Origin: an uncultured archaeon | GTDB taxonomy: Archaea > Thermoproteota > Nitrososphaeria > Nitrososphaerales > Gagatemarchaeaceae | Direction: 5' to 3' | Length of the DNA stretch: 64,000 nt | Assembly: GCA_963799775.1 (NCBI GenBank) | Contig: CAWCYD010000003.1 | Span: 192,001-256,000, forward strand | In this document: positions 1-64,000 of the stretch, one piece after another | Layout of the letters: each line of letters opens with the position of its first letter | Numbering within the stretch: position 1 is the first letter of the stretch | The notes under the pieces: model-generated | Seen by the model: the letters and a program-made list of their open reading frames with translations, nothing else | What the model was told of the DNA's origin: nothing | Database searches by the model: none | Program-made: the position numbers and the translations under genes

Positions 1-2
1 AG

Positions 3-223
3 GGCGAGGGCCTTGAAGAGATCAAGGCAGTCGGGCAGCCGTTCGACCCGTCCTCTCACGAGGCCGTCGACAAGGTCGAAGGGACGGACAACTCGAACGA
101 CATGGTGGTCGAAGAGATGAGGAAGGGCTACAAGTTCAAGGGCAAGCTGCCCTCAGGCCGACCGCCGTCAAGGTCCAGCTTGCCGCGAGGGCTGAGAAGG
201 CGAAGGAGGAAGAGCAGGCATGA
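3..223 (+). CDS. grpE: GrpE nucleotide exchange factor, 3' part (truncated by window start; indel near 150)
   Basis: Frame from 3 reads [26 protein letters not shown]...[14 protein letters not shown] (GrpE C-terminal FDP..HEA and GY motifs); stop overlaps dnaK start (ATGA). Confidence 0.9.
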
Positions 224-2127
224 GCTCCAGCAACCAAGCCAAGTCCGGTCCCTCCGCGAGAGAGAAGATCATAGGGATCGACCTAGGGACGACCAACTCC
301 GCAGCAGCGGTCATGGAGGCTGGGCGACCCATTGTCGTCCCGAGCGCGGAAGGGCAGACGGTGGCGGGGAAGATGTTCCCATCCGTAGTCGCTTTCACCT
401 CCGACGGGCAGCTCCTTGTGGGCGAGCCTGCGAAGCGACAGGTCGTCACGAACCCTGACGGCACGATATTCGAGATCAAGCGGAAGATGGGCACCGACTA
501 CAAGGTGCGGATAGCAGGCAAGGAGTTCACTCCCCAGCAGATCAGCGCCTTCATCCTACAGAAGATCAAGAAGGACACCGAGACCTTCCTGGGCTATCCC
601 GTGAAGAAGGCCGTCATCACGGTCCCCGCGCACTTCAACGACAATCAACGCCAGGCGACGAAGGACGCCGGCGAGATCGCCGGACTGGATGTGGTGAGGA
701 TAATCAACGAGCCGACGGCCGCGTGCCTAGCGTACGGGCTGGACAAGACAGACAAGGAGATGAAGGTGCTCGTCTTCAGCTTCGGTGGAGGCACCCACGA
801 CGTCACTGTGATGGAGTTCGGAGGCGGCGTCTTCCAGGTCCATCGCCACGAGCGGCGACACGCAGACGGGCGGGGCCGACGTGGACTACGCGATAGTCAA
901 CCTCATCGTCAGCGATTTCAGGTCTAAGACAGGCATCGACCTCAAGAACGACAGGACCGCGATGACCCGCCTCAAGGAGGCCGCGGAGAGGGCGAAGATC
1001 GAGCTCTCGAACATAATCTCGACCGACATCGACCTTCCCTTCATCGCGAGCGACTCCACGGGGACCAAGAACCTTCACTTCACCCTGACCAGGGCGAAGC
1101 TCGAAGAGCTCGCGGCCCCGATAGTCGCGAAGGTGGAGGAGCCGATCTCCCGTGTGATAAGCGACGCGAAGCTGACGACCAAGGACATCGACAAGGTGAT
1201 CCTGATAGGAGGGATGACCAGGATGCCCCTCGTCAGACAGAAGGTGGAGCAGGTTATGGGCAAGCCAGCCGAGAGGGGGGTCGACCCCATGGAAGCTGTC
1301 GCCATCGGCGCGTCGATCCAGGGTGCGGTCTTGGCAGGCGAGGTGAAGGACATCCTGCTCCTCGACGTCACGCCCCTCTCCCTGGGCGTGGAGACGCTCG
1401 GGAACGTCACCGCCAAGGTGATAGAGAGGAACACGACGATCCCGGTCAAGAAGAGCCAGACGTTCACGACCGCGGCGGACATGCAGACCGCGGTCACGAT
1501 CCACGTCGTCCAGGGCGAGAGGGCCATGGCTGGGGACAACATCTCCCTGGGCATGTTCAACCTCGAGGGGATACCGCCCGCGCCGCGTGGGTCCCGCAGA
1601 TCGAGGTCACCTTCGACATCGACGCGAACGGCATCCTCAACGTGACCGCCCACGACAAGGGCACGGGGAAGGAGGCCAGGATCACCATCTCGGCCTCTAC
1701 CAAGCTCTCGAAGGACGAGAAGGAGAAGATGGTGGCCCAGGCGGAGCAGTACGCCGAGCAGGACAAGAAGAAGATGGAGGAGGCCCAGATAATGAACGAC
1801 GCCGACTCGCTCCTCTACACATCCGAGAAGACAAAGACCGACCTCGCAGGCAAGATCAGCAAAGAGTCGGAGGACAAGATAACGGCAGCGGGAGGAGACC
1901 TCAGGAAGGCCATGGAGGGCAAGAACCCGGACGAGGTCAAATCCAAGTCCGAGGCTCTCCGGAAGATCCTCCAAGAGGTGGGGACCGCGGTCTACCAGCA
2001 GCAGGCGCAGGCTGCCCAGGCGACCGCAGGCGGGGGAGGCCCCGGACCGACGACGCAGGGCGGGGCCCCGGGCGACGGGACCATGACCGACGCCGACTAC
2101 AAGGTCGTCGATGAAGATAAAAAGTAA
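220..2127 (+). CDS. dnaK: Chaperone DnaK/Hsp70 (frameshifts near 840 and 1590)
   Basis: [37 protein letters not shown] across ORFs 220-927, 881-1645, 1642-2127. Confidence 0.97.
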
Positions 2128-2148
2128 CCCCGGAGCCGAAACTTCCCA

Positions 2149-3259
2149 GTGAGCAGCACCTCTGCTAGGGACTTCTACGACGTCCTAGGGGTCCAGAAGG
2201 GGGCGAGCAAGGACGACATCAAGGCGGCCTACAGGAAGCTGGCGATGCAGTTCCACCCTGACAGGAACAAGTCCCCCGAGGCCGAGGAGAAGTTCAAGGA
2301 GATATCAGAGGCCTACGCGGTCCTCTCGGACGACGACAAGCGAAAGCAGTACGACACCTACGGAAGGGAGGGCGTCTACCAGAAGTACGGCCAGGAGAAC
2401 GTCTACAACGGCGCCGACTTTCAGGACGTCTTCAGGGACATGGGCTTCGGGTTCGGCGGCGGCGGGTTCGACGACCTTCTAGGCGCCTTCTTCGGAGCGG
2501 CCGCAGGCCGGGGGGGCAGGTCCAGGCGGGGAGGAGACCTCACCCTCCACCTCCAGCTGGGGCTTGAAGACGTCGTCAACGACGTCACCAAGGAGATCGA
2601 GATCCCGAGGACGGAGCTCTGCGGGATCTGCAGAGGGAGCGGCGCATCCCCAGGGACCTCTCTGAGGAGGTGCCCACAGTGCGGCGGCACCGGGCAGATC
2701 CAGAAGATGCAGAACGCAGGCTTCGCGCGGTTCATCCGTGTCGAGACGTGCGGCAAGTGCAGGGGCACCGGCAACTTCGTCGAGTCCCCGTGCAAGGAGT
2801 GCAGGGGGACGGGACACGTGAGGAAGCAGCGGAGGATACGGATTCAGGTGCCAGCGGGCGTCGAGGACGGTCACACTCTTAGGCTCAGGGGCGAGGGCGA
2901 GGTCGGAGAGGCAGGCACGCCGCCAGGAGACCTCTACGTGGTCGTGAACATCCCAGAGCACCCCGTCTTCAAGAGGAGGGAAAGCGACCTCTTCATCGAG
3001 ACGCGCGTCAACGCAGTCGAGGCGATGCTAGGGACTGAGATCAACGTCCCCACCCTCTACGGGGACGTGATGCTCGACGTGCCCTCCGGGACGCAGCCGG
3101 GTTCCTCGTTCCGGATCAAGGGCAAGGGCCTCCCAAGGCTCAACTCATTCGGGAAGGGGGACGAGTGGGCCGTGGTCAGGGTGGACGTGCCGAAGAGCTT
3201 GAGCGGGAAGCAGAAGGAACCTTCTCAAGCAGCTCATGCGCGAGGGCAAGGTCCAGTAA
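2149..3259 (+). CDS. dnaJ: Chaperone DnaJ (indel near 3220)
   Basis: J domain with HPD, G/F region, four CxxCxGxG repeats, C-terminal domain. Confidence 0.97.
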
Positions 3260-3275
3260 GGCCCGAGCCCTCGCC

Positions 3276-3577
3276 TCAGAACTTGTAGATCATCAAGAAC
3301 GGGACGCCCTGGATCTCCCTGACGGCCTGAGGGCACCGAGCTTGTTCACCAGGGCGATGTTGACAGACCTAGACCCGGCGAGGCTGATCATCGAGGACTC
3401 CCTGATGAGCTTGACGGCTTCTTCCTCCCCGACGAGGTCCCCGCCGAAGAACTCCTTGGAGATGTGCATCTTGAGCTTCCCCTCGACGAGCGTCTTCCCG
3501 ATTAGGTCGATGTCGCAGACGTTGACGACGCTCGCGTTCTTCCAAACGATGCTGCGCACGGAGAACTGCGCCGTCAT
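3276..3577 (-). CDS. DUF424 family archaeal protein (indel near 3330)
   Basis: [13 protein letters not shown]...ISKEFFGG...; corrected C-terminus [15 protein letters not shown]; typical neighbour of aIF2-beta. Confidence 0.8.
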
Positions 3578-3582
3578 GGGGT

Positions 3583-3999
3583 CTAGTTCACTCGAGCGCT
3601 TGACCTTGCGCCGCACGCCTCGCACACCCTGAAGTGCAGCCTGCTCTCTGTCACGATGTGTGTGTCAGGACTGCCGCAGACGGGGCACGTGACGTTGTCG
3701 GTCATGTAGCGCTGGAAGAGCTGCGCGAAGGACGTCTTGTCCTTCCTCCCGATGAATATGGCCCTGTCTCCGTCCAGGGAAGCGGCCGTCGCGAGCTCCT
3801 TCGCGAGATACATCAGGAGCCGGTCGGGCTCTCTCCTCATGAGCTTCGGATACTCGGAGTAGTTCCTCAATATGGTCTTGTTGCCGATCCAGATGACCTG
3901 GGGCTCCGGTATCTCGATCCTGTTCTGGGTAGACTTGTGGGCCGTCTTGTCTAGGGTAGACCTGGCCCTGTCAAGCAGCTCGTCGTATTGCCTTACCAT
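3583..3999 (-). CDS. eif2b: Translation initiation factor aIF2 beta subunit
   Basis: YDELLDRA, GNKTILRN, YLAKELAT, CPVCGSPDT...CEACGA zinc ribbon. Confidence 0.95.
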   Translation of the reverse strand: MVRQYDELLDRARSTLDKTAHKSTQNRIEIPEPQVIWIGNKTILRNYSEYPKLMRREPDRLLMYLAKELATAASLDGDRAIFIGRKDKTSFAQLFQRYMTDNVTCPVCGSPDTHIVTESRLHFRVCEACGARSSARVN

Positions 4000-4102
4000 C
4001 CCGAACTCACCAAAGTTTTTCGCCGGAACGAGGTATTTCAACCCTCCTTCCTCCGCGACCCGATTTCAAAGATTTAAAGTCAAATCAGGCCCGGGTCGCT
4101 CC

Positions 4103-4912
4103 GTGAGTGGCAAAGCGGCGACCATCGGGGTCATAGGCGGGTCAGGGTTCTACAAGTTCCTCCAGACGAAGCAGGCGTCAAAGCAGCACACGCCATACGG
4201 GAGCCCGAGCGCGGGCGTCAGGATCTCGGATGTCAATGGTAAGAGGGTCGCCTTCTTGCCCAGGCACGGTGAGCACCACCAGTTCCCTCCCCACGTCGTG
4301 CCGTATCGCGCCAACATCTACGCGCTGAAGCAGCTCGGGGTAGAGAGGGTATACGGCCCCACAGCCGTGGGCAGCCTGAAGGCGGAGGTCAAGCCCGGCG
4401 ACTTTGTGGTCAGCGACCAGTTCGTTAACTTCACGAACGGGAGGAAGGACACGTACTTCGATGGCCCCCAGACGGCCCACGTCGGTTCTGCCGACCCCTA
4501 TTGCCCGGAGCTCCGCAAGGTGGTCCTCGAGGCCTCAAAGGGCATGGGGATCAAGGTCCACAAGACGGGGACCGTAGTGGTAATCCAAGGCCCTAGGTTC
4601 TCCACTAGGGCTGAGAGCAAGTTCTTCCGGTCCCAAGGATGGGACATCATCAACATGACGCAGTACCCCGAGGCGATCCTCGCGCGGGAGCAGGAGATGT
4701 GCTACGTCAACATCTCCCTTGTCACTGACTACGACGTGGGCCTGGAGGGTGACCCGGACGTCGAGCCGGTGAGCAACGACGAGGTCATGCGCGTGTTCAA
4801 CGCCAACCTGGAGAAGCTCAGGACGCTCCTCCTCAAGGCAATAGAGCTGACCCCGTCGAAGCGGTCCTGCGAGTGCGGGTCCGCTATGAAGAACGCGAGG
4901 ATAGTCGTATGA
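4103..4912 (+). CDS. mtnP: S-methyl-5'-thioadenosine phosphorylase
   Basis: IGVIGGSG, FLPRHG, VPYRANI, GPRFSTRAES, INMT, VTDYD; TATA box TTTAAA at ~4073. Confidence 0.93.
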   Translation: MSGKAATIGVIGGSGFYKFLQTKQASKQHTPYGSPSAGVRISDVNGKRVAFLPRHGEHHQFPPHVVPYRANIYALKQLGVERVYGPTAVGSLKAEVKPGDFVVSDQFVNFTNGRKDTYFDGPQTAHVGSADPYCPELRKVVLEASKGMGIKVHKTGTVVVIQGPRFSTRAESKFFRSQGWDIINMTQYPEAILAREQEMCYVNISLVTDYDVGLEGDPDVEPVSNDEVMRVFNANLEKLRTLLLKAIELTPSKRSCECGSAMKNARIVV

Positions 4913-5458
4913 AGAAGGAGGGCGAGGTCGAGTCTGAGCTCAAGGCTGCCATAAGACGGATCCCTGACTTCCCGAAGAAGGGGATAATCTACCGGGACAT
5001 CACGACCCTGTGGAAAGACGGGAGGCTCCTGCGGAAGAGCACCGAGGTTCCTCTACGAGCACTACAAGAACAAGAAGATAGACGCGGTCCTGGGCATCGA
5101 GGCCAGGGGCTTCGTCGTCGGGGCCCCTCTTGCGGTGCGCCTGGGCGTCGGCTTCATCCCTCTCAGGAAGCTTGGTAAGCTCCCTGGAGAGAAGATATCG
5201 GAAAGCTACGACCTCGAGTATGGGACGGCCACCCTCGAGATGCACCGGGACGCAATCGAGAAGGGGGAGAGGATCCTCATCGTCGACGACCTGATAGCCA
5301 CGGGAGGAACCGCCCTAGCCGCGGCGAAGCTCGTCGAGGTGGTCAGGGGAAAGGTCGTCGGGTTCGCCTTCGTCGTGGAGCTGACAGGACTCAAGGGCCG
5401 GGAGGCGCTAAAGGGCTACGACGTCTTCTCCATTGTGAAGTATTCGGGCGACGAGTAG
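4909..5458 (+). CDS. apt: Adenine phosphoribosyltransferase (indel near 5050)
   Basis: IRRIPDFPKKGIIYRDIT, RKLGKLP, LEYG, IVDDLIATGGT. Confidence 0.95.
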
Positions 5459-5525
5459 CCGCTAGGCCCCGAAGCGATGCAACGAGCTTAATAATCCAAC
5501 TTCGAACGGAGGGGCGAAACTGTTC

Positions 5526-6755
5526 ATGGGCAAGATAGCCGACCCTGACCTTGCAGCTGAGGGTGAGAAGAACTTCCTTTGGGCCAAGGGACACATGACC
5601 GCCTTGTCGACGATCGCGTCGAGGCATGCGAAGCAGAAGCCGCTGAAGGGGACCACAGTCGGGGTCTGCCTGCACGTCACAAAGGAGACATCCGTGCTGA
5701 TCGACTCGCTCCTCCTCGCAGGAGCTGAGGTCAAGCTCGCGTCCGCGAATCCTCTCTCGACGCAGGACGACATCGCAGCCTACCTCGCGACGCGTGCCGA
5801 GGTGTGGGCCTGGCGCGGCCAGAGCGCAAAGGAGTACGACTGGTGCATCAACCAGGTGCTCGCCACGAACCCCGACGTCGTCATCGACGACGGGGCCGAC
5901 CTCCACGTCGCGGCGAACCTGAAGCACGTGAAGTCCATCAGAGGGGGCTGCGAGGAGACCACCACCGGAGTTATGCGCCTGAAGGCACTGGAGAAGGACG
6001 GGAAGCTGGGCTATCCCGTGATAGCGATCAACAACGCGAAGACAAAGTTCCTCTTCGACAACAGGTTCGGGACGGGCCAGAGCACCTTCGACGGCATCCT
6101 CAGGGCCACATCGCTCCTCATCGCGGGGAAGAAGGTGGTCGTGGTGGGCTACGGGTGGGTGGGCAAGGGCGTCGCCAAGAGGGCGAGAGGCCTAGACGCG
6201 AACGTCACTGTCGTCGAGATCGACCCGATCAAGGCCCTAGAGGCGCACCTCGACGGGTTCTTGGTCACGAACATCGCCGAGGCATCCAAGTACGGAGACA
6301 TATTCATCACATGCACGGGCCAGAAGCACGTCATCCCCTACTCGGCCGTCAAGGAGATGAAGGACGGGGCCATCCTCTGCAACGCAGGCCACTTCGACGT
6401 CGAGATCGACGTCAAGTCCATCATGGAGGCTGCGAAGTCGGTCAAGCAGGTCCGCCCGAACACGGACGAGATAGGCTTCCCAGGAGGGAAGCGGATCTAT
6501 CTTCTCGGCAAGGGGCGCATAGTCAACCTCGTCGCCGCCGAGGGGCACCCGCCGGAGGTCATGCAGATGTCCTTCGCCAACCAGTTCATGTCGGCGCTCT
6601 ACGTCTACGAGAACAGCTCCAAGCTGCCCAGGAAGGTCCTCGACGTGCCGCTCGAGATCGAGCATCTGGTCGCGATGTCGACACTCCAGTCTCTCGAGAT
6701 CACGATAGACAAGGCGTCTAAAGCGCAGCTGGAGTATGCCGAGAGCTGGGCTTGA
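5526..6755 (+). CDS. ahcY: Adenosylhomocysteinase
   Basis: CLHVTKET, NPLSTQD, EETTTG, KFLFDNRFGTGQS, GYGWVGKG, NAGHFD, EGHP. Confidence 0.97.
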   Translation: MGKIADPDLAAEGEKNFLWAKGHMTALSTIASRHAKQKPLKGTTVGVCLHVTKETSVLIDSLLLAGAEVKLASANPLSTQDDIAAYLATRAEVWAWRGQSAKEYDWCINQVLATNPDVVIDDGADLHVAANLKHVKSIRGGCEETTTGVMRLKALEKDGKLGYPVIAINNAKTKFLFDNRFGTGQSTFDGILRATSLLIAGKKVVVVGYGWVGKGVAKRARGLDANVTVVEIDPIKALEAHLDGFLVTNIAEASKYGDIFITCTGQKHVIPYSAVKEMKDGAILCNAGHFDVEIDVKSIMEAAKSVKQVRPNTDEIGFPGGKRIYLLGKGRIVNLVAAEGHPPEVMQMSFANQFMSALYVYENSSKLPRKVLDVPLEIEHLVAMSTLQSLEITIDKASKAQLEYAESWA

Positions 6756-8508
6756 ATAACAAAGAGCCAGACACGAGCCAAATCGAAAAGCCGAAGAGCC
6801 GGCCTAAGGGCAAGCAGAGGGTGCTTGTCTGCTGCGCCCTCCCATACACCAACGCTGTGCCCCACGTGGGGAACATCGTGGGGTCGCACCTCCCCGCCGA
6901 CATATTCGCGCGCTACTGCAGGCTCAAAGGCTACGAGACGGTCTTCATCGGGGGCGCCGACGAGAACGGGACGCCCACGGAGGTCGCCGCCATCGAGCTC
7001 AAGGTCACCCCGAGGCACCTCACCGACGTCTTCTACAAGGTCCACAAGACGATATACGACTGGTTCGAGATCTCCTACGACAACTTCTCGAGGACGTCCC
7101 TCCCCGTCCATCACAAGACGACCCAGGAGCTCTTCCTGAAGATCTACGAGAACGGCTACGTCACGAAGGGAGTCATGCGCCTCCCATACTGCGAGACGGA
7201 CAAGCTCTTCCTGGCTGACCGCTACGTCGTGGGCAAGTGCCCGGTCTGCGGCTACGAGTTCGCGAGAGGAGACCAGTGCGAGAACTGCGCCACCCTTTTG
7301 GAACCAGAGCAGCTCATCGACCCGAGGTGCAAGATAGACGGGAGCATCCCCGTGTTCAAGGACAGCGACAACCTCTTCCTCGAGCTGGAGAAGCTCCAGC
7401 CGCAGCTCGAGGCGTGGATTCTCGGTCAGAAGCACTGGAGGAAGCAGGTGAGCTCGCTCGCGCTGGCCTGGATAAAGGAGGGCCTGAAGAGGAGGAGCAT
7501 AACCCGGGACCTAAAGTGGGGCGTTCCTGTCCCCCTAAAGGGCTTCGAGAACAAGATCTTCTACGTCTGGTTCGACGCCCCGATAGGCTACATCTCATCG
7601 ACGAAGGAGTGGGCCGAGAGGTCGGGGAAACCCGACGCGTGGGAGGCCTACTGGAAGTGACCCCGACACGCGGATCTACAACTTCCTAGGCAAGGACAAC
7701 ATCCCTTTCCACACCATCTTCTGGCCTGGGATGCTCATGGCCAGCGGCGGCTACAACCTGCCCTACGACGTGGTGGGCCTACAATACTGCAACTACGAGG
7801 GTGACAAGATATCGAAGTCGCGGAACTGGGGGATCTTCTGCGAGAAGGTGGTCCAATCGGGCCTCGACCCGGACATCTGGCGCTACTACCTCTCCTATCT
7901 CATCCCTGAGACCAAGGACTCTGAGTTCAAGTGGGACGACTTCCAGATTCGGGTGAACAACGAGCTCGTGGCGGCGATCGGCAACTTCATCCACAGGCAC
8001 CCTGACCTTCGCCTGCAACTTCCTCGACGGGACGGTCGAGAGGGCGCCCCCCGAGAAGGAGGACGTCGAGCTGGAGCAGAAGGTGCTCGCCCAGGTCGCC
8101 GAGGCGGACGCCGCATTCCAGGAAGCCCGCCTCAAGGACGCGCTGAGGAACGTCCTCCAGATCGCCATCATCGGGAACGAGTACTTCCAGCGGAGCCAGC
8201 CGTGGGCGCTCATCAAAGAGAACCCGGAGGCCTGCAGGAGGGTCATCTACTACTGCCTCAACGTCTGCAACGTCCTCGCGGTCACCATGTCCCCCTTCCT
8301 CCCTGGGTCGTCCAAGAGGCTCCGCGGCTTCTTGGGCCTCTCAGGCGACCCCACATGGGAGAAGAGCCTCCACTTCTCGCTGGAGAGGGCGAGAATCCAA
8401 AAGCCTGAGATCCTCTTCAAGAAGATCGACGAGAAAGAGATAGCGAGGCTGCGCTCTCAGGTGACAAAGAGCTCCGACGCCAAGGAGTTCTTCAAGGACG
8501 CGGCCTGA
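6752..8508 (+). CDS. metG: Methionine--tRNA ligase (indels near 7655 and 8000)
   Basis: ALPY...PHVGN (HIGH), knuckle CPVC/CENC, YVWFDAPIGY, GKDNIPFH, KISKS. Confidence 0.95.
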
Positions 8509-8548
8509 CGACAGGCGGGTCCGGGGCGAAAGGCCCGGTGTGGGCCTT

Positions 8549-9604
8549 CTACTGGTCGCAGGGCGCGATGCGCTCTAGCCCGTACGCGAGGGAGCAGTCT
8601 AGCTGGTCGTCGAGGTTGTTCCTTGCTCCCAGTATCCCGTCGATCGGGTCGTAGGAGTCGTACTTCGTCTCGCTGAATCCTGATGCGAGCACGCTCACCT
8701 GGAGCTGCGAGCTCGAGCCGCGGTAGTTGACTGCGTACTCCACGTCCAGCGAGGGGCTCCCGAACATCGACCCCAGCCGCTTCACAGCCGTGGCCGTCTC
8801 GCTTGCCGAGAGACTCGAGTCTCCGGTGAGGACGACGACCGCGTGACTGGCGTCTTTCATCCGGGCCTTCTTCCCAATCCCGATTATCGCCCTCGAGAGG
8901 GCCTCCTCCGCCTTGTCCGGCGAACCGGACGAAGCGCACGTCAGGAACGAGTAACCGTTCTGGGACACAGTCCCGAGCACCTTGCTCAGCCCGACCGGGA
9001 TCGAGTCCTCCGATTGCCTCGCGAGCAGCGAGCCCAAGGCCTTCACCGCCTCGTTGTTGGCGACCTGGTGCAGCTGCTTGAGGGTCGCTTCGCTCCCGAT
9101 GTTGAAGAGCGAGCCGTTGTCGACCACGACGACGCCGTTCGAGGTCGCCCTGAGCCTCTTCAGCGCCAATCCAGCGTAGAACCTGAACCTGTCCTCAAAA
9201 TCGAAAGGCATCACCGCGATGCTCACCGCGTCCGCACCCATCTGCCTGGCGAACCCGGCCATGATGGGGGCCAGCCCCGAGCCCGTCGCCCTCCCCAAGC
9301 CGGCAACCACGAACACGACCTTGGCGTCCCCCACGAGGCTCCTCATCCTCTCGTGATAGGGCATCGCGAACCCTCTCACCATCGAAGGGCTGGGCCTCTG
9401 CGCCAACGGCGCCTCGATGAGGACCCTCTCGCCTTCTCCCGCGGACTCGAGGTCCGCCGGGTCGCAAGTCAGATATGCGAACCGGTTCACCAGGGTCGTC
9501 TCCCTGCTAAGGGCAGACACAATCCTGATTCCCGCGCTTCCGATGCCTATCGCGACGACTTCAGACGAGGAGATGGAGCCAGACAAGACTTTAACAAGGC
9601 TCAT
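8549..9604 (-). CDS. Divergent FtsZ/tubulin-superfamily protein
   Basis: AIGIGSAG, VAGLGRATGSG (variant of GGGTGTG), PFDFE, VVDN; T7 loop not recognisable. Confidence 0.8.
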   Translation of the reverse strand: MSLVKVLSGSISSSEVVAIGIGSAGIRIVSALSRETTLVNRFAYLTCDPADLESAGEGERVLIEAPLAQRPSPSMVRGFAMPYHERMRSLVGDAKVVFVVAGLGRATGSGLAPIMAGFARQMGADAVSIAVMPFDFEDRFRFYAGLALKRLRATSNGVVVVDNGSLFNIGSEATLKQLHQVANNEAVKALGSLLARQSEDSIPVGLSKVLGTVSQNGYSFLTCASSGSPDKAEEALSRAIIGIGKKARMKDASHAVVVLTGDSSLSASETATAVKRLGSMFGSPSLDVEYAVNYRGSSSQLQVSVLASGFSETKYDSYDPIDGILGARNNLDDQLDCSLAYGLERIAPCDQ

Positions 9605-9736
9605 TGGCCGATTGGATTAAATGAACCCACGCATCAAAAAAGTGGACAATTGCTCTACATAATATTCACCTATAGCAGAACTACCTAACAATTCTCTAAA
9701 GATTCCTCTGTTTCGCCTCTTTTGGAGGCAGAAGCT

Positions 9737-11234
9737 TCACCACTTGACTTTGAGCGTGAGCGGATGGGACGCCTTGACCTCGTCTATCCTCCCCACGCTC
9801 GTGTTCCTTGGCTCGTCGTCGAGGTCTCCGGCTTTCAGCCTCTCGAAGAGCGTGTTCAGGACGGCGGCGTAGTCGTCAAGGGACTCGACCGTCTCGGTCT
9901 CGGTGGGCTCTATCATCAAGGCTTCGTCGACGGTCAGCGGGAAGTAGACCGTTGGGGAGTGGACGCCGTAGTCCAGTATGGCCTTTGCGATCTTCCCGGC
10001 GCCACCGTGGGGGCCTCTCACGGAGACTATGGCCTCGTGCTTCCTCCTTATCCCGCCTCCGACCGGGATGGAGTACCCCTGCGGGTTCAGCTTCGAGAGG
10101 AGGTAGTTGGCTCCCAGGACCGCGAGGCTCGAGACGTTGTCGAGCCCGTCCGCTCCGAGGAGCCTGATGTACGAGTAGGCCCTGAGAAGGATCGCAGAGT
10201 TGGCGTAGAACCCCTTCAGCCTCCCGATGCTCTTCGGCCGAGCGTAGTTGAGGCCGTACTCCTCGCCTTTCTTCTCCACGAGAGGAACGGGGAGGTAGTC
10301 CTCGAGCTCCTTCGACGCGCCCACAGGCCCCGCACCGGGCCCTCCGCCCCCGTGGGGCGTCGCGAAGGTCTTGTGGAGGTTGAGGTGCACGACGTCGAAC
10401 CCCATGTCCCCCGGCCTCGCCTTGCCGAGGAGTGCGTTCATGTTCGCGCCGTCGTAATACATCATCCCGCCCGCATCGTGTATCGCCTTTGAGATCTCCA
10501 ACACGTCCGGCTCGAAGAGGCCCAGCGTGTTGGGGACTGTGAGCATCATGCCGGCGGTCCTGGGCGTGAGCTTCTCCTTCACCGACTCGACATGGACGAG
10601 GCCGCTCTCGTCCGAGGGGACCTTGACCACGTCGAAGCCTGCCATCGCGGCGCTCGCCGGGTTCGTCCCGTGCGCGGAGTCGGCAACGAGGATCTCGGTC
10701 CTCTCGCCCCTCCCCACGTCTTTCAGGTACTTCTTTATCATGAGGACGCCGGCGAACTCTCCTTGGGCGCCTGCGGCGGTGCTCAGCGCGAACCTGCTCA
10801 TCCCAGTGATCTCGCAGAGCATCCCGGAGAGCTCGTAGAAGACCTGGAGGAGCCCTTGGACCGTCGAGTCGTGCTGGAGGGGATGGGCCTCCCTCATCTT
10901 GGGCGAAGATGCGATCGCCTCCGACACCTTGGGGTTGTACTTCATCGTGCAGCTCCCCAGGGGATACATCCCCGTCTCGACGGAGAAGTTCATCTGAGAG
11001 AGCCGGTTGAAGTGCCTGAGGAGCCTGGAGCTCGGACAGCTCCGGGAGTGGCGCCTCCTCCCCCCTCCTCACGGTTTCGGGGAGCATGCTCGCCGCCTTG
11101 GAGCTTGCCCACTGCTTGATCTTGGGGTCATCGGGGACCGTGAACCCTCGCCTCCCCTTCCTCCCCATCTCCGAGAGCAGGGGTTCGTCCCAGAACGCCT
11201 GCCGATATCTCCTCGTCGTGCTCGCCCTTGTCAT
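9737..11234 (-). CDS. gcvPB: Glycine dehydrogenase (decarboxylating) subunit 2 (indel near 11020)
   Basis: YPLGSCTMKYNPK, SAHGTNPASA, LNLHKTFATPHGGGGPG, MIEPTETE. Confidence 0.96.
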
Positions 11235-11250
11235 CGTCTCTTCCAAGCGG

Positions 11251-12660
11251 CTAGATGACCTCCGCGACAGCGCTGACCAGCTTCCCGATGTCCTCGCTCG
11301 TGTGGACCTCGGTCACGCAGAACGAGCCAGCCTCGCCTATCTGGGTGAGATGCCCGGAGAGCGGGTAGCCTGCCATCAGACCTCGCTTCGCCAGCTCGGT
11401 GAAGATCCAAGGGGCCTTCCTTCTCTGGTATCCGACAGTGAACTCGTTGAAGAACGCCCCCTCGAAGAGGGGCGCCTTCACGCCGTTGAGCTTCCCTATC
11501 ATCTCCGCCGCATAATGTGAGTTCGCCAGGTTCACCTCCCCGAGCCTCTTGAACCCTGTCCTGCCAAGCATCGACATGTAGGCCGCCGCCGCGAGCGCGA
11601 GGAGCGCCTGGTTCGTGCAGATGTTGGATGTCGCACCCTCCCTCCTGATGTGCTGCTCCCTTGTCTGGAGCACCATGCAGAACGCCTTCTGGGAGCCATC
11701 CTTGGTGGTCGTCATCCCGATGAGCCTCCCCGGCATGCTCCTCGCGAGACCGATGTCCTTGACGGCGAAGACGCCCATGTGGGGCCCGCCGAAGTTCATC
11801 GGGACTCCAAGCGGCTGCCCTTCGCCCACGGCGACGTCGGCCCCGTAACTGCCGGGGTCTCTAAGCACGGAGAGCGATATCGGATTGACCCCCACTATCA
11901 CCAAACCTCCTGCCTTGTGCACCATCTCGATCGCCTCCTCCACGTGCTCTTCGATGACTCCGAAGACGTTGGGGTTCTCCAGGTAGAGCGCCGCGACGTC
12001 ATCACCCGACTGCGAGAGCCTGGAGCCGAGCGACTTGAGGTCGATCCCCCCGGAATTCGAGTCGAACTCCACCGGCATGAGCTTGATCCCCATGGGTTCA
12101 GCGTAGGTCTTGATGACCTCGCGCCTCCCCTCTCCTATGCTCTTGGCACACAAGATCGTGCTCCTCCCCTTGACCCGCGATGCCATCCTGACCGCCTCGC
12201 CTGCCGCGGATGCCCAGTCGTACATCGAGCTGTTGCACACCTGCATCCCGAGGACATCGCACATCATGCTCTGATACTCGAATAGGGCCTGGAGCATCCC
12301 CTGGCTGATCTCAGGCTGATACGGCGTGTAGGCGGTGTAAAACTCCTGGCGCGATAGGATCGAGTCGACCGCGGCCGGGATGTAATGGGGATAGACGCCG
12401 CCTCCCAGGAAACAGAGCTGCTCCGGCGGAGTCTTGTTCCTCGCTAGCTTGCCTTGGAAGTCCCTTCTCACCAGGGCCTCCCCCTGGCCGTCGGGGATGG
12501 CAAGCTTCCTGTTCAGACGCAGGCCCTCGGGTATGTCAGAGAAGAGGTCGGCGATGGAGTCGGCCTTCACCTGTTTCAGCATCTTCTCGATGGTCTCGTC
12601 ATCGAGATTAGGCAGGAAGGGGTGTGGCTCTACCAAGTCGAGGGGCGAACCACCCACCAA
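11251..12660 (-). CDS. gcvPA: Glycine dehydrogenase (decarboxylating) subunit 1
   Basis: FLGGG, YTAYTPYQPEISQGMLQALFEYQ, QTREQHIRRE, SNICTNQ. Confidence 0.96.
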   Translation of the reverse strand: MVGGSPLDLVEPHPFLPNLDDETIEKMLKQVKADSIADLFSDIPEGLRLNRKLAIPDGQGEALVRRDFQGKLARNKTPPEQLCFLGGGVYPHYIPAAVDSILSRQEFYTAYTPYQPEISQGMLQALFEYQSMMCDVLGMQVCNSSMYDWASAAGEAVRMASRVKGRSTILCAKSIGEGRREVIKTYAEPMGIKLMPVEFDSNSGGIDLKSLGSRLSQSGDDVAALYLENPNVFGVIEEHVEEAIEMVHKAGGLVIVGVNPISLSVLRDPGSYGADVAVGEGQPLGVPMNFGGPHMGVFAVKDIGLARSMPGRLIGMTTTKDGSQKAFCMVLQTREQHIRREGATSNICTNQALLALAAAAYMSMLGRTGFKRLGEVNLANSHYAAEMIGKLNGVKAPLFEGAFFNEFTVGYQRRKAPWIFTELAKRGLMAGYPLSGHLTQIGEAGSFCVTEVHTSEDIGKLVSAVAEVI

Positions 12661-12848
12661 CTCGAACGGTTAAAATACGCTTCCTCAATCCTTAAATCCA
12701 ATCCGCGCAAAAATCGTGCTAGTCAGGTCTCGACCTCGAAGGTGGTCGGGTGTCTGCGATTACCCCGCGTTCCCGATAGGCTTTCCGTCTCTGAAGCGAA
12801 TCTGAAACAAACGAATTAAATACGTATCAGCTTTGGCTGAGACGAACT

Positions 12849-14543
12849 TTGAACTGGAGAGCCCTGCTGGCAGTGGTCGTCGCAGCGGGCCTAGCGCTTC
12901 AATTCGTGCCCGCATTCTCGCAGGGCAGCTCCAGCTCCGGCGTCGCCACCGTCACGGTGAAGCACTTCTACATCATCACGTCTTACGGATTCGGCGTCCT
13001 AAACGACAGCTTCACCTTCACGAACCCCGGGAGCGCGTCCTCCGTGCAGATCCCGACGATCCAGGTCTCGCTTCCGAGCAAGGTCGCCATCAGGACGGTG
13101 GGGATCGTGCTCAGTCCGAGCAACCAGTTCTCGATTGCCACCGGTCCTTCGGTAAACGGGACGAGCGTGGCGACGATCACGCCCAACTCGCCCACGCTGG
13201 CGGCGGGCCAGAACCTGACAGTCGCCTTGAAGGCCGTCCTTGACAACATCATGAACTACACCACGTCGACGGGTTACGACAGCGCCGCGAAGATGCTCGT
13301 GCTCCTCAGCCCGGGCCTGAACCTCGACGTCTCGCAGATGAAGTCGACGATAATACTTCCCACCGGCGCAGCCTTCGCGGGGACGCCGGCGGGTTTCGCG
13401 GCCCCAACGGGCAACTCCACCTCCAGCCCGACCTACACGATGAACCAGACGGCCATCCAGCCTCGCCCCCTCGCAGAATACCTGAACTTCACGGAGACGA
13501 ACCAGAGCGCGTTCACTCCCGTCACGGTCAACAAACTCGTGCGGACTATCGTGCCTTCTTCCAACGGCATCCCGATGGTGGAGGATTACTTCTCGCTCCA
13601 CAGCATCGCGGCGTACAACATCGCGCAGATACACATCTACCTCCTCAACCCGTCTCTCACGCAGGTCAGCATCCTCCCAGGCTCGGACCCGCCTCTGCTC
13701 AATCCGCAGATCACGCCTCTGGGCAGCGGAGAGATGGCCTTCGCCGACAACAGCCTCTCCAGCGAGCTCCTGTCGAACAGCAACTTCTCGCTCACAGTGT
13801 CCTATCCTCTTCCTTCTTCTATGATTACCACCAGCGGCAGCAAGGTGACCGTGATGGTCCCATATTCGCCGATAATCGCCGCGCCTGCAAGGAACTACAC
13901 CATCGCCCTCGCGCCCGCGAAAGGGATCGTTCCCTCAGGCCCCACGACGATGACGTTGAGCTCAGCGACGCCGTTCACTCCGGGCACGGCAGATTTCACA
14001 TATACGGTGAGCTTTGGCTGGGCGGCCGACCAGGCGATACCCGCAGGGGTGCTGGTCTTCGCGGTGGCCTTCGCCCTGTTTGCTATGCAAAAGCCCTCGA
14101 CCGAAGAGGAGACCGAAAGCGAGGAGAAGACAGTCCGAAGGACGGCGGACGTCCTTAGTGCGTTCGAGGAGAAGACTGCGCTAGAAGAGCAAAACGTCAA
14201 TGAGCTCTCCTCCGCCCAGAAGGGGTCCGTTGGGAAGAACGACTTCGACCGCATGCGGAACGAGATCAGCGACCTCAGGTCGCGCGCCCTCCAGAGGCTC
14301 TCGGAGATGAGGCAGGAGCTCGGCTCGGGCAAGCAGTATGAACTCCTCGGACGGGTGGTCGAGGCAGAAAGGGAAGAGGACAGGGCCTTCAGGGACCTCC
14401 TCAACCTCTACCAGCAGTATCTGGGAAGCAGGATGAACGAGGAGACGTTCAAGAGGCTCCAGCCCAACTACAGGAAGAGGCTAGACTCCGCGATAAACCG
14501 TCTCTCGGACCTTCTCCACGAGACGCAGACCGAAGAAAAGTAG
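12849..14543 (+). CDS. Secreted single-pass membrane protein with ribophorin-I-like architecture
   Basis: N-terminal signal peptide, S/T-rich beta-rich ectodomain with many N-x-S/T sequons, one TM (GVLVFAVAFALFAM), charged helical cytoplasmic tail. Confidence 0.6.
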   Translation: MNWRALLAVVVAAGLALQFVPAFSQGSSSSGVATVTVKHFYIITSYGFGVLNDSFTFTNPGSASSVQIPTIQVSLPSKVAIRTVGIVLSPSNQFSIATGPSVNGTSVATITPNSPTLAAGQNLTVALKAVLDNIMNYTTSTGYDSAAKMLVLLSPGLNLDVSQMKSTIILPTGAAFAGTPAGFAAPTGNSTSSPTYTMNQTAIQPRPLAEYLNFTETNQSAFTPVTVNKLVRTIVPSSNGIPMVEDYFSLHSIAAYNIAQIHIYLLNPSLTQVSILPGSDPPLLNPQITPLGSGEMAFADNSLSSELLSNSNFSLTVSYPLPSSMITTSGSKVTVMVPYSPIIAAPARNYTIALAPAKGIVPSGPTTMTLSSATPFTPGTADFTYTVSFGWAADQAIPAGVLVFAVAFALFAMQKPSTEEETESEEKTVRRTADVLSAFEEKTALEEQNVNELSSAQKGSVGKNDFDRMRNEISDLRSRALQRLSEMRQELGSGKQYELLGRVVEAEREEDRAFRDLLNLYQQYLGSRMNEETFKRLQPNYRKRLDSAINRLSDLLHETQTEEK

Positions 14544-14584
14544 TCGCTGCAGCCGTCCGTTCGGACGCCGGCTTTGGTCGTCTT

Positions 14585-15533
14585 CTAACTGCCGAGGAAT
14601 ATCGGGCTGCTCGTCTTGCTAGAAGCCAGGACTGCCTCGGCGATCCGCGTGACCATGAGCCCGTCCTTTCCCGTGACCAGTGGCTGCCTGCCCTCCGTGA
14701 TGGCCGCCGCGAACTCCTTCAGCTCCAGCATGAGCGGCTCCTGGATCGTGTGCTTCGGGACCTTCGTGCCCGACTCCTCGTGCACCTGGATCTCCTGCGA
14801 AATGAAATCCAGCGTCACCACTGCCTTCTCGAAGACAGCGCTCAGCTGCCTCACGCGGCTCGGCGTGACCCAGTTGGTGATTATCATCGCGGTCCTCTGG
14901 TCGCCGAACCCGAGGAGTATCGTCGCGAAGTCCTCGTTCTTCCCCATCACGCTCCCCACCCTTGCGTAGACCGTCTTGGGCTCCTCGCCGAAGAGCCACC
15001 TCGCCGTGTCGATGTCGTGGACGGAAGCGTCCTTGACGACCCCGACGTCCACTATGTTCTCGCCCCTCCGGTTCTCCCTGTGGTATTCGAAGAGGATGGG
15101 CCTTCCGAGGTTCCCCTGCGCCACCATCTTCTTCAGCTCGGTGATCGCCGGGTTGAACCTCTCGATGAACCCCACCGTGAGGATCTTGCCCCGCTTCTCG
15201 GCCGTGAGTATCAGGGCCCTGGGCCTCCTTGGTCGTGCTCGTCATGGGCTTCTCCACGAAGGTGTTGAACCCCCCGTTCAGCGTCTTGCTGGCGACCGCA
15301 AAGTGGGTGGAGGCCGGGGTGCAGACCGTCACCCCGTCAGGCTTCTCTTTCTCGAGGAGGTCGTCCACGCTCGTGTATCCCGGCACCCTAAACTTCTCAG
15401 CGAAGGCACGCGATCTCCCCGCGTCGAGGTCGCACACGGCCGCCAGGTAGCCGAGGTCGCTGAGCACCCTGACGTGGTTCTTCCCCCAGCCACCGGTCCC
15501 GATGACGGCTATCCTGACCATGAGAATGGTCAC
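14585..15533 (-). CDS. Gfo/Idh/MocA family oxidoreductase (indel near 15215)
   Basis: IAVIGTGGWG, EKP, GFIERFNPA, DASVHDID. Confidence 0.9.
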
Positions 15534-15570
15534 GCGCCCCGCTGACCGTTTTAACGGTTTGCGGCTGAGT

Positions 15571-16711
15571 TCACGCCCGGGAGATGCCCGTGGTGGCCTT
15601 GAGTATGGTGATCTCCGTGCTCCTCAACGTCTTCTTCAGGCCCTTGAACCACTCGTGGTCCGCAGGGGTGCAGACTATCGCCACGTTGTGCTTGTAGCTG
15701 TCGATGAGGTCGTCCGTCCTCGAAGAGACGTCCACCTGGCGGACGTCGGTGACGTAGTCCCTGAGCTTCTCGGTGAGAGACTGGGCCGTCAGGAGCCTGT
15801 CGGCCCGCATCTCGTACCTGTCGCCCGACCACGCGACGAGCACCCGCGTCCTGCTCGCCTTCAGCTGGAGCTCTCGGAGGAGGTCACGGGTCTCCTCGAC
15901 GACGTATCTCTCGTAGTTCTCCAGGCTCTTCACCGCCGCTCCCGCGAGGTAGGTGATCGGCTCGCCGACGTCCTCGCTCGACTGGATCGCCGTGAGGTCG
16001 AAGATCAGCGAAGCCAACTGGTCCACATATCTCTCCTGGTCTGGGCTCATCGTCGCGTCCATCTCCCAGGCCTTGCGCTTCAGCTCGATCTCCGCCGCCA
16101 TCGAGGTGCAGACGGCCAGCACCCGCGAGATGTAGTCGATCTCCAGGCCCGAGATGTCGCCGTAGGCGACCTTGAACCCCATGTCCTCCAAGGGCGTGAA
16201 CTCCTTCGCCGAGGCCTTGGTCCCGAAGACCGCCACCGGCCCATCCGTCCCGGGAGGCAGAGGCCCCACGGGGTGATAGGCGTAATTGAGACGCTCGCCC
16301 ACCTTCAGCCCGGTCTGCTTCTCGAGCATGGCCACGTTGTCAGCGTTCCCTCCGACGCCGGTTGGGAGCATGTTGATGACCGTCGACCCTGTCGAGGCAT
16401 ACTTCGCGACGTCCCTCAGCTTGCCGTTCGCCTCGATGACCGATTCGTCCCCCATCTTCTTCAGCTTCGGTGTGAACATGACAACTTCGGCCTCCGAGAG
16501 GAGCCTGCGAGACAGGCTTCAGCCCCATCAGGGTCTCGTCCCCGAAGAGCTGCTGCACGGTCTTCCTCGATTTCACTATCCCGGGCTCGAGGTCCATCGC
16601 CATCTGGAGCGTCTCGTCGACTATCGTCACGCTGCACTTGTCGAGGATCCGGGCGGCAGCGGAATATCCTTCGCTGGTGAGACCGTAGATTGCAACCTTC
16701 GGCTTGGGCAA
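15571..16711 (-). CDS. Divergent UDP-glucose/GDP-mannose dehydrogenase-like protein (indel near 16500)
   Basis: KVAIYGL N-terminal strand, C-terminal AIVCT..DHEWF resembling the UDP-binding domain; next to Gfo oxidoreductase. Confidence 0.5.
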
Positions 16712-16750
16712 AGGAAGAGAGCTCTAGGCCGCCATCCTTCGCGCGTGAGA

Positions 16751-17161
16751 TTATAGACTTTCGATTTGCATTCGTTTCCGCCGGGCTGGGATCATCGGGA
16801 GGGCCGCCGACCTCTTCTTCTCGGCCTCGTTCATCTTGACCCGCGCTCTTACCAGCCTCTTCACGAGGCCGACGGGCATCTTGTTGTCCAGGGGAAGGTG
16901 GACCGCCGACTTCGTCGTCACATAGCCGGCCAGGACGCCCTTGTGCTCGTCTATGACTGGCGGACGGAGATATAATCCGATGAAGGAGCTTTGGAGGCCG
17001 AACCAGGCTAGCCGACCCTTGTACTCGTAGTAAGGCATCTTGTAGCTGATGCTCTCCTTCGCCTGAGGCGCGACCTCCCTGATCGCAGCTCGGACCTCTC
17101 TTAGCTTTCCCTGCACCTCCTTGGGCGCGGACAATATGTATTCGTCCACTGTCTCCGTCAA
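16751..17161 (-). CDS. DUF1801 (YdhG-like) protein
   Basis: TVDEYI, ESISYKMPYY, SAVHLPLD..MP..LVKRLV. Confidence 0.85.
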   Translation of the reverse strand: MTETVDEYILSAPKEVQGKLREVRAAIREVAPQAKESISYKMPYYEYKGRLAWFGLQSSFIGLYLRPPVIDEHKGVLAGYVTTKSAVHLPLDNKMPVGLVKRLVRARVKMNEAEKKRSAALPMIPARRKRMQIESL

Positions 17162-17315
17162 ACCGGTCGCCTAACGTCCCGTAAGGGCGATTTCTAATAG
17201 CCTTTGCAATAAAAAGGGCATGGGGGCTTTTATCGTATTTTGACTGATTTTACTCCGGTGTATCCGTCTTTTGCGTCCAATGAAATGGACCTGCGCTGTC
17301 GGGGCTGGGTAGAGC

Positions 17316-17984
17316 TTGGACTGGACATACATCTCGGGATTCTTCGATGGGGAGGGCGGGATAACCGTGGATGCCCCGAAGGGTTCAAGAGTTCTTGTTT
17401 TGAGTGTGGGAATTTCGCAGAAGAGCAAAGAGGTGCTTGAAATCATTGCAAGATTTCTCAAAGCTCACGGGATTAGCTCCCGATTTGCTGTCTCAGGAGC
17501 GGGAATAAACAGCCTCAGAATAGAAAGAATCAAAGACATAATTAGTTTTCTCTCTCACTTGACGCTTATCGTGAAACTGCGACAGGCCGAGGCAAGTATA
17601 GATTATCTTCGAGGTCGCATCACGGGAAACGAATTGCTGTCAATCTTCAGGGAAGAACACCTCGGAGGGCGACGGCGATTCGCACCTTTTCCCCGTAGAG
17701 AGTGGAATTTTGATTTGAACCATGAGCAGGCAAAACGGCTGGCCGAACAAGAACGCGGAAAGGCATCGGCGAAGGCTAGGAATTGCTTGAACTCGGACGA
17801 TCTTCGCGCGATGGTCTTCAAGCTACCCTTGTCGTTTGGCATTCAAGATGTTGCCGACTCATTCTCCGTCTCAAAGCAAAGAGCCTCTTACATAGTTAAG
17901 CTCATGAGACGCCAAGGGTTTGTTGTAGGCGAGCTACGCTATCACTCACACCCGAGAACCCTGGTTTGCAAGAGAACGATTTAG
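17316..17984 (+). mobile_element. Free-standing LAGLIDADG homing endonuclease with probable C-terminal HTH
   Basis: WTYISGFFDGEG motif, ISQKSKEVL, LIVK; AT-richer codon usage than flanks; C-terminal GIQDVADSFSVSKQRASYIVKLM. Confidence 0.85.
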
Positions 17985-17998
17985 GGATGCGAAAAACC

Positions 17999-19059
17999 AT
18001 GAGATTATGGTTTGACATATTAACGCCAAAGCAACTTCTTTTTTTTCGGCCCGTCATGGATGAACCTTCGAAACGAGGGCCACGAGGTCTTTGCTACTTC
18101 GAGAAGATACCGAGAGGTCGAACAGATGGCTTCGAACCTCGGACTCAATCTGTCCTTTGTGGGGTCTAGAGGAGGCAAGGAACCTCACGACCAGCTTCAG
18201 CGCAGCCTCGAGCGGATGGAGAAGATGCTCCCGCTCGTCTCCAAGTTCTCCCCTGACCTCTCCGTCTCCGTGGCCTCGGCAGACTGCGCGAGGATCTCGT
18301 TCGGCCTGCGGGTGAGGCACGTCGCGGTGAACGACTCCCCGCACTCGCTCGTCGCGGGGAAGCTCTCCCTCCCGCTCTCACACCACCTGCTGACGCCCTG
18401 GATCATCCCCTACTCCGCTTGGTCGGTCTTCGGGATATCGAAGGGCCAGGTCACCCGATACAGGGCGCTCGACCCTGCCGCGTGGCTGAAGCGCAGGAGG
18501 CCTTCGCCCGCACGCGGCCCCCCTCGGGAAGGCGAGAAGGCCACGATACTCGTCCGCTTGGAGGAGTCATATGCCCCGTATCTAGCCGGCAGCGACGAGT
18601 CGTGGACTGAGAAGGTACTCGCCCAGTTGGAGAGCGATTTCCAAGGACATAGGCTCGTGGCCCTCTGCCGCTACGAGGGCCAGCTCTCGAGAGTCAAGGA
18701 GCGGTTCGGCTCCGCCTTCGAGGGTCCCCCAGCACGTGGTCGACGGCGCAGAACTCCTGAGGGGATCCGACGTGTTCGTGGGGATGGGAGGGACGATGAC
18801 CACGGAAGCCGCCTTGTTGGGTGTCCCCGCAGTCTCTGCGTTCCAGGGGGCCGAGCTCTACACCGAGAAGTATCTCCTCTCCAAGAGGCTGCTGTTGAAA
18901 GCGAGAAGCCCCGCCGCTGTCTCCAGGTGCGTGCGGCTCTCGCTCGTGCCCCGCTATGCTGAAGGATATCAAAAGAGGGCGCGGGCCTTGCTCGACTGGA
19001 TGGACGACCCGGTCGCTGCGGTCACAGGCTATCTCGGCTCTCTGGAAGCGCCCGCTTGA
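17999..19059 (+). CDS. DUF354 family protein (indels near 18065 and 18725)
   Basis: MRLWFDILTPKQLLFF, VNDSPH, LVRLEES.APY, GMGGTMTTEAALLGVP. Confidence 0.88.
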
Positions 19060-19138
19060 AGGCCATCTCCTAATTCCCTGCGGCTCTATACTTCTCAAGC
19101 CTCGCAATATATTCTATCGATAACCAATAAATCGGAAA

Positions 19139-19459
19139 GTGTGTCTCTTGGAAACGAGTGAAAAAGAAAATGGAAGAAATTGTAATGGGACAGCCGGTGC
19201 CGGACGCAGGGCCCCTCGACGAACGAAAGGCCCCGTGATGAGGACGCTGGCGAGATTCCACGAGTGCGATGTCGACACGCTGCAGAACAGGGTCGACGCG
19301 AACGAGCTCGACCTCCACGAGATCCTCCAAGAGATGGTCGCGAAGAACGAGGTGGAGGCGATGCCGACGGCGGGCCGAAGAGAAGTCTTCGCTCTGACCC
19401 TCAAGGGATGGGGCGAATACCTGCGGGTGCTCGGCTCAATCTACGAGCTTACAGAGTAG
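19139..19459 (+). CDS. Small hypothetical protein, possible winged helix; start uncertain
   Basis: Host-like codons in 3' part; LQEMVAKNEVE...VFALTLKG resembles a wHTH wing. Confidence 0.5.
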   Translation: MCLLETSEKENGRNCNGTAGAGRRAPRRTKGPVMRTLARFHECDVDTLQNRVDANELDLHEILQEMVAKNEVEAMPTAGRREVFALTLKGWGEYLRVLGSIYELTE

Positions 19460-19595
19460 TGAGCAGGGCTACCGCCGTTGCGAAGCGCTAGCCCCGTCCG
19501 CGATTATTTTGTATCGATTCGCCACATGATTTATATCGCGTTCGGGATGACATCCGTTCGGATGTCTCTACGCGGTCTCGCTTGGTCTGCCTGGA

Positions 19596-20099
19596 GTGGT
19601 TGAGATGGACCTCTTCATCCTGAGGCACGCAGAGGCGGGGAAGAGCCTCCCGGCGAGGGCGAAGGACGCCGAACGCGCCCTTACAGCCGACGGAAAAGAG
19701 GAGCTCGAAGAGGTGGCGCGTTCGCTCGCGCGGATGAAGATCAAGCCCGACCACATAGTCTCCAGCCCCTTGAGGCGCTCGAGAGAGACCGCCGAGATAG
19801 TGGCAAAGGCCCTCAAGAAGAGAGGCAAGGTCGAGATCTGGGACGAGCTAAAGCCGGAGGGTAGCAAGGTGGATCTCTACAAGAGGCTGGCAAAGGTCAA
19901 ACCAGAGTCACGCGTCCTGATGGTCGGGCACGAGCCCTATCTGACGCAGGTCATCAACGACATGATGGGGCACCAAGGAGCGGCACGGATACTCCTGAGG
20001 AAGGGCGGCCTCGCACGATTATCAATAAAGTCCCTTGTACCGAAACCGGAGGGAGAGCTAAGATGGCTGTTGACTCCAAGGCTCCTGAAGCGGATGTAA
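19596..20099 (+). CDS. sixA: Phosphohistidine phosphatase SixA
   Basis: LRHAEA, RALT..G, SSPLRRSRETA, VGHEP. Confidence 0.9.
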   Translation: MVEMDLFILRHAEAGKSLPARAKDAERALTADGKEELEEVARSLARMKIKPDHIVSSPLRRSRETAEIVAKALKKRGKVEIWDELKPEGSKVDLYKRLAKVKPESRVLMVGHEPYLTQVINDMMGHQGAARILLRKGGLARLSIKSLVPKPEGELRWLLTPRLLKRM

Positions 20100-21663
20100 T
20101 AGGCTACGGGCCTGATGCCGCCGGGCATCCCGCCGGCTACGTCGCCTCGGTCCTCGACCTCGGATTCAACTCGGCGAAGCTGGCGACCTACCAAGTCAAC
20201 GGAAGGACGAGCTACAGACTGATCTCGCAAGAGGACGCGAAGGTGAAGCTGGGCGAGGAGCTCGACGAGACCGGGTTCCTCGGCGTCTCTCCAATCGAGC
20301 GGACCCTCAGGGTCTTGAAGATGTTCAGGGAGATGGTCGAGTTCGAGTCGCCGAGATACGTCCTCCCCGTCGCGACGAGCGCGGTGAGAGAGGCGGCGAA
20401 CAGGTCGGAGTTCTTGCACCTCTCGGAGGAGACCTCGAAGTTCAAGTTCCGGGTGCTCTCCGAGCAGGAGGAGGCGCTCCTCTCTTACTTCGGCGCCGTC
20501 CTTTCTCTGAAGATACCCACAGGCGTGTTCTTCGACCTGGGCGGAGGCACCCTCGCCATGGTCTACGCAGAGGAGTTCCGAGTGAGGAAGAGTCCATCTG
20601 CCTTCCCCTGGGGGCGCGGAGGCTCTCGTACCTCTACGGGAACCCAAAGAAGGGGGGGCTCATCGTGCGGAAGGACTACGAGAGGCTGAAGGAGCACATC
20701 CTCGAGCTGCTCCCAGGGAGGAGGGAGCTCCGCCTCAACAAGAGAGCCAAACTGGTCGGCGTGGGCGGGACAGTGAGAGCGCTCGCCCGCTATCACCTGG
20801 ACAGGTCGCGTTATCCGTTCGAGAAGCTCCACAACTATCGGATGGACTACGACGAGGTGGCTTGGATCACGTCCCAGTTCTTCAGGATGAAGAGGCAGGA
20901 GATGAAGTCCCTGCAGTCGATGGGGCAGGCAAGGGCCGAGACGATGGCGGCGGGCTCCTGCGTCATACGGCTCCTGATGAAGAACCTCGGGGTCAACGAG
21001 CTGGTCACGAGCACCCACGGCCTCAGGGAAGGGACGCTCGCCCTGTTCCTTCACGACCACAGGTGGTTCACCGCCAGGAGCTTCGAGCCTTCCACGATAG
21101 ACCGTCAGCTCACGCTCTCCGGAAGGACCTGGAAGTCTTCGTGGGAGCGCCATGTGAGCGAGCTCTTCTCCGCCGACATGATCAACGAGCTGGAATACTC
21201 GCTCCTTCTGGAAGCGTTCGAGATGGTCAGGATCGCCCCTCTTGCTGCGGACCTGAAGGAGCGCTTCCACGGGATAATGGGGGTCGACACGCCCCTCAGC
21301 CACGTCGACCAGCTGCGGGTCGCGATATCGATAATCTCAGCTGCGAGCGCGAGCTACGCGAACTCTCTGGTCGAGGCCTACAGTCCCCCGCTCAGGCGAA
21401 AGGACAAGGAGACGGCGAAGCGGCTCTCCGCGGCGTTCCTGCTCCTGGAGCTCTTGGAGAGGATGAAGGCACGGATGATCATACGGGGCTCCGCCACGTC
21501 CGAGAGGAGCCGACCGCTGAAGATGGAGTTTATAGTCCGCGGAGTTTACGCCGAAGAGCTCTTGGCCAAGGCGATCTCATCCATCAGAGACGAATTCAAG
21601 GTGGAGGTGGGCTACACCATCGAGAAGGTGAGGAAGGTCATGCCCCTGGAGTTGCAAAGATGA
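20063..21663 (+). CDS. ppx: Ppx/GppA exopolyphosphatase (indel near 20600; start uncertain)
   Basis: DLGFNS, ATSAVREAAN, EEA, DLGGGT, GVGGTVR, GLREG. Confidence 0.9.
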
Positions 21664-21690
21664 TCTCAAAGCCTGCCAACAAGACGAGGC

Positions 21691-22455
21691 GTGGCAACGG
21701 TGCTCGCACGAGAGCTCCGCCGACCAAAAGGCCATCAAGCCAGAGGTCCATCGCCGGTGGTCGACTCTAGGAACGGACGCCTGATCGCCGTCGAGGGAGT
21801 CGACGGCTCGGGCAAGTCCACCCAGCTCCACCTTCTGGAGCAGTGGTTGAGGCACCTGAGCCTCAAGGTCTTCAAGACAGAGTGGAACTCTTCCGAGACC
21901 GTGAAGGAGATCACGTCGAGAGGGAAGAAGAAAGGCCTCCTGACCCCGACGACCTTCAGCCTCCTCCACGCGACCGATTTCGCCGACAGATATGAGAGGA
22001 ACATCCTCCCGCTCCTCGAGGCGGGCTACTTCGTCCTCGCGGACAGATACATCTACACCGCGTTCGCGAGGGACATCGTCCGTGGCTGCCACCCGGCATG
22101 GGTGAGAAAGATCTACAGCTACGCACTGAAACCCGACCTGACGTTCTACTTCAGAGTCCCCGTCGATGTGGCGGTCTCGAGGATCCTGGCCGGCCGCCCG
22201 AAGCTAAAGTATTACGAGGCTGGTATGGACCTTAATCTGTCGAACGACCCCTATGAGAGCTACAGGATATTCCAGGGCAGGATCGTAGAGCAATACGAGT
22301 CGATGGTCGAGTCCGAGGGGCTCGTCGCGATAGACGCGAACAGGGGGATCGAGGAGCAACAGCTCGAGGTCCGCACGAAGGTCAGGAAGCTGATGGGGGG
22401 CCTGGTCCCAGGCGAGGCCGCAGAAGCGGTGGTGCGGAGCGTTGGCGATAACTAG
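21691..22455 (+). CDS. Thymidylate-kinase-like protein, probable PPK3 catalytic subunit
   Basis: EGVDGSGKST Walker A, LADRY; located in polyphosphate cluster. Confidence 0.75.
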   Translation: MATVLARELRRPKGHQARGPSPVVDSRNGRLIAVEGVDGSGKSTQLHLLEQWLRHLSLKVFKTEWNSSETVKEITSRGKKKGLLTPTTFSLLHATDFADRYERNILPLLEAGYFVLADRYIYTAFARDIVRGCHPAWVRKIYSYALKPDLTFYFRVPVDVAVSRILAGRPKLKYYEAGMDLNLSNDPYESYRIFQGRIVEQYESMVESEGLVAIDANRGIEEQQLEVRTKVRKLMGGLVPGEAAEAVVRSVGDN

Positions 22456-23245
22456 CTCCGGCCTGGAGGACGACGACCAGGAGGCCCTGGCCAGGGACTA
22501 CTCGGCGACCTCGATTGCCACGCGGGTCCCGCGAAGCAGCGAGGGCAAGAACAGGAAGCTCAAGTTCTACGGCCACGGGATGCCCTACCTGAAGCACCTC
22601 GAAGTGAAGGGCCACCTCATAGTGATAGAGGGGCCGGACGCCTCAGGGAGGAGCACCCACACGCAGCGGATCCAGGCGAAGCTGGAGGCGGACGGGCACG
22701 CCGTGCTCGGCACCGGGCTAAAGCGGTCAGAGCTGATCAGCGAAGGGATCATCGAAGCCAAGGGGAACCTCGGTGTGGGGAAGCGCACCCTCTCCCTATT
22801 CTACGCTGCGGACTTTGCTGACCAGCTGGAGAACAAGATCATCCCCGCCCTCGAGGCAGGATACGTCGTCCTCGCCGACCGATACATCTACACGCTCATC
22901 GCCAGGAACAATGTGAGAGGCATAGAGAGGAGGTGGTCTAGGAGCCTGTTCGGCTTCGCCATGGTCCCCGACATGATATTCTACCTCGACGTGAACCCAG
23001 ACGAGCTCGTCCACCGCGTCTTCCAGAAGAACTCGATCCTCGACTACTACGAGTCGGGCATGGACATCGGGTTCTCCGACGACATGTACAAGTCCTTCTT
23101 GATATACCAGGGGAAGATGGCGAGAGAGTTCGAGAGGATGAAATCACTCTTCGGTCTCCAGTTCATCGACGGGAACAGGCCCATCGAGCAGGTCGATGCC
23201 GATCTGCAGTCGCGGATCGACTCGTTTCTCAACGGCGCGAAATGA
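22442..23245 (+). CDS. Second thymidylate-kinase-like protein with altered P-loop, probable PPK3 partner subunit
   Basis: EGPDASGRST (Lys replaced by Arg), LADRY; paralog of the upstream gene. Confidence 0.72.
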   Translation: MAITSSGLEDDDQEALARDYSATSIATRVPRSSEGKNRKLKFYGHGMPYLKHLEVKGHLIVIEGPDASGRSTHTQRIQAKLEADGHAVLGTGLKRSELISEGIIEAKGNLGVGKRTLSLFYAADFADQLENKIIPALEAGYVVLADRYIYTLIARNNVRGIERRWSRSLFGFAMVPDMIFYLDVNPDELVHRVFQKNSILDYYESGMDIGFSDDMYKSFLIYQGKMAREFERMKSLFGLQFIDGNRPIEQVDADLQSRIDSFLNGAK

Positions 23246-24025
23246 AGCCCCGTCAGCTCGCTGACGCCTTCAACAAGAGCGTCGAGGTCCATGGAGACCC
23301 GGCTGCGTTACTTCCTCAACTCCGGAGACCCGGCGAACACCCAGTCTCTGCGGCGGGCGATCAGGCGCCTGAGGGACCTCGCACTCGGTCCTGCCGAAGA
23401 AGCTGAGGGAGAAGGAGTCCACAAAGGAGTACTTCAAGCGGCTAGACAAGCTCTCAAGGGTGACCGGAGAGGTCAGGGACATCGACACCATCGCAACCCG
23501 TGCCGCCGAGGTTACGAACGCTGGAGATTGGAGGTCTATGGCGACGGAGCTCGCCAAGATGAGGGCCTCGCGGCTGCGTGACGCCATGAACACCGCGAGG
23601 GAGCTCGAGAAGACAAAGGTTCACCGGGCCTGGAGCCGGAAGACCTCAGCCAGGCAAGGATCGACCGCAGGATGGAAAAGAGGAGGAGGCGCCTTGAGAA
23701 GAAGGTGGGCAAGGAGTTCGAGGAGTTCCTTACGACGCAGGAGATGGACGTGATGCACTCACTCCGGAAAGACTCGAAGCGCCTCAGGCACCTGATGGAG
23801 CTCTACGGGAAGAACGGAGGCGACCCCTTCCTGAAGCAGCTGCGTGCCATCCAGGACGAGCTGGGCGTGATTCGGGACCACGACCTCGTCATCGACTTTC
23901 TCAGGAGCAGGGTGAAGCTCGCAAGCACACGGGCGCTCGTGAGGGAGGAGATAGCCCGGAGGCACGCAGGATTGGAAGACTTCGTGACAAAGTACCGAGG
24001 CCAAGCACGAGTAGTCCCTGCCTAG
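23242..24025 (+). CDS. CHAD domain (polyphosphate-binding) protein (indels)
   Basis: RRAIRRL, TGEVRDID, HSLRKDSKRLRH, QDELGVIRDHD. Confidence 0.85.
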
Positions 24026-24109
24026 TGGTCGGATTCCGCTCTGGCGGTTGCATCAGGTTCGCAAGGTGGCTGGGTTTTGATTGGTGAGCGTCGACACAAG
24101 CTGAATAGA

Positions 24110-24118
24110 TTTTTAAAG
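24110..24118 (+). promoter_or_regulatory. Archaeal TATA box of the tRNA-Gln gene
   Basis: TTTTTAAAG about 30 nt upstream of the mature tRNA 5' end. Confidence 0.6.
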
Positions 24119-24149
24119 TCACATGGCTCGACGATCTCTAGCCCGAGGC

Positions 24150-24239
24150 AGCCCGGTGGAGGATAATACCGCCGACTGTAGTGGTCAAGCATACTGGCCT
24201 TTGGAGCCGGTGACCCAGGTTCGAACCCTGGCCGGGCTA
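24150..24239 (+). tRNA. tRNA-Gln(UUG) with a 17-nt non-canonical intron (24160-24176)
   Basis: Acceptor AGCCCGG/CCGGGCT, anticodon arm CTGGC-CTTTGGA-GCCGG, T arm CCAGG-TTCGAAC-CCTGG; D stem GTGT/GCAT forms only after removing AGGATAATACCGCCGAC. Confidence 0.9.
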
Positions 24240-24328
24240 CTCAAATTGAAGCGCGTTTCAGCCGCATTTGGTTGCTGGCGGATGTCTAGTGAGACTTATC
24301 AGGACGGACCTCCCAGTGCGAACTCGGA

Positions 24329-24514
24329 ATGTCTGGCGATAGCGAGAAGCCCGAACGGGTCTTGCCGGCCGCCACATTTGAGTGCGTGCGCTGCGGGACT
24401 CGCGTGACGGCCGAAGAATTGTCAAGACTTCCGGAAGCCACCTGCGCCAATTGCGGATACAAGGTCTTCAGGAAAGTCCGCGGACCAGCTTTCAAGAACA
24501 TCAAGGCAGACTAG
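24329..24514 (+). CDS. rpo12: RNA polymerase subunit Rpo12 (P)
   Basis: FECVRCG...CANCGYKVFRKVR...IKAD. Confidence 0.88.
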   Translation: MSGDSEKPERVLPAATFECVRCGTRVTAEELSRLPEATCANCGYKVFRKVRGPAFKNIKAD

Positions 24515-24752
24515 ACCTCTGGGGGTTCTCGCGACCGGCTGAGGGTTCCGGGACGCCCGCCCTTCTCTGTCTCCATCCACCGAGAGAAACACTCACGAAG
24601 ACATAAATCAAAGAATCCATCCGAAGGAAGAACATATCGCCTAAAATCTCCCCGCAGACAAGCACATCATCGGTCAACTGCTTGGCCGTGCGAGAATTAG
24701 GGTCATCGGCTCCCGTGCGCCTCCGCGCAGCAATACTCGACGAGATGAGGGC

Positions 24753-25874
24753 ATGACTTCCGAGATTAGCAGCAACCACGGCAGATTCCGGTGGGGGCTG
24801 AACATCGACGACCTCTGGAAGTACACAGGCCTAGGAATCCCCAATTCGGTCGTAGTCCCATACCTGCTGTCAGTCCCAGTCCACCAGGACGGGTTTCGAC
24901 TGCCTAGGGAAGACGCGGGCCAGACTGCCGCCCCATCCTCGCCAACATCGAGGCGAGCTCAGACGGTCGACGGAAGGAGCCCGGAGGCCCTGGCGTCTTT
25001 CCTCAGGGAGAGAGGCGTTGACTTCGTGCGCTGCTGGTTCCAGTGGAACTTCTTCCAGGACAGCGTCGACGAAAGAGAATCGACCTCTGGAAGCAAGGAC
25101 GCTGGGTTCGTGTTTCCTTTGGATGACTTTGTCTCGAAGATGAACGGAGCCGGGATCCGCATAATTGGGGCGATTGGAAGCGGATATCAGCGCTTTCTGC
25201 CTGCCGGATTGGGGACCGACCGCCTCAACGACTATCTGGTGAGGTTGCGCGATTCATCGACGCAGATTGTGCGCCATTACAAGTACTCGGTCAAGGTCTG
25301 GCAAATCGAGAACGAGCCGAACTGGTGGTGGGCTCATTACACGAGCCAATGGCGGAAAGGGTTGGTCTGGCTACGGGCGAGGAACCAGGAAGCAATCTTG
25401 CGGACTCTTCATGACGTCGTGCGCTCCGAGTCTCCTGACGCGGCGATAATAGTCAACCTGAAAGTCGATGACAAGCGCGCCAACTGGGGACTCTATTCCA
25501 AGTATTGCGACATCCTCGGACTCGATTGGTATCCGAACTACCTTCGGAGCACGCCGGACACAGGGGCGGATCTGCGAAGGACCGCGTCCAGAATCAAGAA
25601 AGAGACGGGTCTCCCAATCATCGTGGTAGAGACCGGTTATCCCTCGAGCCCGAAGGTCTTCGGATTCAACGAAATGAATCAGTCACAATACGTGAGGGCC
25701 GCCTGCGAGGCGGCATACAGCTGCGACGCAATCAGCGGCCTCGGCTGGTTCAGGTTCTCCGACAGCCACTGGAGGTCGTTCCCGCCCCAGGAGAATCATT
25801 TCGGGCTGTTGAATCGAGAGGGGACACCGAAGGCGGGGTGGGGAGAATTCGTATCCCAGATCGTCCGGAAGTAG
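24753..25874 (+). CDS. Clan GH-A glycoside hydrolase
   Basis: WQIENEPN acid/base and IVVETGYPS nucleophile motifs; C-terminal ENHFGLL...PK. Confidence 0.75.
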   Translation: MTSEISSNHGRFRWGLNIDDLWKYTGLGIPNSVVVPYLLSVPVHQDGFRLPREDAGQTAAPSSPTSRRAQTVDGRSPEALASFLRERGVDFVRCWFQWNFFQDSVDERESTSGSKDAGFVFPLDDFVSKMNGAGIRIIGAIGSGYQRFLPAGLGTDRLNDYLVRLRDSSTQIVRHYKYSVKVWQIENEPNWWWAHYTSQWRKGLVWLRARNQEAILRTLHDVVRSESPDAAIIVNLKVDDKRANWGLYSKYCDILGLDWYPNYLRSTPDTGADLRRTASRIKKETGLPIIVVETGYPSSPKVFGFNEMNQSQYVRAACEAAYSCDAISGLGWFRFSDSHWRSFPPQENHFGLLNREGTPKAGWGEFVSQIVRK

Positions 25875-25993
25875 ATGGCGCAAAGACGCCACAGACCTCG
25901 TCCATCGGTTATCCCGAGCGTCTGGACAGGAAGGAACACTCCTCTACCAAGGATAAATTACGCCTTGAGTCCGGTGGGCTGCCGGGAACCTCT

Positions 25994-26812
25994 ATGCTCT
26001 CAAACGGGATAAAGAGGCGTCGCGTCGCCTACTTGTTTGCCGCGGGCCTGCTCCTCTCGATCGCGGCTTACATCGCGTTCTACCTCCTCTCAATGATCCC
26101 GAGCCCTCCCGTACCCGCCTCAATTGCAACCCCAGGGTACTCTCGTATGATGGCCGCCTACTGGTCGTGGTATCATGACTATTGGGCATTTGTCGAGGCG
26201 TGCGGCTTTTGTTTCGCTGCCGCGTTGCTCCTCGCCCTTGGGGTCGTGGCCTCGCTTGCCCCTCGGAAGGTCCAGGTGGCGTCCTTTCTGATGTTGAACT
26301 TCTTCTTCGCGTGGACCTCACATGTGTTCTCAGACATCTCAGGCCCAGTCGCGAAAGCCCTGACTACGATGATAACAATACAGGACAGGTTCATCTGGAG
26401 TAACCTGAACCTCAATTGGGTCACGGGGTACACGCAGGTGGTCGCCGACATGGAAGCGTTCGTCTTCTTTGTCCTGCTTCTCAGCCTTACGTTCGCGCTC
26501 AACCTGAAGGACGGGAGGAGGAAAGCTCTGCTTCTGGCCGCCCAGATCGGAGCGCTTTCCCTTGTGATTCTGGGAGCGGAGATAGCCGTCCTGGACTACC
26601 AGGAGTTCTACCTGCACGCGACAGACATCCAGCTCCAGTTCCATATCGCCCCCTGGTTCAGCAACGCGGACCTCTTCTTCTCCGGTCTCGTTGCGCTGGT
26701 CGCCAGCACCGCCATGTTGCGTTCGAGCCGACCGGGCCGATCCGTCACCGAGCTCAGCAGACTAAGGAAGTTAGGCGCAAAGGGCAAGACCGACGTCCAG
26801 GAAAACGGGTAA
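25994..26812 (+). CDS. Multi-pass membrane protein, unknown function
   Basis: About 6 hydrophobic segments from ATG 25994. Confidence 0.7.
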   Translation: MLSNGIKRRRVAYLFAAGLLLSIAAYIAFYLLSMIPSPPVPASIATPGYSRMMAAYWSWYHDYWAFVEACGFCFAAALLLALGVVASLAPRKVQVASFLMLNFFFAWTSHVFSDISGPVAKALTTMITIQDRFIWSNLNLNWVTGYTQVVADMEAFVFFVLLLSLTFALNLKDGRRKALLLAAQIGALSLVILGAEIAVLDYQEFYLHATDIQLQFHIAPWFSNADLFFSGLVALVASTAMLRSSRPGRSVTELSRLRKLGAKGKTDVQENG

Positions 26813-26846
26813 TACGCCCTCCTGAAGTCGCTCAGAATCAACGACG

Positions 26847-27646
26847 CTAGGCTTGCGCTGCCGGCGGGCCGCTGAAGTTCATGCTAGCACTCCTCAGAGT
26901 CCCGCGCGTCAGCATTAGCGCGAGCACCACGCTAGCCAAGCCGATGGCGAAGATCAGACCTTCGAAAAGGGCCAACCCTAGACCGCCGGCGAACGGGACG
27001 ATAAAGTCGACCAGTCCCATAGGGAGAGCGGCAAGCACCAGAGTCTTCTTCCGGAAGACCGCCGCAAGAACGCAGAGATAGCCCCAAGAGAAATGAAGCA
27101 GGAGCGAGGAAACCCGCTCGAGGAGCCTCGAAGCCGACGTATTGGAGGGCGCCGGCTGGAGGGTCGAAGAGGTATGGGGCGGCCTTTGAGATGGCCGAGT
27201 ACAACTGCTGGGCAGTGGCTCCCGTCCCGGAGAGCGTCAAGTAATACGCCACGTAGTCGATCAGCGTGACAGCCCCTATGAAGACGCCATTCTCCCAGAG
27301 CGCCAGACTGACACCAAAGCCTTCGGCATCGTTCGCCCTGATGAAGCCGCGCGGGACCGCATATCTTGCGACAAGATACGCCCCTCCCACCTCGAGGAAG
27401 ACGGTCTGCAGCCCGAAATACGGGCCTAACACCCAAGGATTGCCCGCGACCGCGGAATTGAGAGGCGCATAGGTAAGGGCCTGGAACAGGACGCTTCGCC
27501 CCAATAGCCCCGAAATACGCCAAAGCCGAGAAGATGACCACCATCACCCCGAGCCTTCTTCGGCGATGCCAGTAGTAGGCCAGACCGAAGCTGAACGCGA
27601 CTACCGCTATCGGGCCGATGAAGAAGATGGGGTCTATGTTCGGCAG
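26847..27646 (-). CDS. YhfC/PrsW-like intramembrane metalloprotease family protein (indels; probable CTG start)
   Basis: TM helices; LEVGG, GVSLALWEN, ER.SSLLLHFSWG pieces across three frames. Confidence 0.65.
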
Positions 27647-27788
27647 CTGTCACAACCACCTCTTGTGTGGCGACAGCACCCCGTCCGCTATCGCCTTTTG
27701 AATGCTAGGGCTGGCCCTGGGTCGAGCCCCCGGCGGGGCAGGAAACGGTTATTGCGGCTTCGGACGCCTCGAGGCTGACGAGGCACCT

Positions 27789-28100
27789 TTGGTCCACGAG
27801 CACAGGGAGAGGATCTACATCCGAAAGGACATCATCCTCAAGCTCGCGGAGCACGGGGAGCTGAACCAGAGCCAGCTCATGAGCTACTGCGGCCTCAACA
27901 ACGTGAAACACAAACCGATCGTCGATGAGATGGTCGAGAGGGGACTCATCCTCAGGACCGAGCAGCCTTGGGGGTCGAAGAAGGTCATCAAGTACAAGGT
28001 CTCAGACATCGGCCAGAAGCTGGCCAGGGAGATCTTTGAGCCCTACGAGCTGCTTTTCCCTCGAAGCGAGACAGGAAAGAAGGAGGAAGGGAGCAAATGA
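27789..28100 (+). CDS. Winged-helix DNA-binding protein
   Basis: HRERIYIRKDII..L...LNQSQLMSYCGLN...GLI...YKVSDIG. Confidence 0.8.
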   Translation: MVHEHRERIYIRKDIILKLAEHGELNQSQLMSYCGLNNVKHKPIVDEMVERGLILRTEQPWGSKKVIKYKVSDIGQKLAREIFEPYELLFPRSETGKKEEGSK

Positions 28101-28170
28101 CCCGAGGCTCGGAGAAAGGTAACTCAGTGCCTTCACCCTTTTTAGAAGAGAGGGAGGTCGATCCCTACAG

Positions 28171-28518
28171 TTGACAAGTTCGGAGGGGAATGGAGGGGAA
28201 GAGATGCCGCAGGAGAACATCCTCCGTATCACTGACGAGCTCGTCAAGGAGATCGACAGGAGCAAGAAACTGGTGATAGTCATGGTGGTCGCGCTGGTCG
28301 TCGGCGTCCCCGTCTCTTGGCACGCAGCTCCCCTCCTGAGCGGGTCCCCTGACAGCTTCAGGGTTGTAGGCTACTCCACGATCCTGATTGCCCTCTTCTT
28401 TCTCGCAGTTGGGATAAGACAATGGATGATTCTCTCAAAATGGACGGCCAGGTATGGAGCCTACAAGGCATCGCAGGCAAAGATCGACGCCCAACTAGAC
28501 TTTGAGAGCGAGAAGTAG
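28171..28518 (+). CDS. Small two-TM membrane protein
   Basis: Two hydrophobic segments; TATA-like TTTTTA upstream. Confidence 0.65.
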   Translation: MTSSEGNGGEEMPQENILRITDELVKEIDRSKKLVIVMVVALVVGVPVSWHAAPLLSGSPDSFRVVGYSTILIALFFLAVGIRQWMILSKWTARYGAYKASQAKIDAQLDFESEK

Positions 28519-28611
28519 GCCTGACGGGTCGCCCGATCGTCCCTTCGGGTAACTGAGTTACGTAATACAGGTTACCGGGGCTTATATCGAGAATTCAGCC
28601 CTTGCCGTTTC

Positions 28612-29061
28612 ATGAATCTGCAAAGAAGAGGGGTAGGAAAGTCCGTCATAGCCGGGATCGTGATCGTGGTGATAGCATTCGCAGGAGTCGCGGTCTACAT
28701 GGTGGTGTCGAACACCGCTGCACCAAACTCCAGCGTCTGCAGCGCGGCCAGCGGGAGCTCGAGCGGGCCGGTGCAGGTCTCGATCTACACCGGCTCTGGC
28801 AACTCGGCGAACCCCCCAGGCTACAAGCCCGACACCCTCACGCTGGTGATAGGTGTCAACAACACCGTAACGTGGACCAACAACGACTCCGTCCACCACA
28901 CAGTCACCTCGACTAGCGCTCCGGCAGGGGGCTCCTTCAACTCCGGGAACATGAACGCTGGGGCCACCTGCACCCACACTTTCAGCGTGGCGGGAACGTA
29001 TCAGTATGACTGCGTCTATCACAGCTGGATGACCGGGACCATCACGGTAAAGGCGAGCTAG
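28612..29061 (+). CDS. Membrane-anchored plastocyanin/azurin-type blue copper protein
   Basis: N-terminal TM; VTWTNNDSVHHTVT and YDCVYHSWMTG type-1 copper ligands. Confidence 0.9.
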   Translation: MNLQRRGVGKSVIAGIVIVVIAFAGVAVYMVVSNTAAPNSSVCSAASGSSSGPVQVSIYTGSGNSANPPGYKPDTLTLVIGVNNTVTWTNNDSVHHTVTSTSAPAGGSFNSGNMNAGATCTHTFSVAGTYQYDCVYHSWMTGTITVKAS

Positions 29062-29072
29062 GAGGACTGGTC

Positions 29073-29444
29073 ATGGCATCAAGCGCCAAGGTCAGGGGGC
29101 TCGCGGCGAACCTCGCCGCAGCCGCCACTGTGGCCCTCTCGGTCCTCTACCTGCTGGGATTCTATGCCGGGATAACCTTCCGCGGAGCAGCGCTTCTAGC
29201 GATCTTCGTCTCGATAGCCGCTTTTCTTCTAAGCCTGAGAATCAGGTCGGTCTCTGTGGCGGCCATGTTGATGTTGGCGGGACTACTCATCCAGATCCCG
29301 CCTATCCAGGCCATCGCCGAGGCGGGGACGATCGCCTATCCCGGACCGATATTGGGTGTGATCTTCTTCATTCCGATACTAATCCTTGGACTCGTCAAGG
29401 CGGCCACCAGCCTCAGGGCCTCCAAGACAGAGGCCCGGGACTGA
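29073..29444 (+). CDS. Four-TM membrane protein
   Basis: Hydrophobic throughout; SD GGAGG upstream. Confidence 0.7.
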   Translation: MASSAKVRGLAANLAAAATVALSVLYLLGFYAGITFRGAALLAIFVSIAAFLLSLRIRSVSVAAMLMLAGLLIQIPPIQAIAEAGTIAYPGPILGVIFFIPILILGLVKAATSLRASKTEARD

Positions 29445-29459
29445 AGATACTCCGATGGG

Positions 29460-29478
29460 TGTTACCCCATGAGTAACA
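29460..29478. promoter_or_regulatory. Palindromic operator TGTTAC-N7-GTAACA
   Basis: Perfect 6-bp inverted repeat, arms repeated at 31266. Confidence 0.7.
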
Positions 29479-29513
29479 TCACGAATATCCGGCGTGACTC
29501 GGTGGTTCACACC

Positions 29514-29699
29514 GTGGCAGCGAGGCGACAGTCACGTCATCTGGCAAGAAGCGACGCGCGAAGTGGGAGCATCACTGCCTCGCAAGCGCTTCTCGCAGGA
29601 TTGCCGGACCTTCTTGCCTTCTCGCCCACCTCATCACTGGCGATAATCTTCTCGCTCATGGCCATGTCGAGCGTGCGCGCAAAGACGGGCGACCGATGA
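29514..29699 (+). CDS. Small hypothetical protein
   Basis: GTG ~24 nt after GAATATCC; stop overlaps next ATG (ATGA). Confidence 0.35.
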   Translation: MAARRQSRHLARSDARSGSITASQALLAGLPDLLAFSPTSSLAIIFSLMAMSSVRAKTGDR

Positions 29700-30433
29700 T
29701 GTCCGGGTCAAGCCAAGCTACCCGAGCTGCGACGGTCATCCTTGCTGCTCTCTTCCTTCTCTCGTGCGCCCTTAACTTCGGCCTCAAGATACCACCCTTG
29801 GGCTTCTCCTCACCTTCGTCGTCGATAGCGGAGTTCGAGATCCTCATCGGCGCCGTCCTTCTTGCCGCGGCGCTGGTCTCGCGGCCCTATGTCTATGCGG
29901 GCGCGTTCTTGCTCGCGTCTGTCGGCATCCTAGAAGGGCTGCTCTCCGCAGACATCCAGGGGCAAGCGCGGGAACTCCACGAGGTAATGATTCCTTTCTT
30001 GGCGGCAGGCTGGGTCTTGGTCGCGCTAGAGGCGCGCGCTTCCTATCGGTCTAGGAAGACGAGCCCGCCAGGAGAATCGCGCCACGGGCTCATAACCGCG
30101 TTGCAATTCTTCGTCGGCGTCTTGGTCACCCTGGGCGGGGCAGCCTTCGCCATGAGCGGGACCTTCCCGGTGGGAACGGCGCTGGGGTCGGTGCACTTTG
30201 TGGTGGGCATCGGGGGCCTCGTCGGAGGCTACGCCGTCTATCGGAGAAAGCCGTGGGCAAGGGCCTTCCTCATAGCGATCAACATCGTGACCATCGCGTA
30301 CAGCGCCTTCGCGGAAACCTTGGCCGAGGTGTACGCGTACCTGCCGCGAGGGATCAACGACGCGCTGATAGGGACCGTCGTCGCGATAGTCGTGAGTGCT
30401 GCGATAATCTATCTGCTCAGAGACGAGAGGTAG
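29696..30433 (+). CDS. Multi-pass membrane protein
   Basis: About 8 hydrophobic segments. Confidence 0.7.
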   Translation: MMSGSSQATRAATVILAALFLLSCALNFGLKIPPLGFSSPSSSIAEFEILIGAVLLAAALVSRPYVYAGAFLLASVGILEGLLSADIQGQARELHEVMIPFLAAGWVLVALEARASYRSRKTSPPGESRHGLITALQFFVGVLVTLGGAAFAMSGTFPVGTALGSVHFVVGIGGLVGGYAVYRRKPWARAFLIAINIVTIAYSAFAETLAEVYAYLPRGINDALIGTVVAIVVSAAIIYLLRDER

Positions 30434-30438
30434 TCTCT

Positions 30439-31260
30439 TCAGAGCTTCCTCGTGTAGAGCCCTACTATCCTCTCGGCGGTCGCTTTTTGGATGGCGGGGA
30501 CGCCTGGCGCGCGGATGAGTATCGCCGCGACCTTCTTCGGGTCGGACCCGTTGTCGACGATGTCGAAGGCTGTCTTCTCGTCGACGACTATCATGCCTCC
30601 CTGCCCTGCCATCCCCGCGAACGTCGCGACGATTTTCTCGTCGTAGGGCTGGAGCTTCATCCTCAGCGTGGGGGAGGTCTTGACGGTCCTGAACTCTATC
30701 ACCGAGCGGTCGTCCGAGGAAACTTCGATTTCCTCAAGAGGGCTCACCATAGAGACGATCTTGGTCCTGACGCCCCTTGCCGCAGCTGCCTTGAGGGCAG
30801 TCTTGACAGCCAGCGGGTATTTTGGAGGGTATCCGCCTATCCCGAAGACCTCTGACTTGGCCTCGTAGATCAGCTCGGCGAGGCGCCTCTTCACGCCCGT
30901 CTCGCCCCTGACCACCCACGCGGAGCTGGAAAAGCTGTCCTCCGCGGTCTCTCCCGCCTCCTCCTGCTTCCTCTGGAGAACGCCGAGGGCTTCCTTGGCC
31001 TCGCTGCCGTAGCCTTCGAGGAGGTGGTCGATGATCGTCTTCGCTCCTATGGCCCTGTAGAGGACGGGCCTCCCGTTTTGGACCTCGACCATCCCCCTGC
31101 TGGCCAGCTTCTCGAGAGACTCGTATGCCTTGTTCCTCGGGATCTCGGCATACCTGTGGACGTCTGAGGCGCCCGACGGGCCGAGGGCGATGAGAGCCTC
31201 TAGAGCCTTCGCCTCGTTCTTGTTGAGTCCTAGCCTCACGAGGTGGTCAGCGGAGCTCAT
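30439..31260 (-). CDS. TrmB family transcriptional regulator
   Basis: LGLNKNEAKA..AL, IPRNKAYESLEKLASRGMV, RPVLYRA; C-terminal effector domain. Confidence 0.9.
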   Translation of the reverse strand: MSSADHLVRLGLNKNEAKALEALIALGPSGASDVHRYAEIPRNKAYESLEKLASRGMVEVQNGRPVLYRAIGAKTIIDHLLEGYGSEAKEALGVLQRKQEEAGETAEDSFSSSAWVVRGETGVKRRLAELIYEAKSEVFGIGGYPPKYPLAVKTALKAAAARGVRTKIVSMVSPLEEIEVSSDDRSVIEFRTVKTSPTLRMKLQPYDEKIVATFAGMAGQGGMIVVDEKTAFDIVDNGSDPKKVAAILIRAPGVPAIQKATAERIVGLYTRKL

Positions 31261-31265
31261 TCTGA

Positions 31266-31284
31266 TGTTACCCTGATGGTAACA
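31266..31284. promoter_or_regulatory. Palindromic operator TGTTAC-N7-GTAACA in the divergent trmB/SHOCT promoter
   Basis: Perfect inverted repeat 5 nt upstream of the trmB start. Confidence 0.75.
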
Positions 31285-31319
31285 CCATCCCTAATAGGTT
31301 TCTCCGCGGCGATAGAGCC

Positions 31320-31688
31320 ATGTCGAGAATGTATGGGTCGGGTGCCCGCCCGCCGCGGCGATGGACGTGGCTCCCCTTGATAATCGCCGCGGGCCTGGTG
31401 GCCGTCTTTGCTTTGGGCGCCATCGCCTTCGGGGCAGGGCCCGCTTCGTCAGTCCAGGGTCCCTGGTATGGCTGGTGGTTCCCCGGCTGGTTCGTGTTCG
31501 TGCCTGTCTTCTTCCTACTCTTCTTCGGCCTAAGATGGCTTGTATGGGGAGGATGGGGGTGGGGCTGGTACCAGGGTGGCTACCGCGACCAGGCGCTGGA
31601 GACTCTGAGGGAAAGGTTCGCCCGCGGCGAGCTCGCGAAGGAGCAGTTCGAACAGATGCGCCGCGACCTCGAGGCCGCCAGGGCGTGA
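31320..31688 (+). CDS. SHOCT domain membrane protein
   Basis: Two TMs, W/G-rich linker, ALETLRERFARGEL..EQFEQM. Confidence 0.85.
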   Translation: MSRMYGSGARPPRRWTWLPLIIAAGLVAVFALGAIAFGAGPASSVQGPWYGWWFPGWFVFVPVFFLLFFGLRWLVWGGWGWGWYQGGYRDQALETLRERFARGELAKEQFEQMRRDLEAARA

Positions 31689-31773
31689 AAAACATGCTCG
31701 ATGCGTGTCATGGAGAGGGAAACACCGGGAATATCCAACTCCGGGTGAACGGGTGAAGAGGCGAACAAAAGAG

Positions 31774-32205
31774 TTGGTCAAGATTTCAAGGAGCAAGGAG
31801 ATGCGGACGAGCGTGGACAAGGCGTGGGGCCTCATCTCGGACGTGGACAACGATTCCAAGTATTGGTCCCAGATTAGGGACATCAAGGTCACATCCGCGG
31901 AGGGAAACATCGTAGAGCGCGACGCCACCGTCGGACCGAAGACCTTCAGCCATAAGAGCCACCAGGTCCTGGTCTTCGATCCCAAGAAGACGATCAAGCT
32001 CACGATGACGGGAGGCCCGATGGACGGCGAGAGGACGATAACCTTCGTCCCGCTGGGGAAGAACAACACGCGAATCGAGGTCGATTGGGAGCTGAAGCTC
32101 AAGGACGTCCCTGGCTTCGTCCAGACCATCGTCAAGGGCCAGATCGGCAAGGCCACGGACAACGCGCTGGAAAAGCTGGCCAAGGAGCTGGAGGCGAAGG
32201 CATGA
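31774..32205 (+). CDS. SRPBCC (START-like) family protein
   Basis: VDKAWGLISDVDN..KYW, GGPMDG, TRIEVDW. Confidence 0.85.
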   Translation: MVKISRSKEMRTSVDKAWGLISDVDNDSKYWSQIRDIKVTSAEGNIVERDATVGPKTFSHKSHQVLVFDPKKTIKLTMTGGPMDGERTITFVPLGKNNTRIEVDWELKLKDVPGFVQTIVKGQIGKATDNALEKLAKELEAKA

Positions 32206-32267
32206 AGGTCGGGCCTCTGCTATTCCGGATAACCGGCGTGGTCCTGCTCGTCCAGTTGCTCTTGTGA
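32202..32267 (+). pseudogene. Possible truncated membrane-protein gene (MKVGPLLFRITGVVLLVQLLL*)
   Basis: SD plus ATGA overlap with SRPBCC stop; ends after one TM. Confidence 0.4.
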
Positions 32268-32921
32268 CTGCCGCTGTTGGGACGTTGCACCGGGCTGGGC
32301 AGAGGATTCCTTCCCAGTATTGCTAGCTGACATCTTTGCGAGGTAAGCGCTTGTGACCGAACCAGTGTTCGGCTTTGAAAGGAGGTCGTACAGCCTCTCG
32401 AAGAAGAAGAAGTAGTCCTCCGCCGCGTATTTCTTCCGCATCCCCATGATGAATGGCTTCGTCATCTCCCACGCCAACTTAGTGGCGAACATGTCGTCGA
32501 CTATCTCCGGCTTCACGAAGCCCTTCGCGACGAGGAAGCCTAGGGACTCGAAGAGAGATGCGACCTGGAAGAATGCGAGCTGCTTGTCCTCGGGCAGCTT
32601 CACAAATTCCTCGTAAGAGGAAATCTCCGCCCGCAAGACCGTGGTATAAGATCGCTGGACCTCCATGCTGTCCGCGAACTCGTAGATCCTCATGACGAGG
32701 TCCATAGTGGCGAGGTCGCTGCTCTGCGTCACCTGCTTCAAGGTCAGGCTGGCTTGTTGGGCATTCGCGTCCGCCTGCCGCACCGAAACCCTGAGCATCT
32801 CCTTGTCTTGCCTGATCTGGTAGACGACAAAGACGGATCCGAGGATGATGGCAATAGAGCTCAGGATCGATGTGTCTGTCGCAATCGTGCCGACGCTGAC
32901 CTGGAGGGGCGCGATGAGCAT
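32220..32921 (-). CDS. DUF4760-like protein with N-terminal TM
   Basis: TM followed by YQIRQ; FESLGFLV..G; W...KPFI..MR...FFFFERL. Confidence 0.65.
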   Translation of the reverse strand: MLIAPLQVSVGTIATDTSILSSIAIILGSVFVVYQIRQDKEMLRVSVRQADANAQQASLTLKQVTQSSDLATMDLVMRIYEFADSMEVQRSYTTVLRAEISSYEEFVKLPEDKQLAFFQVASLFESLGFLVAKGFVKPEIVDDMFATKLAWEMTKPFIMGMRKKYAAEDYFFFFERLYDLLSKPNTGSVTSAYLAKMSASNTGKESSAQPGATSQQRQSQEQLDEQDHAGYPE

Positions 32922-33039
32922 CTTCGAGGACTTTGGGCCTGCCGATTCAATATAAGCTCTCTTCGAGCCTGTCCGCGATGCCTTGGTCCAAGGTCCGGTG
33001 ACCAACGTTTAACTTACACTGGGAGTCGCGGTCCCCACT

Positions 33040-33339
33040 TTGAAGATTCTGAGGCTCGAGTTCGCGCCGACGGTCTTCCTGATGCTGGCGGTGGTGCAGA
33101 TGGCCTCGCTCGCGAACGCCGGCCTCTTCGTCGATAGCTACGCGGTAGCCGGTCTCTTCAGCTTCTTGTCCTTGGCGAGCGGTCTGGGGGCGTATCTCTA
33201 CCTTCGCCGCAAAGACGTGACGGCGGCTCGCATCGGGATAGCGACCGGGGTACCTCTTCTTCATTATGCTCTTCGCAGTCGGCGAGTATCTCTTCGAGAC
33301 CTACGTCCCGACTTAAGTCCCTTCAACGAGCCTGCTTGA
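33040..33339 (+). CDS. Small membrane protein (3' end uncertain)
   Basis: Hydrophobic segments; TTTAA box upstream. Confidence 0.5.
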   Translation: MKILRLEFAPTVFLMLAVVQMASLANAGLFVDSYAVAGLFSFLSLASGLGAYLYLRRKDVTAARIGIATGVPLLHYALRSRRVSLRDLRPDLSPFNEPA

Positions 33340-34897
33340 CCAGAGTCGGAAGAGGCTTGTGGCTCTCCTGAGCCATCTTGGTGATGCCTCCCGTCAGACT
33401 CTGGCTCTTAATGCCCTTCGCCCCGAGCACCTGAGCCGCGCGCAGTGACGTATTTCCAGACATGCAAACTAGCATGACCTTCTTTTCACCTCGGTCGGAC
33501 TTGGCTCCTTCGTTCAGCATGCCCATCAATCCCTGAGATATCTGCTGGCTTGCGACCAGGTTGACTATGTCCCCTGGGGACGCTATCTTGACCGAGTCCA
33601 GGGGCACGCCGAGAGCGGTGGCTATGAGGTTCTTCCCTTCTTCAGTTGGGACGTATCCCATGTGAGTCCACAGCACCTCTCCGTATCTGTCCGCCCTGGA
33701 TTTGGCGCTTTCCAGAGTCACCTCGAGCCCTTCCTCTTCGTCTTCCTCGTTCTGGACCTTCTCGAGGATTCTCCGGTACTTCTTGGCCCCGTCAGCGAGG
33801 ATGACAAGGTATTTGCCCTCGCCGCCGAAGTTGACCATCTGGAGCACGGCGAAGAGCGCGAGGGCGCTGCTCTCGCCGATGTCGATGCCCTTGTTGACAA
33901 GGAACGCGAAGAGACGCTTGGCCTGCCCGAAATCGACCTCGTGCTCTCCCGCGTACTTCTCAGGCTCGTAGAACCTCAATCCGGTCGCCTTCGACTTGGT
34001 GCGGATCCCAGCCACATCTTGCCCTTCCGGAGGGAAGACCACGTGCACCGTCTTCTTTCCATACTTCTCTTGGACGTATCGGCTGAGGCCGCCAGAAGTC
34101 CCGCCCGTGCCGAACGTGCAGACTATCTGAAATTCGCCCAGCGAGAGCCCTCCCTCGTGAAGCTGTTGGTCGATCTCCGGAGCCGTCGTGCCATGATGCG
34201 CTTCCACGTTCTGCTCGTTATCGTATTGCTGTGGGCAGAACCCTCCATAGGCCTCTGCGAGGAGCTTGGCCAGGTTGATCACGTCCTGTCTCGCTAGGAT
34301 CTCCTCAATCCTTTGGCGCGAAGAGTCGAAGACTCGCGTGTCCAGCCCGATCTCCGCGAACCTTTCCCTCATGTTGGTCGCGACGACCTTTGCGAGGAGC
34401 AGGTTGGGGTCCATCTGCATCCCGGGGGCTGGGCACACGTCCACGTCCAGGTCGACCGTCTTGACGTTGCTCCTCTCGAGCTCTTCCAGCACTCCTTCCT
34501 GGAGCCTCCTTGATACCAGGACGATCACCTTGATCCCCAGGGCTCCCAGCATTCCCAAGGAGATCCCGAAGTTGCCCGAGGTCGCCTCGAAGACGACCAT
34601 TCCCCTCCTCAGGGCCCCAGAGCGGATCGCCTCGTAGGCAATCTGCATCGCGGCCCTGCTCTTCACGGACCCTCCCAAGAGAGGGGCCTCCAGCTTACCG
34701 AAGACCGCGAACTGCCGATCGGAGAAATCGAGACCGTATTCCTCCTTCGCGCAATCCTTCATGACCTGGGTGATGTCGAGAAGCGGGGTAGCGTTCACTA
34801 TCCGGCCCGATTCGGGGTGCGGGACTCTGGAAAGGATCTCCCTTTCAAAGGCCTTGAGAAGGTCGGAATCCACCCCTGAAGTGACGGGCTGTTGCAA
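33323..34897 (-). CDS. Fold-type II PLP enzyme (cysteine synthase-like) fused to a rhodanese-like domain
   Basis: GGSVKSR, EATSGNFG, GTGGT, GESS; C-terminal LVCMSGNTS...SLTGGI. Confidence 0.8.
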   Translation of the reverse strand: MQQPVTSGVDSDLLKAFEREILSRVPHPESGRIVNATPLLDITQVMKDCAKEEYGLDFSDRQFAVFGKLEAPLLGGSVKSRAAMQIAYEAIRSGALRRGMVVFEATSGNFGISLGMLGALGIKVIVLVSRRLQEGVLEELERSNVKTVDLDVDVCPAPGMQMDPNLLLAKVVATNMRERFAEIGLDTRVFDSSRQRIEEILARQDVINLAKLLAEAYGGFCPQQYDNEQNVEAHHGTTAPEIDQQLHEGGLSLGEFQIVCTFGTGGTSGGLSRYVQEKYGKKTVHVVFPPEGQDVAGIRTKSKATGLRFYEPEKYAGEHEVDFGQAKRLFAFLVNKGIDIGESSALALFAVLQMVNFGGEGKYLVILADGAKKYRRILEKVQNEEDEEEGLEVTLESAKSRADRYGEVLWTHMGYVPTEEGKNLIATALGVPLDSVKIASPGDIVNLVASQQISQGLMGMLNEGAKSDRGEKKVMLVCMSGNTSLRAAQVLGAKGIKSQSLTGGITKMAQESHKPLPTLVKQAR

Positions 34898-35020
34898 TTC
34901 TGCTTCTTCGACCTGCGGCCTCGGGCCTCGATATAAGCCAAGTGATGGGGCAACTGTCCCGCCTCGACCAGTGGAAGGGGAAGCAATTTATCGGCAGGTC
35001 GTCAACCGTCAATTCCTCCG

Positions 35021-35545
35021 ATGCGCGCAAAGCCCGTGAACTTCATCGCCCCCGACGCGAAGCTTGGCAAGAACGTGAGGATATGGAACTACTCGTATGT
35101 CGGCTCCGGTAGCAAGATCGGCGACGGAGTCTCCATCGGGTTCCTCGCGCACGTGGACTACAACGTGAGAATCGGCGCGAGGACCAGGATCGAGGGGTTG
35201 GCATACATCCCTCCGCTGACCCGGATAGGCAAGGACGTCTTCATAGGCCCAGCGGCCGTGATCACCAACGACCCCTACCCCACGAGCAAAAAGATGGTCG
35301 GGGTGACCATCGAAGACGGCGCGGTCATAGGGGGAGGCTCCGTCATAAAGGCGGGAGTCACCATAGGAAAAAGGAGCGTAGTCGCGATGGGGGCTGTCGT
35401 GACGAAGGACGTGCCGCCCGGAGTGGTGGTCCTCGGGGTGCCAGCCAGGGTCGCATACACCAGGGAAGAGTATGACGCTAAGAAACTTGATTGGGAGACC
35501 GGAAAGCCCTCACGTAGAGCCAGTCCATCACGAACATCACGATGA
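35021..35545 (+). CDS. Hexapeptide-repeat N-acetyltransferase (WbpD-like)
   Basis: Left-handed beta-helix repeats, ITNDPYP, GAVVTKDVP, GVPAR. Confidence 0.88.
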   Translation: MRAKPVNFIAPDAKLGKNVRIWNYSYVGSGSKIGDGVSIGFLAHVDYNVRIGARTRIEGLAYIPPLTRIGKDVFIGPAAVITNDPYPTSKKMVGVTIEDGAVIGGGSVIKAGVTIGKRSVVAMGAVVTKDVPPGVVVLGVPARVAYTREEYDAKKLDWETGKPSRRASPSRTSR

Positions 35546-35750
35546 ACCAAGAGGCCGCCAGACCGAGAGTCAAGATGATCTTCAGCGCCGAGGAGGGTAA
35601 CGACGCTTCGTGCAGCTGAGGGCCGAGGGGCCTGACCACAACGAAGAACACGTAGGTCGCCCCGAGGATCAGCAGCCACGCCACCGTCACGACCCCCATC
35701 ATCGCAACCAGCGTGCCCTTTGACTTGTCGCCCGAGCTCATAGCAACCAC
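35478..35750 (-). CDS. Small two-TM membrane protein
   Basis: Two hydrophobic segments; adjoins upstream gene. Confidence 0.55.
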   Translation of the reverse strand: MVAMSSGDKSKGTLVAMMGVVTVAWLLILGATYVFFVVVRPLGPQLHEASLPSSALKIILTLGLAASWFIVMFVMDWLYVRAFRSPNQVS

Positions 35751-36772
35751 GTCATCACGGATGTCACGATAGACAAGAAGGCCGCGAAGGCCGTTATCGC
35801 CAGTATCCTGCTGACCAGCGTGAGCTCGTCCAGAGCTCCGCCCAGGAGTATCATCCTAACCAGGGTCGTGGGGGCCTGAGGATCGGTCGAGGCGTGGAGC
35901 TTCATGTCGTCTCCCAGGAACGTCGGCCTCGCGGCCATCTTCTTCCTCTCCACGAGGCCTCGCACGCTGGAGAGGACGTAGTAGGAGTTGATGACCGCTG
36001 GGATGAGGGCGACGAGAGCCGCTATCTCCACCCCTCCCACGATGGAGAGTATGACGTACATGGCCCCGAAAGAGAGCGCCCCGCTGTCGCCGTCGAAGAC
36101 CTTGGACGGATACCTGTTGAACGCGTAGAACGCGGCAGAGGCCGCGAGGAGAGGAAGCGCTATCGCGACCATGGCAGGCGAGGTATTGGGTAGCGCGTAC
36201 GCCCTCAAGACTATCCCGATTACGAGCGCAGCCGAGACTATGGTCGTGAATCCGGAGATCTCGCCGTTGAACGCGTCCAACATGTTGAAGGCGTTCGAGG
36301 ACACAGGGATAGAGGCCACGACGATGAGACCGAATATGATGTAGTGTGTCCCAGTCTGCGTGAAGAGCGGGAAGTAGAGGATAGGGTCGTAGACGTTCGG
36401 GTAGAAGTGCTCAGCCACGACTACGAAGAGAGCGACCACCGCCAAGAGAAAGGGCTTCACGACCCCGCCGAGCCCCTTCAGGTCGTCGTAGACGCCGATC
36501 AGGCCCGCCGAGCCGACCACCACGACCAGCACCAGCGGAAGGGCCGTGCCGTAGAACGCCCAGACGACAAGCTCCCCGACTATCATCGCGACGATGATCA
36601 GGGGGCCTGCTGGCGTGGGGACGCGAACGCTCCCGCTCTTGTGCGCGTCTCCGGTGGTCCTTCCTCTGGAGAGGAGGAACTTGATGTAACTCGGCATGAG
36701 GAGAAGGATGAGGCCAGCAGGTGCCACGAAAGAGAGCGCCAGGGGAAGAAGGTCTCCCCAGGAAGGAAGCAT
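35738..36772 (-). CDS. MraY/GPT family polyprenyl-phosphate HexNAc-1-P transferase (AglH-like)
   Basis: DAHK, GVYDD, NAFNMLDAFNG, FNRYPSKVFDGDSG. Confidence 0.88.
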   Translation of the reverse strand: MLPSWGDLLPLALSFVAPAGLILLLMPSYIKFLLSRGRTTGDAHKSGSVRVPTPAGPLIIVAMIVGELVVWAFYGTALPLVLVVVVGSAGLIGVYDDLKGLGGVVKPFLLAVVALFVVVAEHFYPNVYDPILYFPLFTQTGTHYIIFGLIVVASIPVSSNAFNMLDAFNGEISGFTTIVSAALVIGIVLRAYALPNTSPAMVAIALPLLAASAAFYAFNRYPSKVFDGDSGALSFGAMYVILSIVGGVEIAALVALIPAVINSYYVLSSVRGLVERKKMAARPTFLGDDMKLHASTDPQAPTTLVRMILLGGALDELTLVSRILAITAFAAFLSIVTSVMTWLL

Positions 36773-36882
36773 GTATGGGCCGGTCCGCCTACGTGAACCT
36801 TAAAAGACTTCGAGGCGCCAAAGGCAAGGCGGCCCAATCAAGGATAAATATCGCCCTATCTTGGCGGGGAGATTAGCTTACG

Positions 36883-37170
36883 ATGAACATCAAAGATCTT
36901 AGGGACGGAATGAGGACGGTCGAGACGGAAGGCGAGGTAATCGATATCTCCAGCCCGAGGGAAGTCTCGCTGCGGACCGGCGGCCAAGCAAGGGTCGCGG
37001 ACGCCACCCTCAAGGACGACACTGGCACGATCAAGCTGTCTCTGTGGGACAACCAGATCGACCAGGTGACAAAGGGAGCCCGAGTCAAGGTAAGCAATGG
37101 CTATACTAATAATTTCAGAGGCGAAGTTCAGCTCAATATAGGTCGCTACGGAAAGCTCGAGATACTCTAG
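36883..37170 (+). CDS. ssb: Single OB-fold single-stranded DNA-binding protein
   Basis: IKDLRDGM, VADATLKDDTGTIKLSLW, NGY...FRGEVQLNIGRYG. Confidence 0.92.
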   Translation: MNIKDLRDGMRTVETEGEVIDISSPREVSLRTGGQARVADATLKDDTGTIKLSLWDNQIDQVTKGARVKVSNGYTNNFRGEVQLNIGRYGKLEIL

Positions 37171-37200
37171 AGCTAGCTTCAGCTGAAAGGAACAAGGGGG

Positions 37201-38014
37201 TTGGCGCCTTCCAACGCATCGTTGCATAGGCTGCAAGGAAGAGCTGATCGTCGGAGTCAATTGGACTCCAGGTCTCATGCGGAAGAATCACTTCAGATGC
37301 AAGACGTGTAGGAAGGCTCGCGACCACGAGTACTACCTGGAAAATCGAGATCACAAAATTGCGATGGTGTCACGATGGCAGGAGCTTAATCCTGAGCTTA
37401 CGGCGGAAATCCAGAGTCGCGCCCAGACAAGGCGACGTCTAGAGTCGTACGGTCTCACTCCCGAGGGTTACCAAAAGAAGATCCTGTCTCAACATGGACT
37501 ATGTCTCCTCTGCAAGTACCCATTATTCCTCGACGACAAGAAATCGTTCATGCGCCCTGTTCTCGACCACGATCACTCATTGAAGGGCGAAAAGAGGGTT
37601 CTTCGGGGCATCCTCCACCATAGTTGCAATCTTCTCCTGACAGAGAAAGTCTGCTCGAGGCCGAGCATCTTGCTGGAAGCGATAGCCTATCTGAAAGGGA
37701 GTACGACCGAGATAGCCTACAAGGCCAATGCTCACGGTGCCAACGCTCGATATTACGCCGACTATCTCCAAGCCATTGAACGGCTCCTCGAAGACCAACG
37801 GCGCTCCTGCAAGATATGCGGGTCTGAGTTCACGGCGGACAAGGTCCGAAACCAGTTCGGCATCTTCGAGAGCCGCTCCTTTGATGTCGACCATGGCGAA
37901 TACACCGGGCTTGTGCGAGGGTTGCTTTGTAGGCCATGCAATCTGCTCCTCGGGAACGCGAGGGAGAATCGCTACATCCTAGCGAGCGCCTACAGCTACC
38001 TGACTCCTTCTTGA
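37201..38014 (+). mobile_element. Free-standing endonuclease with N-terminal Zn finger and two endonuclease VII (HNH-type) domains; start uncertain
   Basis: In-frame upstream CIGC...CKTC; CLLC..LDHDH..RGILHHSCN and CKIC..VDH..VRGLLCRPCNLLLG; atypical codon usage. Confidence 0.8.
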
Positions 38015-38081
38015 GCACCTGATCAGACCCCCTGACGGCTTCACATTGCTTTTTATGACCGCGACATTGGGTTCTGGGTGA

Positions 38082-38624
38082 ATGGGCCGAACCGGGAAGG
38101 TCTATCGCAAGATTCGCGCTCGCTTCACCGACCAGCCTACTTTCTTCACCTGGGTGCGAGAGTCCAAGCTCGCCGCATCCGGGCGGCCGTCGTCGGGCGA
38201 GCAGGTGCGATGGCTGCGGGAGAACGGCGTTACCTCCATCCTCACCCTGACCGAAGACCCGCTCCCATCGCAGTGGACCCGAGGCTTGGAGGCTCACCAC
38301 ATCTCTCTCAAGGACCATGCGCCCCTCACTCCAGAGCAGATGATGAAGGGGGCCGACGTCCTCGCCTCCCAACTCTCAAAGGGGAAGGTCGTCCTCGTCC
38401 ACTGCCTGGCTGGGAAGGGAAGGACAGGCTGCGTGCTGGCTGCCTACATGATAGCATACGAGGGCAAGAGCGCTCGGCAGTCGATCGACGAGCTGCGGTC
38501 GCTCAGGGGTGGCTCGGTCGAGTACGCTCAGGAAAGGAACGTCCTGGAGTTCGAGAAAGAGGCCCTCAAAGGAAGACACCAGAGATCCCCGCAGCAAGGA
38601 ACCACAAACCGAAGCCCGCCATGA
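38082..38624 (+). CDS. Dual-specificity/tyrosine protein phosphatase
   Basis: VHCLAGKGRTG (CX5R). Confidence 0.9.
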   Translation: MGRTGKVYRKIRARFTDQPTFFTWVRESKLAASGRPSSGEQVRWLRENGVTSILTLTEDPLPSQWTRGLEAHHISLKDHAPLTPEQMMKGADVLASQLSKGKVVLVHCLAGKGRTGCVLAAYMIAYEGKSARQSIDELRSLRGGSVEYAQERNVLEFEKEALKGRHQRSPQQGTTNRSPP

Positions 38625-39178
38625 GGATGGCGGACGCATACGCTATTGGCCTTGCCAACCTCTCGTATCTTGTGACTCCCTTGTAGACGAGCGTCGTGAA
38701 GATGAGCGTCCACCCGACTATCCCGGCGAAGAAGCCGACCGCGATGTCGCCTCCGAACTCAGCCACCATGCCGGCGCCTATGGCGATCCACCATCCCAGC
38801 TGGTAGGGGTTGGTGAGGCCTATGGAGAGGCCCATCAAGAAGGGGGAGCCCCGCGCGCGTGGAGACGCCCGGCTGGACACTATCGGCTCGCGGCGGAATC
38901 TCACGACGGTCGAGAGGGCAAGATAGAGCATGAGCAACCCGCCGAAGACGAAGAGGAGGGTCCCTCTCCTCGACGGTCACGAGCTTCGAGACTCCAAAAT
39001 AGGTCAAGACGAAGAAGACCCCGTCGGCGACCGTCGCCCCGGCGGTCACAAGCCAGCCGGCCAGCCACATGCGTGCGACCACCTCCTGAGCCGCCAAGGC
39101 CATGACAGGCCCCGGGGGCGCCGCTATGGAGAGGCCCAAGGCGACACCGCTCAGAAGCACTTGGAGCCCCGCCAACAA
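38566..39178 (-). CDS. LysE family translocator (indel near 38955)
   Basis: GLSIAAPPGPV, GATVAD, GLTNPYQLGWW. Confidence 0.88.
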
Positions 39179-39308
39179 GCAGGCCCGCGGTCACCTCCAC
39201 GTCTAAAAGGACTTGCGAGCGCTCCCATTAGATTTCACACGGAGATGCGACGAGGCGTTCATGGCTATGGTATAGGCTTAAATCGGCGACCGCGCCGGAA
39301 CCGAGGTC

Positions 39309-39431
39309 ATGACTCTAGAAGACAAGGTAAGATACGGAATGCTGGCACTCGGTGGCGCATCAGTCGTCCTGGCGACGCTCGGTGTGCACATCTCCCCTCT
39401 CGACGGCTATCTCGGCGGCTGGGGAAGCTAG
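39309..39431 (+). CDS. 40-aa hydrophobic peptide MTLEDKVRYGMLALGGASVVLATLGVHISPLDGYLGGWGS
   Basis: TTAAAT box at 39278-39283, GAGGT just upstream, signal-peptide-like n/h regions; too short for the ORF track. Confidence 0.7.
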   Translation: MTLEDKVRYGMLALGGASVVLATLGVHISPLDGYLGGWGS

Positions 39432-39439
39432 GAAATACG

Positions 39440-39470
39440 GCCCTAGGTCAGATAGACTCTGCCCTAGGGC
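39440..39470. terminator. Hairpin between the convergent peptide and regulator genes
   Basis: GCCCTAGG-T-CAGA-tagac-TCTG-C-CCTAGGGC. Confidence 0.5.
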
Positions 39471-40615
39471 GCTCTCTTAATTTGCAGCAGTAGCTGCTCG
39501 AACTTCCTGAGCGTCTCCTCGGAGTCGAACTTCCAAGTCCTTGACTCGTTGTCATACAGTTTGGGCACGAGCCTGAACGACGCCGAGTGCTTCTGGTCGG
39601 CCATGAACCACCGCGCCTTGTCCTTGACCGGAGTCAGGAGCCGGGAGAGGAACTCCATCGCCTCTGATATCGTCTCCGTCGGGAACGCGAACTGAGCGTA
39701 GTAGCTGTTGCCACCGACCGCCTCCCACCATAGGAAAGGAAGCGTGTTGGTCAGCCCCATCAGAGTGGTCTTCTCGTTCGGGGTAAGGTCCTTGACTATG
39801 ACGTCCACGGGCTGGTATGTGTGCCTCCTGTGCTTGCCCCTGTCGCTTTCGGGGTTGTACGTGGTCCCAATCCAGTTGACCCTGTGCCCCTTCAACATCT
39901 GCCGTCCGAGCACGTGCTTCCGATAATGGAAGCTCAGAGTCTTGTAGTTGATCCCGGTCTCCTTCTGGATCTCTGAGAGAGGCCTGGTCTCATCACGCTG
40001 GAGCCCCTCGATTATCTGGAGGTCGATCCTGTCGAGGTCGCCTCTTGGCGAAGCGCCTTCGATCGGCTCCGGGTAGACCTTCGCCGTCCTGGACCACTCG
40101 AACTCCCAGCGGCCCGCCTCAAAGTCGTATAGCTCCGACTTCATGGGGGCGTTCCTCGCCCAATCGTATCTCGAGAAATCGACGGAGGTGAAGAGCCCGG
40201 CCGACTCGAGCTTGCGCATCATCTCCGTCCAGGCTCCAACCGACTCGGCGGGGACCAGGCCTTGGACGATGTAGTGACCATCAGGGAGGGTTTTGACGAA
40301 GCTCTGGACGTAGCAGATCTGGCTCATCGCCACGAGTATCGACTCGGACTGGGTCTCGAACTCCTTCGCAAAGTCAACGACGGCGACCACCCTCGAGAGC
40401 CCCAGGCCCTCGAAGTTTACCATGGGTTGGAAGGCGATTCCTTGCTTGATCAGCTTCTTGAACCAATAACGCACCGACTCTTTGTGCTCGCCCATCCTCT
40501 TCGCGACCAGCGGGATGTCGGGCCCGACCTCGGTGACTATTCTCACGAACTCTGCGACCTTGGAATTGATGTCCCTAGGTCGTTTCATGTCCTGCATCGC
40601 AGGTTCTGAAACCAT
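39464..40615 (-). CDS. Tandem Lrp/AsnC-like transcriptional regulator (two HTH modules)
   Basis: HTH1 IPLVAKRMGEHKESVRYW; HTH2 LDRIDLQIIEGLQRD..RPLSEIQKETGINYKTLSFHY; internal repeat LYDFEAGRWEF/LYDNESRTWKF; TTAAAT box ~24 nt upstream. Confidence 0.75.
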   Translation of the reverse strand: MVSEPAMQDMKRPRDINSKVAEFVRIVTEVGPDIPLVAKRMGEHKESVRYWFKKLIKQGIAFQPMVNFEGLGLSRVVAVVDFAKEFETQSESILVAMSQICYVQSFVKTLPDGHYIVQGLVPAESVGAWTEMMRKLESAGLFTSVDFSRYDWARNAPMKSELYDFEAGRWEFEWSRTAKVYPEPIEGASPRGDLDRIDLQIIEGLQRDETRPLSEIQKETGINYKTLSFHYRKHVLGRQMLKGHRVNWIGTTYNPESDRGKHRRHTYQPVDVIVKDLTPNEKTTLMGLTNTLPFLWWEAVGGNSYYAQFAFPTETISEAMEFLSRLLTPVKDKARWFMADQKHSASFRLVPKLYDNESRTWKFDSEETLRKFEQLLLQIKRAP

Positions 40616-40756
40616 GGAGGCATTCCATGAGGCGTTGGTATTTAATCTTGTGCGATTTCTCAATAGACCCATAGAGGCACTATACTGTAATTCGGCAAAG
40701 CAGCTTCAGCGACTTCTTCATCTCTATATCGCGGCGCTTGCCCGCTCGCGCGAGAA

Positions 40757-41350
40757 GTGTCTCATGTGAACGTTGGACGGTTCGCGACAGTCAACCTCGT
40801 CTTGGTCTCGCTCTTCGCTGTCGCCCTCCTCTTCGCTCTGGAGACGGCTCCCGAGCCCTATCTCTTCGGCATCGGAGGCCTCGCCGACCTCTCGGGGTTT
40901 CTTGCCCTCGGCTTGATCGCCGCAACGGGCATAATGATGCTATTCAAGGGCAGACTCACCTCACGGGCTGGGAGTCCCGAGCGACTCTGGCGATTGCACA
41001 TCATCATAGCCGGGATCGGAGGGTTCTTCCTAGGGATCCACGTCGTCCTCTTCCTCGCCTTCCCGATCTCGCTCCCTGTCCTGTTGGGCTACGCTGGCAC
41101 CGGGGCCGCCCTCTTCGTCTGGATAACGGGGAGCCTGTATTTCCAGGGCGCGCGCAACTCGATGTTTCTCCACGGGGTGTTCTCTATCGGCGCAGTCTTC
41201 CTCTTTGTCGTCCACACATTTGGGGCGGGCCGGAACATCCCGGTCGTGCTCTCAGGGCTGAGCCTCGCCTTCGCGGCCCTGGCCATGCTCGCCGGTGTCG
41301 CGTGGAAGATAGTCGCTGCTTCTAGGTCAGAGAAAGCTCAGGCCGCCTGA
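40757..41350 (+). CDS. Multi-pass membrane protein with His residues in TMs (possibly heme-binding)
   Basis: About 6 TMs; LHIII..GIH and LHG..VH pairs. Confidence 0.55.
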   Translation: MSHVNVGRFATVNLVLVSLFAVALLFALETAPEPYLFGIGGLADLSGFLALGLIAATGIMMLFKGRLTSRAGSPERLWRLHIIIAGIGGFFLGIHVVLFLAFPISLPVLLGYAGTGAALFVWITGSLYFQGARNSMFLHGVFSIGAVFLFVVHTFGAGRNIPVVLSGLSLAFAALAMLAGVAWKIVAASRSEKAQAA

Positions 41351-41357
41351 GAGGCGG

Positions 41358-41825
41358 TCAGTCGAAGCGGTATTCCATCTCCCAGGTGCGCTTCCATCCC
41401 AGCTTCGTGTAGACCTTCCTTCCCTTGACCGAGGCGTGCAGGAGGATCTTGTAGTATCCCCTCTTCCTCGCCCATTCCATAGCCTCCTTGACGATCATAG
41501 ACGCCAACCCGTTCCTCCTGTATTCGCGAACGGTGTACACCGACATCAAGTATGGTATCAGCCCGGCAGGGCGACCGGGCGAAGGCTGTTGCTCTCGAAG
41601 CCACAAGCAGCCGCTGGCCGCAACCTTCCCTCTGGCTGTCTTCGCTATGTACCCGTGGAAGACCCCTAGTCTCATCATCTCCTTCGCCCACTTCCCATAG
41701 GACTCCTCCAGAGACTGGAGCTCGCCTGTGGTTGAGTCGCTCATCTCCTCGAACATCTTGCTCCTATGCTCGACAAGCACGTCGATGTCTTTCGTGGTGG
41801 CCCTTCGAATCTTGAACGTTGGCAC
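41358..41825 (-). CDS. GNAT family acetyltransferase
   Basis: VYTVREYRRNGLA, LHAS..GRKVYTKLGW. Confidence 0.9.
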   Translation of the reverse strand: MPTFKIRRATTKDIDVLVEHRSKMFEEMSDSTTGELQSLEESYGKWAKEMMRLGVFHGYIAKTARGKVAASGCLWLREQQPSPGRPAGLIPYLMSVYTVREYRRNGLASMIVKEAMEWARKRGYYKILLHASVKGRKVYTKLGWKRTWEMEYRFD

Positions 41826-42041
41826 GGGGCGACTTTGCGACAGGTCGTTTAGAACTTATGCGTCGACCGTTATGGCGAAGCCAAGGTTAGAAGAGTCGGG
41901 CGTCCGCCACCTTTCTGACCGAGAATTCGTGAATCGAAGAAGTCTTATGAACGCGCCGAACATGCTCCTTCACGACCATTGTCCTCTCACGGGGGACTCG
42001 AAGAAGACGGATTGCGTGCGCGAAACGATGAGTTGGTCAAA

Positions 42042-42155
42042 ATGACCGAGCAGATGCATACTGCTCGATATGGTGGAATCTACTCTAACAGCGGCGGCCA
42101 ACCTTGGTCATACTGGATTTTCTGGGACGGACAAGACTACCGAATCGCCCATTGA
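42042..42155 (+). CDS. Putative trp operon leader peptide MTEQMHTARYGGIYSNSGGQPWSYWIFWDGQDYRIAH
   Basis: 37 codons with 3 Trp, 4 Tyr, 1 Phe, directly upstream of trpE. Confidence 0.7.
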   Translation: MTEQMHTARYGGIYSNSGGQPWSYWIFWDGQDYRIAH

Positions 42156-42216
42156 GGGTCAATTTATCACCCGATGCGGGACAGCCGCGAAAGTCACCCA
42201 AGAACGGGACAATACC

Positions 42217-42234
42217 CATTTATGGGCATAAATG
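42217..42234. promoter_or_regulatory. Palindrome CATTTATG-GG-CATAAATG upstream of trpE
   Basis: Perfect 8-bp inverted repeat beside TATA-like sequence. Confidence 0.55.
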
Positions 42235-42277
42235 ATTATTAGTGTTCATTCCTCGTGCCATCCTGAGCGTAGAATGG

Positions 42278-43716
42278 GTGACCACTTTTGGCAGCGAGCT
42301 CAGACTTGCCCGACAATCGCTGAAAGCTGAAAGGCTGAGGACGACCGATTCTCCCCGAGGGCTCTTCGTCAAGGTCCAGGAAGAGTTCGAGAACGCGTTC
42401 CTTCTAGAGTCTGCCATAGGAGAGCAGAGACTCGCGGAATACTCCTTCATCGGCTTTGGCCCGGGAACGCTCCTGAGTCTCAAGGACGGCCGGATTGATG
42501 CGCGTTCATCCGACGGAAGCAAGGACAGCTTACAGACCGACGAGCCGCTCGAGGACCTCAAGCGACTCCTCTCAATCCCGATCCCTTCAGGTCTGCGAGC
42601 GCGAAGCCCGTTCAGGTTCATCGGGGGCGCCGTCGGCTACATCTCCTATGACTCTGTGCGGTATTGGGAGCGGCTGCCAGTCAAAGCGAAGGATGACCTG
42701 TCGCTCCCCGACATGGAGTTCGGCATCTATACCGATGGGATCGCCTTCGACCACATCGGCAAGACGATCCACTACTATTCGCTGGGCAAAGAGAACCGAC
42801 TAGACCTGGTCCAGCGGTTGCTCCGCGCCAGCCCTCCGGAACGCGAGGGGCTCGAAGCTCGAGGCGTCGCGAGGCCGACGGTGGAAAAACCCAGGTTCGA
42901 GTCGATGGTCGAGGCAGCGAAGAGACAGATCACTGCGGGTGACATCTTCCAGGTCGTCCTCTCCAAGCGCTACGACTTCCAGCTGGAAGGCGACCTCTCC
43001 GTCTTCTACGAGGCGCTGAGCGAGATCAACCCTTCCCCCTACATGTACTTCCTGAAGTTCGGGGACCGTAAGATCGTAGGCTCCAGCCCCGAGATGCTGG
43101 TGAGGGTCGAGAACCGGCAGGTCGAGACCTTCCCAATCGCCGGTACGCGCCCTCATCTCATGGACAAGGCTGAGAACGCGAAGCTCACCAAGGAGATGCT
43201 CGCCGACCCCAAGGAGAAGGCGGAGCACGTGATGCTCGTCGACCTCGCGAGGAACGACGTCGGAAGGGTCGCGAAGTACGGGACGGTCAAGGTCCCCGAG
43301 CTGCTGACCGTCCAGCAGTTCAGCCACGTCCAGCACATCGTCTCGAGGGTGGTCGGGGCACTCAGGCCCGAGTTCAACTCTTTCGACGCGATGCGCGCGA
43401 TGTTCCCCGCCGGGACTGTCTCTGGCGCCCCAAAGCCCCGCGCGATGGAGATCATCGAGGAGATCGAACCGGTCAGGAGGGTCCCTACGCGGGGGCGCTC
43501 GGATACTTCTCGTTCAACGGGAACGCCGACTTTGCCATCACGATCAGGACACTCGTCGCCAGGGGGTCGAAGTGTAGCATCCAGTCAGGAGCCGGGATCG
43601 TCGCGGACTCTGACCCGTCGAAGGAATGGCACGAGACAGAGGCCAAGGCAGCCGGTCTGATGAGGGCGGTCGAGAAGGCGACCGGCAGCAAACTGAGGGG
43701 GGCCTCGGGGAGATGA
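42278..43716 (+). CDS. trpE: Anthranilate synthase component I (indels near 43480-43500; start uncertain)
   Basis: FLLES, GDIFQVVLS, NPSPYM, SSPE, EHVMLVDLARND, FPAGTVSGAPK. Confidence 0.95.
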
Positions 43717-44299
43717 AGGTCCATCGTGATCGACAACTACGACTCGTTCGTCTACAACCTGGCCCAGTACGTCGGTGAGCTCGGCGGGACCCGCACGTCT
43801 TCCGGAACGACAAGATCACTCTCGCCCAGGTGCGCGACATGGCGCCGGACCGCATCATCATCTCTCCCGGTCCCGGTCATCCTGCGGACGCCCGCTACTT
43901 CGGGGTCTGCCAGAAAGGTCCATCCAGGAGGTGAGCCCAGGCGTCCCGACCCTCGGGGTCTGCTTGGGCCATCAGGGCATAGGGACCTCTTTCGGGGCGC
44001 ACGTAAGCGGAGCCTCAAGGCTGATGCACGGCAAGACGAGCAGGATCCTCCACGACGGGCAGGGGGTGCTCAAGGGCGTGAAGAACCCGTTCGAAGCGAC
44101 CCGTTACCATTCTCTTGCGATAAACAAGGACGACATCCCCCCCGAGCTCAAGGTGACGGCCCTATCGATGGACGACGCGGAGATAATGGGGATAAGGCAC
44201 AGGAAGTATCCCATCGAGGGGGTCCAGTTCCACCCCGAGTCGATTATGACTCCCGAGGGCAAGAAGATAATCAGGAACTTCCTGAGAGGGTCGCGATGA
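43713..44299 (+). CDS. trpG: Anthranilate synthase component II (several indels)
   Basis: [36 protein letters not shown]. Confidence 0.93.
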
Positions 44300-45375
44300 C
44301 GCCCGTCCAAGACGCCATCCAGCAGATCTTGGATGGCAGGTGCAACCTCTCAGGCGAGACCATCGCCGCCTGTGTCAAGGACATCGCAGAGGGGGCCGCG
44401 ACGCCCGCCCAGGTAGCGGGGTTCCTGGTGGCCCTGAGGAAGAAGGGAGAGACCGTGGAAGAAATAGCCGCACTCGCCTCGGCTCTGAGGGGTTACAGCA
44501 CGATGAAGGAACGGCCCGTGGTAAAGGGGAGGATGGTGGACACCTGCGGCACCGGCGGCGACACTCTGAAGACCCCGAACGTCAGCACCATGTCCTCGTT
44601 CGTCGCGGCCGGCGCGGGAGCCGTCGTCGCGAAGCACGGTGGCCGCTCTGTCACGAGCAAGTCAGGGAGCGCCGACGTCTTGGAGCGCCTCGGCTTCAAC
44701 CTCGCCATGGAGCCCTCACGCGTCAAGGACTCGATCGAGCAGATAGGCATCGGCTTCATGTTCGCCCCGTCGTTCCACCCCGCGATGAAGCATGTCGCTC
44801 CCGTCAGGAAGGAGCTGGGCGTGAGGACGGTCTTCAACCTGATGGGGCCCCTGATCAACCCGGCGCGCGTCGACGCGCAGCTCGTGGGACTCTACTCGGC
44901 TGCCCTCGTCCCCCAGGTGGCAGCGGTGCTGGGCAGACTGGGCCTCGAGGAGGCGTTTGTCGTCCACGGGATGGAGGGCGTCGACGAGATCTCCGTCACA
45001 GGCAAGACGATGGTCTCACACCTCAAGGGCGGGCGCGTAGAGTCACGCGAGTATCTTCCGAAGGATTTCGGGCTCCGAGACGGGCCCCTCGTGCCCAGGA
45101 CGAGCCCGTCTGATGCCGACGAGGGAGCGATGCTCGCCCTCTCGATCCTGAGCGGAGACTGCAGCGAGCGCGACTATGGGCGACTGATGGTGCTGGCGAA
45201 CAGCGCCGCCTGCCTGGTGCTCGCGGAGAGGGCCGACAGCTTCTCCGAGGGGATAGAGCTCGCCTCCGTTTCCATAAAGAGCGGCAAGGCGATGTCGAAG
45301 CTCGAGGAGCTGGTGAAGTTCAGCGGAGGGAGCCTCGAGGCTGCGAGGGAGAGCTATGCAAAGAAGAAAGACTGA
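44296..45375 (+). CDS. trpD: Anthranilate phosphoribosyltransferase
   Basis: DTCGTGGD, NVST, KHGGRSVTSKSGSAD, RTVFNLMGPL. Confidence 0.96.
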   Translation: MTPVQDAIQQILDGRCNLSGETIAACVKDIAEGAATPAQVAGFLVALRKKGETVEEIAALASALRGYSTMKERPVVKGRMVDTCGTGGDTLKTPNVSTMSSFVAAGAGAVVAKHGGRSVTSKSGSADVLERLGFNLAMEPSRVKDSIEQIGIGFMFAPSFHPAMKHVAPVRKELGVRTVFNLMGPLINPARVDAQLVGLYSAALVPQVAAVLGRLGLEEAFVVHGMEGVDEISVTGKTMVSHLKGGRVESREYLPKDFGLRDGPLVPRTSPSDADEGAMLALSILSGDCSERDYGRLMVLANSAACLVLAERADSFSEGIELASVSIKSGKAMSKLEELVKFSGGSLEAARESYAKKKD

Positions 45376-46190
45376 TGCCAATTTCATCTTCACGCTAGCC
45401 GACACTGCTTCCGAGACCATCGAGAGCGGATACTACGAGGGTCTTGACGCCAAGGCGGCGCGCGGCCTGAAGCACAGGAGCCTCAAGGCTTCGCTGGCGA
45501 CGTCGAAGCTGACGCCGGTCATCGCCGAGATTAAATTCACCTCCCCCGCCGAGGGCGAGCTGAGGAAACCTGGCGACGTCAGGAAGATCGCCCGGGCCTA
45601 CGAGCGCGGGGGGGTCTCTGGAATCTCCGTCCTGACGGAGCCGAGACACTTCGACGGTGACATCCGCTACCTCCCCCTGGTCAAGAAGTCCGTCAAAGTG
45701 CCGGTGCTGATGAAAGACATCGTCATCGACCCCGTGCAGGTCGATGCGGGCGCCAAGATGGGCGCGGACGCCATTCTCTTCATCGCGGCAATATTCATGA
45801 ATAGGCTCGCAAGGGCAGGCCTCGGAGAGATGCTCAATCTTGCCAAGAGCCGGGGTCTCGAGGTCCCTGATGGAGGCACACACAGAGAACGAGTTCATGT
45901 ACGCCCTCGAGTCCGGGGCGGACGTCGTGGGGATAAACAACAGGGACTTGGACACGCTGGATGTGTCGCTCTCGACATCGAAGAGGCTCCTCGCCGTGGC
46001 ACGGCAAGGGAAGGCGCGAGAAGGGATAAGCAAGGACAAGCTCGTCATCTCTGAGAGCGGCATCACGACGAGAGAGGAGATCCTCCAACTGAGCGAGCTA
46101 GGGGCTGACGGGTTCCTCATAGGGAGCGCTCTCATGAAATCCGGGGACATCGAGGAGAAGGTCAGGTCGCTCACGGGAGCAGCGGATTGA
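45356..46190 (+). CDS. trpC: Indole-3-glycerol phosphate synthase (indel near 45865)
   Basis: IAEIKFTSP, SVLTEP, GINNRDL, ISESGI, LIGSALM. Confidence 0.95.
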
Positions 46191-46861
46191 CCCGCGTGAA
46201 GATATGCGGCATCACCCGCGAGGAGGACGTCGATGCTGTCGTCGACGCCGGCGCGGACGCCCTCGGGTTCGTCTCAGGCTTCCCCAACTCTCCCAGAAAC
46301 CTCACGGTCTCAAGGGCGGCCTCGCTCATCTCGAGGGCCCCACCCTTCGTCACGCCGGTCCTTGTGGCGACCGCCCAGACGCTCGTGGAGCACTCTGACG
46401 AGATCAAGAGGTGTGCCCCGAAGGCGATACAACTCTACGGGAACGCGTTCTCTCAGGCGTCCATCAGGCCCTCTTTCCACGCGTACCTGCTGCGGCCCTG
46501 CGCTGTCGCCCACGACGTGGGTGACGAAGGCCTCGCGGCGCTAGAGAAGATCAAGGAGACGGTCAAGGGTTACGACGCCATCCTCACGGACGCCCACCGC
46601 GAAGGCTACGACGGCGGGACCGGCCTGACGTCTGACTGGAACTTCTGCTCCGCGATAAGGAAGAGCATCGCGCCGATGCCCCTGATCCTCTCCGGAGGTC
46701 TGAGGCCCGAGAACGTCGAGCTTGCGATAGCGACAGTCTCGCCCTTCTGCGTCGACGTCTCGTCCGGGGTGGAGTCTGCGCCAGGCGTCAAGGACCACTC
46801 GAAGGTCAAGACCTTCGTCACCAACGCCAACAAGGCTGAAGAGAGGCGGGTGGCTCCATGA
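46187..46861 (+). CDS. trpF: Phosphoribosylanthranilate isomerase
   Basis: [31 protein letters not shown]. Confidence 0.95.
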
Positions 46862-46862
46862 C

Positions 46863-48086
46863 ATGACCTCGCGGAAGAGCAGCAAGGGCGAGAAGAACAA
46901 GTCCAAAGACTATCCGACCAACGGGAAGTTCGGGGGCTTCGGAGGGCAGTTCGTCCCCGAGACGCTTGTCCCGGCGGTCCAGGAGCTCGAGAAGGCGTAC
47001 CTTTCCGCACGCAAGGACAAGGCGTTCCAGGCCGAGCTCAGCAGGCTTCTGCGAGACTACGCCGGCAGGCCGACGCCCCTCTACCTCTGTGCCAACCTCA
47101 CGACGCACGCGGGCGCGGCGAGGATATTCCTCAAGAGGGAAGACCTCCTTCACGGGGGTGCCCATAAGATCAACAACACGCTCGGGCAGGCGCTGCTAGC
47201 CAAGAAGATGGGCAAGCAGAGGATAATAGCAGAGACGGGGGCCGGCCAGCACGGCGTCGCGACGGCGATGGCCTGCGCAGCGCTCGGCCTCAAGGCCGAG
47301 ATCTACATGGGGTCCGAGGACGTGGAGAGACAGAAGCTCAACGTCTACAGGATGAAGCTCCTCGGAGCCCAGGTGCACCCCGTCGAGAGCGGGTCCAAGA
47401 CGCTCAAGGACGCCATCAACGAGGCTCTCAGGGACTGGGTGACGAACGTGGGTTCCACCTACTACCTCCTGGGCTCGGTCGTGGGCCCTCATCCCTACCC
47501 GGTCATGGTCAGAGACTTCCAAAGCGTCATAGGAGACGAGGTCAAGGCAGAGTTCAAGAAGACAGGGAAAGGCCTTCCAGATGCGATCGTCGCCTGCGTC
47601 GGGGGCGGGAGCAACGCGATGGGGAGCTTCCACGCCTTCGAGGGTGACCCGAAGGTGAAGCTCTATGGCGTCGAGGCCGGCGGGATGGGGGCGGGGAGGA
47701 ACGCGGCACCCCTCATCGAAGGGAGAAAAGGCGTCCTCCATGGCATGATGACATACGTCCTCCAGGACGAGCACGGCCAAGTCCGCGGCACAGAGAGCAT
47801 CTCGGCGGGCCTCGACTACCCGGGAGTGGGCCCTGAGCACTCCTTCCTGAAGGAGACCGGGAGGGCCACCTATGTCTCAGTGACCGACGACGAAGCCGTC
47901 GGAGCCTTCCACCTCCTCTCCGAAAAGGAGGGGATCATCCCCGCGCTCGAGTCGGCCCACGCGGTCGCATACGCGGTGAAGCTGGCTGGAAGGATGGGCA
48001 AGACCCAGTCGGTTGTCGTCACGCTCTCAGGTAGGGGTGACAAGGACGTGCAGCAGGTCGCGAGAAGAGAGGGCACGGAGCTCTGA
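46863..48086 (+). CDS. trpB: Tryptophan synthase beta chain (TrpB1)
   Basis: [47 protein letters not shown]. Confidence 0.97.
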
Positions 48087-48902
48087 GCCCCATCTCCTCG
48101 GTCTTCGCCAAGCTCTCAGGAGAGGCAGCCCTCGTGGCCTACGTCATGGGAGGCGACCCCGACCTGGCGGCGTCTGCCCACGTGATCGACGCGGTGATCC
48201 GCGGGGGCGCTGACATCGTGGAGGTTGGCCTACCGTTCTCCGACCCGATCGCGGACGGCAAGTCGATACAGGCCGCAGATGTCCGAGCCCTGTCGTCAGG
48301 CTCCACCCCGGCAAAGGTCATGAGCGTCATCTCGAGCGTCAAGGCGCGTCATCCGGAGGTGCACCATCGTCGCCATGACGTACTACAACATACTCTACTC
48401 CAACGGCGTCGAGAAGTTCCTGCTGCAGGCGAAGAGCGGCGGAGTCGACGGGATGATCGTCCCCGACCTGCCTTTGGAGGAGGTCGCAGACTACCATCGG
48501 ATCGCAAGGTCGCTTGGACTGGATACGATACTCTTGGCGGCCCCTACCACTCCTCCAGAGAGGATGCGGAGGATCGTCGAGCAGACGTCGGGATTCCTAT
48601 ACCTTGTCTCACTCATGGGCGTTACGGGGGCGCGCCCAGGGGTCGAGGAGAGCAGCCTCGAGCTGGTCAAGAACGCGAAGAAGTTCGCAAAGGAAAGGAA
48701 CGTCCCCCTCGGCGTGGGTTTCGGCATATCGACGCCAGACCAGGTCCGGGCCATGGTCGAAGCTGGCGCTGACGCCGTGATAGTCGGAAGCGGAATCGTG
48801 GACAAGGTCGCGGGCTACGACTCTGCCGGGAGCTCGGTCTCGCTCGTGAAGATCGCCGAATACGTGCGAGCGCTGAAGGAAGCTACCAGAAAGAAGAGCT
48901 AA
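48083..48902 (+). CDS. trpA: Tryptophan synthase alpha chain (probable CTG start; indel near 48360)
   Basis: [34 protein letters not shown]. Confidence 0.95.
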
Positions 48903-48914
48903 ACAGATAACTCG

Positions 48915-49776
48915 TCAACGAGCGCTGTAGACTTCCCTTATCGCCGCCTTGCCCTTCCTGCCAGAGGCGTAGGTCTTCGCGAGCCTCCCGAACTCCGTCC
49001 TGAACGCGTCCCAGTCGGACCCTTCCACGACCTCGATGGCTCTCCTGAGCTCACGCAGGGCCTCTCTTCCGACCTTCCTGGTGTAGCCGTTCGAGGCCTG
49101 TATGGCGAACGAGAGCCGCGGGTCTTGGGCAAGGATCGCCTCCGCCAGCGTCATCTGCATGGAGGAGTTCGGCGTCGAGATCCTGTCGAACTCATCCGGC
49201 GAGAGGAACTTTGCCATCGTCCCCGCGTACACCAGGTTCAGCAGGTGCGTGAGAGAGAGCACGGCTGCCATCGCCTGGTCGTGCTCCTTCCTCGTCATCG
49301 GGATTATCCGCGCACCGGGGAACAGCCTCTTTGCGAGCGAGGCCTCAGTACCAGGCCTTCCTCCCTCCTTCTTCACTATGACGGCTAGCTTCATCCCGTC
49401 CGCGGACTCGAGCGCAGGGCCGAAGAGAGGATGTATGGACAGCAGAGAGACCCTCTCCCCCGCCAATTTCCTGAGAGCCGGCAAGGTCTCCCCCTTGACG
49501 GACATGATATCGATCAGGGTAGACCCTCGCTTCATCTTGGGGACGGCCTCCTCTGCCACCTTCAAGGTGCTCTCGATGGGGACTGCCATCAGGACGAGGT
49601 CGCAGCCTCTCACGGCCTCAGAGTTCGAGGCGGCGCTCTTGACGTGTACACCTCGGGGCGACTGCCTCCTCGCCTTTCTCGAATCGAACCCGCGCACCGT
49701 GTCTCCTTTCTCGATGAAGTACCTCGCGAAGAAGGGCACCCATCCCGCCCCCTGCTCCGAGGACGGCGACCTTCAA
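48915..49776 (-). CDS. tyrA: Prephenate/arogenate dehydrogenase (indel near 49740)
   Basis: KVAVLGAGGGMG, DIMSVK, SIHPLFGP, HDQAMA..LSLTH. Confidence 0.9.
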
Positions 49777-51194
49777 CTCAGCATTTCGCCTATCTTCCTA
49801 ACCCCGGCGGTGAGGGTCTCTTGAGGCTGACCGAGGGAGATCCTGAAGCATCTGGGGTAGTCTCCGAACCCGGTGCCAGGGCTGATGGTGACCCCCTTCT
49901 TCTCCAGGAGCTCCATCGCGAAGGACGAGGAGTCGAACGCCGGGTCCTTTGCCTGTGGGAACGCGTAGATCGCTCCCTCGGGCTTGAGAATCTCGAGGGC
50001 GTCTATCTTCTCTATCTCCGCGGTCGTCGCGTCTATCCTCTCTTTCATCACGCGCGAGTTCCTCGAGACTTCCTCGGCGCAGTCGAGCGCCTTCGCCGCA
50101 CCCCTCTGGATGAACTCAGGGACGCAAGTGATCATGAGCCCGAGGATCTTGAGCATCTTCGCGCTCGTCTCAGGCGGAGCCAGAGAGTAGCCTATCCTGA
50201 ATCCCGTCATGCTCCACGCCTTGGAGAACGACGACGTGAGGACGTACTTCTTGGGCAGCCTCTCGAGGATGCTCGGGCACGGTTTGTAGGCGTAGTCGTT
50301 GTAGATCTCGTCGCTTATCACCGTGAGGCCATGGTCGTCGGCGATCTCGACTATCTCGCCGAAGCGCCTCTTGTCCATTATCTTCCCCGTCGGGTTGGAA
50401 GGATAGCTCAAGACGATCGCCTTGGTGTTGGGCTTTATCGCAGCCTCGACCCTCTCTGGCGACGGCTCCCACCCTTCCTCCATCGTGGTCGGGATGGTGA
50501 TCGCTCGGACTCCGATGAACTCAAGGCCCTCCTTGTACGCGGGCCAGTTGGGCTCGATCACTATCACGCTGTCCCCTTCAGCGGCGACGGTCGCGAGCGC
50601 GGAATACACGGCGAACCTCCCTCCCGGGGTCACGATGAGCTGGCTCTCCGCGGCCTGGAAGTCGTGCCTCCTGGCGAGGTATGCGCGGAGCGCCGACAGC
50701 AGCTCCGGTATTCCGCGCCCGACGGTGTAGTATGTCTTGTAGGAGTACAAGGCCTCGGAGACCGCATCGAGGACCGCCTTTGGAGGACGGAAGTCGGGCT
50801 CCCCGACGTCGAGGCGGATGAGCTTCTTCCCGCTCTTCTCTATCTCCGTCGCCTTGGCCATCATCATCATCGGCGTGATGAAGGTCTGCTTCTTCGCCGC
50901 CCCCACGCTGCGCTGCGCGGTCTTGGATTCCCTGAGCAGCGTGCTTAGGATCTTCAGGCCTAGCTCTTGGTCCAGGCCTATTCTCTTGCAGTCGCTGATC
51001 ACCTCTTGGAGGAGGGCGTCCTCGACCTTCTCGTTGTCGATGGGGAGCGACTCCCGGCTCTTCACCTGGCCTATCTTCTTCGAGAGCTCCACCCGCTTCG
51101 CGACGAGCTCGATTATCTCACTCGTCGTCTCCGCGACCTCTTCTCGAAGGCTCCTGAGCTCCGACTCTGTCTCCTCGACCCCGCTGCTAGTCAT
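49773..51194 (-). CDS. Chorismate mutase (AroQ)-class I aminotransferase fusion
   Basis: N-terminal LRSLREEV...KRVELSKKIGQVK; GEPDF, PSNPTG, SDEIY, SFSKAWSMTGFRIG. Confidence 0.9.
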   Translation of the reverse strand: MTSSGVEETESELRSLREEVAETTSEIIELVAKRVELSKKIGQVKSRESLPIDNEKVEDALLQEVISDCKRIGLDQELGLKILSTLLRESKTAQRSVGAAKKQTFITPMMMMAKATEIEKSGKKLIRLDVGEPDFRPPKAVLDAVSEALYSYKTYYTVGRGIPELLSALRAYLARRHDFQAAESQLIVTPGGRFAVYSALATVAAEGDSVIVIEPNWPAYKEGLEFIGVRAITIPTTMEEGWEPSPERVEAAIKPNTKAIVLSYPSNPTGKIMDKRRFGEIVEIADDHGLTVISDEIYNDYAYKPCPSILERLPKKYVLTSSFSKAWSMTGFRIGYSLAPPETSAKMLKILGLMITCVPEFIQRGAAKALDCAEEVSRNSRVMKERIDATTAEIEKIDALEILKPEGAIYAFPQAKDPAFDSSSFAMELLEKKGVTISPGTGFGDYPRCFRISLGQPQETLTAGVRKIGEMLS

Positions 51195-52309
51195 TGCTTC
51201 TTCTTTCGCCTTCCCAGCACCGGGGAGATAAACCCGGCTCTCAGCGCGTGGTCGGCCAGCACGATTGCGGTGCAGCACTCGACGATGGGGACCGCCCGCG
51301 GGACGACTACCGGGTCGTGCCTTCCCGGGACCACGAGCTCTACTTCCTTCTTGGTCGAGAGGTCGACGGTCTTCTGCTTCTTGGCTATCGACGCCGGGGG
51401 CTTGAAGGCCAGCCTGTAGACGATCGGCATCCCGCTCGACACCCCTCCTACGATCCCACCTGAGTTGTTCGTCTGAGTCACTATCTTCCCAGAGGCGTCC
51501 AGGCGGTACTGGTCGTTGTTCTCGCTACCCTTGAGCCGGGTCGAGGCGAATCCAGAGCCGAACTCAACCCCCTTCACGGCGGGGATCGAGAGAGCCATCT
51601 GCGCAAGGTCAGAGTCGAGGGAGTCGAAGACAGGCTCGCCGAGTCCCACGGGGACGTTGAGCGCCACGCACTCGACCACGCCACCGAGGCTGTCCCCCTC
51701 CCCTCTGCTCTTGATCACCATCTGTTTCATCTTCTCCGCCACCTCTGGGTCAGGGCTCCGGACCTCGTTCGAGTATCTGTTCTTGCGGGCCTCGTCTATC
51801 GTGAACCCCTCGGCCCGCAGGCCCCCCAGCTCGAGCGTGTACGCGATTATCTCGACCCCTAGTGTCTCCTTCAACAGCTTCTTTGCCAGGGCACCTGCCA
51901 TGACGAACCCCGCCGTCACCCTCGCGGAGGCCCTTCCGCTCCCTCTGTAGTCGTTGAAGCCGCCATACTTGGTCCTGTGGGAGAGGTCGGCGTGGCTCGG
52001 TCGGGGAGTGTTGACCATCGCCTCGTAAGACCTCGAGTCCACGTCGAGGTTGCGGATCATCATCATGATGGGAGCGCCGGTCGTGTGGCCGTCGAACACG
52101 CCAGAGAATATCTCTACGACGTCTCCTTCCTTCCTCTGAGTGGTGACGATCGATTGGCCCGGTCGCCTGAGGTCGAGGTCAGGCTGGATGTCCGCCTCGG
52201 ATAGGGCCAGCCCCGCCGGCACGCCGTCCACCACGATCCCCACGCCCTTGCCGTGGCTCTCTCCGAAGCTGATCACCGCGAACCTCTCGCCGAAGATGTT
52301 GCCGGGCAT
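51191..52309 (-). CDS. aroC: Chorismate synthase
   Basis: FGESHG, RRPGQS, PRPSHAD, RASARVT, GRHDP. Confidence 0.97.
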   Translation of the reverse strand: MPGNIFGERFAVISFGESHGKGVGIVVDGVPAGLALSEADIQPDLDLRRPGQSIVTTQRKEGDVVEIFSGVFDGHTTGAPIMMMIRNLDVDSRSYEAMVNTPRPSHADLSHRTKYGGFNDYRGSGRASARVTAGFVMAGALAKKLLKETLGVEIIAYTLELGGLRAEGFTIDEARKNRYSNEVRSPDPEVAEKMKQMVIKSRGEGDSLGGVVECVALNVPVGLGEPVFDSLDSDLAQMALSIPAVKGVEFGSGFASTRLKGSENNDQYRLDASGKIVTQTNNSGGIVGGVSSGMPIVYRLAFKPPASIAKKQKTVDLSTKKEVELVVPGRHDPVVVPRAVPIVECCTAIVLADHALRAGFISPVLGRRKKKQ

Positions 52310-52310
52310 G

Positions 52311-53650
52311 CTAGTCGCTGCTCACCCTAGCCCCGAGCTTCTTGAGGTCTTCCAGGAACGTCGGATACGAGACGTCGAGGCTCTCGACACCGACGATCGG
52401 GGTCCTCCCGGGATCAGCATCGACGCCAGTGAGAAGGCCATGAACATCCTGTGGTCGTCGTGCGCGTCGAGGGCGGCCGGTTCGAGCTTCCCTCTGACGG
52501 GCGCTATCCTCAGTCCGTCGGGCCTCTCCTTCACGCTCGCTCCAAGCTTCGAGAGCTCCTTCGCGACTATCGCGATTCTGTCGGTCTCCTTGAACCTGGC
52601 GTGTGCCGTCCCCACCACCTCCACGGGCGTGTCGCACCTCAGAGCCAGCGCCGCGACGACCGGGAGAAGGTCCGGGGTGTCCCCGAGGTCGAATGACCCG
52701 CCCAGCAGGGTGTCGCCGTCCGAGGAGACGACCAGGCCGTCCTTCTCTTGGGTCACGTTCGCTCCCATCTTCTTGACTATCTCAGTTATCCGAGCGTCTC
52801 CCTGAGGCAGGCTGGCGTCGAGGTTCTCGATTCTCACCCTTCCTCCTATCATCGCGACCGCCGCGATGATGAAGGACGCCGAGCTAAAGTCCGCGGGCAC
52901 GGTGAAGTCCGCGCTCCTGTATTCTTGGCCGGATCTGACCTCGAACTCCGCGTACCCCTTGTTCGAGGCCTTCACTCCAAAGTGCGCCGCGAGCCTCAGC
53001 GTCATCTCGATGTAAGGCCTTGAGACGGCGTCCGCGACCTTGAGCGTCGTGTCTATCTCCGCCATGGGGCTCGAGATGAGGAGCGACGAGACGAACTGCG
53101 AAGAGACGTCCCCCCGGATGGACGCCCTCCCACCTCGCATCCCTCCTGACTTGATTATCACGGGGGCGCACCCGTTCCCCCTGGAGCTCCATCCCTGGAC
53201 CCCAAGCTGCCCTAGGGTGTCCAGGAGGGGCTGCATCGGCCTCCTCCTTATGCTAGAGTCCCCGGTGAGGACGACGAAGCCTTCTGGGGCGAGCGAGAAC
53301 GCGGAGGTCATGAACCTGAGCGTCGTCCCCGAGTTCTCGACGTTGACGACGTCGTCGGGGACCATCGGCTTCGTGCCCTTGATGACTAGCATCCCTTGTC
53401 GCCTCTCCATCTCTGCCCCCATCGCGGCGCAGGCGGACACGGTGGCGTTGGTGTCTCGGGAGAGCAGCGGGTTTCGTATCTTCGAACTTCCCGCCCTCCC
53501 CGCGGACTGCGCCAGGCTCGCGATGAGCACGGCTCTGTGCGTGTAGCTCTTGCTCGGCGGCACCGAGACGCTCCCGCTCAACTTCCCCGCCGCGAGGGCC
53601 CTCGTCGCGTGGACGGAGGCAGCCCTAGCCAACAGAGAGCAGCCTCCCAT
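52311..53650 (-). CDS. aroA: EPSP synthase (indel near 52400)
   Basis: PPSKSYTHR, NSGTT, RPM, SSQFVS, KETDR, DHR, SYPTF. Confidence 0.95.
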
Positions 53651-54517
53651 GCTCGTTGTTTGTCTCCGTCTCGATCACCGTGCTCCCGTCGCTCTGCCAA
53701 TCTTTCTTGAGGGCCTCCATCTCGGCCTGCCTGGAGGCGTCGAAGACCGCGGCCACCGCCGGCCCGGTCCCCGAGAGCCCCGCCCCCAGCGCGCCGTGTT
53801 CCACAGCGCGGAGCGCAGGAGAGGGGTCGTACTTCAGTATCGACGAATACGTCATCCCGTTCAAGACCATCGCCCTCCAGTAGTCGCCCTTAAGCGTCAT
53901 CTCGAAGAAAAGGTCGGTGAGGAGCCCGAACTTCCTGATGAGCTGGGGCTCGACGCTCTCTCGCCTGCTCTTCGTCCTTGGGATGACGACAAGCACTCTG
54001 AGCTTCTTGTCGAACAGCCTCGAGCTGACCACCTTGCGTGCGAGGTTGTCGGTCATGTTCAGGCCTCCGAGAAGGCAGCCTGAGGCGTCGTCCAGCGCCC
54101 CGGTGATGCTGGCCCCGCTGGCGAGCGAGGCTTGGACGCTGCAGTCGAGGGCCCTCTTGGGGTCGAAGGCCTTCTGCCCGAGGGCGGCGAAGACCGCGAT
54201 GGAGATGGCGGTCGAGGCGGCCGAAGAGGTCTTCAGGCCCACGCCTATGGGCACAGAGGACACAGTCCTCACATTCCCGCTGAAGCCGCCTGGTCCTTCC
54301 CGCTCATCTTTATCGCCAGTCTCACCGTCTCCAATGCGAGGGCCGAGCCGGTCCTCTTGCCGTTGACGCTGACCGACCACTGACCGGGAGAGTCTTCGAG
54401 CTCGACCTCTGCCTCGGTCGGAAGCCTGACGCTCGCCGTCGCTCCCTTGCCGCTAGCTATCGCGTTGACTATGCTTATCGCGCCGAAGGTCGTCGCCTTC
54501 GCCTTCACCACTGTCAC
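53625..54517 (-). CDS. aroK: Archaeal GHMP-type shikimate kinase (indel near 54310)
   Basis: GAISIVNAIASGKG, PIGVGLKTSSA, SITGALDDA, GLSGTGP. Confidence 0.93.
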
Positions 54518-55390
54518 TTGCTCTTTCGGCCCCCTTTCTTCCGACTCGGAGACTGCCCGCCCTTTAGCGCGGCCACAAGCGCTTCCCTCATCTCGCTCTC
54601 GGGGGCCCCCCTTCCCGTCCAGAGCTTGAAGGCAGCCATCCCTTGGTGCAAGAGCATGTCCTCGCCATGTATGACCTTCGCGCCCGACCGGCGGGCCTCC
54701 ACAAGCAGGCCGGTCTCCTTGGGACGGTAGACGGCGTCGAACACGACCTCGCTTCCCGGAACGATCCGCTTCGCCCCGGAGGGGAGGGCAGCCCCGTCTG
54801 CCCCCATGGGCGAGGCGTTGAATATCAGGTCATGGTTGAGATGATGGAGGTCGCCTCATCGAGGCCAGGGTGAGGTTGAGGCGCGGGAAAGCCTTCTCCA
54901 TGTCCTGCACGAACGACCTCGCGCGCTCGGGGTCGCGGACTGCCACGCCCACGTCGACTATCCCGAGCCTGTTCATGGCCTCGCAGAACGCTCGCGCTGC
55001 ACCGCCCGCCCCTATCAGGAGCGCGTTCCTGACGTAGATGGAGGCAAGCAGCCCGCGGAGCGGCTCCACGATCCCGTCCGGGTCCGTATTGTGCCCGGAG
55101 TACCTCCCGTCCTCCTCGAGCTTCACAGTGTTGACAGCTTGTATCCTCGTCGCGACGGCGTCGAGCTCGTCCAGGAACCGGAGCACGGCCGCCTTGAACG
55201 GGATGGTGACGTTCATCCCCTTGAAGCGGATCGAGATGAGGCGGCGGAACTCCCTCGGGAACGCCTGCTCTGGAACGCTCACCTGCGAGTACTCGGCGTC
55301 GATCGCCAGGGCCTTGAACGCGGCGTTCATCATGGCCGGCGAGGGCGAGCGAGACACGTCCCTCCCCACGATGCAGTAGCGGTCGGTCAT
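54514..55390 (-). CDS. aroE: Shikimate dehydrogenase (indel near 54840)
   Basis: SPSPAM, NVTIPFK, AVNT, NTD..G, GAGGAAR, DAVY.P. Confidence 0.93.
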
Positions 55391-56087
55391 CCCGCTTCGT
55401 TGGGGACCAGGCCCCTGAACTCAATCATGGTGGAAATCGAGAGCTGGCCAGGCGCGACCGCATCGTTGGGGAGAGCGGCGTAGGCGATTGGAGCCTGCAT
55501 GAACATGGAGAGCAGTCGCGACGAGGCACCCTCCTCGCCCATGCAGAACGCCGTCACCTTCCCCGGGTTCTCCTCGCAGAGCCTCAGTGCGCTGACGTTG
55601 TCCTCGAGCTTTGTTGCCGTCGTCACCACCTTCGCTATCGCCCCGTATTGCAGCTCGTCTTTGCAGCTTCTCCTCAGCTCGCTCAGCGGAGGTGCCCCTT
55701 GAAGTCGTGCCACGAGACGATCCTCTCCACCTTGTTCGGCAGGCTCTTCAGCCACCTCTCGTTGTCGACCGCGGTCCTGAGCTCCACGTCCAGGTAGGCG
55801 GGGAGCATAGTGGCAAGCTCCGAGATCAGGCTCAGGCGCTCGATGTCGCTCCCAGAGAACGCCCCTCCTTCTTGGTTGGTCCTTACGGTCACGACGGAAC
55901 GCGGCGCGAACTTCGCCAGCTTTGTCTTGATGTCCTCAGGCGTCACCCTGCTCATGATGCGGTCTATCCGGAACTCCACCAGGTCCGCGCCTAGATGGAA
56001 CGCATACTCCGTCTTCTGGACCATCTCATCGAGAGAGTCTGCGCTTATCGATGCGCATATCTTGGGCATGACTCGCTTGTTGGCCAT
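55387..56087 (-). CDS. aroD: Type I 3-dehydroquinate dehydratase (indel near 55695)
   Basis: EFRID, TVR...EGG, SWHDF, AKV, FCMG, APGQ. Confidence 0.92.
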
Positions 56088-56103
56088 CCATCTCTCACTT
56101 GGG

Positions 56104-57120
56104 TCAGCGCTCCAAGATGAACTCGTCTACCTCTCCGCCAAAGTGCCTGGCCTTGCCGTGGGCTGCGACGTGGACGAGTATCTCGTCGCCCGCCTTTGCC
56201 TCGGTGACCGCCACGGGCCTGCCGTCCGGCCTCACGAGGCGGATGGTCTCTGCGTTCTGGATCATGGCCGTGCCTTCGTGCCCATCGCACTCCGCGACCA
56301 CCATCACCAAGGGCCTCCTCTCCATCTTTATCCTCCCGACTGTCGCCTCGCGCCTCTTGCCCGCAAAGTCGACGAGCTGGACCTTGTCCCCGGCCTCCAG
56401 CTCAGAGAGGTATCTCGTCTTCCCGTCCGCTCCCAGGATGTAGCTGTGCAGCGCGCCCGCGTTGACCCTGAACGGCCTCGTGGGTATGTACTCGGTGGGG
56501 ATCGTCTCGCTGTGGACGAGGAAGAAGAAGCTGGCCTTGCTCCCTATGAGCATGCCCTCGCCCAGGGAGAGCTGAGATGCGGTGTCGATGCAGACCCTCT
56601 CCCCGTCACCCACGTCCACGATCCGCTTGACCCTGGCCTTTACGAGCTTGAGCTGGTCGCCGTCGACGTTGGCCATAAGTCTCTTGACGGCCGCCAAGGA
56701 CGAGTAGGGCACCACGACGCCGTCGACCCCCTTCTCGAGGATGGAGAACGCCAACCTGATGTCGCTCTCGCTCTTCATGAATGCGTAGATCTTCCTGTGC
56801 TTCCTCCTGAACTCTCCGATGAGGTTCTCAAGAGGTATGATCTTCCAGTTTGTGCAGTCCACCACGACGAACTTGTGGTCATGCTTCAGGGCTGACTCGA
56901 CCGCCCTGTCCAGGTCCTTGGCGCCCTTGACCTCTATCCACGCAAAGTCCCCTTCTTTCTCCTTGTACTCGCGCATTCCCGACCCCGACGCGGCGCCCAG
57001 AGGCCTCGCGCTCCTGTTGATGACTGCGTTGATGCCGGCCCCCTTGGCCTCCTTCAGAGCTTTCGAGAGGTCTTTTGCTTCCGTGAGGTCGAGGATAATC
57101 TCTTTCTCAGGCTGGAGCAG
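56104..57120 (-). CDS. aroB': 3-dehydroquinate synthase II (probable CTG start at 57120)
   Basis: WKIIPLENLI, ERVCIDT, RPFRVNAG, QNAETIRLV, ARHFG. Confidence 0.95.
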   Translation of the reverse strand: MLQPEKEIILDLTEAKDLSKALKEAKGAGINAVINRSARPLGAASGSGMREYKEKEGDFAWIEVKGAKDLDRAVESALKHDHKFVVVDCTNWKIIPLENLIGEFRRKHRKIYAFMKSESDIRLAFSILEKGVDGVVVPYSSLAAVKRLMANVDGDQLKLVKARVKRIVDVGDGERVCIDTASQLSLGEGMLIGSKASFFFLVHSETIPTEYIPTRPFRVNAGALHSYILGADGKTRYLSELEAGDKVQLVDFAGKRREATVGRIKMERRPLVMVVAECDGHEGTAMIQNAETIRLVRPDGRPVAVTEAKAGDEILVHVAAHGKARHFGGEVDEFILER

Positions 57121-57900
57121 CGCCCATTACCTCCATCGCCTCTTCCACGCTGCCTCCGTCGATCACCACCCGCCTGATCGCCCTGACGATGAGGGTCGGG
57201 TCGCGGTGCTGGAATACGTTCCTCCCGAACGTGACGCCTGCGGCCCCTGCCTCCATGACGTCGCTGGCTAGCTTGAGGATCTCAAGGTCGTTCTCTACCT
57301 TCGCCCCTCCCGCGAGGACGACCGGGACAAGGCACTTCCTCACGACTTCCCTGAAGGTCTCCGGGCTCCCTGTGTAGACCGTCTTGACGATGTCCGCCCC
57401 CGACTCGGCCCCGACCCTCGCCACGTGCGCCACCACCTGCGGGTCCGTGGGTCCTTGATGTTCTCGCCCCTGGGGTACATCATCGCGATCAGCGGGACCT
57501 GGTACTCGTCGCACTCGTCCGCGACCAAGCCGAGCTGTTGGAGCATCTCCGGCTCCTCTTTGGAGCCCATGTTGATGTGGACCGAGATCGCGTCCGCACC
57601 GAGCCTCAATCCCTCCACTACCGAGGAACTGACCATCTTCCTGTTCGGCGCAGGGCTTAGGTTGGTGCTCGAGGAGATGTGCATGATCATCCCGATTGGG
57701 GCTGGCTTCCTCATCGCCTTGATCACTCCCTTGTGGACGAGGAAGGCCGTCGCGCCGCCCTTCGCCACCTTCGCGATCATCTCCTCAGGGCCCTCGAGAC
57801 CTGCGATGGGTCCGACTGTGAAGGAGTGGTCCATGGGGATGCAGAGCATCCTTCCGCCCTTCGTTATCCTGTTGATCCTCACCTGCTTCCCGAACACCAT
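57107..57900 (-). CDS. aroA': 2-amino-3,7-dideoxy-D-threo-hept-6-ulosonate (ADH) synthase (indel near 57450)
   Basis: IPMDH, AMMYPRG, GADIVKT, AGG, GRNVFQ; adjacent to DHQ synthase II. Confidence 0.9.
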
Positions 57901-57907
57901 GTCTCCA

Positions 57908-58982
57908 TTACCTCCCCAGGTATCCCTCTCTTTCCATGAGCTCCGCTGTAAGTATTGCCGTCCCGGCCGCTCCACGGATCGTGTTGTGGGAGAGAAGGGT
58001 GAGCTGCAGCGACCTCTCGTCTATCCCGTTCCTGACCCGGCCGACGACGACGCTCATGCCGGGCACGCTCCCCGCCAGCCTGTCGAGGCGCGGCTGGGGC
58101 CTGTCGTTCTCCTTCCTTACGATGATCGGCTGCTGGGGCGCCGTCGGGAGCTTCAGCTTCTGGGGCTCGCCCTTGAACCTCTCCAGAGCCCTCTCGGCAG
58201 ACTTTGGCGAGATCCTCCCCGGGAACTCCGCATAGAGGGTCTCCATGTGCCCGTCGATGACCGCGACCCGGTTGCAGGAGATGCCCATTCTTATCGGGCT
58301 AGGCTTGATCGCGCCGCCGACGAGCTTGCCAAGGATCTTCTTCGCCTCGGCGGCCACCTTCTCCTCCTCGTTCTTGATGTAGGGTATGACGTTCTCCTGT
58401 ATCGCGAGCGAGGGGACTCCCGGATATCCGGCACCTGAGAGGGCCTGCATCGTCGTGACGATGGCCTTCTCGGCGCCGAACTCGTCGATTAGGGGCTTGA
58501 GCACCATGGAGAGGCCCGTGCCCGTGCAGTTCGGCGTCGTCGCTATGGCGCCCTTCCACCCCCTCTTGTTCTTCTGGGACTTTAGAAGGCCCAGGTGCTC
58601 GGCGTTTATCTCGGGTATCATCAGAGGCACGTCTGGGTCCATCCGGTGGGCGCTCGCCTCGCTCACGACCGTGAATCCTGCCTCGGCGAACTTCGACTCG
58701 ACCTCAGCTGCGACCTCCGAAGGCAGCGCAGAGAAGACGACGTCGCATCCCCTCGCGGACTCCGGTCTGGCACGCTGTACGACCTTCGCGGCCATCTCCT
58801 CGTCCATCTCGTCAGGGAACAGCCAGTGCACGGCCTCCCCGTACTTCTTGCCCGCTGACTCGCCTCCCATCAGGCACCTCCAGCCTCAGGTAGGGGTGCC
58901 TGGGGAGCATGTTGATGTAGCGCTGCCCTACTGCGCCCGTCGCGCCCAGCAGGGCGGCCTTGACCTCTCTACGCTTGCTCAT
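57908..58982 (-). CDS. asd: Aspartate-semialdehyde dehydrogenase (indel near 58880)
   Basis: LGATGAVGQ, PEIN, PNC, QALSGAGYPG, HNTIRGAAG. Confidence 0.95.
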
Positions 58983-60226
58983 CGTGATTGCATCCTTCCT
59001 GGGGCTTGCGGCTCGCTCGCCATCGCCTCCGTCACCAGGCTGTAGGCCCTTTCCGAGTCGTCGTTTGAGACGAAGACCCTGACGGACGAGAGGATCGTCA
59101 CTATGCCGTAGACGTTGATGCCCGTCTTTGCGAGAGGAGTGGTGATCCTCTGGACCACACCGCGCTCCGTCTCGAGCGCCGCCCCCTTGACGGTGATCAT
59201 GGAGAGGTGGGGGAACTCGGAGACGGCCTTGCCTATCTTCTCCTCTATGAGCACATGGTGAACGCTGTCCAGCACGTTCTCGCCCCCGCCCACGTAGAAG
59301 ATGGCCGCGCTCGTCTCGAGCGAGAGGGCCAGCAGGTCGCCTCGAGCCTCTCTCACCGCAGCGACCGCTCGCATGATCGAGTCGGTCTTGGCCGGATTGA
59401 GGCCGACGAGGGTGATCATCGAGACCCCTCCTCGTACGATCTCCACCTGGGCGGGCGAGAGCTCACCCTTGATGACAGTCCCGGAGTCGAGCTTCTCGAG
59501 GCTCGTGACCCTGATCCGGAGTCCGGATGATTGGTATCTGAGGGCCTTTACGTGGAGGAACTTTGCCCCGCCCGCCGCGAGCATCTCAGCTTCCTCGCCG
59601 TTCAGACTCTCGATGAACTGCGGGTTGGTGACCTTGTCGGGGTCGCTCGAGTAGACCCCTTCCACGTCCTTGACCAGTATGACCTCCTTCGCATCCAAGC
59701 AGTTGCCGAGCAGCACGGCCGTCGTGTCGCTCCCTCCTCTGCCCAATGTCGTCGTCTTTCCGCGGATCGTCTTCCCCAGGAAGCCGCAGACGACAGGCAC
59801 GCGTCCCGCCGCCAAAAGAGGCATAATCAGCTGCTGGGCCTTCGCCCTGCTCTCCGCCACGAGCGGGTTCGCGTCTAGATGCTTCTCGTCCGTGATGACG
59901 GGCCAGTACGGAGTATCGGGGTCGACGACGACCGACTGGAGGCCGAACGACGCGAGGGCCGCCGCGACGAGTCTGGCGCTCGTCTTCTCTCCGGACGAGA
60001 GCAGCTCGTCGAGCAGATGGGGCTCGATGCCCGGGTTCTCCTTCTTCGAGAGGGACATTATCTGATCTGTGACGCCCTTCATCGCGGAGACGACCGCGAC
60101 CACCCCGAGCCCCTTGCTCTTCGTCTCTTTGATCAGGGAAGCCACTTGGTTGATGGCCTTCTCGTTCTCGAGAACCGATCCGCCGAACTTGACGACGACG
60201 GTCTCAATCATCTTAGTTGTGCTCAT
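58979..60226 (-). CDS. lysC: Aspartate kinase
   Basis: KFGGSV, VVSAM, TLGRGGSDTTA, DVEGVYSSDP; ACT-like C-terminus. Confidence 0.94.
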   Translation of the reverse strand: MSTTKMIETVVVKFGGSVLENEKAINQVASLIKETKSKGLGVVAVVSAMKGVTDQIMSLSKKENPGIEPHLLDELLSSGEKTSARLVAAALASFGLQSVVVDPDTPYWPVITDEKHLDANPLVAESRAKAQQLIMPLLAAGRVPVVCGFLGKTIRGKTTTLGRGGSDTTAVLLGNCLDAKEVILVKDVEGVYSSDPDKVTNPQFIESLNGEEAEMLAAGGAKFLHVKALRYQSSGLRIRVTSLEKLDSGTVIKGELSPAQVEIVRGGVSMITLVGLNPAKTDSIMRAVAAVREARGDLLALSLETSAAIFYVGGGENVLDSVHHVLIEEKIGKAVSEFPHLSMITVKGAALETERGVVQRITTPLAKTGINVYGIVTILSSVRVFVSNDDSERAYSLVTEAMASEPQAPGRMQSR

Positions 60227-60274
60227 GGTGCAAGACGCTCCAGCTGATTTTCGCGTAGGAAACTAGAGCGCGAG

Positions 60275-60349
60275 CTAGTAGCGAAAACCGAAGATGGGCT
60301 TCCAATAACCGAGGTTCCCATAAACTGAACCGCCTCTGTGGAGCTCCAT
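60275..60349 (-). CDS. Putative aro operon leader peptide MELHRGGSVYGNLGYWKPIFGFRY
   Basis: 24 codons with 3 Tyr, 2 Phe, 1 Trp; ATAAATA box at 60382-60388; stop 48 nt before lysC. Confidence 0.72.
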   Translation of the reverse strand: MELHRGGSVYGNLGYWKPIFGFRY

Positions 60350-60563
60350 CTCTTCTTCACTCTCTGGCGCTCGAGAATCGATATTTATGCATTGCTGAGT
60401 TGGAACGGCGCCTTTCCCCTGGCCCACAGGGCATCGCACTGGTTCTCTGGTCTGTCTACCTGGCCGAAAGATTCTTTCGAGAAAAATCATAAACATCACT
60501 TCCGACATATTAAATAGAGGAGGTCGGGGCACCGAAAAATCCTCAGGGTAGGGTACTGGTCGT

Positions 60564-62126
60564 ATGGTTGCCACGCTTGTTTTCTCACCTGTAGCCGGAA
60601 TAATCCTCGGTTTATCGGTGCTCCTCAGCTTCTCCTTCTTCATCTACGGCATCAACACGCTCTATCTTACTCGCAAGGCCCGCGGTTACACCCAGCCGGC
60701 GTTGGCGACGTTGAAGGAAAGGCCCCCCGTTGCGGTGCATCTGCCCGTCTACAACGAGTTCTACGTGGCCGACAGGCTCCTCAACGCCTGCGCCAAGATG
60801 GCCGACCATTACGGGAAGAGTCTGGTGAGAGTCGTCGTGATCGACGACTCGGATGACGAGACGCGCCAGAAGCTCGACGGGCTCGCCTCGGACTACACCT
60901 CCAAGGGGTACAAGGTCGAGCTCCTCCGCAGGGGGACCAGGGCTGGCTTCAAGGCCGGGGCTCTTCAGGCTGCCCTCGAGAAGACGACCGAGCCGTTCGT
61001 CGCCGTCTTCGACGCGGACTTTGCCCCCAGCGAGGACTTCCTCGAGAGGACCGTCCCCTTCATGATCCAAGACGACAAGGTGGGGTTCGTCCAGTGCAGG
61101 TGGACCCACTTCGACAGGGGTTACAACATGATCACCGAGACTCTCGCGATAGGCGTCGACGCCCACTTCCTGCTGGAGCAGCCCGGCAGATGGAGCGGAG
61201 GCTACATGATGAACTTCAACGGGAGCGCAGGTCTCCTCCGGACAGTGGCCATCGTCAGTGCGGGAGGATGGAACGCCGACACCCTCGCAGAAGACCTCGA
61301 CCTCAGCTACCGCATGCAGCTCAACGGTTTCAAGCCGGTCTATCTGAAAGACGTGAAGTTCCCGGCAGAGCTCCCACCGACGATCACGAGCCTGAAGAGA
61401 CAGCAGGGCAGGTGGGCCCGGGGCTCCATCCAGACGGCGCGCAAGGTCTGGCCCACGATATACGCCTCCAAGAAGCTCTCCGTCAGGCAGAAGTTCGAGG
61501 CCTTCGTCCACCTGACGTACTACATGGTCCATCCCCTCATGGTGGCCTCGTTCGTCCTTGCCCTTCTCGCGACCTTCCTCAACGTGAACGTCATCAACTA
61601 CGCGGTCCACGTGACGATCCCGAGCCCTGGGGCGATAGTCGGCTCGCCGGCCGAGGTGACACTGAGCATCGTGCCCTGGGCGATCTTCGCCCTCATGATC
61701 GTCCTCTCGACGCTCTCGGTGCTCTACTACTGCGTGGAGGCTGTGAGGGCCCAGCACATGGGCCTTTTCAAGAACGTCAGGCAGATCATCCTTCTAGTCA
61801 TCCTTGGATATGGGATCAGCGTCAGCAACTCCGTGAGCGCTCTCTCGGGCCTCCTCTCGCCGCAGACCGGAACGTTCCTGAGGACGCCAAAGTACGCCAT
61901 CACCAGCAAGACTGGGACTTGGAAGGAGAAGAAGTACCAACTGACTCTCAACAGGGAGACCGTTTTCGAGATGATCGCCACGGGGGTCGGAATAATCGCG
62001 ATAATCTACGCCATGGCCCTGGGGAACCTTGGGATCCTCCCGATACTTGCGGTCTATGTCACCGGTTACCTGCTGGTGCTCTTCCTGACGCTCTCCCAGT
62101 CTGTCTCCAGACAAAGCGGCAGCTGA
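60564..62126 (+). CDS. Processive GT2 glycosyltransferase (cellulose synthase-like)
   Basis: PVYNE, DDS, KAGAL, FDAD, AEDLD, QQGRWARG; multiple TMs. Confidence 0.92.
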   Translation: MVATLVFSPVAGIILGLSVLLSFSFFIYGINTLYLTRKARGYTQPALATLKERPPVAVHLPVYNEFYVADRLLNACAKMADHYGKSLVRVVVIDDSDDETRQKLDGLASDYTSKGYKVELLRRGTRAGFKAGALQAALEKTTEPFVAVFDADFAPSEDFLERTVPFMIQDDKVGFVQCRWTHFDRGYNMITETLAIGVDAHFLLEQPGRWSGGYMMNFNGSAGLLRTVAIVSAGGWNADTLAEDLDLSYRMQLNGFKPVYLKDVKFPAELPPTITSLKRQQGRWARGSIQTARKVWPTIYASKKLSVRQKFEAFVHLTYYMVHPLMVASFVLALLATFLNVNVINYAVHVTIPSPGAIVGSPAEVTLSIVPWAIFALMIVLSTLSVLYYCVEAVRAQHMGLFKNVRQIILLVILGYGISVSNSVSALSGLLSPQTGTFLRTPKYAITSKTGTWKEKKYQLTLNRETVFEMIATGVGIIAIIYAMALGNLGILPILAVYVTGYLLVLFLTLSQSVSRQSGS

Positions 62127-62144
62127 GCGAAGGGAAAACGACGC

Positions 62145-63161
62145 TCAGATCCCAGCCGTGGGGATCAGCTTCGCGTTCGTCGTGATCCTGCTCTCGCGCC
62201 GGAGGATGACCACCACGAAGGCGATGATCCAAGGGATGAAGATGAGCTCCCCGATGACAGAGTGGAAGGCCTCGAATGCCTTTGGGTTCGTGATGTTGCT
62301 CATCGCATAGGCGGCGAGCAGCGCCAGCCTGAGGACGTTGACCAGGAACGAGCCGACGACCCCCGCGAGCAGGTAGAGCGCTCCTCGGGTCCAGCCGGTG
62401 CCCACTTTCACGCAGATGGCAAGGACCACAAACAGGCCTATCACGATCCCGTCCAATCCAGCAGAGGGCCAGAAGACCTGGAGGTTCATCGACCCCAGGC
62501 TGTTCTGGAGCATCAGGATGTTCCCCTGGGAGTGCGCCACGCCGGGTGCGAAGAGGTTGAGCACTCCCGAGACGACTTGGAGGACCGGAGGGACGACGTA
62601 CCCGAACGGCCCTAGGGTGTTCTCCGGCAACACGACGTCGATGAAAAGGAAAGAAGCCATCCCGACCGTGTAGATGAGCGGGGTCACGGTCCTGGACCTC
62701 CTGTCAACCATCAAGAGGGCGATGAGGAATACCGACGTGACTGCGTAGTCGATCGCCCAGACCCAGCTGTATTGGACGATAGTCGGGTTTACCCCGAGAT
62801 TCGTCCCGGCCTTGACCAGCCAGTTGAAGACAGAGGGTTGGGCGAAGGTCACGTAATATGCGCCAGCCACGACGAGCGTAGACCAGGCGAGCAAGGCCCC
62901 TCTCTTCTCTCTCAAGGGTGCCAATGACCTGCTGCCTGCCTCGAGGAAGACAAGCGGCACGATTGCGAGCATCGCGGACCTGCCCTGGTTCCAGGTCCTA
63001 GTGAAGCTGTAGGGGTCTGCCAGGAATGCTATCAAGACGAGGACTGCGAAGTAGCCTATGTATGGCATCCCGAGGAGGCGAGAGACGACGCGAGCCAGCG
63101 GCCGCTCTGCCTGTGGACTGGCATCACCTCCCGAGCTCTCTGTTGCAGCCAAGGACTTCAA
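62145..63161 (-). CDS. Archaeosortase/exosortase family protein (thaumarchaeosortase-like)
   Basis: WNQGR, VFWPSAG, VNVLR, FHS..GE..FI.W; multiple TMs. Confidence 0.8.
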   Translation of the reverse strand: MKSLAATESSGGDASPQAERPLARVVSRLLGMPYIGYFAVLVLIAFLADPYSFTRTWNQGRSAMLAIVPLVFLEAGSRSLAPLREKRGALLAWSTLVVAGAYYVTFAQPSVFNWLVKAGTNLGVNPTIVQYSWVWAIDYAVTSVFLIALLMVDRRSRTVTPLIYTVGMASFLFIDVVLPENTLGPFGYVVPPVLQVVSGVLNLFAPGVAHSQGNILMLQNSLGSMNLQVFWPSAGLDGIVIGLFVVLAICVKVGTGWTRGALYLLAGVVGSFLVNVLRLALLAAYAMSNITNPKAFEAFHSVIGELIFIPWIIAFVVVILRRESRITTNAKLIPTAGI

Positions 63162-63245
63162 GGACGGGGGAAACCCTCTGTTCCCCGATTTCGATTCCGC
63201 ATTATTAATATGCGTCGCAGAAAGGAGCCTCTGGGTGCTGATGTA

Positions 63246-64000
63246 GTGAGCGGAGATGCCTGGAAAGGCAGAGACGTCATCAGCATCTTGGACTTTTCGC
63301 GCAAGGAGCTAGAATCTCTTTTCCAGGCGGCGGACGCCTTCGTCGGCCCACCGAGGCCCCGTAATGACCTCGCCGACTACATCATTGCCACCGCGTTCTT
63401 CGAACCGAGCACCAGGACACGTTTGAGCTTCACCACCGCCGCCCTGAGGCTCGGAGCCAGGGTCATCGACCTCTCCCCTGACGTCTCCTCCCTCCAAAAG
63501 GGGGAGAGCCTGCATGACACCACGATGATGCTCGAGGGCTACTCCGACCTCATCGTCATGCGCCATCCGTCGGAGGGAGCCGCCCTCCTTGCGGCGGAGT
63601 TGAGCTCGGTCCCCGTGGTCAACGGCGGAGACGGGTCGCAGCATCACCCGTCCCAGGCGATGCTCGACCTCTTCACGGTCAAGCGGTTGAAGGGAAGGAT
63701 AGACGGCCTGACCTATGCGGTCCTCGGTGACAACCGTTACGCTAGGAGCGCAACGTCCTTCCTCTACGGGCTGACGAAGTTTAAGCCAAAGATGGTCTAC
63801 GTCATCTCACCTGAGACCCTGAGACCCAGGGACGAGATAACAAAGAAGCTAAAGGGTCTGGGCCTGCGTTTCGAGATCCGCTCTGATGTCGAACAGGTGA
63901 TGGCCAACACCGACGTCCTGTATCTCACGCGTATCCAGAAGGAGAGGTTCCCTGATCCAAACGAGTACGAGAAGGTCAAGGGCAGCTACAAGCTCACAAA
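63246..64000 (+). CDS. pyrB: Aspartate carbamoyltransferase catalytic subunit (runs off window end)
   Basis: FFEPSTRTRLSF, KGESLHDT, MRH, NGGDG..HPSQ, TRIQKERF. Confidence 0.95.
   Translation, partial: MSGDAWKGRDVISILDFSRKELESLFQAADAFVGPPRPRNDLADYIIATAFFEPSTRTRLSFTTAALRLGARVIDLSPDVSSLQKGESLHDTTMMLEGYSDLIVMRHPSEGAALLAAELSSVPVVNGGDGSQHHPSQAMLDLFTVKRLKGRIDGLTYAVLGDNRYARSATSFLYGLTKFKPKMVYVISPETLRPRDEITKKLKGLGLRFEIRSDVEQVMANTDVLYLTRIQKERFPDPNEYEKVKGSYKLT

Follow-up and report, generated by a model that had tools for sequence, protein, structure and literature searches.

Introduction

Bacterial prfB, the gene for release factor 2, carries an autoregulatory +1 frameshift site in which an SD-like AGGGGG is followed, after 3 nt, by CUU UGA C. 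A hungry A-site codon, a slippery P-site 'CUU U' and an upstream Shine-Dalgarno (SD)-like sequence are described as stimulators of +1 frameshifting (PMC2377451). Frameshifting at hungry codons is reported to be induced by starvation in E. coli and to occur at Trp codons in Trp-depleted human cells, and these accounts treat such cases as errors or stress by-products (PMC5009743, PMC8211752, PMC13751296). In the attenuation leader pheL of E. coli, frameshifting is described as apparently incidental (PMC3082878). Coupled termination and reinitiation where a stop codon overlaps a start codon (ATGA) is described in archaea (PMC6728339, PMC10666635). Here, we compare with these systems two operons for aromatic amino acid synthesis in the genome of an uncultured archaeon.

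Results

Two convergent operons

The window, that is, the whole 64,000-nucleotide stretch of DNA that was analysed, contains a trp operon and an ask-asd-aro operon on opposite strands. A sequence-only reading of this DNA had placed small ORFs at the outer ends of the two operons, where they are indeed present, and had the operons converge with a 12-bp gap, which is the distance between their last ORFs (ending at 48902 and 48915). The genes, assigned by Pfam domains, are:

42278..43660, plus strand: trpE, anthranilate synthase I (Anth_synt_I_N and Chorismate_bind), its C-terminal part out of frame in the assembly
43726..48902, plus strand: the rest of the trp operon, namely trpD (with a probable trpG part), trpC, trpF, trpB and trpA, several of them split by frame breaks
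48915..58870, minus strand: asd, aroA' (DeoC-type), aroB' (DHQS II), aroD, aroE, GHMP shikimate kinase, aroA, aroC, a chorismate mutase-aminotransferase fusion and tyrA
58979..60226, minus strand: ask, aspartate kinase (AA_kinase and ACT), first gene of the aro operon, with orthologues in the same position in relatives

A mini-ORF across the trpE start

The start of trpE is overlapped by a second reading frame with the following features:

42227..42242, plus strand: TATA-like region of trpE, CATAAATGATTATTAG (coordinates from the sequence), kept in relatives
42274..42330, plus strand: 0-frame mini-ORF of 18 codons, MGDHFWQRAQTCPTIAES and stop (MGDHFW...), overlapping the trpE start
42276..42281, plus strand: SD-like element of sequence GGGTGA, which complements the 16S 3' tail and precedes the slip codon by 4 nt
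42286..42291, plus strand: slip site TTT-T and Trp codon (0 frame, TTT TGG; +1 frame, T TTT GGC)

The mini-ORF ATG (42274) begins 4 nt before the trpE-frame GTG (42278), and trpE is read in the frame +1 to that of the mini-ORF. The cassette [AT]TG-GGT-GRN-NNN-NTT-TGG, with trpE in its +1 frame, is present in 52 of the 70 sampled trpE loci, the same loci from which the definition was derived, and in all 23 loci of the amoA-carrying family (ammonia-oxidising archaea). The start codon is located exactly at -4 in 49 of the 52 loci and, in the other 3, in frame slightly further upstream. The 0-frame peptides range from 6 to 32 aa across relatives, with a variable tail of 0-26 residues beyond the W; in locus L059, the peptide is just MGGHLW. 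The trpE genes that lack the cassette (L051, L060, L167-L171) encode unrelated N-termini without F-G, so TTT-GG is not a requirement of the TrpE protein.

The last 8 bases of the TATA-like region (42235-42242) end 31 nt before the ATG, and the element lies at the same distance from the mini-ORF in relatives; it is presumably part of the promoter. All 23 loci of the amoA family have a TTAAATA-type box whose end lies 21-24 nt (22 nt in 14 of them) ahead of the 0-frame ATG. Archaeal transcripts begin at this spacing from the box, and therefore the 0-frame AUG is the predicted 5' end of a leaderless mRNA. TGTACA boxes are found upstream of the trpE TATA element in relatives, suggesting additional regulation of trpE by a protein.

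The aro leader and a start-less +1 frame

The region upstream of ask contains:

60379..60390, minus strand: TATA-like box GCATAAATATCG for transcription of the aro leader, conserved in the genus
60275..60349, minus strand: aro leader, 0-frame ORF MELHRGGSVYGNLGYWKPIFGFRY and stop (ATG at 60349)
60320..60337, minus strand: aro cassette AGAGGCGGTTCAGTTTAT, with SD-like GAGGCGGUUC, slip codon GTT then T, and Tyr codon TAT
60235..60271, minus strand: hairpin GCGCUCUAG...CUGGAGCGU, in which the ask Shine-Dalgarno GGAG is paired
60223..60321, minus strand: +1-frame ORF of 32 codons, from the slip site to a TGA overlapping the ask ATG (ATGA)

The aro leader (60349-60275) is real: a matching mini-ORF precedes ask in 29/29 loci that hold the ask 5' end (30 were fetched and one, L010, is cut), which cover the genus (20 loci, with the window among them) and 9 further families. 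The CATAAATA part of the TATA-like box ends 32 nt before the leader ATG, consistent with a promoter. Downstream of the 0-frame start, the cassette G[AG]GGCG[AG]T-NNN-NTT-T is present in all 29 loci, followed by TAY in 27 and by TTY in 2.

The prediction for the +1 frame was set from the trp loci and then examined at the aro loci. In 9/9 lineage representatives, the distance of the first +1 stop from the ask start is between -15 and +20 nt; the same stop window is hit by the 0 frame in 0/9 and by the +2 frame in 2/9 lineages. The chance of a +1 stop near the ask start is 0.02-0.20 per lineage, with a product of about 7e-10. In 23/29 loci, the +1 stop and the ask start codon share bases (as ATGA, GTGA, TTGA or TAATG); the stop lies 11-16 nt beyond that codon in L013, L022 and L030, and 7 nt (L026) or 13 nt (L027) before it, and in L024 the +1 ORF is fused in frame to ask. 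In 26/29 loci, the stretch from the nearest stop upstream down to the slip site contains no start codon, so that the +1 ORF has no entry of its own, and in 10/29 the +1 ORF has none downstream of the slip site; in the window, there is a +1-frame GTG at 60360. L027 has a TGA within the cassette, with no start codon nearby, and in L028 two registers fit, of which the one with an ATG start puts the +1 stop 27 nt before ask. The untidy loci (L013, L022, L026, L027, L028 and L030) and the GTG of the window count against a frameshift.

One cassette, two pathways

The trp and aro cassettes share the same order of elements: a complement of the 16S 3' end, three bases, NUU then U, and a codon for the pathway product. 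The A-site codon follows the pathway, being UGG in 52/52 trp and UAY or UUY in 29/29 aro cassettes. The 16S rRNA of the source genome ends in GGAUCACCUCCU, and the tail GGAUCACCUCC is present in 7/7 genomes. The mean duplex energy is -11.7 kcal/mol for the 29 aro cassettes and -9.0 for the 52 trp cassettes, compared to a background of -4.4 +/- 2.4 (n=1943 in-frame NTT-T sites). For the window, the predicted energies are -12.5 kcal/mol (aro; 0.4% of the background as low) and -11.4 kcal/mol (trp GGGTGA; 1.0% as low). The raw locus counts overstate independence because the genomes are related.

Several features place the constraint on the RNA rather than on the peptide, with the shared non-aromatic residues behaving as an RNA signal. 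NTT precedes the aromatic codon in 81/81 cassettes, and TTT-GG is invariant in the 52 trp cassettes; TTT accounts for 13% of the Phe codons in the genome (TTC, 87%), where TTT, CTT and GTT are all rare. The Gly codon is GGC in 28/29 aro and GGT in 52/52 trp cassettes, and the next codon is G-R-N, encoding D, E or G, with a purine at cassette position 10 in 52/52 trp cassettes. Two features count against a frameshift: re-pairing of GUU or AUU on UUU leaves the first position mismatched, and the SD spacing, measured from the CCUCC core, is closer to that of an initiation complex than to that of prfB.

The notion of an undescribed archaeal leader family survives in part: conserved mini-ORFs head the aromatic operons, and our literature search found no description of such a family, but the trp member is 42274-42330, and the motif shared by the trp and aro leaders is the cassette of this mini-ORF. 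The suggestion that the leaders conserve more than aromatic codons holds, with aro orthologues keeping RGGS[VL]Y and KPIFGFRY.

A putative frameshift switch

The cassettes probably constitute a hungry-codon +1 frameshift switch at the head of both aromatic operons, a reading that draws support from the presence of all three known +1 stimulators. Both operons would thus have a prfB-like recoding cassette that senses an amino acid, located in roughly the first dozen codons past the promoter. The ribosome would initiate at whichever start codon comes first in the mRNA (ATG 42274 for trp, ATG 60349 for aro), and the 16S-complementary stretch just behind the slip site (GGGUGA or GAGGCGGUUC) would pair with the ribosome. 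With an ample supply of charged tRNA-Trp (or tRNA-Tyr/Phe), the pathway codon would be decoded and a useless 18- or 24-residue peptide completed up to its stop, leaving the enzyme genes poorly translated. A shortage of the charged tRNA would make the waiting ribosome slip +1 on UU-U. For trp, the frame entered is trpE itself. For aro, it is the ORF that lacks its own start codon in most relatives; the shifted ribosome would traverse the SD-sequestering hairpin and terminate at the TGA on the ask ATG, and ask would be turned on through unmasking combined with termination-reinitiation. What the sequences show is the anatomy of the cassettes, their conservation, the relations between the frames, the 16S complementarity and the match of codon to pathway; slippage, its response to starvation and the control of expression are inferred.

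Alternative explanations

Classical leader-peptide sensing, with no recoding, is an unlikely alternative. Ribosomes stalled where the aro leader has aromatic codons (Y10 and, later, the C-terminal FGFRY) would keep the post-stop hairpin open and free the ask Shine-Dalgarno sequence, as in ermC or trpL, and the open +1 frame would be incidental. Leaders in the genus keep FGF[RKSY][YF] right before the stop, and the GGAG-pairing hairpin, predicted by folding the sequence singly and by RNAalifold on 10 close relatives, among which informative changes are few, begins 3 nt past the leader stop and may be regulatory. Frameshifting alone needs neither feature, which counts against the switch. In addition, four Bathyarchaeia ask loci combine F/Y-rich leaders (for example, MRFFSFGYYFYYYFR and stop), directly followed by a GCCCAG...CTGGGC hairpin, with a closed +1 frame. 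However, stalling leaves unexplained the start-less +1 ORFs that end on the ask start in all nine lineages, the NTT conserved in both cassettes and the 16S complementarity. The trp mini-ORFs have a single W, one of them ending right after it; outside the genus, 30-87 nt separate the end of the aro 0-frame ORF from ask, and no structure is shared among these loci; and no U-run terminator was found between the aro leader and ask in the window. Classical sensing and frameshifting could coexist in the genus.

Because a GUG in the trpE frame is retained inside the SD-like element in 52/52 trp cassettes, trpE could simply initiate there (42278). The upstream AUG would then open only a decoy mini-ORF or be unused, and the W codon would be a by-product of Phe-Gly at the TrpE N-terminus. 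In favour of this reading, the base that varies in NTT falls on a synonymous third position when trpE is read. Initiation at the GUG seems improbable given the start codon that is fixed at -4, or in frame slightly upstream, in every trp cassette, the cassette-free TrpE N-termini without F-G and the use of TTT in 52/52 loci, where the source genome has TTC for 87% of its Phe codons. Furthermore, it is at the AUG that the leaderless mRNA is predicted to begin, and the aro cassette, with its start-less +1 frame, has GGCG and no GUG.

The sequence-only reading had assigned the role of trp leader to a different ORF:

42042..42155, plus strand: W-rich ORF (PWSYWIFW), MTEQMHTARYGGIYSNSGGQPWSYWIFWDGQDYRIAH

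Homology of this ORF to the aro leader (60349-60275), with a common nascent-peptide arrest motif, now appears very improbable. The similarity exceeds controls: the proposed pattern GG-x(1,2)-Y-x-N-x-G...YW...IF matches both ORFs and 0 others among the 10,729 small ATG ORFs of the genome, only 44 of which have 3 W in 7 residues, and the local alignment score of 43 is reached by 0/5000 random small ORFs, 0.6% of composition-preserving shuffles (p about 0.006) and 1.5% of 135 aromatic-rich ORFs. Yet the ORF was chosen after the fact out of the whole window, lacks an NTT-T cassette, shows no DNA similarity to the aro leader region and is located upstream of the TATA region kept by relatives. No counterpart was found 5' of trpE in 29 relatives, nothing in the protein collection matches it and its own genome lacks a paralogue; the sole DNA match in 22 genus genomes is a 23-base stretch in one of them (E 0.002). 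We therefore reject it as part of a conserved system and consider it lineage-specific, its DNA being unique to this genome. Its description as Trp-dominated was overstated (3 W, 4 Y, 1 F), and the N and W of the motif are not kept in aro orthologues, where YGN becomes YPH, YLS or YPQ, and YW becomes YQ, YR, YG or HK. TnaC-like arrest is unlikely as well because only 5 residues in trp (49/52 loci) and 5-10 in aro have been made when the regulatory codon enters the A site. The original observation is thus confirmed in part, and its interpretation partly supported.

A DNA operator or promoter-proximal element for a common aromatic regulator, with incidental small ORFs, would fit the position of the conserved bases roughly 10-50 bp past the predicted transcription start, where repressors can bind, and the TGTACA boxes of relatives, but is extremely improbable, as it leaves unaccounted for the start codons in frame, the use of UGG in one pathway and UAY in the other, the start-less +1 ORFs ending on ask and the 16S tail match.

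Discussion

The closest parallel is prfB, with which the archaeal cassettes share an SD-like hexamer, 3 nt, NUU then U and a slowly decoded A-site codon, and would share the logic whereby a shortage of what reads this codon causes a shift and more of the reader is made (general features as described in PMC2377451). Unlike in prfB, an aminoacyl-tRNA decodes the A-site codon, a sense codon, and therefore an amino acid would be sensed. The cassettes also differ from prfB in their archaeal host, in their position only 5-10 codons from the 5' end and in the shifted aro frame, which has no useful product and would serve only to bring the ribosome to the start of the next gene; for these cassettes, frameshifting is a proposal made from sequence.

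As in bacterial attenuation (trpL, pheL, hisL), a 5' short ORF contains codons for the product, and the ribosome would sense charged tRNA; in contrast to attenuation, the trp mini-ORF has one regulatory codon rather than a run, a search for a terminator/antiterminator pair at the archaeal leaders found none, and the proposed read-out is a change of frame. Slipping when the A-site aminoacyl-tRNA is scarce would be shared with the hungry-codon cases described in E. coli and human cells (PMC5009743, PMC8211752, PMC13751296), but the archaeal site is conserved, paired with stimulators and wired to the cognate pathway. The aro +1 ORF ends in a TGA on the ask ATG, as in the archaeal ATGA coupling described previously (PMC6728339, PMC10666635), except that the upstream partner is not a gene but a frame reachable only by shifting. 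TnaC and other arrest leaders likewise are small upstream ORFs that respond to an aromatic amino acid; unlike TnaC, the archaeal cassettes are conserved at the nucleotide level, with a nascent chain of 5-10 residues at the critical codon and no arrest motif supported.

If the frameshift switch operates as proposed, it would represent a type of control that has not been described for amino acid synthesis, whereby the starved ribosome itself turns the pathway on.

Convergent aromatic operons and their upstream small ORFs

As a sequence-only reading of this DNA had described, the trp and aro operons of the window converge with 12 bp between them, and both small ORFs that it named as aromatic leader peptides are present. 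The features on which the analysis turns are:

42042-42155, + strand: small ORF named as the trp leader in the sequence-only reading
42274, + strand: ATG of a second trp mini-ORF, which overlaps the trpE start
42278-48902, + strand: trp operon, from trpE to the end of trpA (Pfam)
60226-48915, - strand: aro operon (Pfam)
60349-60275, - strand: aro leader, ahead of ask (aspartate kinase)

According to Pfam, the aro operon encodes ask, aspartate-semialdehyde dehydrogenase (asd), a DeoC-type aldolase, dehydroquinate synthase II, aroD, aroE, a GHMP kinase, aroA, aroC, a chorismate mutase-aminotransferase fusion and tyrA. The archaeal route to dehydroquinate runs via aspartate-semialdehyde, and the position of ask and asd at the head of the operon fits this route. 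Frame breaks interrupt or shorten many genes in the two operons (window 43400-57975), affecting the trpE C-terminus, trpA (48134-48772 + 48375-48902), aroD (55683-56087 + 55387-55755) and the DeoC aldolase (57340-57975 + 57107-57514) and leaving trpC, aroB' and aroE partial. The window covers 192001-256000 of contig C3 of this genome (G000). Given that the assembly (2.47 Mb, 82% complete) consists of three contigs, these breaks look like indel errors rather than pseudogenes. ARAGORN found 14 tRNAs in G000, with intron-bearing genes probably missed. Archaeal amoA is present in relatives of the same order (3/3 sampled genomes of family f12 and 1/1 of family f15) and has no match in G000, which assigns the window to a relative of the ammonia-oxidising archaea that does not nitrify.

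The likeness between the two small ORFs is above chance within the window: the motif that they had been said to share matches these two alone among 10,729 small ORFs, and their alignment score of 43 was reached by 0/5000 random small ORFs and by 0.6% of shuffles. The trp ORF at 42042-42155, however, lacks a counterpart in relatives. It is not upstream of trpE in 29 of them, has no paralogue within its own genome and no relative in the protein collection searched (near lengths only), and a comparison with the DNA of 22 genomes of the genus yielded nothing but one 23-base match (E 0.002) in one genome. It is placed in about 300 bases of extra DNA that extend from a GNAT gene to the trpE promoter region conserved in relatives, and is probably a lineage-specific sequence with a putative function at most; its Trp cluster, a property of 44 of the 10,729 small ORFs, leaves it a small chance. 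Thus, the aro half of the original observation was confirmed and the trp half was not.

The aro leader in relatives

The ask start regions of 41 genomes yielded 30 loci, one of which is cut at the 5' end, and the aro leader occupies the same place in every informative locus. The leader contains 6 aromatic residues in 24, and its orthologues contain 4-6.

Conserved residues of the aro leader
Close group: M.L.RGGS[VL]Y..L.Y.KPIFGFRY
Second group of the genus: ..RGGSVY...FGF[SKY]F
Nine other families: M[RK]GDx[LVF][YF]...

In the window, the leader frame is open upstream to an ATG at 60643 (-), forming a 122-aa ORF (60275-60643) that overlaps the start of a divergent glycosyltransferase gene (60564). 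We rejected this ORF as a gene because relatives close the frame 15-123 nt upstream of the leader core described below (183 nt in one case). The aro operon of five genomes (L192-L196, three of which were shown to carry amoA) has no ask, no leader and no such core, and is headed by the aldolase gene (aroA'), about 25-30 nt past a TTTTTAAATAGG-type box. Thus, the core with its Tyr codon goes with ask-led operons only. Two ask upstream regions deviate: in L027 (genome G034), TGA occupies the codon before the slip codon and there is no nearby 0-frame start, whereas in L028 (genome G026) the core fits two registers, with an ATG in one only; these may be decayed or re-wired versions. RNAalifold on 10 close relatives pairs the leader start region (GAGAAAAGAUGAGGCUUC, window 60330-60365 (-)) with the stretch coding for KPIFGF (60290-60310 (-)), which would put the core inside a large hairpin; the sequence of the window itself fits less well.

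A shared cassette constrained at the RNA level

The same 41 genomes yielded 30 trpE loci, one of them cut. Across trpE loci, the conserved element is a start codon that precedes the trpE-frame GTG by 4 nt and opens a mini-ORF of the form M-G-[DEG]-x-[LFVI]-W; in the window, it starts at ATG 42274 and reads MGDHFWQRAQTCPTIAES up to its stop codon. Its DNA, ATG GGT GAC CAC TTT TGG, is built like the core of the aro leader, AGA GGC GGT TCA GTT TAT, and the pattern common to the two consists of GGYGRY, three bases, NTT followed by T, and an aromatic codon (TGG in trp, TAY or TTY in aro). We refer to this pattern as the cassette and to its NTT as the slip codon.

In 81/81 cassettes (29 aro and 52 trp), the aromatic codon is preceded by NTT and supplies the T that follows it. 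The slip codon is CTT in 24, TTT in 13, ATT in 9 and GTT in 6 of the trp cassettes, and GTT in 16, CTT in 12 and TTT in one of the aro cassettes; it can thus encode Leu, Val, Phe or Ile. Three of these codons, TTT, CTT and GTT, are rare in G000 (TTT makes up 13% of Phe codons). The Gly codon is GGC in 28/29 aro cassettes and GGT in 52/52 trp cassettes, and the codon that follows it is G-purine-N (Asp, Glu or Gly). The invariant NTT, the fixed Gly codons and the G-purine-N codon indicate constraint on the RNA rather than on the peptide. The trp mini-ORF contains only one W, to which the copy in the window adds one F, and the 0-frame peptide past this W ranges from none (MGGHLW and a stop, in L059) to 26 residues.

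Rfam covariance models, with E up to 1, had no match in 41800-42400 or 60150-60600. A strict cassette scan of the whole of G000 gave 124 sites, 8 of them past the context filters and only trpE convincing; a loose scan gave 406 sites, 15 past the filters, with only trpE and aro convincing. The other sites past the loose filter were rejected, lying within long ORFs or at the 3' ends of genes. Sister cassettes for other amino acids were not found in G000 with either pattern, and no leader was found in the region upstream of pheA. One site outside the window, at G000:C3:1426587 (+), comprises a mini-ORF (MRAFGGNV and a stop) with GGGGGA-AAT-GTT-TAA, an arrangement like that of prfB, stop codon included; its +1 frame is 14 codons long, and the TGA that closes it overlaps the start codon (ATG) of a 159-aa Lrp/AsnC-type regulator. 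As one of the 15 sites past the loose filter, it could be a chance occurrence.

The +1 frame leads to the next gene

The frame one base forward of the trp mini-ORF is that of trpE, which suggested a slip on TTT-T while TGG waits; this possibility was then tested on the aro cassettes. In the window, the +1 frame is open for 32 codons from GTT-T, past the leader stop at 60275, and closes with a TGA that overlaps the ask ATG (60226-60223). Such an overlap between +1 stop and ask start codon occurs in 23/29 loci (L018 and L019 assigned by inspection, L028 in the register of the search pattern). Among the others, L024 is an in-frame fusion to ask, the +1 ORF ends 7 and 13 nt before the ask start in L026 and L027, respectively, and it ends 11-16 nt beyond that start in L013, L022 and L030. 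With one representative for each of 9 lineages, and with L024 (too short) and L028 (ambiguous) omitted, the first +1 stop falls -15 to +20 nt from the ask start in 9/9 lineages, compared with 0/9 for the 0 frame and 2/9 for the +2 frame; the chance per lineage, from dinucleotide shuffles, is 0.02-0.20, and the product is 7e-10.

The aro +1 ORF has no start codon between the upstream stop and the slip site in 26/29 loci, and none downstream of the slip site in 10/29; the aro 0-frame start is often ATGA or TTGA, which closes the +1 frame by itself. An open frame that lacks its own start and finishes at that of the next gene is hard to explain without ribosome entry from the 0 frame. In all 52 trp cassettes, a GUG in the trpE frame is embedded, and where trp has GGTG, the aro cassettes always have GGCG; GTG at this place would give the aro +1 ORF a start, and the GGCG appears to fit a requirement that ribosomes not initiate directly in that frame.

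Predicted stimulators and comparison with prfB

The 3' tail of the 16S rRNA is GGAUCACCUCCU, and the 16S rRNA of G000 and of six relatives ends in GGAUCACCUCC. Bases complementary to this tail lie a little 5' of the slip codon: GGGUGA in trp, GAGGCGGUUC in the aro leader of the window and GAGGCGAUC in other families. The predicted duplex energies in the window are -11.4 kcal/mol for trp and -12.5 kcal/mol for aro, and the means are -9.0 over the 52 trp cassettes and -11.7 over the 29 aro cassettes, compared with -4.4 +/- 2.4 for the background, 1943 in-frame NTT-T sites of long ORFs, where values as low as those of the window occur at 1.0% (trp) and 0.4% (aro) of the sites. PMC2377451 attributes the promotion of +1 frameshifting at the RF2 site to three features: the A-site codon is hungry, the P site holds the slippery CUU U, and an SD-like sequence lies upstream. 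Both cassette types resemble the prfB +1 site in the slippery NTT-T and the predicted SD-like stimulator complementary to 16S rRNA, and the aro cassettes resemble it also in leading to a frame reachable only by a +1 shift. In contrast, the A site holds a stop codon in prfB, whereas in the cassettes it holds a sense codon (UGG, UAY or UUY), so that the cassette is a variant and not a strict member of the prfB-type sites. A slip mechanism would suit the aromatic pathways because the U on which it depends is the first base of UGG, UAY and UUY alike.

Distribution and the predicted mRNA 5' end

A class-wide search for trpE gave a match in 110/151 genomes, from which 40 trpE start regions, one or two per genus, were added to the 30 order-level loci for a total of 70. 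The trp cassette with an open +1 frame is present in 52/70. The remaining 18 are the cut locus (L039), one with a cassette and a broken frame (L044), L038, L051, L060 and 13 class-level loci, mostly with trpE behind another coding region. In L038, from a genome of the genus (G013), one T of the slip site is lost, the SD-like bases are changed and a TTG in the trpE frame stands at the former slip site, which looks like a natural escape from, or loss of, the putative switch.

In the family that carries amoA, the cassette is present in 23/23 loci from 16 genera. The 0-frame ATG of these loci follows the end of a TTAAATA-type box by 21-24 nt, and by 22 nt in 14 of them. Archaeal transcripts begin about 21-24 nt from the TATA box. 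This spacing predicts that the 0-frame AUG is the 5' end of a leaderless mRNA, which argues that ribosomes start there and not at the GUG at +5. In the window, both mini-ORFs start 31-32 nt past a TATA-like box, which predicts a leader of about 8-10 nt; nothing usable on mapped transcription starts for these archaea was found in the literature. In L033, L037, L040, L041 and L043, the trpE TATA box has a TGTACA box about 20-25 nt to its 5' side, and a degenerate version (CAATACCCA) lies at about 42205-42215 in the window; the box is reminiscent of the methanogen TrpY operator.

A candidate recoding switch and the classical alternative

The anatomy of the cassette and its conservation are direct observations; slippage, the response to starvation and the effect on expression are inferred. 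The likeliest mechanism, to which we attach somewhat better than even confidence, is a prfB-like recoding switch that would sense aromatic aminoacyl-tRNA. With charged Trp-tRNA (or Tyr/Phe-tRNA) ample, the mini-ORF would be read through to its end; with the charged tRNA scarce, the ribosome would shift one base forward. In trp, the shifted ribosome would make TrpE directly, and in aro it would reach the ask start, open the hairpin that pairs the ask GGAG and reinitiate at ATGA. For archaea, coupling between genes that overlap at ATGA has been described (PMC6728339). An undescribed archaeal leader family, as the sequence-only reading had envisaged, is supported in altered form.

The main weaknesses of this switch are the trpE-frame GUG kept in every trp cassette, the untidy aro loci (the TGA within the cassette of L027, the two registers of L028 and five non-overlapping stops) and the imperfect re-pairing of GUU and AUU on UUU. 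The strongest alternative, which might also act in addition to the slip, is classical stalling at the leader C-terminus, to which two features point in the genus: an FGFRY-type C-terminal end is conserved ahead of a hairpin, and by folding this hairpin, between leader and ask, sequesters the ask SD. The aro leader is a short 5' ORF rich in codons of the pathway, as in a transcription attenuator of the trpL type; however, folding shows no U-run terminator between leader and ask, and in trp there is no room for a terminator/antiterminator switch because the mini-ORF overlaps trpE. Nascent-peptide arrest, also raised previously, is unlikely because too few residues are made.

Leaders of the classical kind seem to exist alone in four Bathyarchaeia ask loci (L070, L071, L072 and L075), the useful ones from an ask alignment search with distant kinases among the matches listed. 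These F/Y-rich leaders lie about 60-150 nt upstream of ask and read, each up to its stop, MRFFSFGYYFYYYFR, ...SFDYYFYYYHFP, ...SFDYGFYYFGYFP and ...CFAYQFFYFYQ; a GCCCAG...CTGGGC hairpin with a U-rich loop is directly 3', and the +1 frame is closed.

Implications

A literature search in which subscription journals were thinly covered found no description of leader-peptide or recoding control of archaeal amino-acid synthesis, which leaves absence unproven. On archaeal recoding, the accessible parts of PMC5009743 and of the 2021 review PMC8211752 mention no more than one -1 case (fucA1) besides viral or magnesium-chelatase candidates, and they treat hungry-codon shifting as incidental. The cassette switch would put a familiar type of device to a new use in a domain of life new to it. 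If true, it would add a third coupling of amino-acid supply to biosynthesis to those by attenuation/T-box systems and by repressors, and would be the first +1 recoding with a regulatory role in a cellular gene of archaea. An RNA of about 20 nt would then sense an amino acid without a protein or a structured riboswitch, a compact design for synthetic amino-acid sensors.

Whether an amino-acid-sensing +1 switch is ancestral in Nitrososphaeria seems to us evenly balanced. Under such a scenario, trpE would be Trp-gated and leaderless in ammonia oxidisers, with anthranilate synthase made only on a slip of the ribosome waiting for Trp-tRNA at codon 6, and among relatives that do not nitrify, a sister cassette bearing a Tyr codon would gate the whole ask-led shikimate pathway by bringing ribosomes to the ask start. 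If the switch is real, the annotated trpE start would change in ammonia-oxidising archaea, which are cultured and in which the prediction is directly testable.

Follow-up and report, generated by a model that had tools for sequence, protein, structure and literature searches.

The window analyzed here is a stretch of 64,000 nt from a relative of the ammonia-oxidizing archaea that is itself non-ammonia-oxidizing. It carries an operon whose content, lysC-asd-aro-tyrA, is as a preliminary description of this DNA had put it. Its genes encode an aspartokinase, an ASA dehydrogenase, a DeoC-type aldolase (ADH synthase), DHQS-II, DHQase, shikimate dehydrogenase, a GHMP kinase, EPSP synthase and chorismate synthase, along with a fusion of chorismate mutase and aminotransferase and a prephenate dehydrogenase. 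The aspartokinase at its head is a paralog dedicated to the aro operon; the asd or ADH-synthase gene directly follows lysC in all 48 loci giving a match, and the paralog was found in 47 of the order's 201 genomes, none of them from an AmoA-bearing family. When genome contigs were searched with a lysC alignment, the matches listed were distant aspartokinases (at most 39% identity; Bathyarchaeia, Jordarchaeia and bacteria), none of them informative for the leader. The start of the operon comprises the following features:

58979..60226, minus strand: lysC, first gene of the operon, with Pfam AA_kinase and ACT domains; ATG at 60226-60224.
60382..60388, minus strand: TATA-like promoter element ATAAATA, within GCATAAATA, from the sequence; invariant in 10/10 close-clade and 9/9 second-clade sequences of the genus.
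60275..60349, minus strand: zero-frame leader ORF of 24 codons plus TAG, encoding MELHRGGSVYGNLGYWKPIFGFRY; ATG at 60349-60347, TAG at 60277-60275.

The TATA-like element and the 24-codon ORF ending 48 nt before lysC had already been pointed out, and both are present and kept in the two clades of the genus, to a degree that chance would not give. The ORF starts with ATG and has 24 codons in all 10 close-clade leaders, while TTG replaces ATG in the 9/9 leaders of the second clade, where it has 19-20 codons. Its stop lies at the same codon position, variously as TAG, TAA or TGA. Within the family, length changes inside the ORF are multiples of 3, and the spacers to lysC measure 40, 41, 42 or 48 nt. 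Alignment of the lysC upstream regions across relatives, which had been suggested as a check, shows a conserved short ORF, and in other families a TATA-like element is found by eye approximately 30-38 nt ahead of where the leader ORF starts. The window's ORF forms the tail of a 122-codon open frame (60643-60275), but this longer frame is not common to the relatives. Codon-position and synonymous counts on the leader ORF revealed no bias or excess (169/729 synonymous in frame 0 versus 169/734 in frame 2), and thus neither support nor exclude its translation. Metatranscriptome contigs of relatives from three studies, with small shares (0.08-0.16) in peat and soil runs, span the leader ORF and lysC; none reaches beyond the leader ATG, and they carry no strand, start or expression information. 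In one relative, an adaptor-flanked metatranscriptome fragment ends 1 base into the leader ATG, at best a hint.

In leaders such as those of trpL and ermC, a translating ribosome senses charged tRNA on a short upstream ORF, which in biosynthetic operons contains end-product codons, and alternative helices form the read-out. The preliminary description had proposed the same for lysC, starting from the Tyr, Trp and Phe codons concentrated in the last 15 codons of the ORF. These are present in the window, where six aromatic codons of three kinds are dispersed with no more than two in a row (Y15 W16), but the aromatic-rich tail is not conserved outside the family. The leader ORFs of other families have 9-22 codons, often with one conserved Tyr codon at position 7 (MRGDxLY...), and many lack an aromatic tail altogether (e.g., MRGDHLYIL, MRGDRFFGRR and MRRGDLLYRR, each complete up to its stop). 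Tandem end-product codons, frequent in known attenuators, were not found; what is conserved across the order is one Tyr (rarely Phe) codon. Enrichment as such is nevertheless seen, with 55 aromatic residues among 274 (20%) in 17 lineage representatives against 53 among 548 (9.7%) when the identical DNA is read in the other two frames (Fisher p = 7e-5), although about 15 of the 55 are one homologous Tyr. A sister genus whose leaders lack the motif described below retains a YGY(YGY)SW tail.

The structural part of the attenuation proposal involves these helices:

60235..60271, minus strand: helix B, GCGCTCTAG with CTGGAGCGT, covering the lysC GGAG; from single-sequence minimum-energy folds.
60246..60289, minus strand: helix A, GGTTTTCGC (60289-60281) with GCGAAAATC (60254-60246); RNAalifold columns 78-86 and 113-121.
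60291..60352, minus strand: helix P1, start-codon region 60352-60340 with codons 17-20 (60302-60291); RNAalifold columns 15-27 and 65-76.

Both pairings that had been drawn are possible: GCGCTCTAG (60271-60263) pairs with CTGGAGCGT (60243-60235) over 9 pairs, 2 of them G.U, and TTTTCGC (60287-60281) is complementary to GCGAAAA (60254-60248). Helices A and B are mutually exclusive. Helix A shows 0/90 broken cells, one compensatory pair (T-A to C-G, in leader L009) and three one-sided changes; helix P1, which encloses the leader ORF, has one compensatory pair (A-U to U-A) in the same leader. Helix B appears in the minimum-energy folds of 8/10 close-clade leaders, in which the start region pairs with the end of the ORF next to the helix covering the Shine-Dalgarno (SD) sequence in an ermC-like layout, but it is absent from the consensus fold. 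The helices are clade-specific, and only the linear motif is common to the families. Competing helices can be drawn, and close-clade leaders show covariation for helix A. Pairing of the lysC ribosome-binding site, however, does not exceed that in shuffled leaders (26 leaders; mean z +0.22, with z<0 in 10/26), and the window leader is more open there than its own shuffles (0.51 vs 0.39). After no sequestration signal was seen, conserved SD masking was dropped as the core mechanism.

A classical ribosome-mediated, translational attenuator would work through a stall at the aromatic codons that chooses between GGTTTTCGC/GCGAAAATC (SD free) and GCGCTCTAG/CTGGAGCGT (SD hidden), with no change of frame. 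The ORF behind a conserved TATA element, its end-product codon and the covarying helix speak for such a mechanism; the unconserved tail and the lack of excess pairing at the ribosome-binding site speak against it, as does a scan of positions 59900-60900 that returned no terminator-like site. In addition, RNA structure can account for the Phe codons of the tail, which form part of the pyrimidine strand in P1 and in helix A. On balance we consider attenuation quite unlikely here. A bacterial promoter scan of the same 59900-60900 interval gave one sigma-70-like match, which is irrelevant to an archaeon.

A different picture emerges from the comparison of 58 lysC leaders with a usable N-terminus from related genomes. 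A core, GG(C) G(A/G)T NNN NTT T(A/T)(T/C), is carried by 47 of them. In the window it consists of:

60329..60337, minus strand: internal Shine-Dalgarno-like element AGAGGCGGT, codons 5-7, complementary to the organism's own 16S tail.
60326..60328, minus strand: spacer codon TCA, 3 nt, in the E site at the proposed shift; pyrimidine as first base in 45/47 leaders.
60322..60325, minus strand: proposed slip site GTT_T, with P-site Val GTT re-pairing on TTT, from the 47-leader comparison.
60320..60322, minus strand: proposed sensor codon TAT (Tyr10), in the A site, from the 47-leader comparison.

After a start codon, the leaders have a stretch that can pair with the 16S tail (AGAGGCGGT throughout the genus, GAGGCGAT in the other families), then the 3-nt spacer, NUU_U and finally the Tyr codon. 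Within 6 codons before the motif, 38/47 leaders have a canonical frame-0 start; in 16 leaders from outside the genus it stands exactly 2 codons before the motif (M-R/K-G-D-x-L-Y). The organism's own 16S rRNA ends in ...GGATCACCTCCTT, and the duplex predicted between this tail and the aro leader has -12.5 kcal/mol, a value that 0.9% of random genomic 15-mers reach. The SD-like element occurs once in its own genome with up to 3 mismatches allowed. The spacer varies in sequence, its 3-nt length being fixed by the motif as searched; the distance from stimulator to P site is likewise 3 nt only if the duplex runs through GAU/GGU, and 7 nt when counted from the GAGG core. In leaders of the genus the duplex may come as close as 1 nt to the P-site codon. 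Among the 47 aro leaders, 26 have CTT, 18 GTT and 3 TTT in the P site, always followed by T, and 36 have TAT, 9 TAC, 1 TTC and 1 TTT in the A site. All 19 leaders of the genus use NTT TAT, although both codons are rare in this genome: in its long ORFs, GTT accounts for 10% of Val codons and TAT for 25% of Tyr codons. The motif is absent from the sister genus mentioned above (g20, 6 leaders) and from leader L125, which have an aromatic-rich leader ORF instead; a slip site was looked for in the motif-less sister genus and none was identified.

One family (f11) departs from this arrangement. It has no canonical start near the motif, and in 4/9 of its leaders a frame-0 stop (TGA or TAA) occupies the spacer, so that an elongating frame-0 ribosome would be barred from the slip site there; the motif nucleotides are kept regardless of these stops. 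Recoding of TGA in this family was suspected from an internal TGA and rejected, the stop being the plain end of lysC.

This family is among the observations that favor a cis-acting nucleic-acid motif acting without translation of the leader, be it a small 5′ hairpin or riboswitch-like element, a site for an RNA-binding protein or a DNA operator located closely behind the transcription start, the ORFs then being incidental. Conservation is at the nucleotide level and includes synonymous positions (GGC, GAT and CTT are nearly invariant), the synonymous/non-synonymous signal is absent, and in some families the motif folds on itself; in leader L124, AAAGGCGATCGCCTTT is a perfect palindrome pairing the start codon with the Tyr codon. 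In most families, however, the asymmetric GCGAT has no palindromic partner. An Rfam search of 59900-60900 with E up to 10 gave no match in the leader and 2 chance-level matches (E>3) elsewhere, and a motif that occurs once per genome marks no multi-gene regulon. Moreover, the leader start alternates between ATG, GTG and TTG, each preceded at 5-10 nt by GGTGG/GGAGG, which resembles an SD. Behind NUU_ stands UAY in leaders of the operon containing tyrA and UGG in those of trpE (see below), a difference explained by a codon and not by a fold, and an open +1 frame would be meaningless for an untranslated element. We judge an untranslated motif unlikely.

The reading frames between the slip site and lysC are strongly unequal. 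In the window, the relevant frame is:

60223..60324, minus strand: 33-codon ORF in the +1 frame, lacking a start codon before the slip site and overlapping the lysC ATG through its TGA (60225-60223).

All 47 leaders keep the +1 frame open between slip site and lysC start, as compared to 2/47 for frame 0 and 19/47 for +2. In 46 of the 47 leaders the +1 stop lies between -15 and +30 nt relative to a candidate lysC start, and in the remaining one (L024) the +1 frame continues in frame into lysC. In 26/47 leaders the +1 frame ends in an NUGA stop/start overlap with lysC, and in 42/47 the open +1 stretch upstream of the slip site is without a canonical start. The chance of comparable +1 openness in shuffled leaders is 0.03-0.7 per lineage, and the product over 12 families, taking one lineage per family, is approximately 4e-8 if the lineages are independent. 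Open frames come cheap in this genus because it is GC-rich, and leaders of the window's clade have an open +2 frame as well. Attenuation leaves the open +1 frame unexplained, together with the rRNA-like stretch, the fixed spacer, NUU_U and the Tyr codon.

An open +1 frame could also belong to the second of two overlapping small ORFs that are initiated independently. The rRNA-like stretch would then be a true ribosome-binding site starting the +1 ORF at the AUN codon after UUU, with coupling to lysC that is constitutive or controlled at initiation. In TAT-type leaders (36/47) the +1 codon after TTT is indeed ATN, and it is ATG in the window, L008 and L017; the 11 nt from GAGG to this codon are long yet possible, and such an ORF would account for the f11 leaders, where nothing upstream is translatable. 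However, the corresponding codon is ACN, which is no start, in TAC-type leaders (9/47), and GGN in the trp twin. Independent initiation also leaves unexplained why an upstream start codon with its own SD is conserved in 38/47 leaders and why the A-site codon tracks the end product. We regard it as very improbable.

We favor, with moderate confidence, the reading that the leader senses tyrosine through a programmed +1 frameshift of the ribosome. From the anatomy of the leader, its conservation and the behavior of its reading frames we infer that ribosomes shift frame at a rate-limiting Tyr codon, that they re-initiate on lysC when termination occurs next to it, and that the effect on the operon is positive. 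In the proposed mechanism, translation would initiate at the ATG at 60349 and bring GTT (Val9) into the P site and TAT (60322-60320) into the A site, with AGAGGCGGT paired to the 16S tail one spacer codon behind. With plentiful charged tRNA-Tyr, TAT would be decoded and frame 0 kept until the stop at TAG 60277-60275, 48 nt before lysC. With scarce tRNA-Tyr, the peptidyl-tRNA would slip from GUU to UUU, into the start-less +1 ORF that spans the leader. The ribosome in the +1 frame would terminate at the TGA overlapping the lysC ATG (CCATGAGC) and re-initiate on lysC, raising translation of the lysC-asd-aro-tyrA operon, and basal expression of lysC would come from its own weakly spaced GGAG. That charged aromatic tRNA is sensed, as originally proposed, is probably right, but a +1 frameshift is the likelier read-out, ahead of a leader that refolds when the ribosome stalls. 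The positive sign of the effect is argued by analogy with the trp version, in which the +1 frame is that of TrpE, and with L024, in which the +1 frame is fused to lysC.

Several observations count against the frameshift reading. The P-site GUU of the window allows its tRNA to re-pair on UUU at only 2/3 positions, and in 45/47 leaders the SD-like stretch keeps a C where perfect complementarity to the rRNA needs U. In addition, a well-spaced lysC SD is present in several families, which counts against the assumed positive coupling. The f11 leaders with stops at the spacer and no nearby start, the lack of the motif in g20 and L125, the 7 nt counted from the GAGG core, the cheapness of open frames in a GC-rich genus and the missing codon-position bias and synonymous excess in frame 0 weigh in the same direction.

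A second leader of the same kind is found in the window, on the opposite strand:

42274..42330, plus strand: twin leader ATG GGT GAC CAC TTT TGG..., encoding MGDHFWQRAQTCPTIAES up to its stop; precedes trpE.
42286..42289, plus strand: slip site TTT_T of the twin leader, followed by TGG at 42289-42291, with TrpE in the +1 frame.

The pattern start-GG(T/C)-G(A/G)N-NNN-NTT-TGG is present at 91 of 108 trpE loci, AmoA-bearing families included. In these 91 trp leaders the A-site codon is TGG without exception, and the P-site codon is CTT in 34, TTT in 32, GTT in 21 and ATT in 4, always followed by T. The TrpE (+1) frame is open from the slip site in 89/91, compared to 0/91 for frame 0 and 1/91 for +2. 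It lacks a canonical upstream start in 18/91 leaders, 15 of which have none downstream either, up to the conserved core; in 10 of the 91, a TAG stands in the TrpE frame at the spacer. The predicted duplex of the trp leader with the organism's own 16S tail has -11.4 kcal/mol (reached by 1.8% of random genomic 15-mers). A scan of the own genome returned the aro and trp leaders as the only two such sites with a matching gene following. The one further look-alike, at C3:1757488 (...GGT GAT TGG TTT TGG), has no +1-frame gene after it and was judged to be due to chance. The pheA gene of the same genome has an ordinary ATG start and no Phe-codon cassette. Judging from these sequence patterns, there is a slightly better than even chance that in relatives of the ammonia-oxidizing archaea, cultured ammonia oxidizers included, a family of +1 frameshift leaders controls aromatic synthesis, with the A-site codon naming the sensed amino acid (UAY for lysC-aro-tyrA, UGG for trpE) and with TrpE made only by frameshifting.

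Among known recoding sites, the bacterial prfB (RF2) cassette appears closest in its anatomy. According to a review, RF2 frameshifting moves CUU to UUU before a slow UGA, and the internal SD stimulator sits 3 nt from the shift site in +1 shifts (PMC5009743). Like prfB, the leader combines an internal SD-like stretch with a P-site codon able to re-pair in the +1 frame (CUU to UUU in prfB), a putatively slow A-site codon beginning with U, an early zero-frame stop and a candidate productive +1 frame; its one-codon spacer agrees with the 3 nt of prfB if the duplex runs through GAU/GGU (PMC5009743). In contrast to prfB, where the slow codon is UGA, the leaders use the sense codons UAY or UGG and would sense aminoacyl-tRNA, not a release factor; the aro +1 frame encodes no enzyme (except in L024) and stops where the next gene starts; the SD-like stretch would pair with the GAUCA segment of the rRNA tail and has a conserved C.A mismatch; and the host is an archaeon, whereas prfB is bacterial. 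Instead of the UGA read by prfB's own product, the A site holds TAY in 45/47 and TTY in 2/47 aro leaders and TGG in 91/91 trp leaders. Because this is a sense codon, the leader, although it would work like a prfB cassette, is not a member of the RF2 family.

A slow sense codon is used by yeast Ty1 and ABP140, whose CUU_AGG_C, with a P-site CUU, a slow sense A-site codon and a tRNA-dependent shift, resembles the proposed workings of the leader (PMC5009743). Ty1 differs in that its tRNA is constitutively rare, with nothing suggesting that amino-acid supply is reported; it has no SD-like stimulator, is eukaryotic and controls no biosynthetic pathway. Antizyme resembles our proposal as a metabolite-responsive +1 frameshift that serves as a feedback sensor (PMC5009743), but it is a eukaryotic system that responds to polyamines and shifts with a stop codon as its A-site codon, and its product represses the pathway, whereas the leader product would activate it. 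With leaders of the trpL, pheL and ermC type, the lysC leader has in common a short upstream ORF, end-product codons, overlapping alternative helices and the idea that charged tRNA is sensed by a translating ribosome; in contrast to these attenuators it has no terminator, no order-wide tandem codons and no excess sequestration of the ribosome-binding site, and its conserved elements are frameshift signals. The 2016 review describes pheL frameshifting as incidental, knows of no starvation-driven frameshifting with functional trans-frame products, and lists only a virus for archaeal +1 shifting (PMC5009743). Our own literature search found nothing on frameshifting or leader peptides in these archaea.

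The aro locus and its trp twin suggest a third solution, besides leader-peptide attenuation and T-boxes, neither of which archaea are to our knowledge known to use; it would be drawn from ribosome mechanics, with tRNA charging setting the entry into the productive frame. If true, archaea would have here their first cellular +1 recoding site, and hungry-codon frameshifting its first natural use as a metabolic sensor. For annotation, it would mean that trpE genes without a canonical start, as found in at least 15 of 91 genomes, would be called truncated or broken. As the trp version is present in AmoA-bearing families with complete single-contig genomes, the proposal is testable in cultured ammonia oxidizers.

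By Pfam assignment, the genes from lysC onwards encode aspartokinase, aspartate-semialdehyde dehydrogenase, a DeoC-type aldolase (the archaeal ADH synthase), 3-dehydroquinate synthase II, dehydroquinase, shikimate dehydrogenase, a GHMP-type kinase, EPSP synthase, chorismate synthase, a chorismate mutase-aminotransferase fusion and prephenate dehydrogenase, so that the lysC-asd-aro-tyrA operon named in the preliminary description is real. The TATA-like element, the 24-codon ORF, the 48-nt gap to lysC and both competing helices described there are likewise present in the sequence of the window.

Features of the lysC leader and interrupted-looking regions of the window
60388-60382, minus strand: TATA-like ATAAATA, read in the sequence
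60349-60347, minus strand: start ATG of the leader ORF (24 codons, product MELHRGGSVYGNLGYWKPIFGFRY)
60324 to 60225-60223, minus strand: +1 ORF, ending at a TGA (60225-60223) inside CCATGAGC
60277-60275, minus strand: stop TAG of the leader ORF
60226-60224, minus strand: start ATG of lysC, after a 48-nt spacer behind the leader TAG
57107-57975, 56104-56976, 55683-56087 and 54830-55390, minus strand: interrupted-looking regions
42242-43660 and 48134-48772, plus strand: interrupted-looking regions

In the window only, a 122-codon open frame (60275-60643, minus strand) has the leader ORF as its tail and overlaps the start of a divergent family-2 glycosyltransferase gene (60564-62126, plus strand), which is followed by a weak match to an exosortase/archaeosortase-like membrane protein (62145-63161, minus strand); since relatives do not share the 122-codon frame, it is probably meaningless. 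Several aro and trp operon genes appear interrupted in the window assembly: the ADH-synthase gene, a single frame in relatives, consists of two overlapping ORFs, the match to 3-dehydroquinate synthase II begins at profile position 66, dehydroquinase and shikimate dehydrogenase give partial matches, TrpE ends in a low-complexity stretch that is seemingly out of frame, and for TrpA profile positions 14-88 alone are matched. These interruptions may stem from indel errors, the assembly having 3 contigs, or from true decay.

Among 58 lysC loci whose N-terminus is intact, leaders are unalignable between families but for a single short motif, which is present in 47 and reads AGAGGCGGTTCAGTTTAT within the genus and GAGGCGAT-NNN-CTT-TAY in other lineages; the 11 leaders that lack it are six of the sister genus g20 and those of loci L125, L131, L136, L140 and L141. 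The genome itself holds one copy (≤3 mismatches allowed). Translated in the frame of the window ORF, the motif gives R-G-G/D-x-(V/L)-Y; 16 leaders outside the genus encode M-R/K-G-D-x-L-Y, with ATG, GTG or TTG exactly two codons before the Gly codon, and a GGTGG- or GGAGG-like stretch often lies 5-10 nt above the leader start. The codon in the P site is NTT followed by T (CTT in 26, GTT in 18, TTT in 3 of the 47 leaders), the A-site codon is TAT or TAC in 45/47 and TTC or TTT in 2/47, and the spacer codon is variable, with a pyrimidine as first base in 45/47. The motif is conserved at the nucleotide level, and its codons are seldom used here (GTT 10% of Val, TAT 25% of Tyr codons of this genome). 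The 16S rRNA ends in ...GGATCACCTCCTT, and AGAGGCGGTTC is predicted to form a duplex of -12.5 kcal/mol with this tail, a value that 0.9% of random genomic 15-mers reach. In some families (L124 and L026, at the leader start) the motif folds on itself; that of L124, AAAGGCGATCGCCTTT, is a perfect palindrome, so that the Tyr codon and the start codon of the leader are paired. GTG starts occur with TAC in 6/6 leaders, and ATG starts with TAT or TAC.

Aromatic residues are enriched overall, at 55/274 residues of the leader ORFs vs 53/548 in the other two frames, and ~15 of these 55 are the single homologous Tyr. Because the 2-17 codons beyond the Tyr codon are unrelated in sequence among leaders, the aromatic-rich tail pointed out in the preliminary description is a trait of the window's family and not of the system.

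When the openness of each frame was scored from the NTT codon in the motif-bearing leaders (frame 0 being that of the leader ORF), the lysC start region was reached by the +1 frame in 47/47, by +2 in 19/47 and by frame 0 in 2/47. The +1 ORFs are 24-51 codons long, have no canonical start in the open stretch above the motif in 42/47, and end between -15 and +30 nt from a candidate lysC start in 46/47, the stop overlapping the start codon as NUGA in 26/47; in the remaining leader, L024, the +1 ORF continues in frame into lysC. With shuffled leaders the chance of +1 openness is 0.03-0.7 per lineage, and the product over one lineage per family (12 families) is ~4e-8 if lineages are independent, which is only roughly true, although the leaders are unalignable between families.

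PMC5009743 describes RF2 frameshifting as re-pairing of CUU on UUU ahead of a slowly read UGA, with an internal Shine-Dalgarno sequence at 3 nt from the shift site as the stimulator, and gives Ty1 as CUU_AGG_C, with a sense codon that is read slowly. The aro leader shares with bacterial prfB the rRNA-complementary stretch and a P-site NTT followed by T; its proposed slow codon is Tyr, that of RF2 is UGA. As the anatomy of the motif matches this RF2 layout, the leader can be read as a prfB-like cassette with Tyr as the slow codon. The match is imperfect in that the conserved C of the motif mismatches the rRNA tail, the stimulator has the RF2 spacing only when the duplex runs through GAU, and the GTT of the window re-pairs worse than CTT. 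Ribosomes would initiate at 60349; once GTT occupies the P site and TAT the A site, the rRNA tail would lie on AGAGGCGGT, one codon behind. With ample Tyr-tRNA, frame 0 would be kept and translation would terminate 48 nt ahead of lysC; with Tyr-tRNA scarce, the peptidyl-tRNA would slip to TTT and the +1 ORF would be read across the leader, to stop at the lysC ATG and allow re-initiation there. A +1 frameshift of this type at a hungry Tyr codon is the best-supported mechanism, with moderate confidence for this locus.

The preliminary description had proposed ribosome-mediated attenuation sensing charged aromatic tRNAs. RNAalifold returns three helices in the window's clade: P1, formed by the start-codon region and codons 17-20, a hairpin involving GAGGCGG, and helix A (GGTTTTCGC/GCGAAAATC; 0/90 broken cells), with one compensatory change each in P1 and helix A. 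Since 8/10 single-sequence folds favour extended P1 together with helix B, which covers the lysC SD, an ermC-like switch can be drawn. However, pairing of the lysC ribosome-binding site does not exceed that in shuffled leaders (mean z +0.22; z<0 in 10/26 representatives), the window leader is more open than its own shuffles (0.51 vs 0.39), the scan of 59900-60900 shows no terminator-like site, and substitutions in the leader ORF show neither a codon-position bias nor a synonymous excess. The proposal is partly supported, in so far as a leader ORF would sense an aromatic tRNA; these results count against the switch as core of the mechanism.

A twin leader lies ahead of trpE, in the trp operon on the plus strand of the window itself.

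Features of the trpE leader
42274-42291, plus strand: twin leader ATG GGT GAC CAC TTT TGG, ahead of trpE
42274-42330, plus strand: twin leader ORF MGDHFWQRAQTCPTIAES with its stop, downstream of TATA-like CATAAATGA

Across the order, start-GG(T/C)-G(A/G)N-NNN-NTT-TGG is found in 91 of 108 trpE loci (handles L142-L251; G132 is outside the set), AmoA-bearing families included, and the A-site codon is TGG in 91/91. TrpE lies in the +1 frame relative to the trp leader ORF, and from the slip site to the conserved TrpE core this frame is open in 89/91, frame 0 in 0/91 and +2 in 1/91. In most genomes the GTG within GGTGA is a possible ordinary TrpE start. In 18/91, no canonical start is found in the open TrpE-frame stretch above the slip site, and in 15 of those 18 none is found downstream to the core either; in ten genomes of three families the TrpE frame is interrupted by TAG at the spacer (GTG AYN TAG TTT GG), and in one genus GTG is changed to GCG, synonymous in the leader frame. 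Where the ordinary GTG start is closed in this way, shifting by +1 out of the leader ORF would be the only evident route to TrpE. By analogy with this case and with L024, the effect on lysC would be positive, through a putative coupling. A look-alike elsewhere in this genome (...GGT GAT TGG TTT TGG, C3:1757488, plus strand, outside the window) is followed by no +1-frame gene and was set aside as chance.

Two groups of aro leaders depart from this pattern. The nine of family f11 have no canonical start near the motif, and in +1 their TTT is followed by ATT or ATA; three of them carry TGA and one TAA as the spacer codon (L027, L129, L130, L135), the motif nucleotides being intact despite these stops, and lysC is intact. 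Here the motif may act as a true ribosome-binding site. The same four leaders have a start-less +1 ORF with an aromatic-rich end, CFFFNFYY, whose stop lies 13 nt before lysC. In the seven leaders of g20 (L112-L117) and L125 no slip motif or slip site is evident; their ORFs are YGY-rich, and in 6/7 the +1 frame is open as far as the lysC start, in GC-rich DNA. These ORFs start with TTG and end in Y/F-G-Y/F-(Y-G-Y)-S-W, and an AGCTGG...CCAGCT hairpin spans the stop codon.

In metatranscriptome runs of three studies on peat and soil, contigs of relatives (85-95% identity) connect the leader ORF with lysC, none extending beyond the leader ATG; start, strand and expression are not readable from them. 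Searches of the open full-text literature yielded no account of leader peptides or of frameshifting in these archaea, and the trp case does not appear in the available part of a 2013 genome survey (PMC3711429). The consulted passages of PMC5009743 state that 'no examples are known' of starvation-driven frameshifting with functional trans-frame products, rate pheL frameshifting as incidental, and give a virus as the sole archaeal +1 case.

Archaeal AmoA is found in every sampled genome of four families of the order (29/81 genomes overall). The window belongs to a non-ammonia-oxidising lineage within this order of ammonia-oxidising archaea, the Nitrososphaerales, as AmoA is absent from the seven sampled genomes of its family and from its own genome. 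Its lysC is a dedicated paralogue, found in 47/201 genomes of the order and in no AmoA family (E ≤ 1e-60); asd or the ADH-synthase gene directly follows lysC in 48/48 loci with a match returned, a count that leaves out 11 loci whose sequence stops just past lysC. The parallel between a Tyr codon ahead of an operon that contains tyrA and a Trp codon ahead of the trp operon is the strongest argument for the codon as sensor. Through the trp twin, the frameshift idea is directly testable in cultured ammonia oxidisers.
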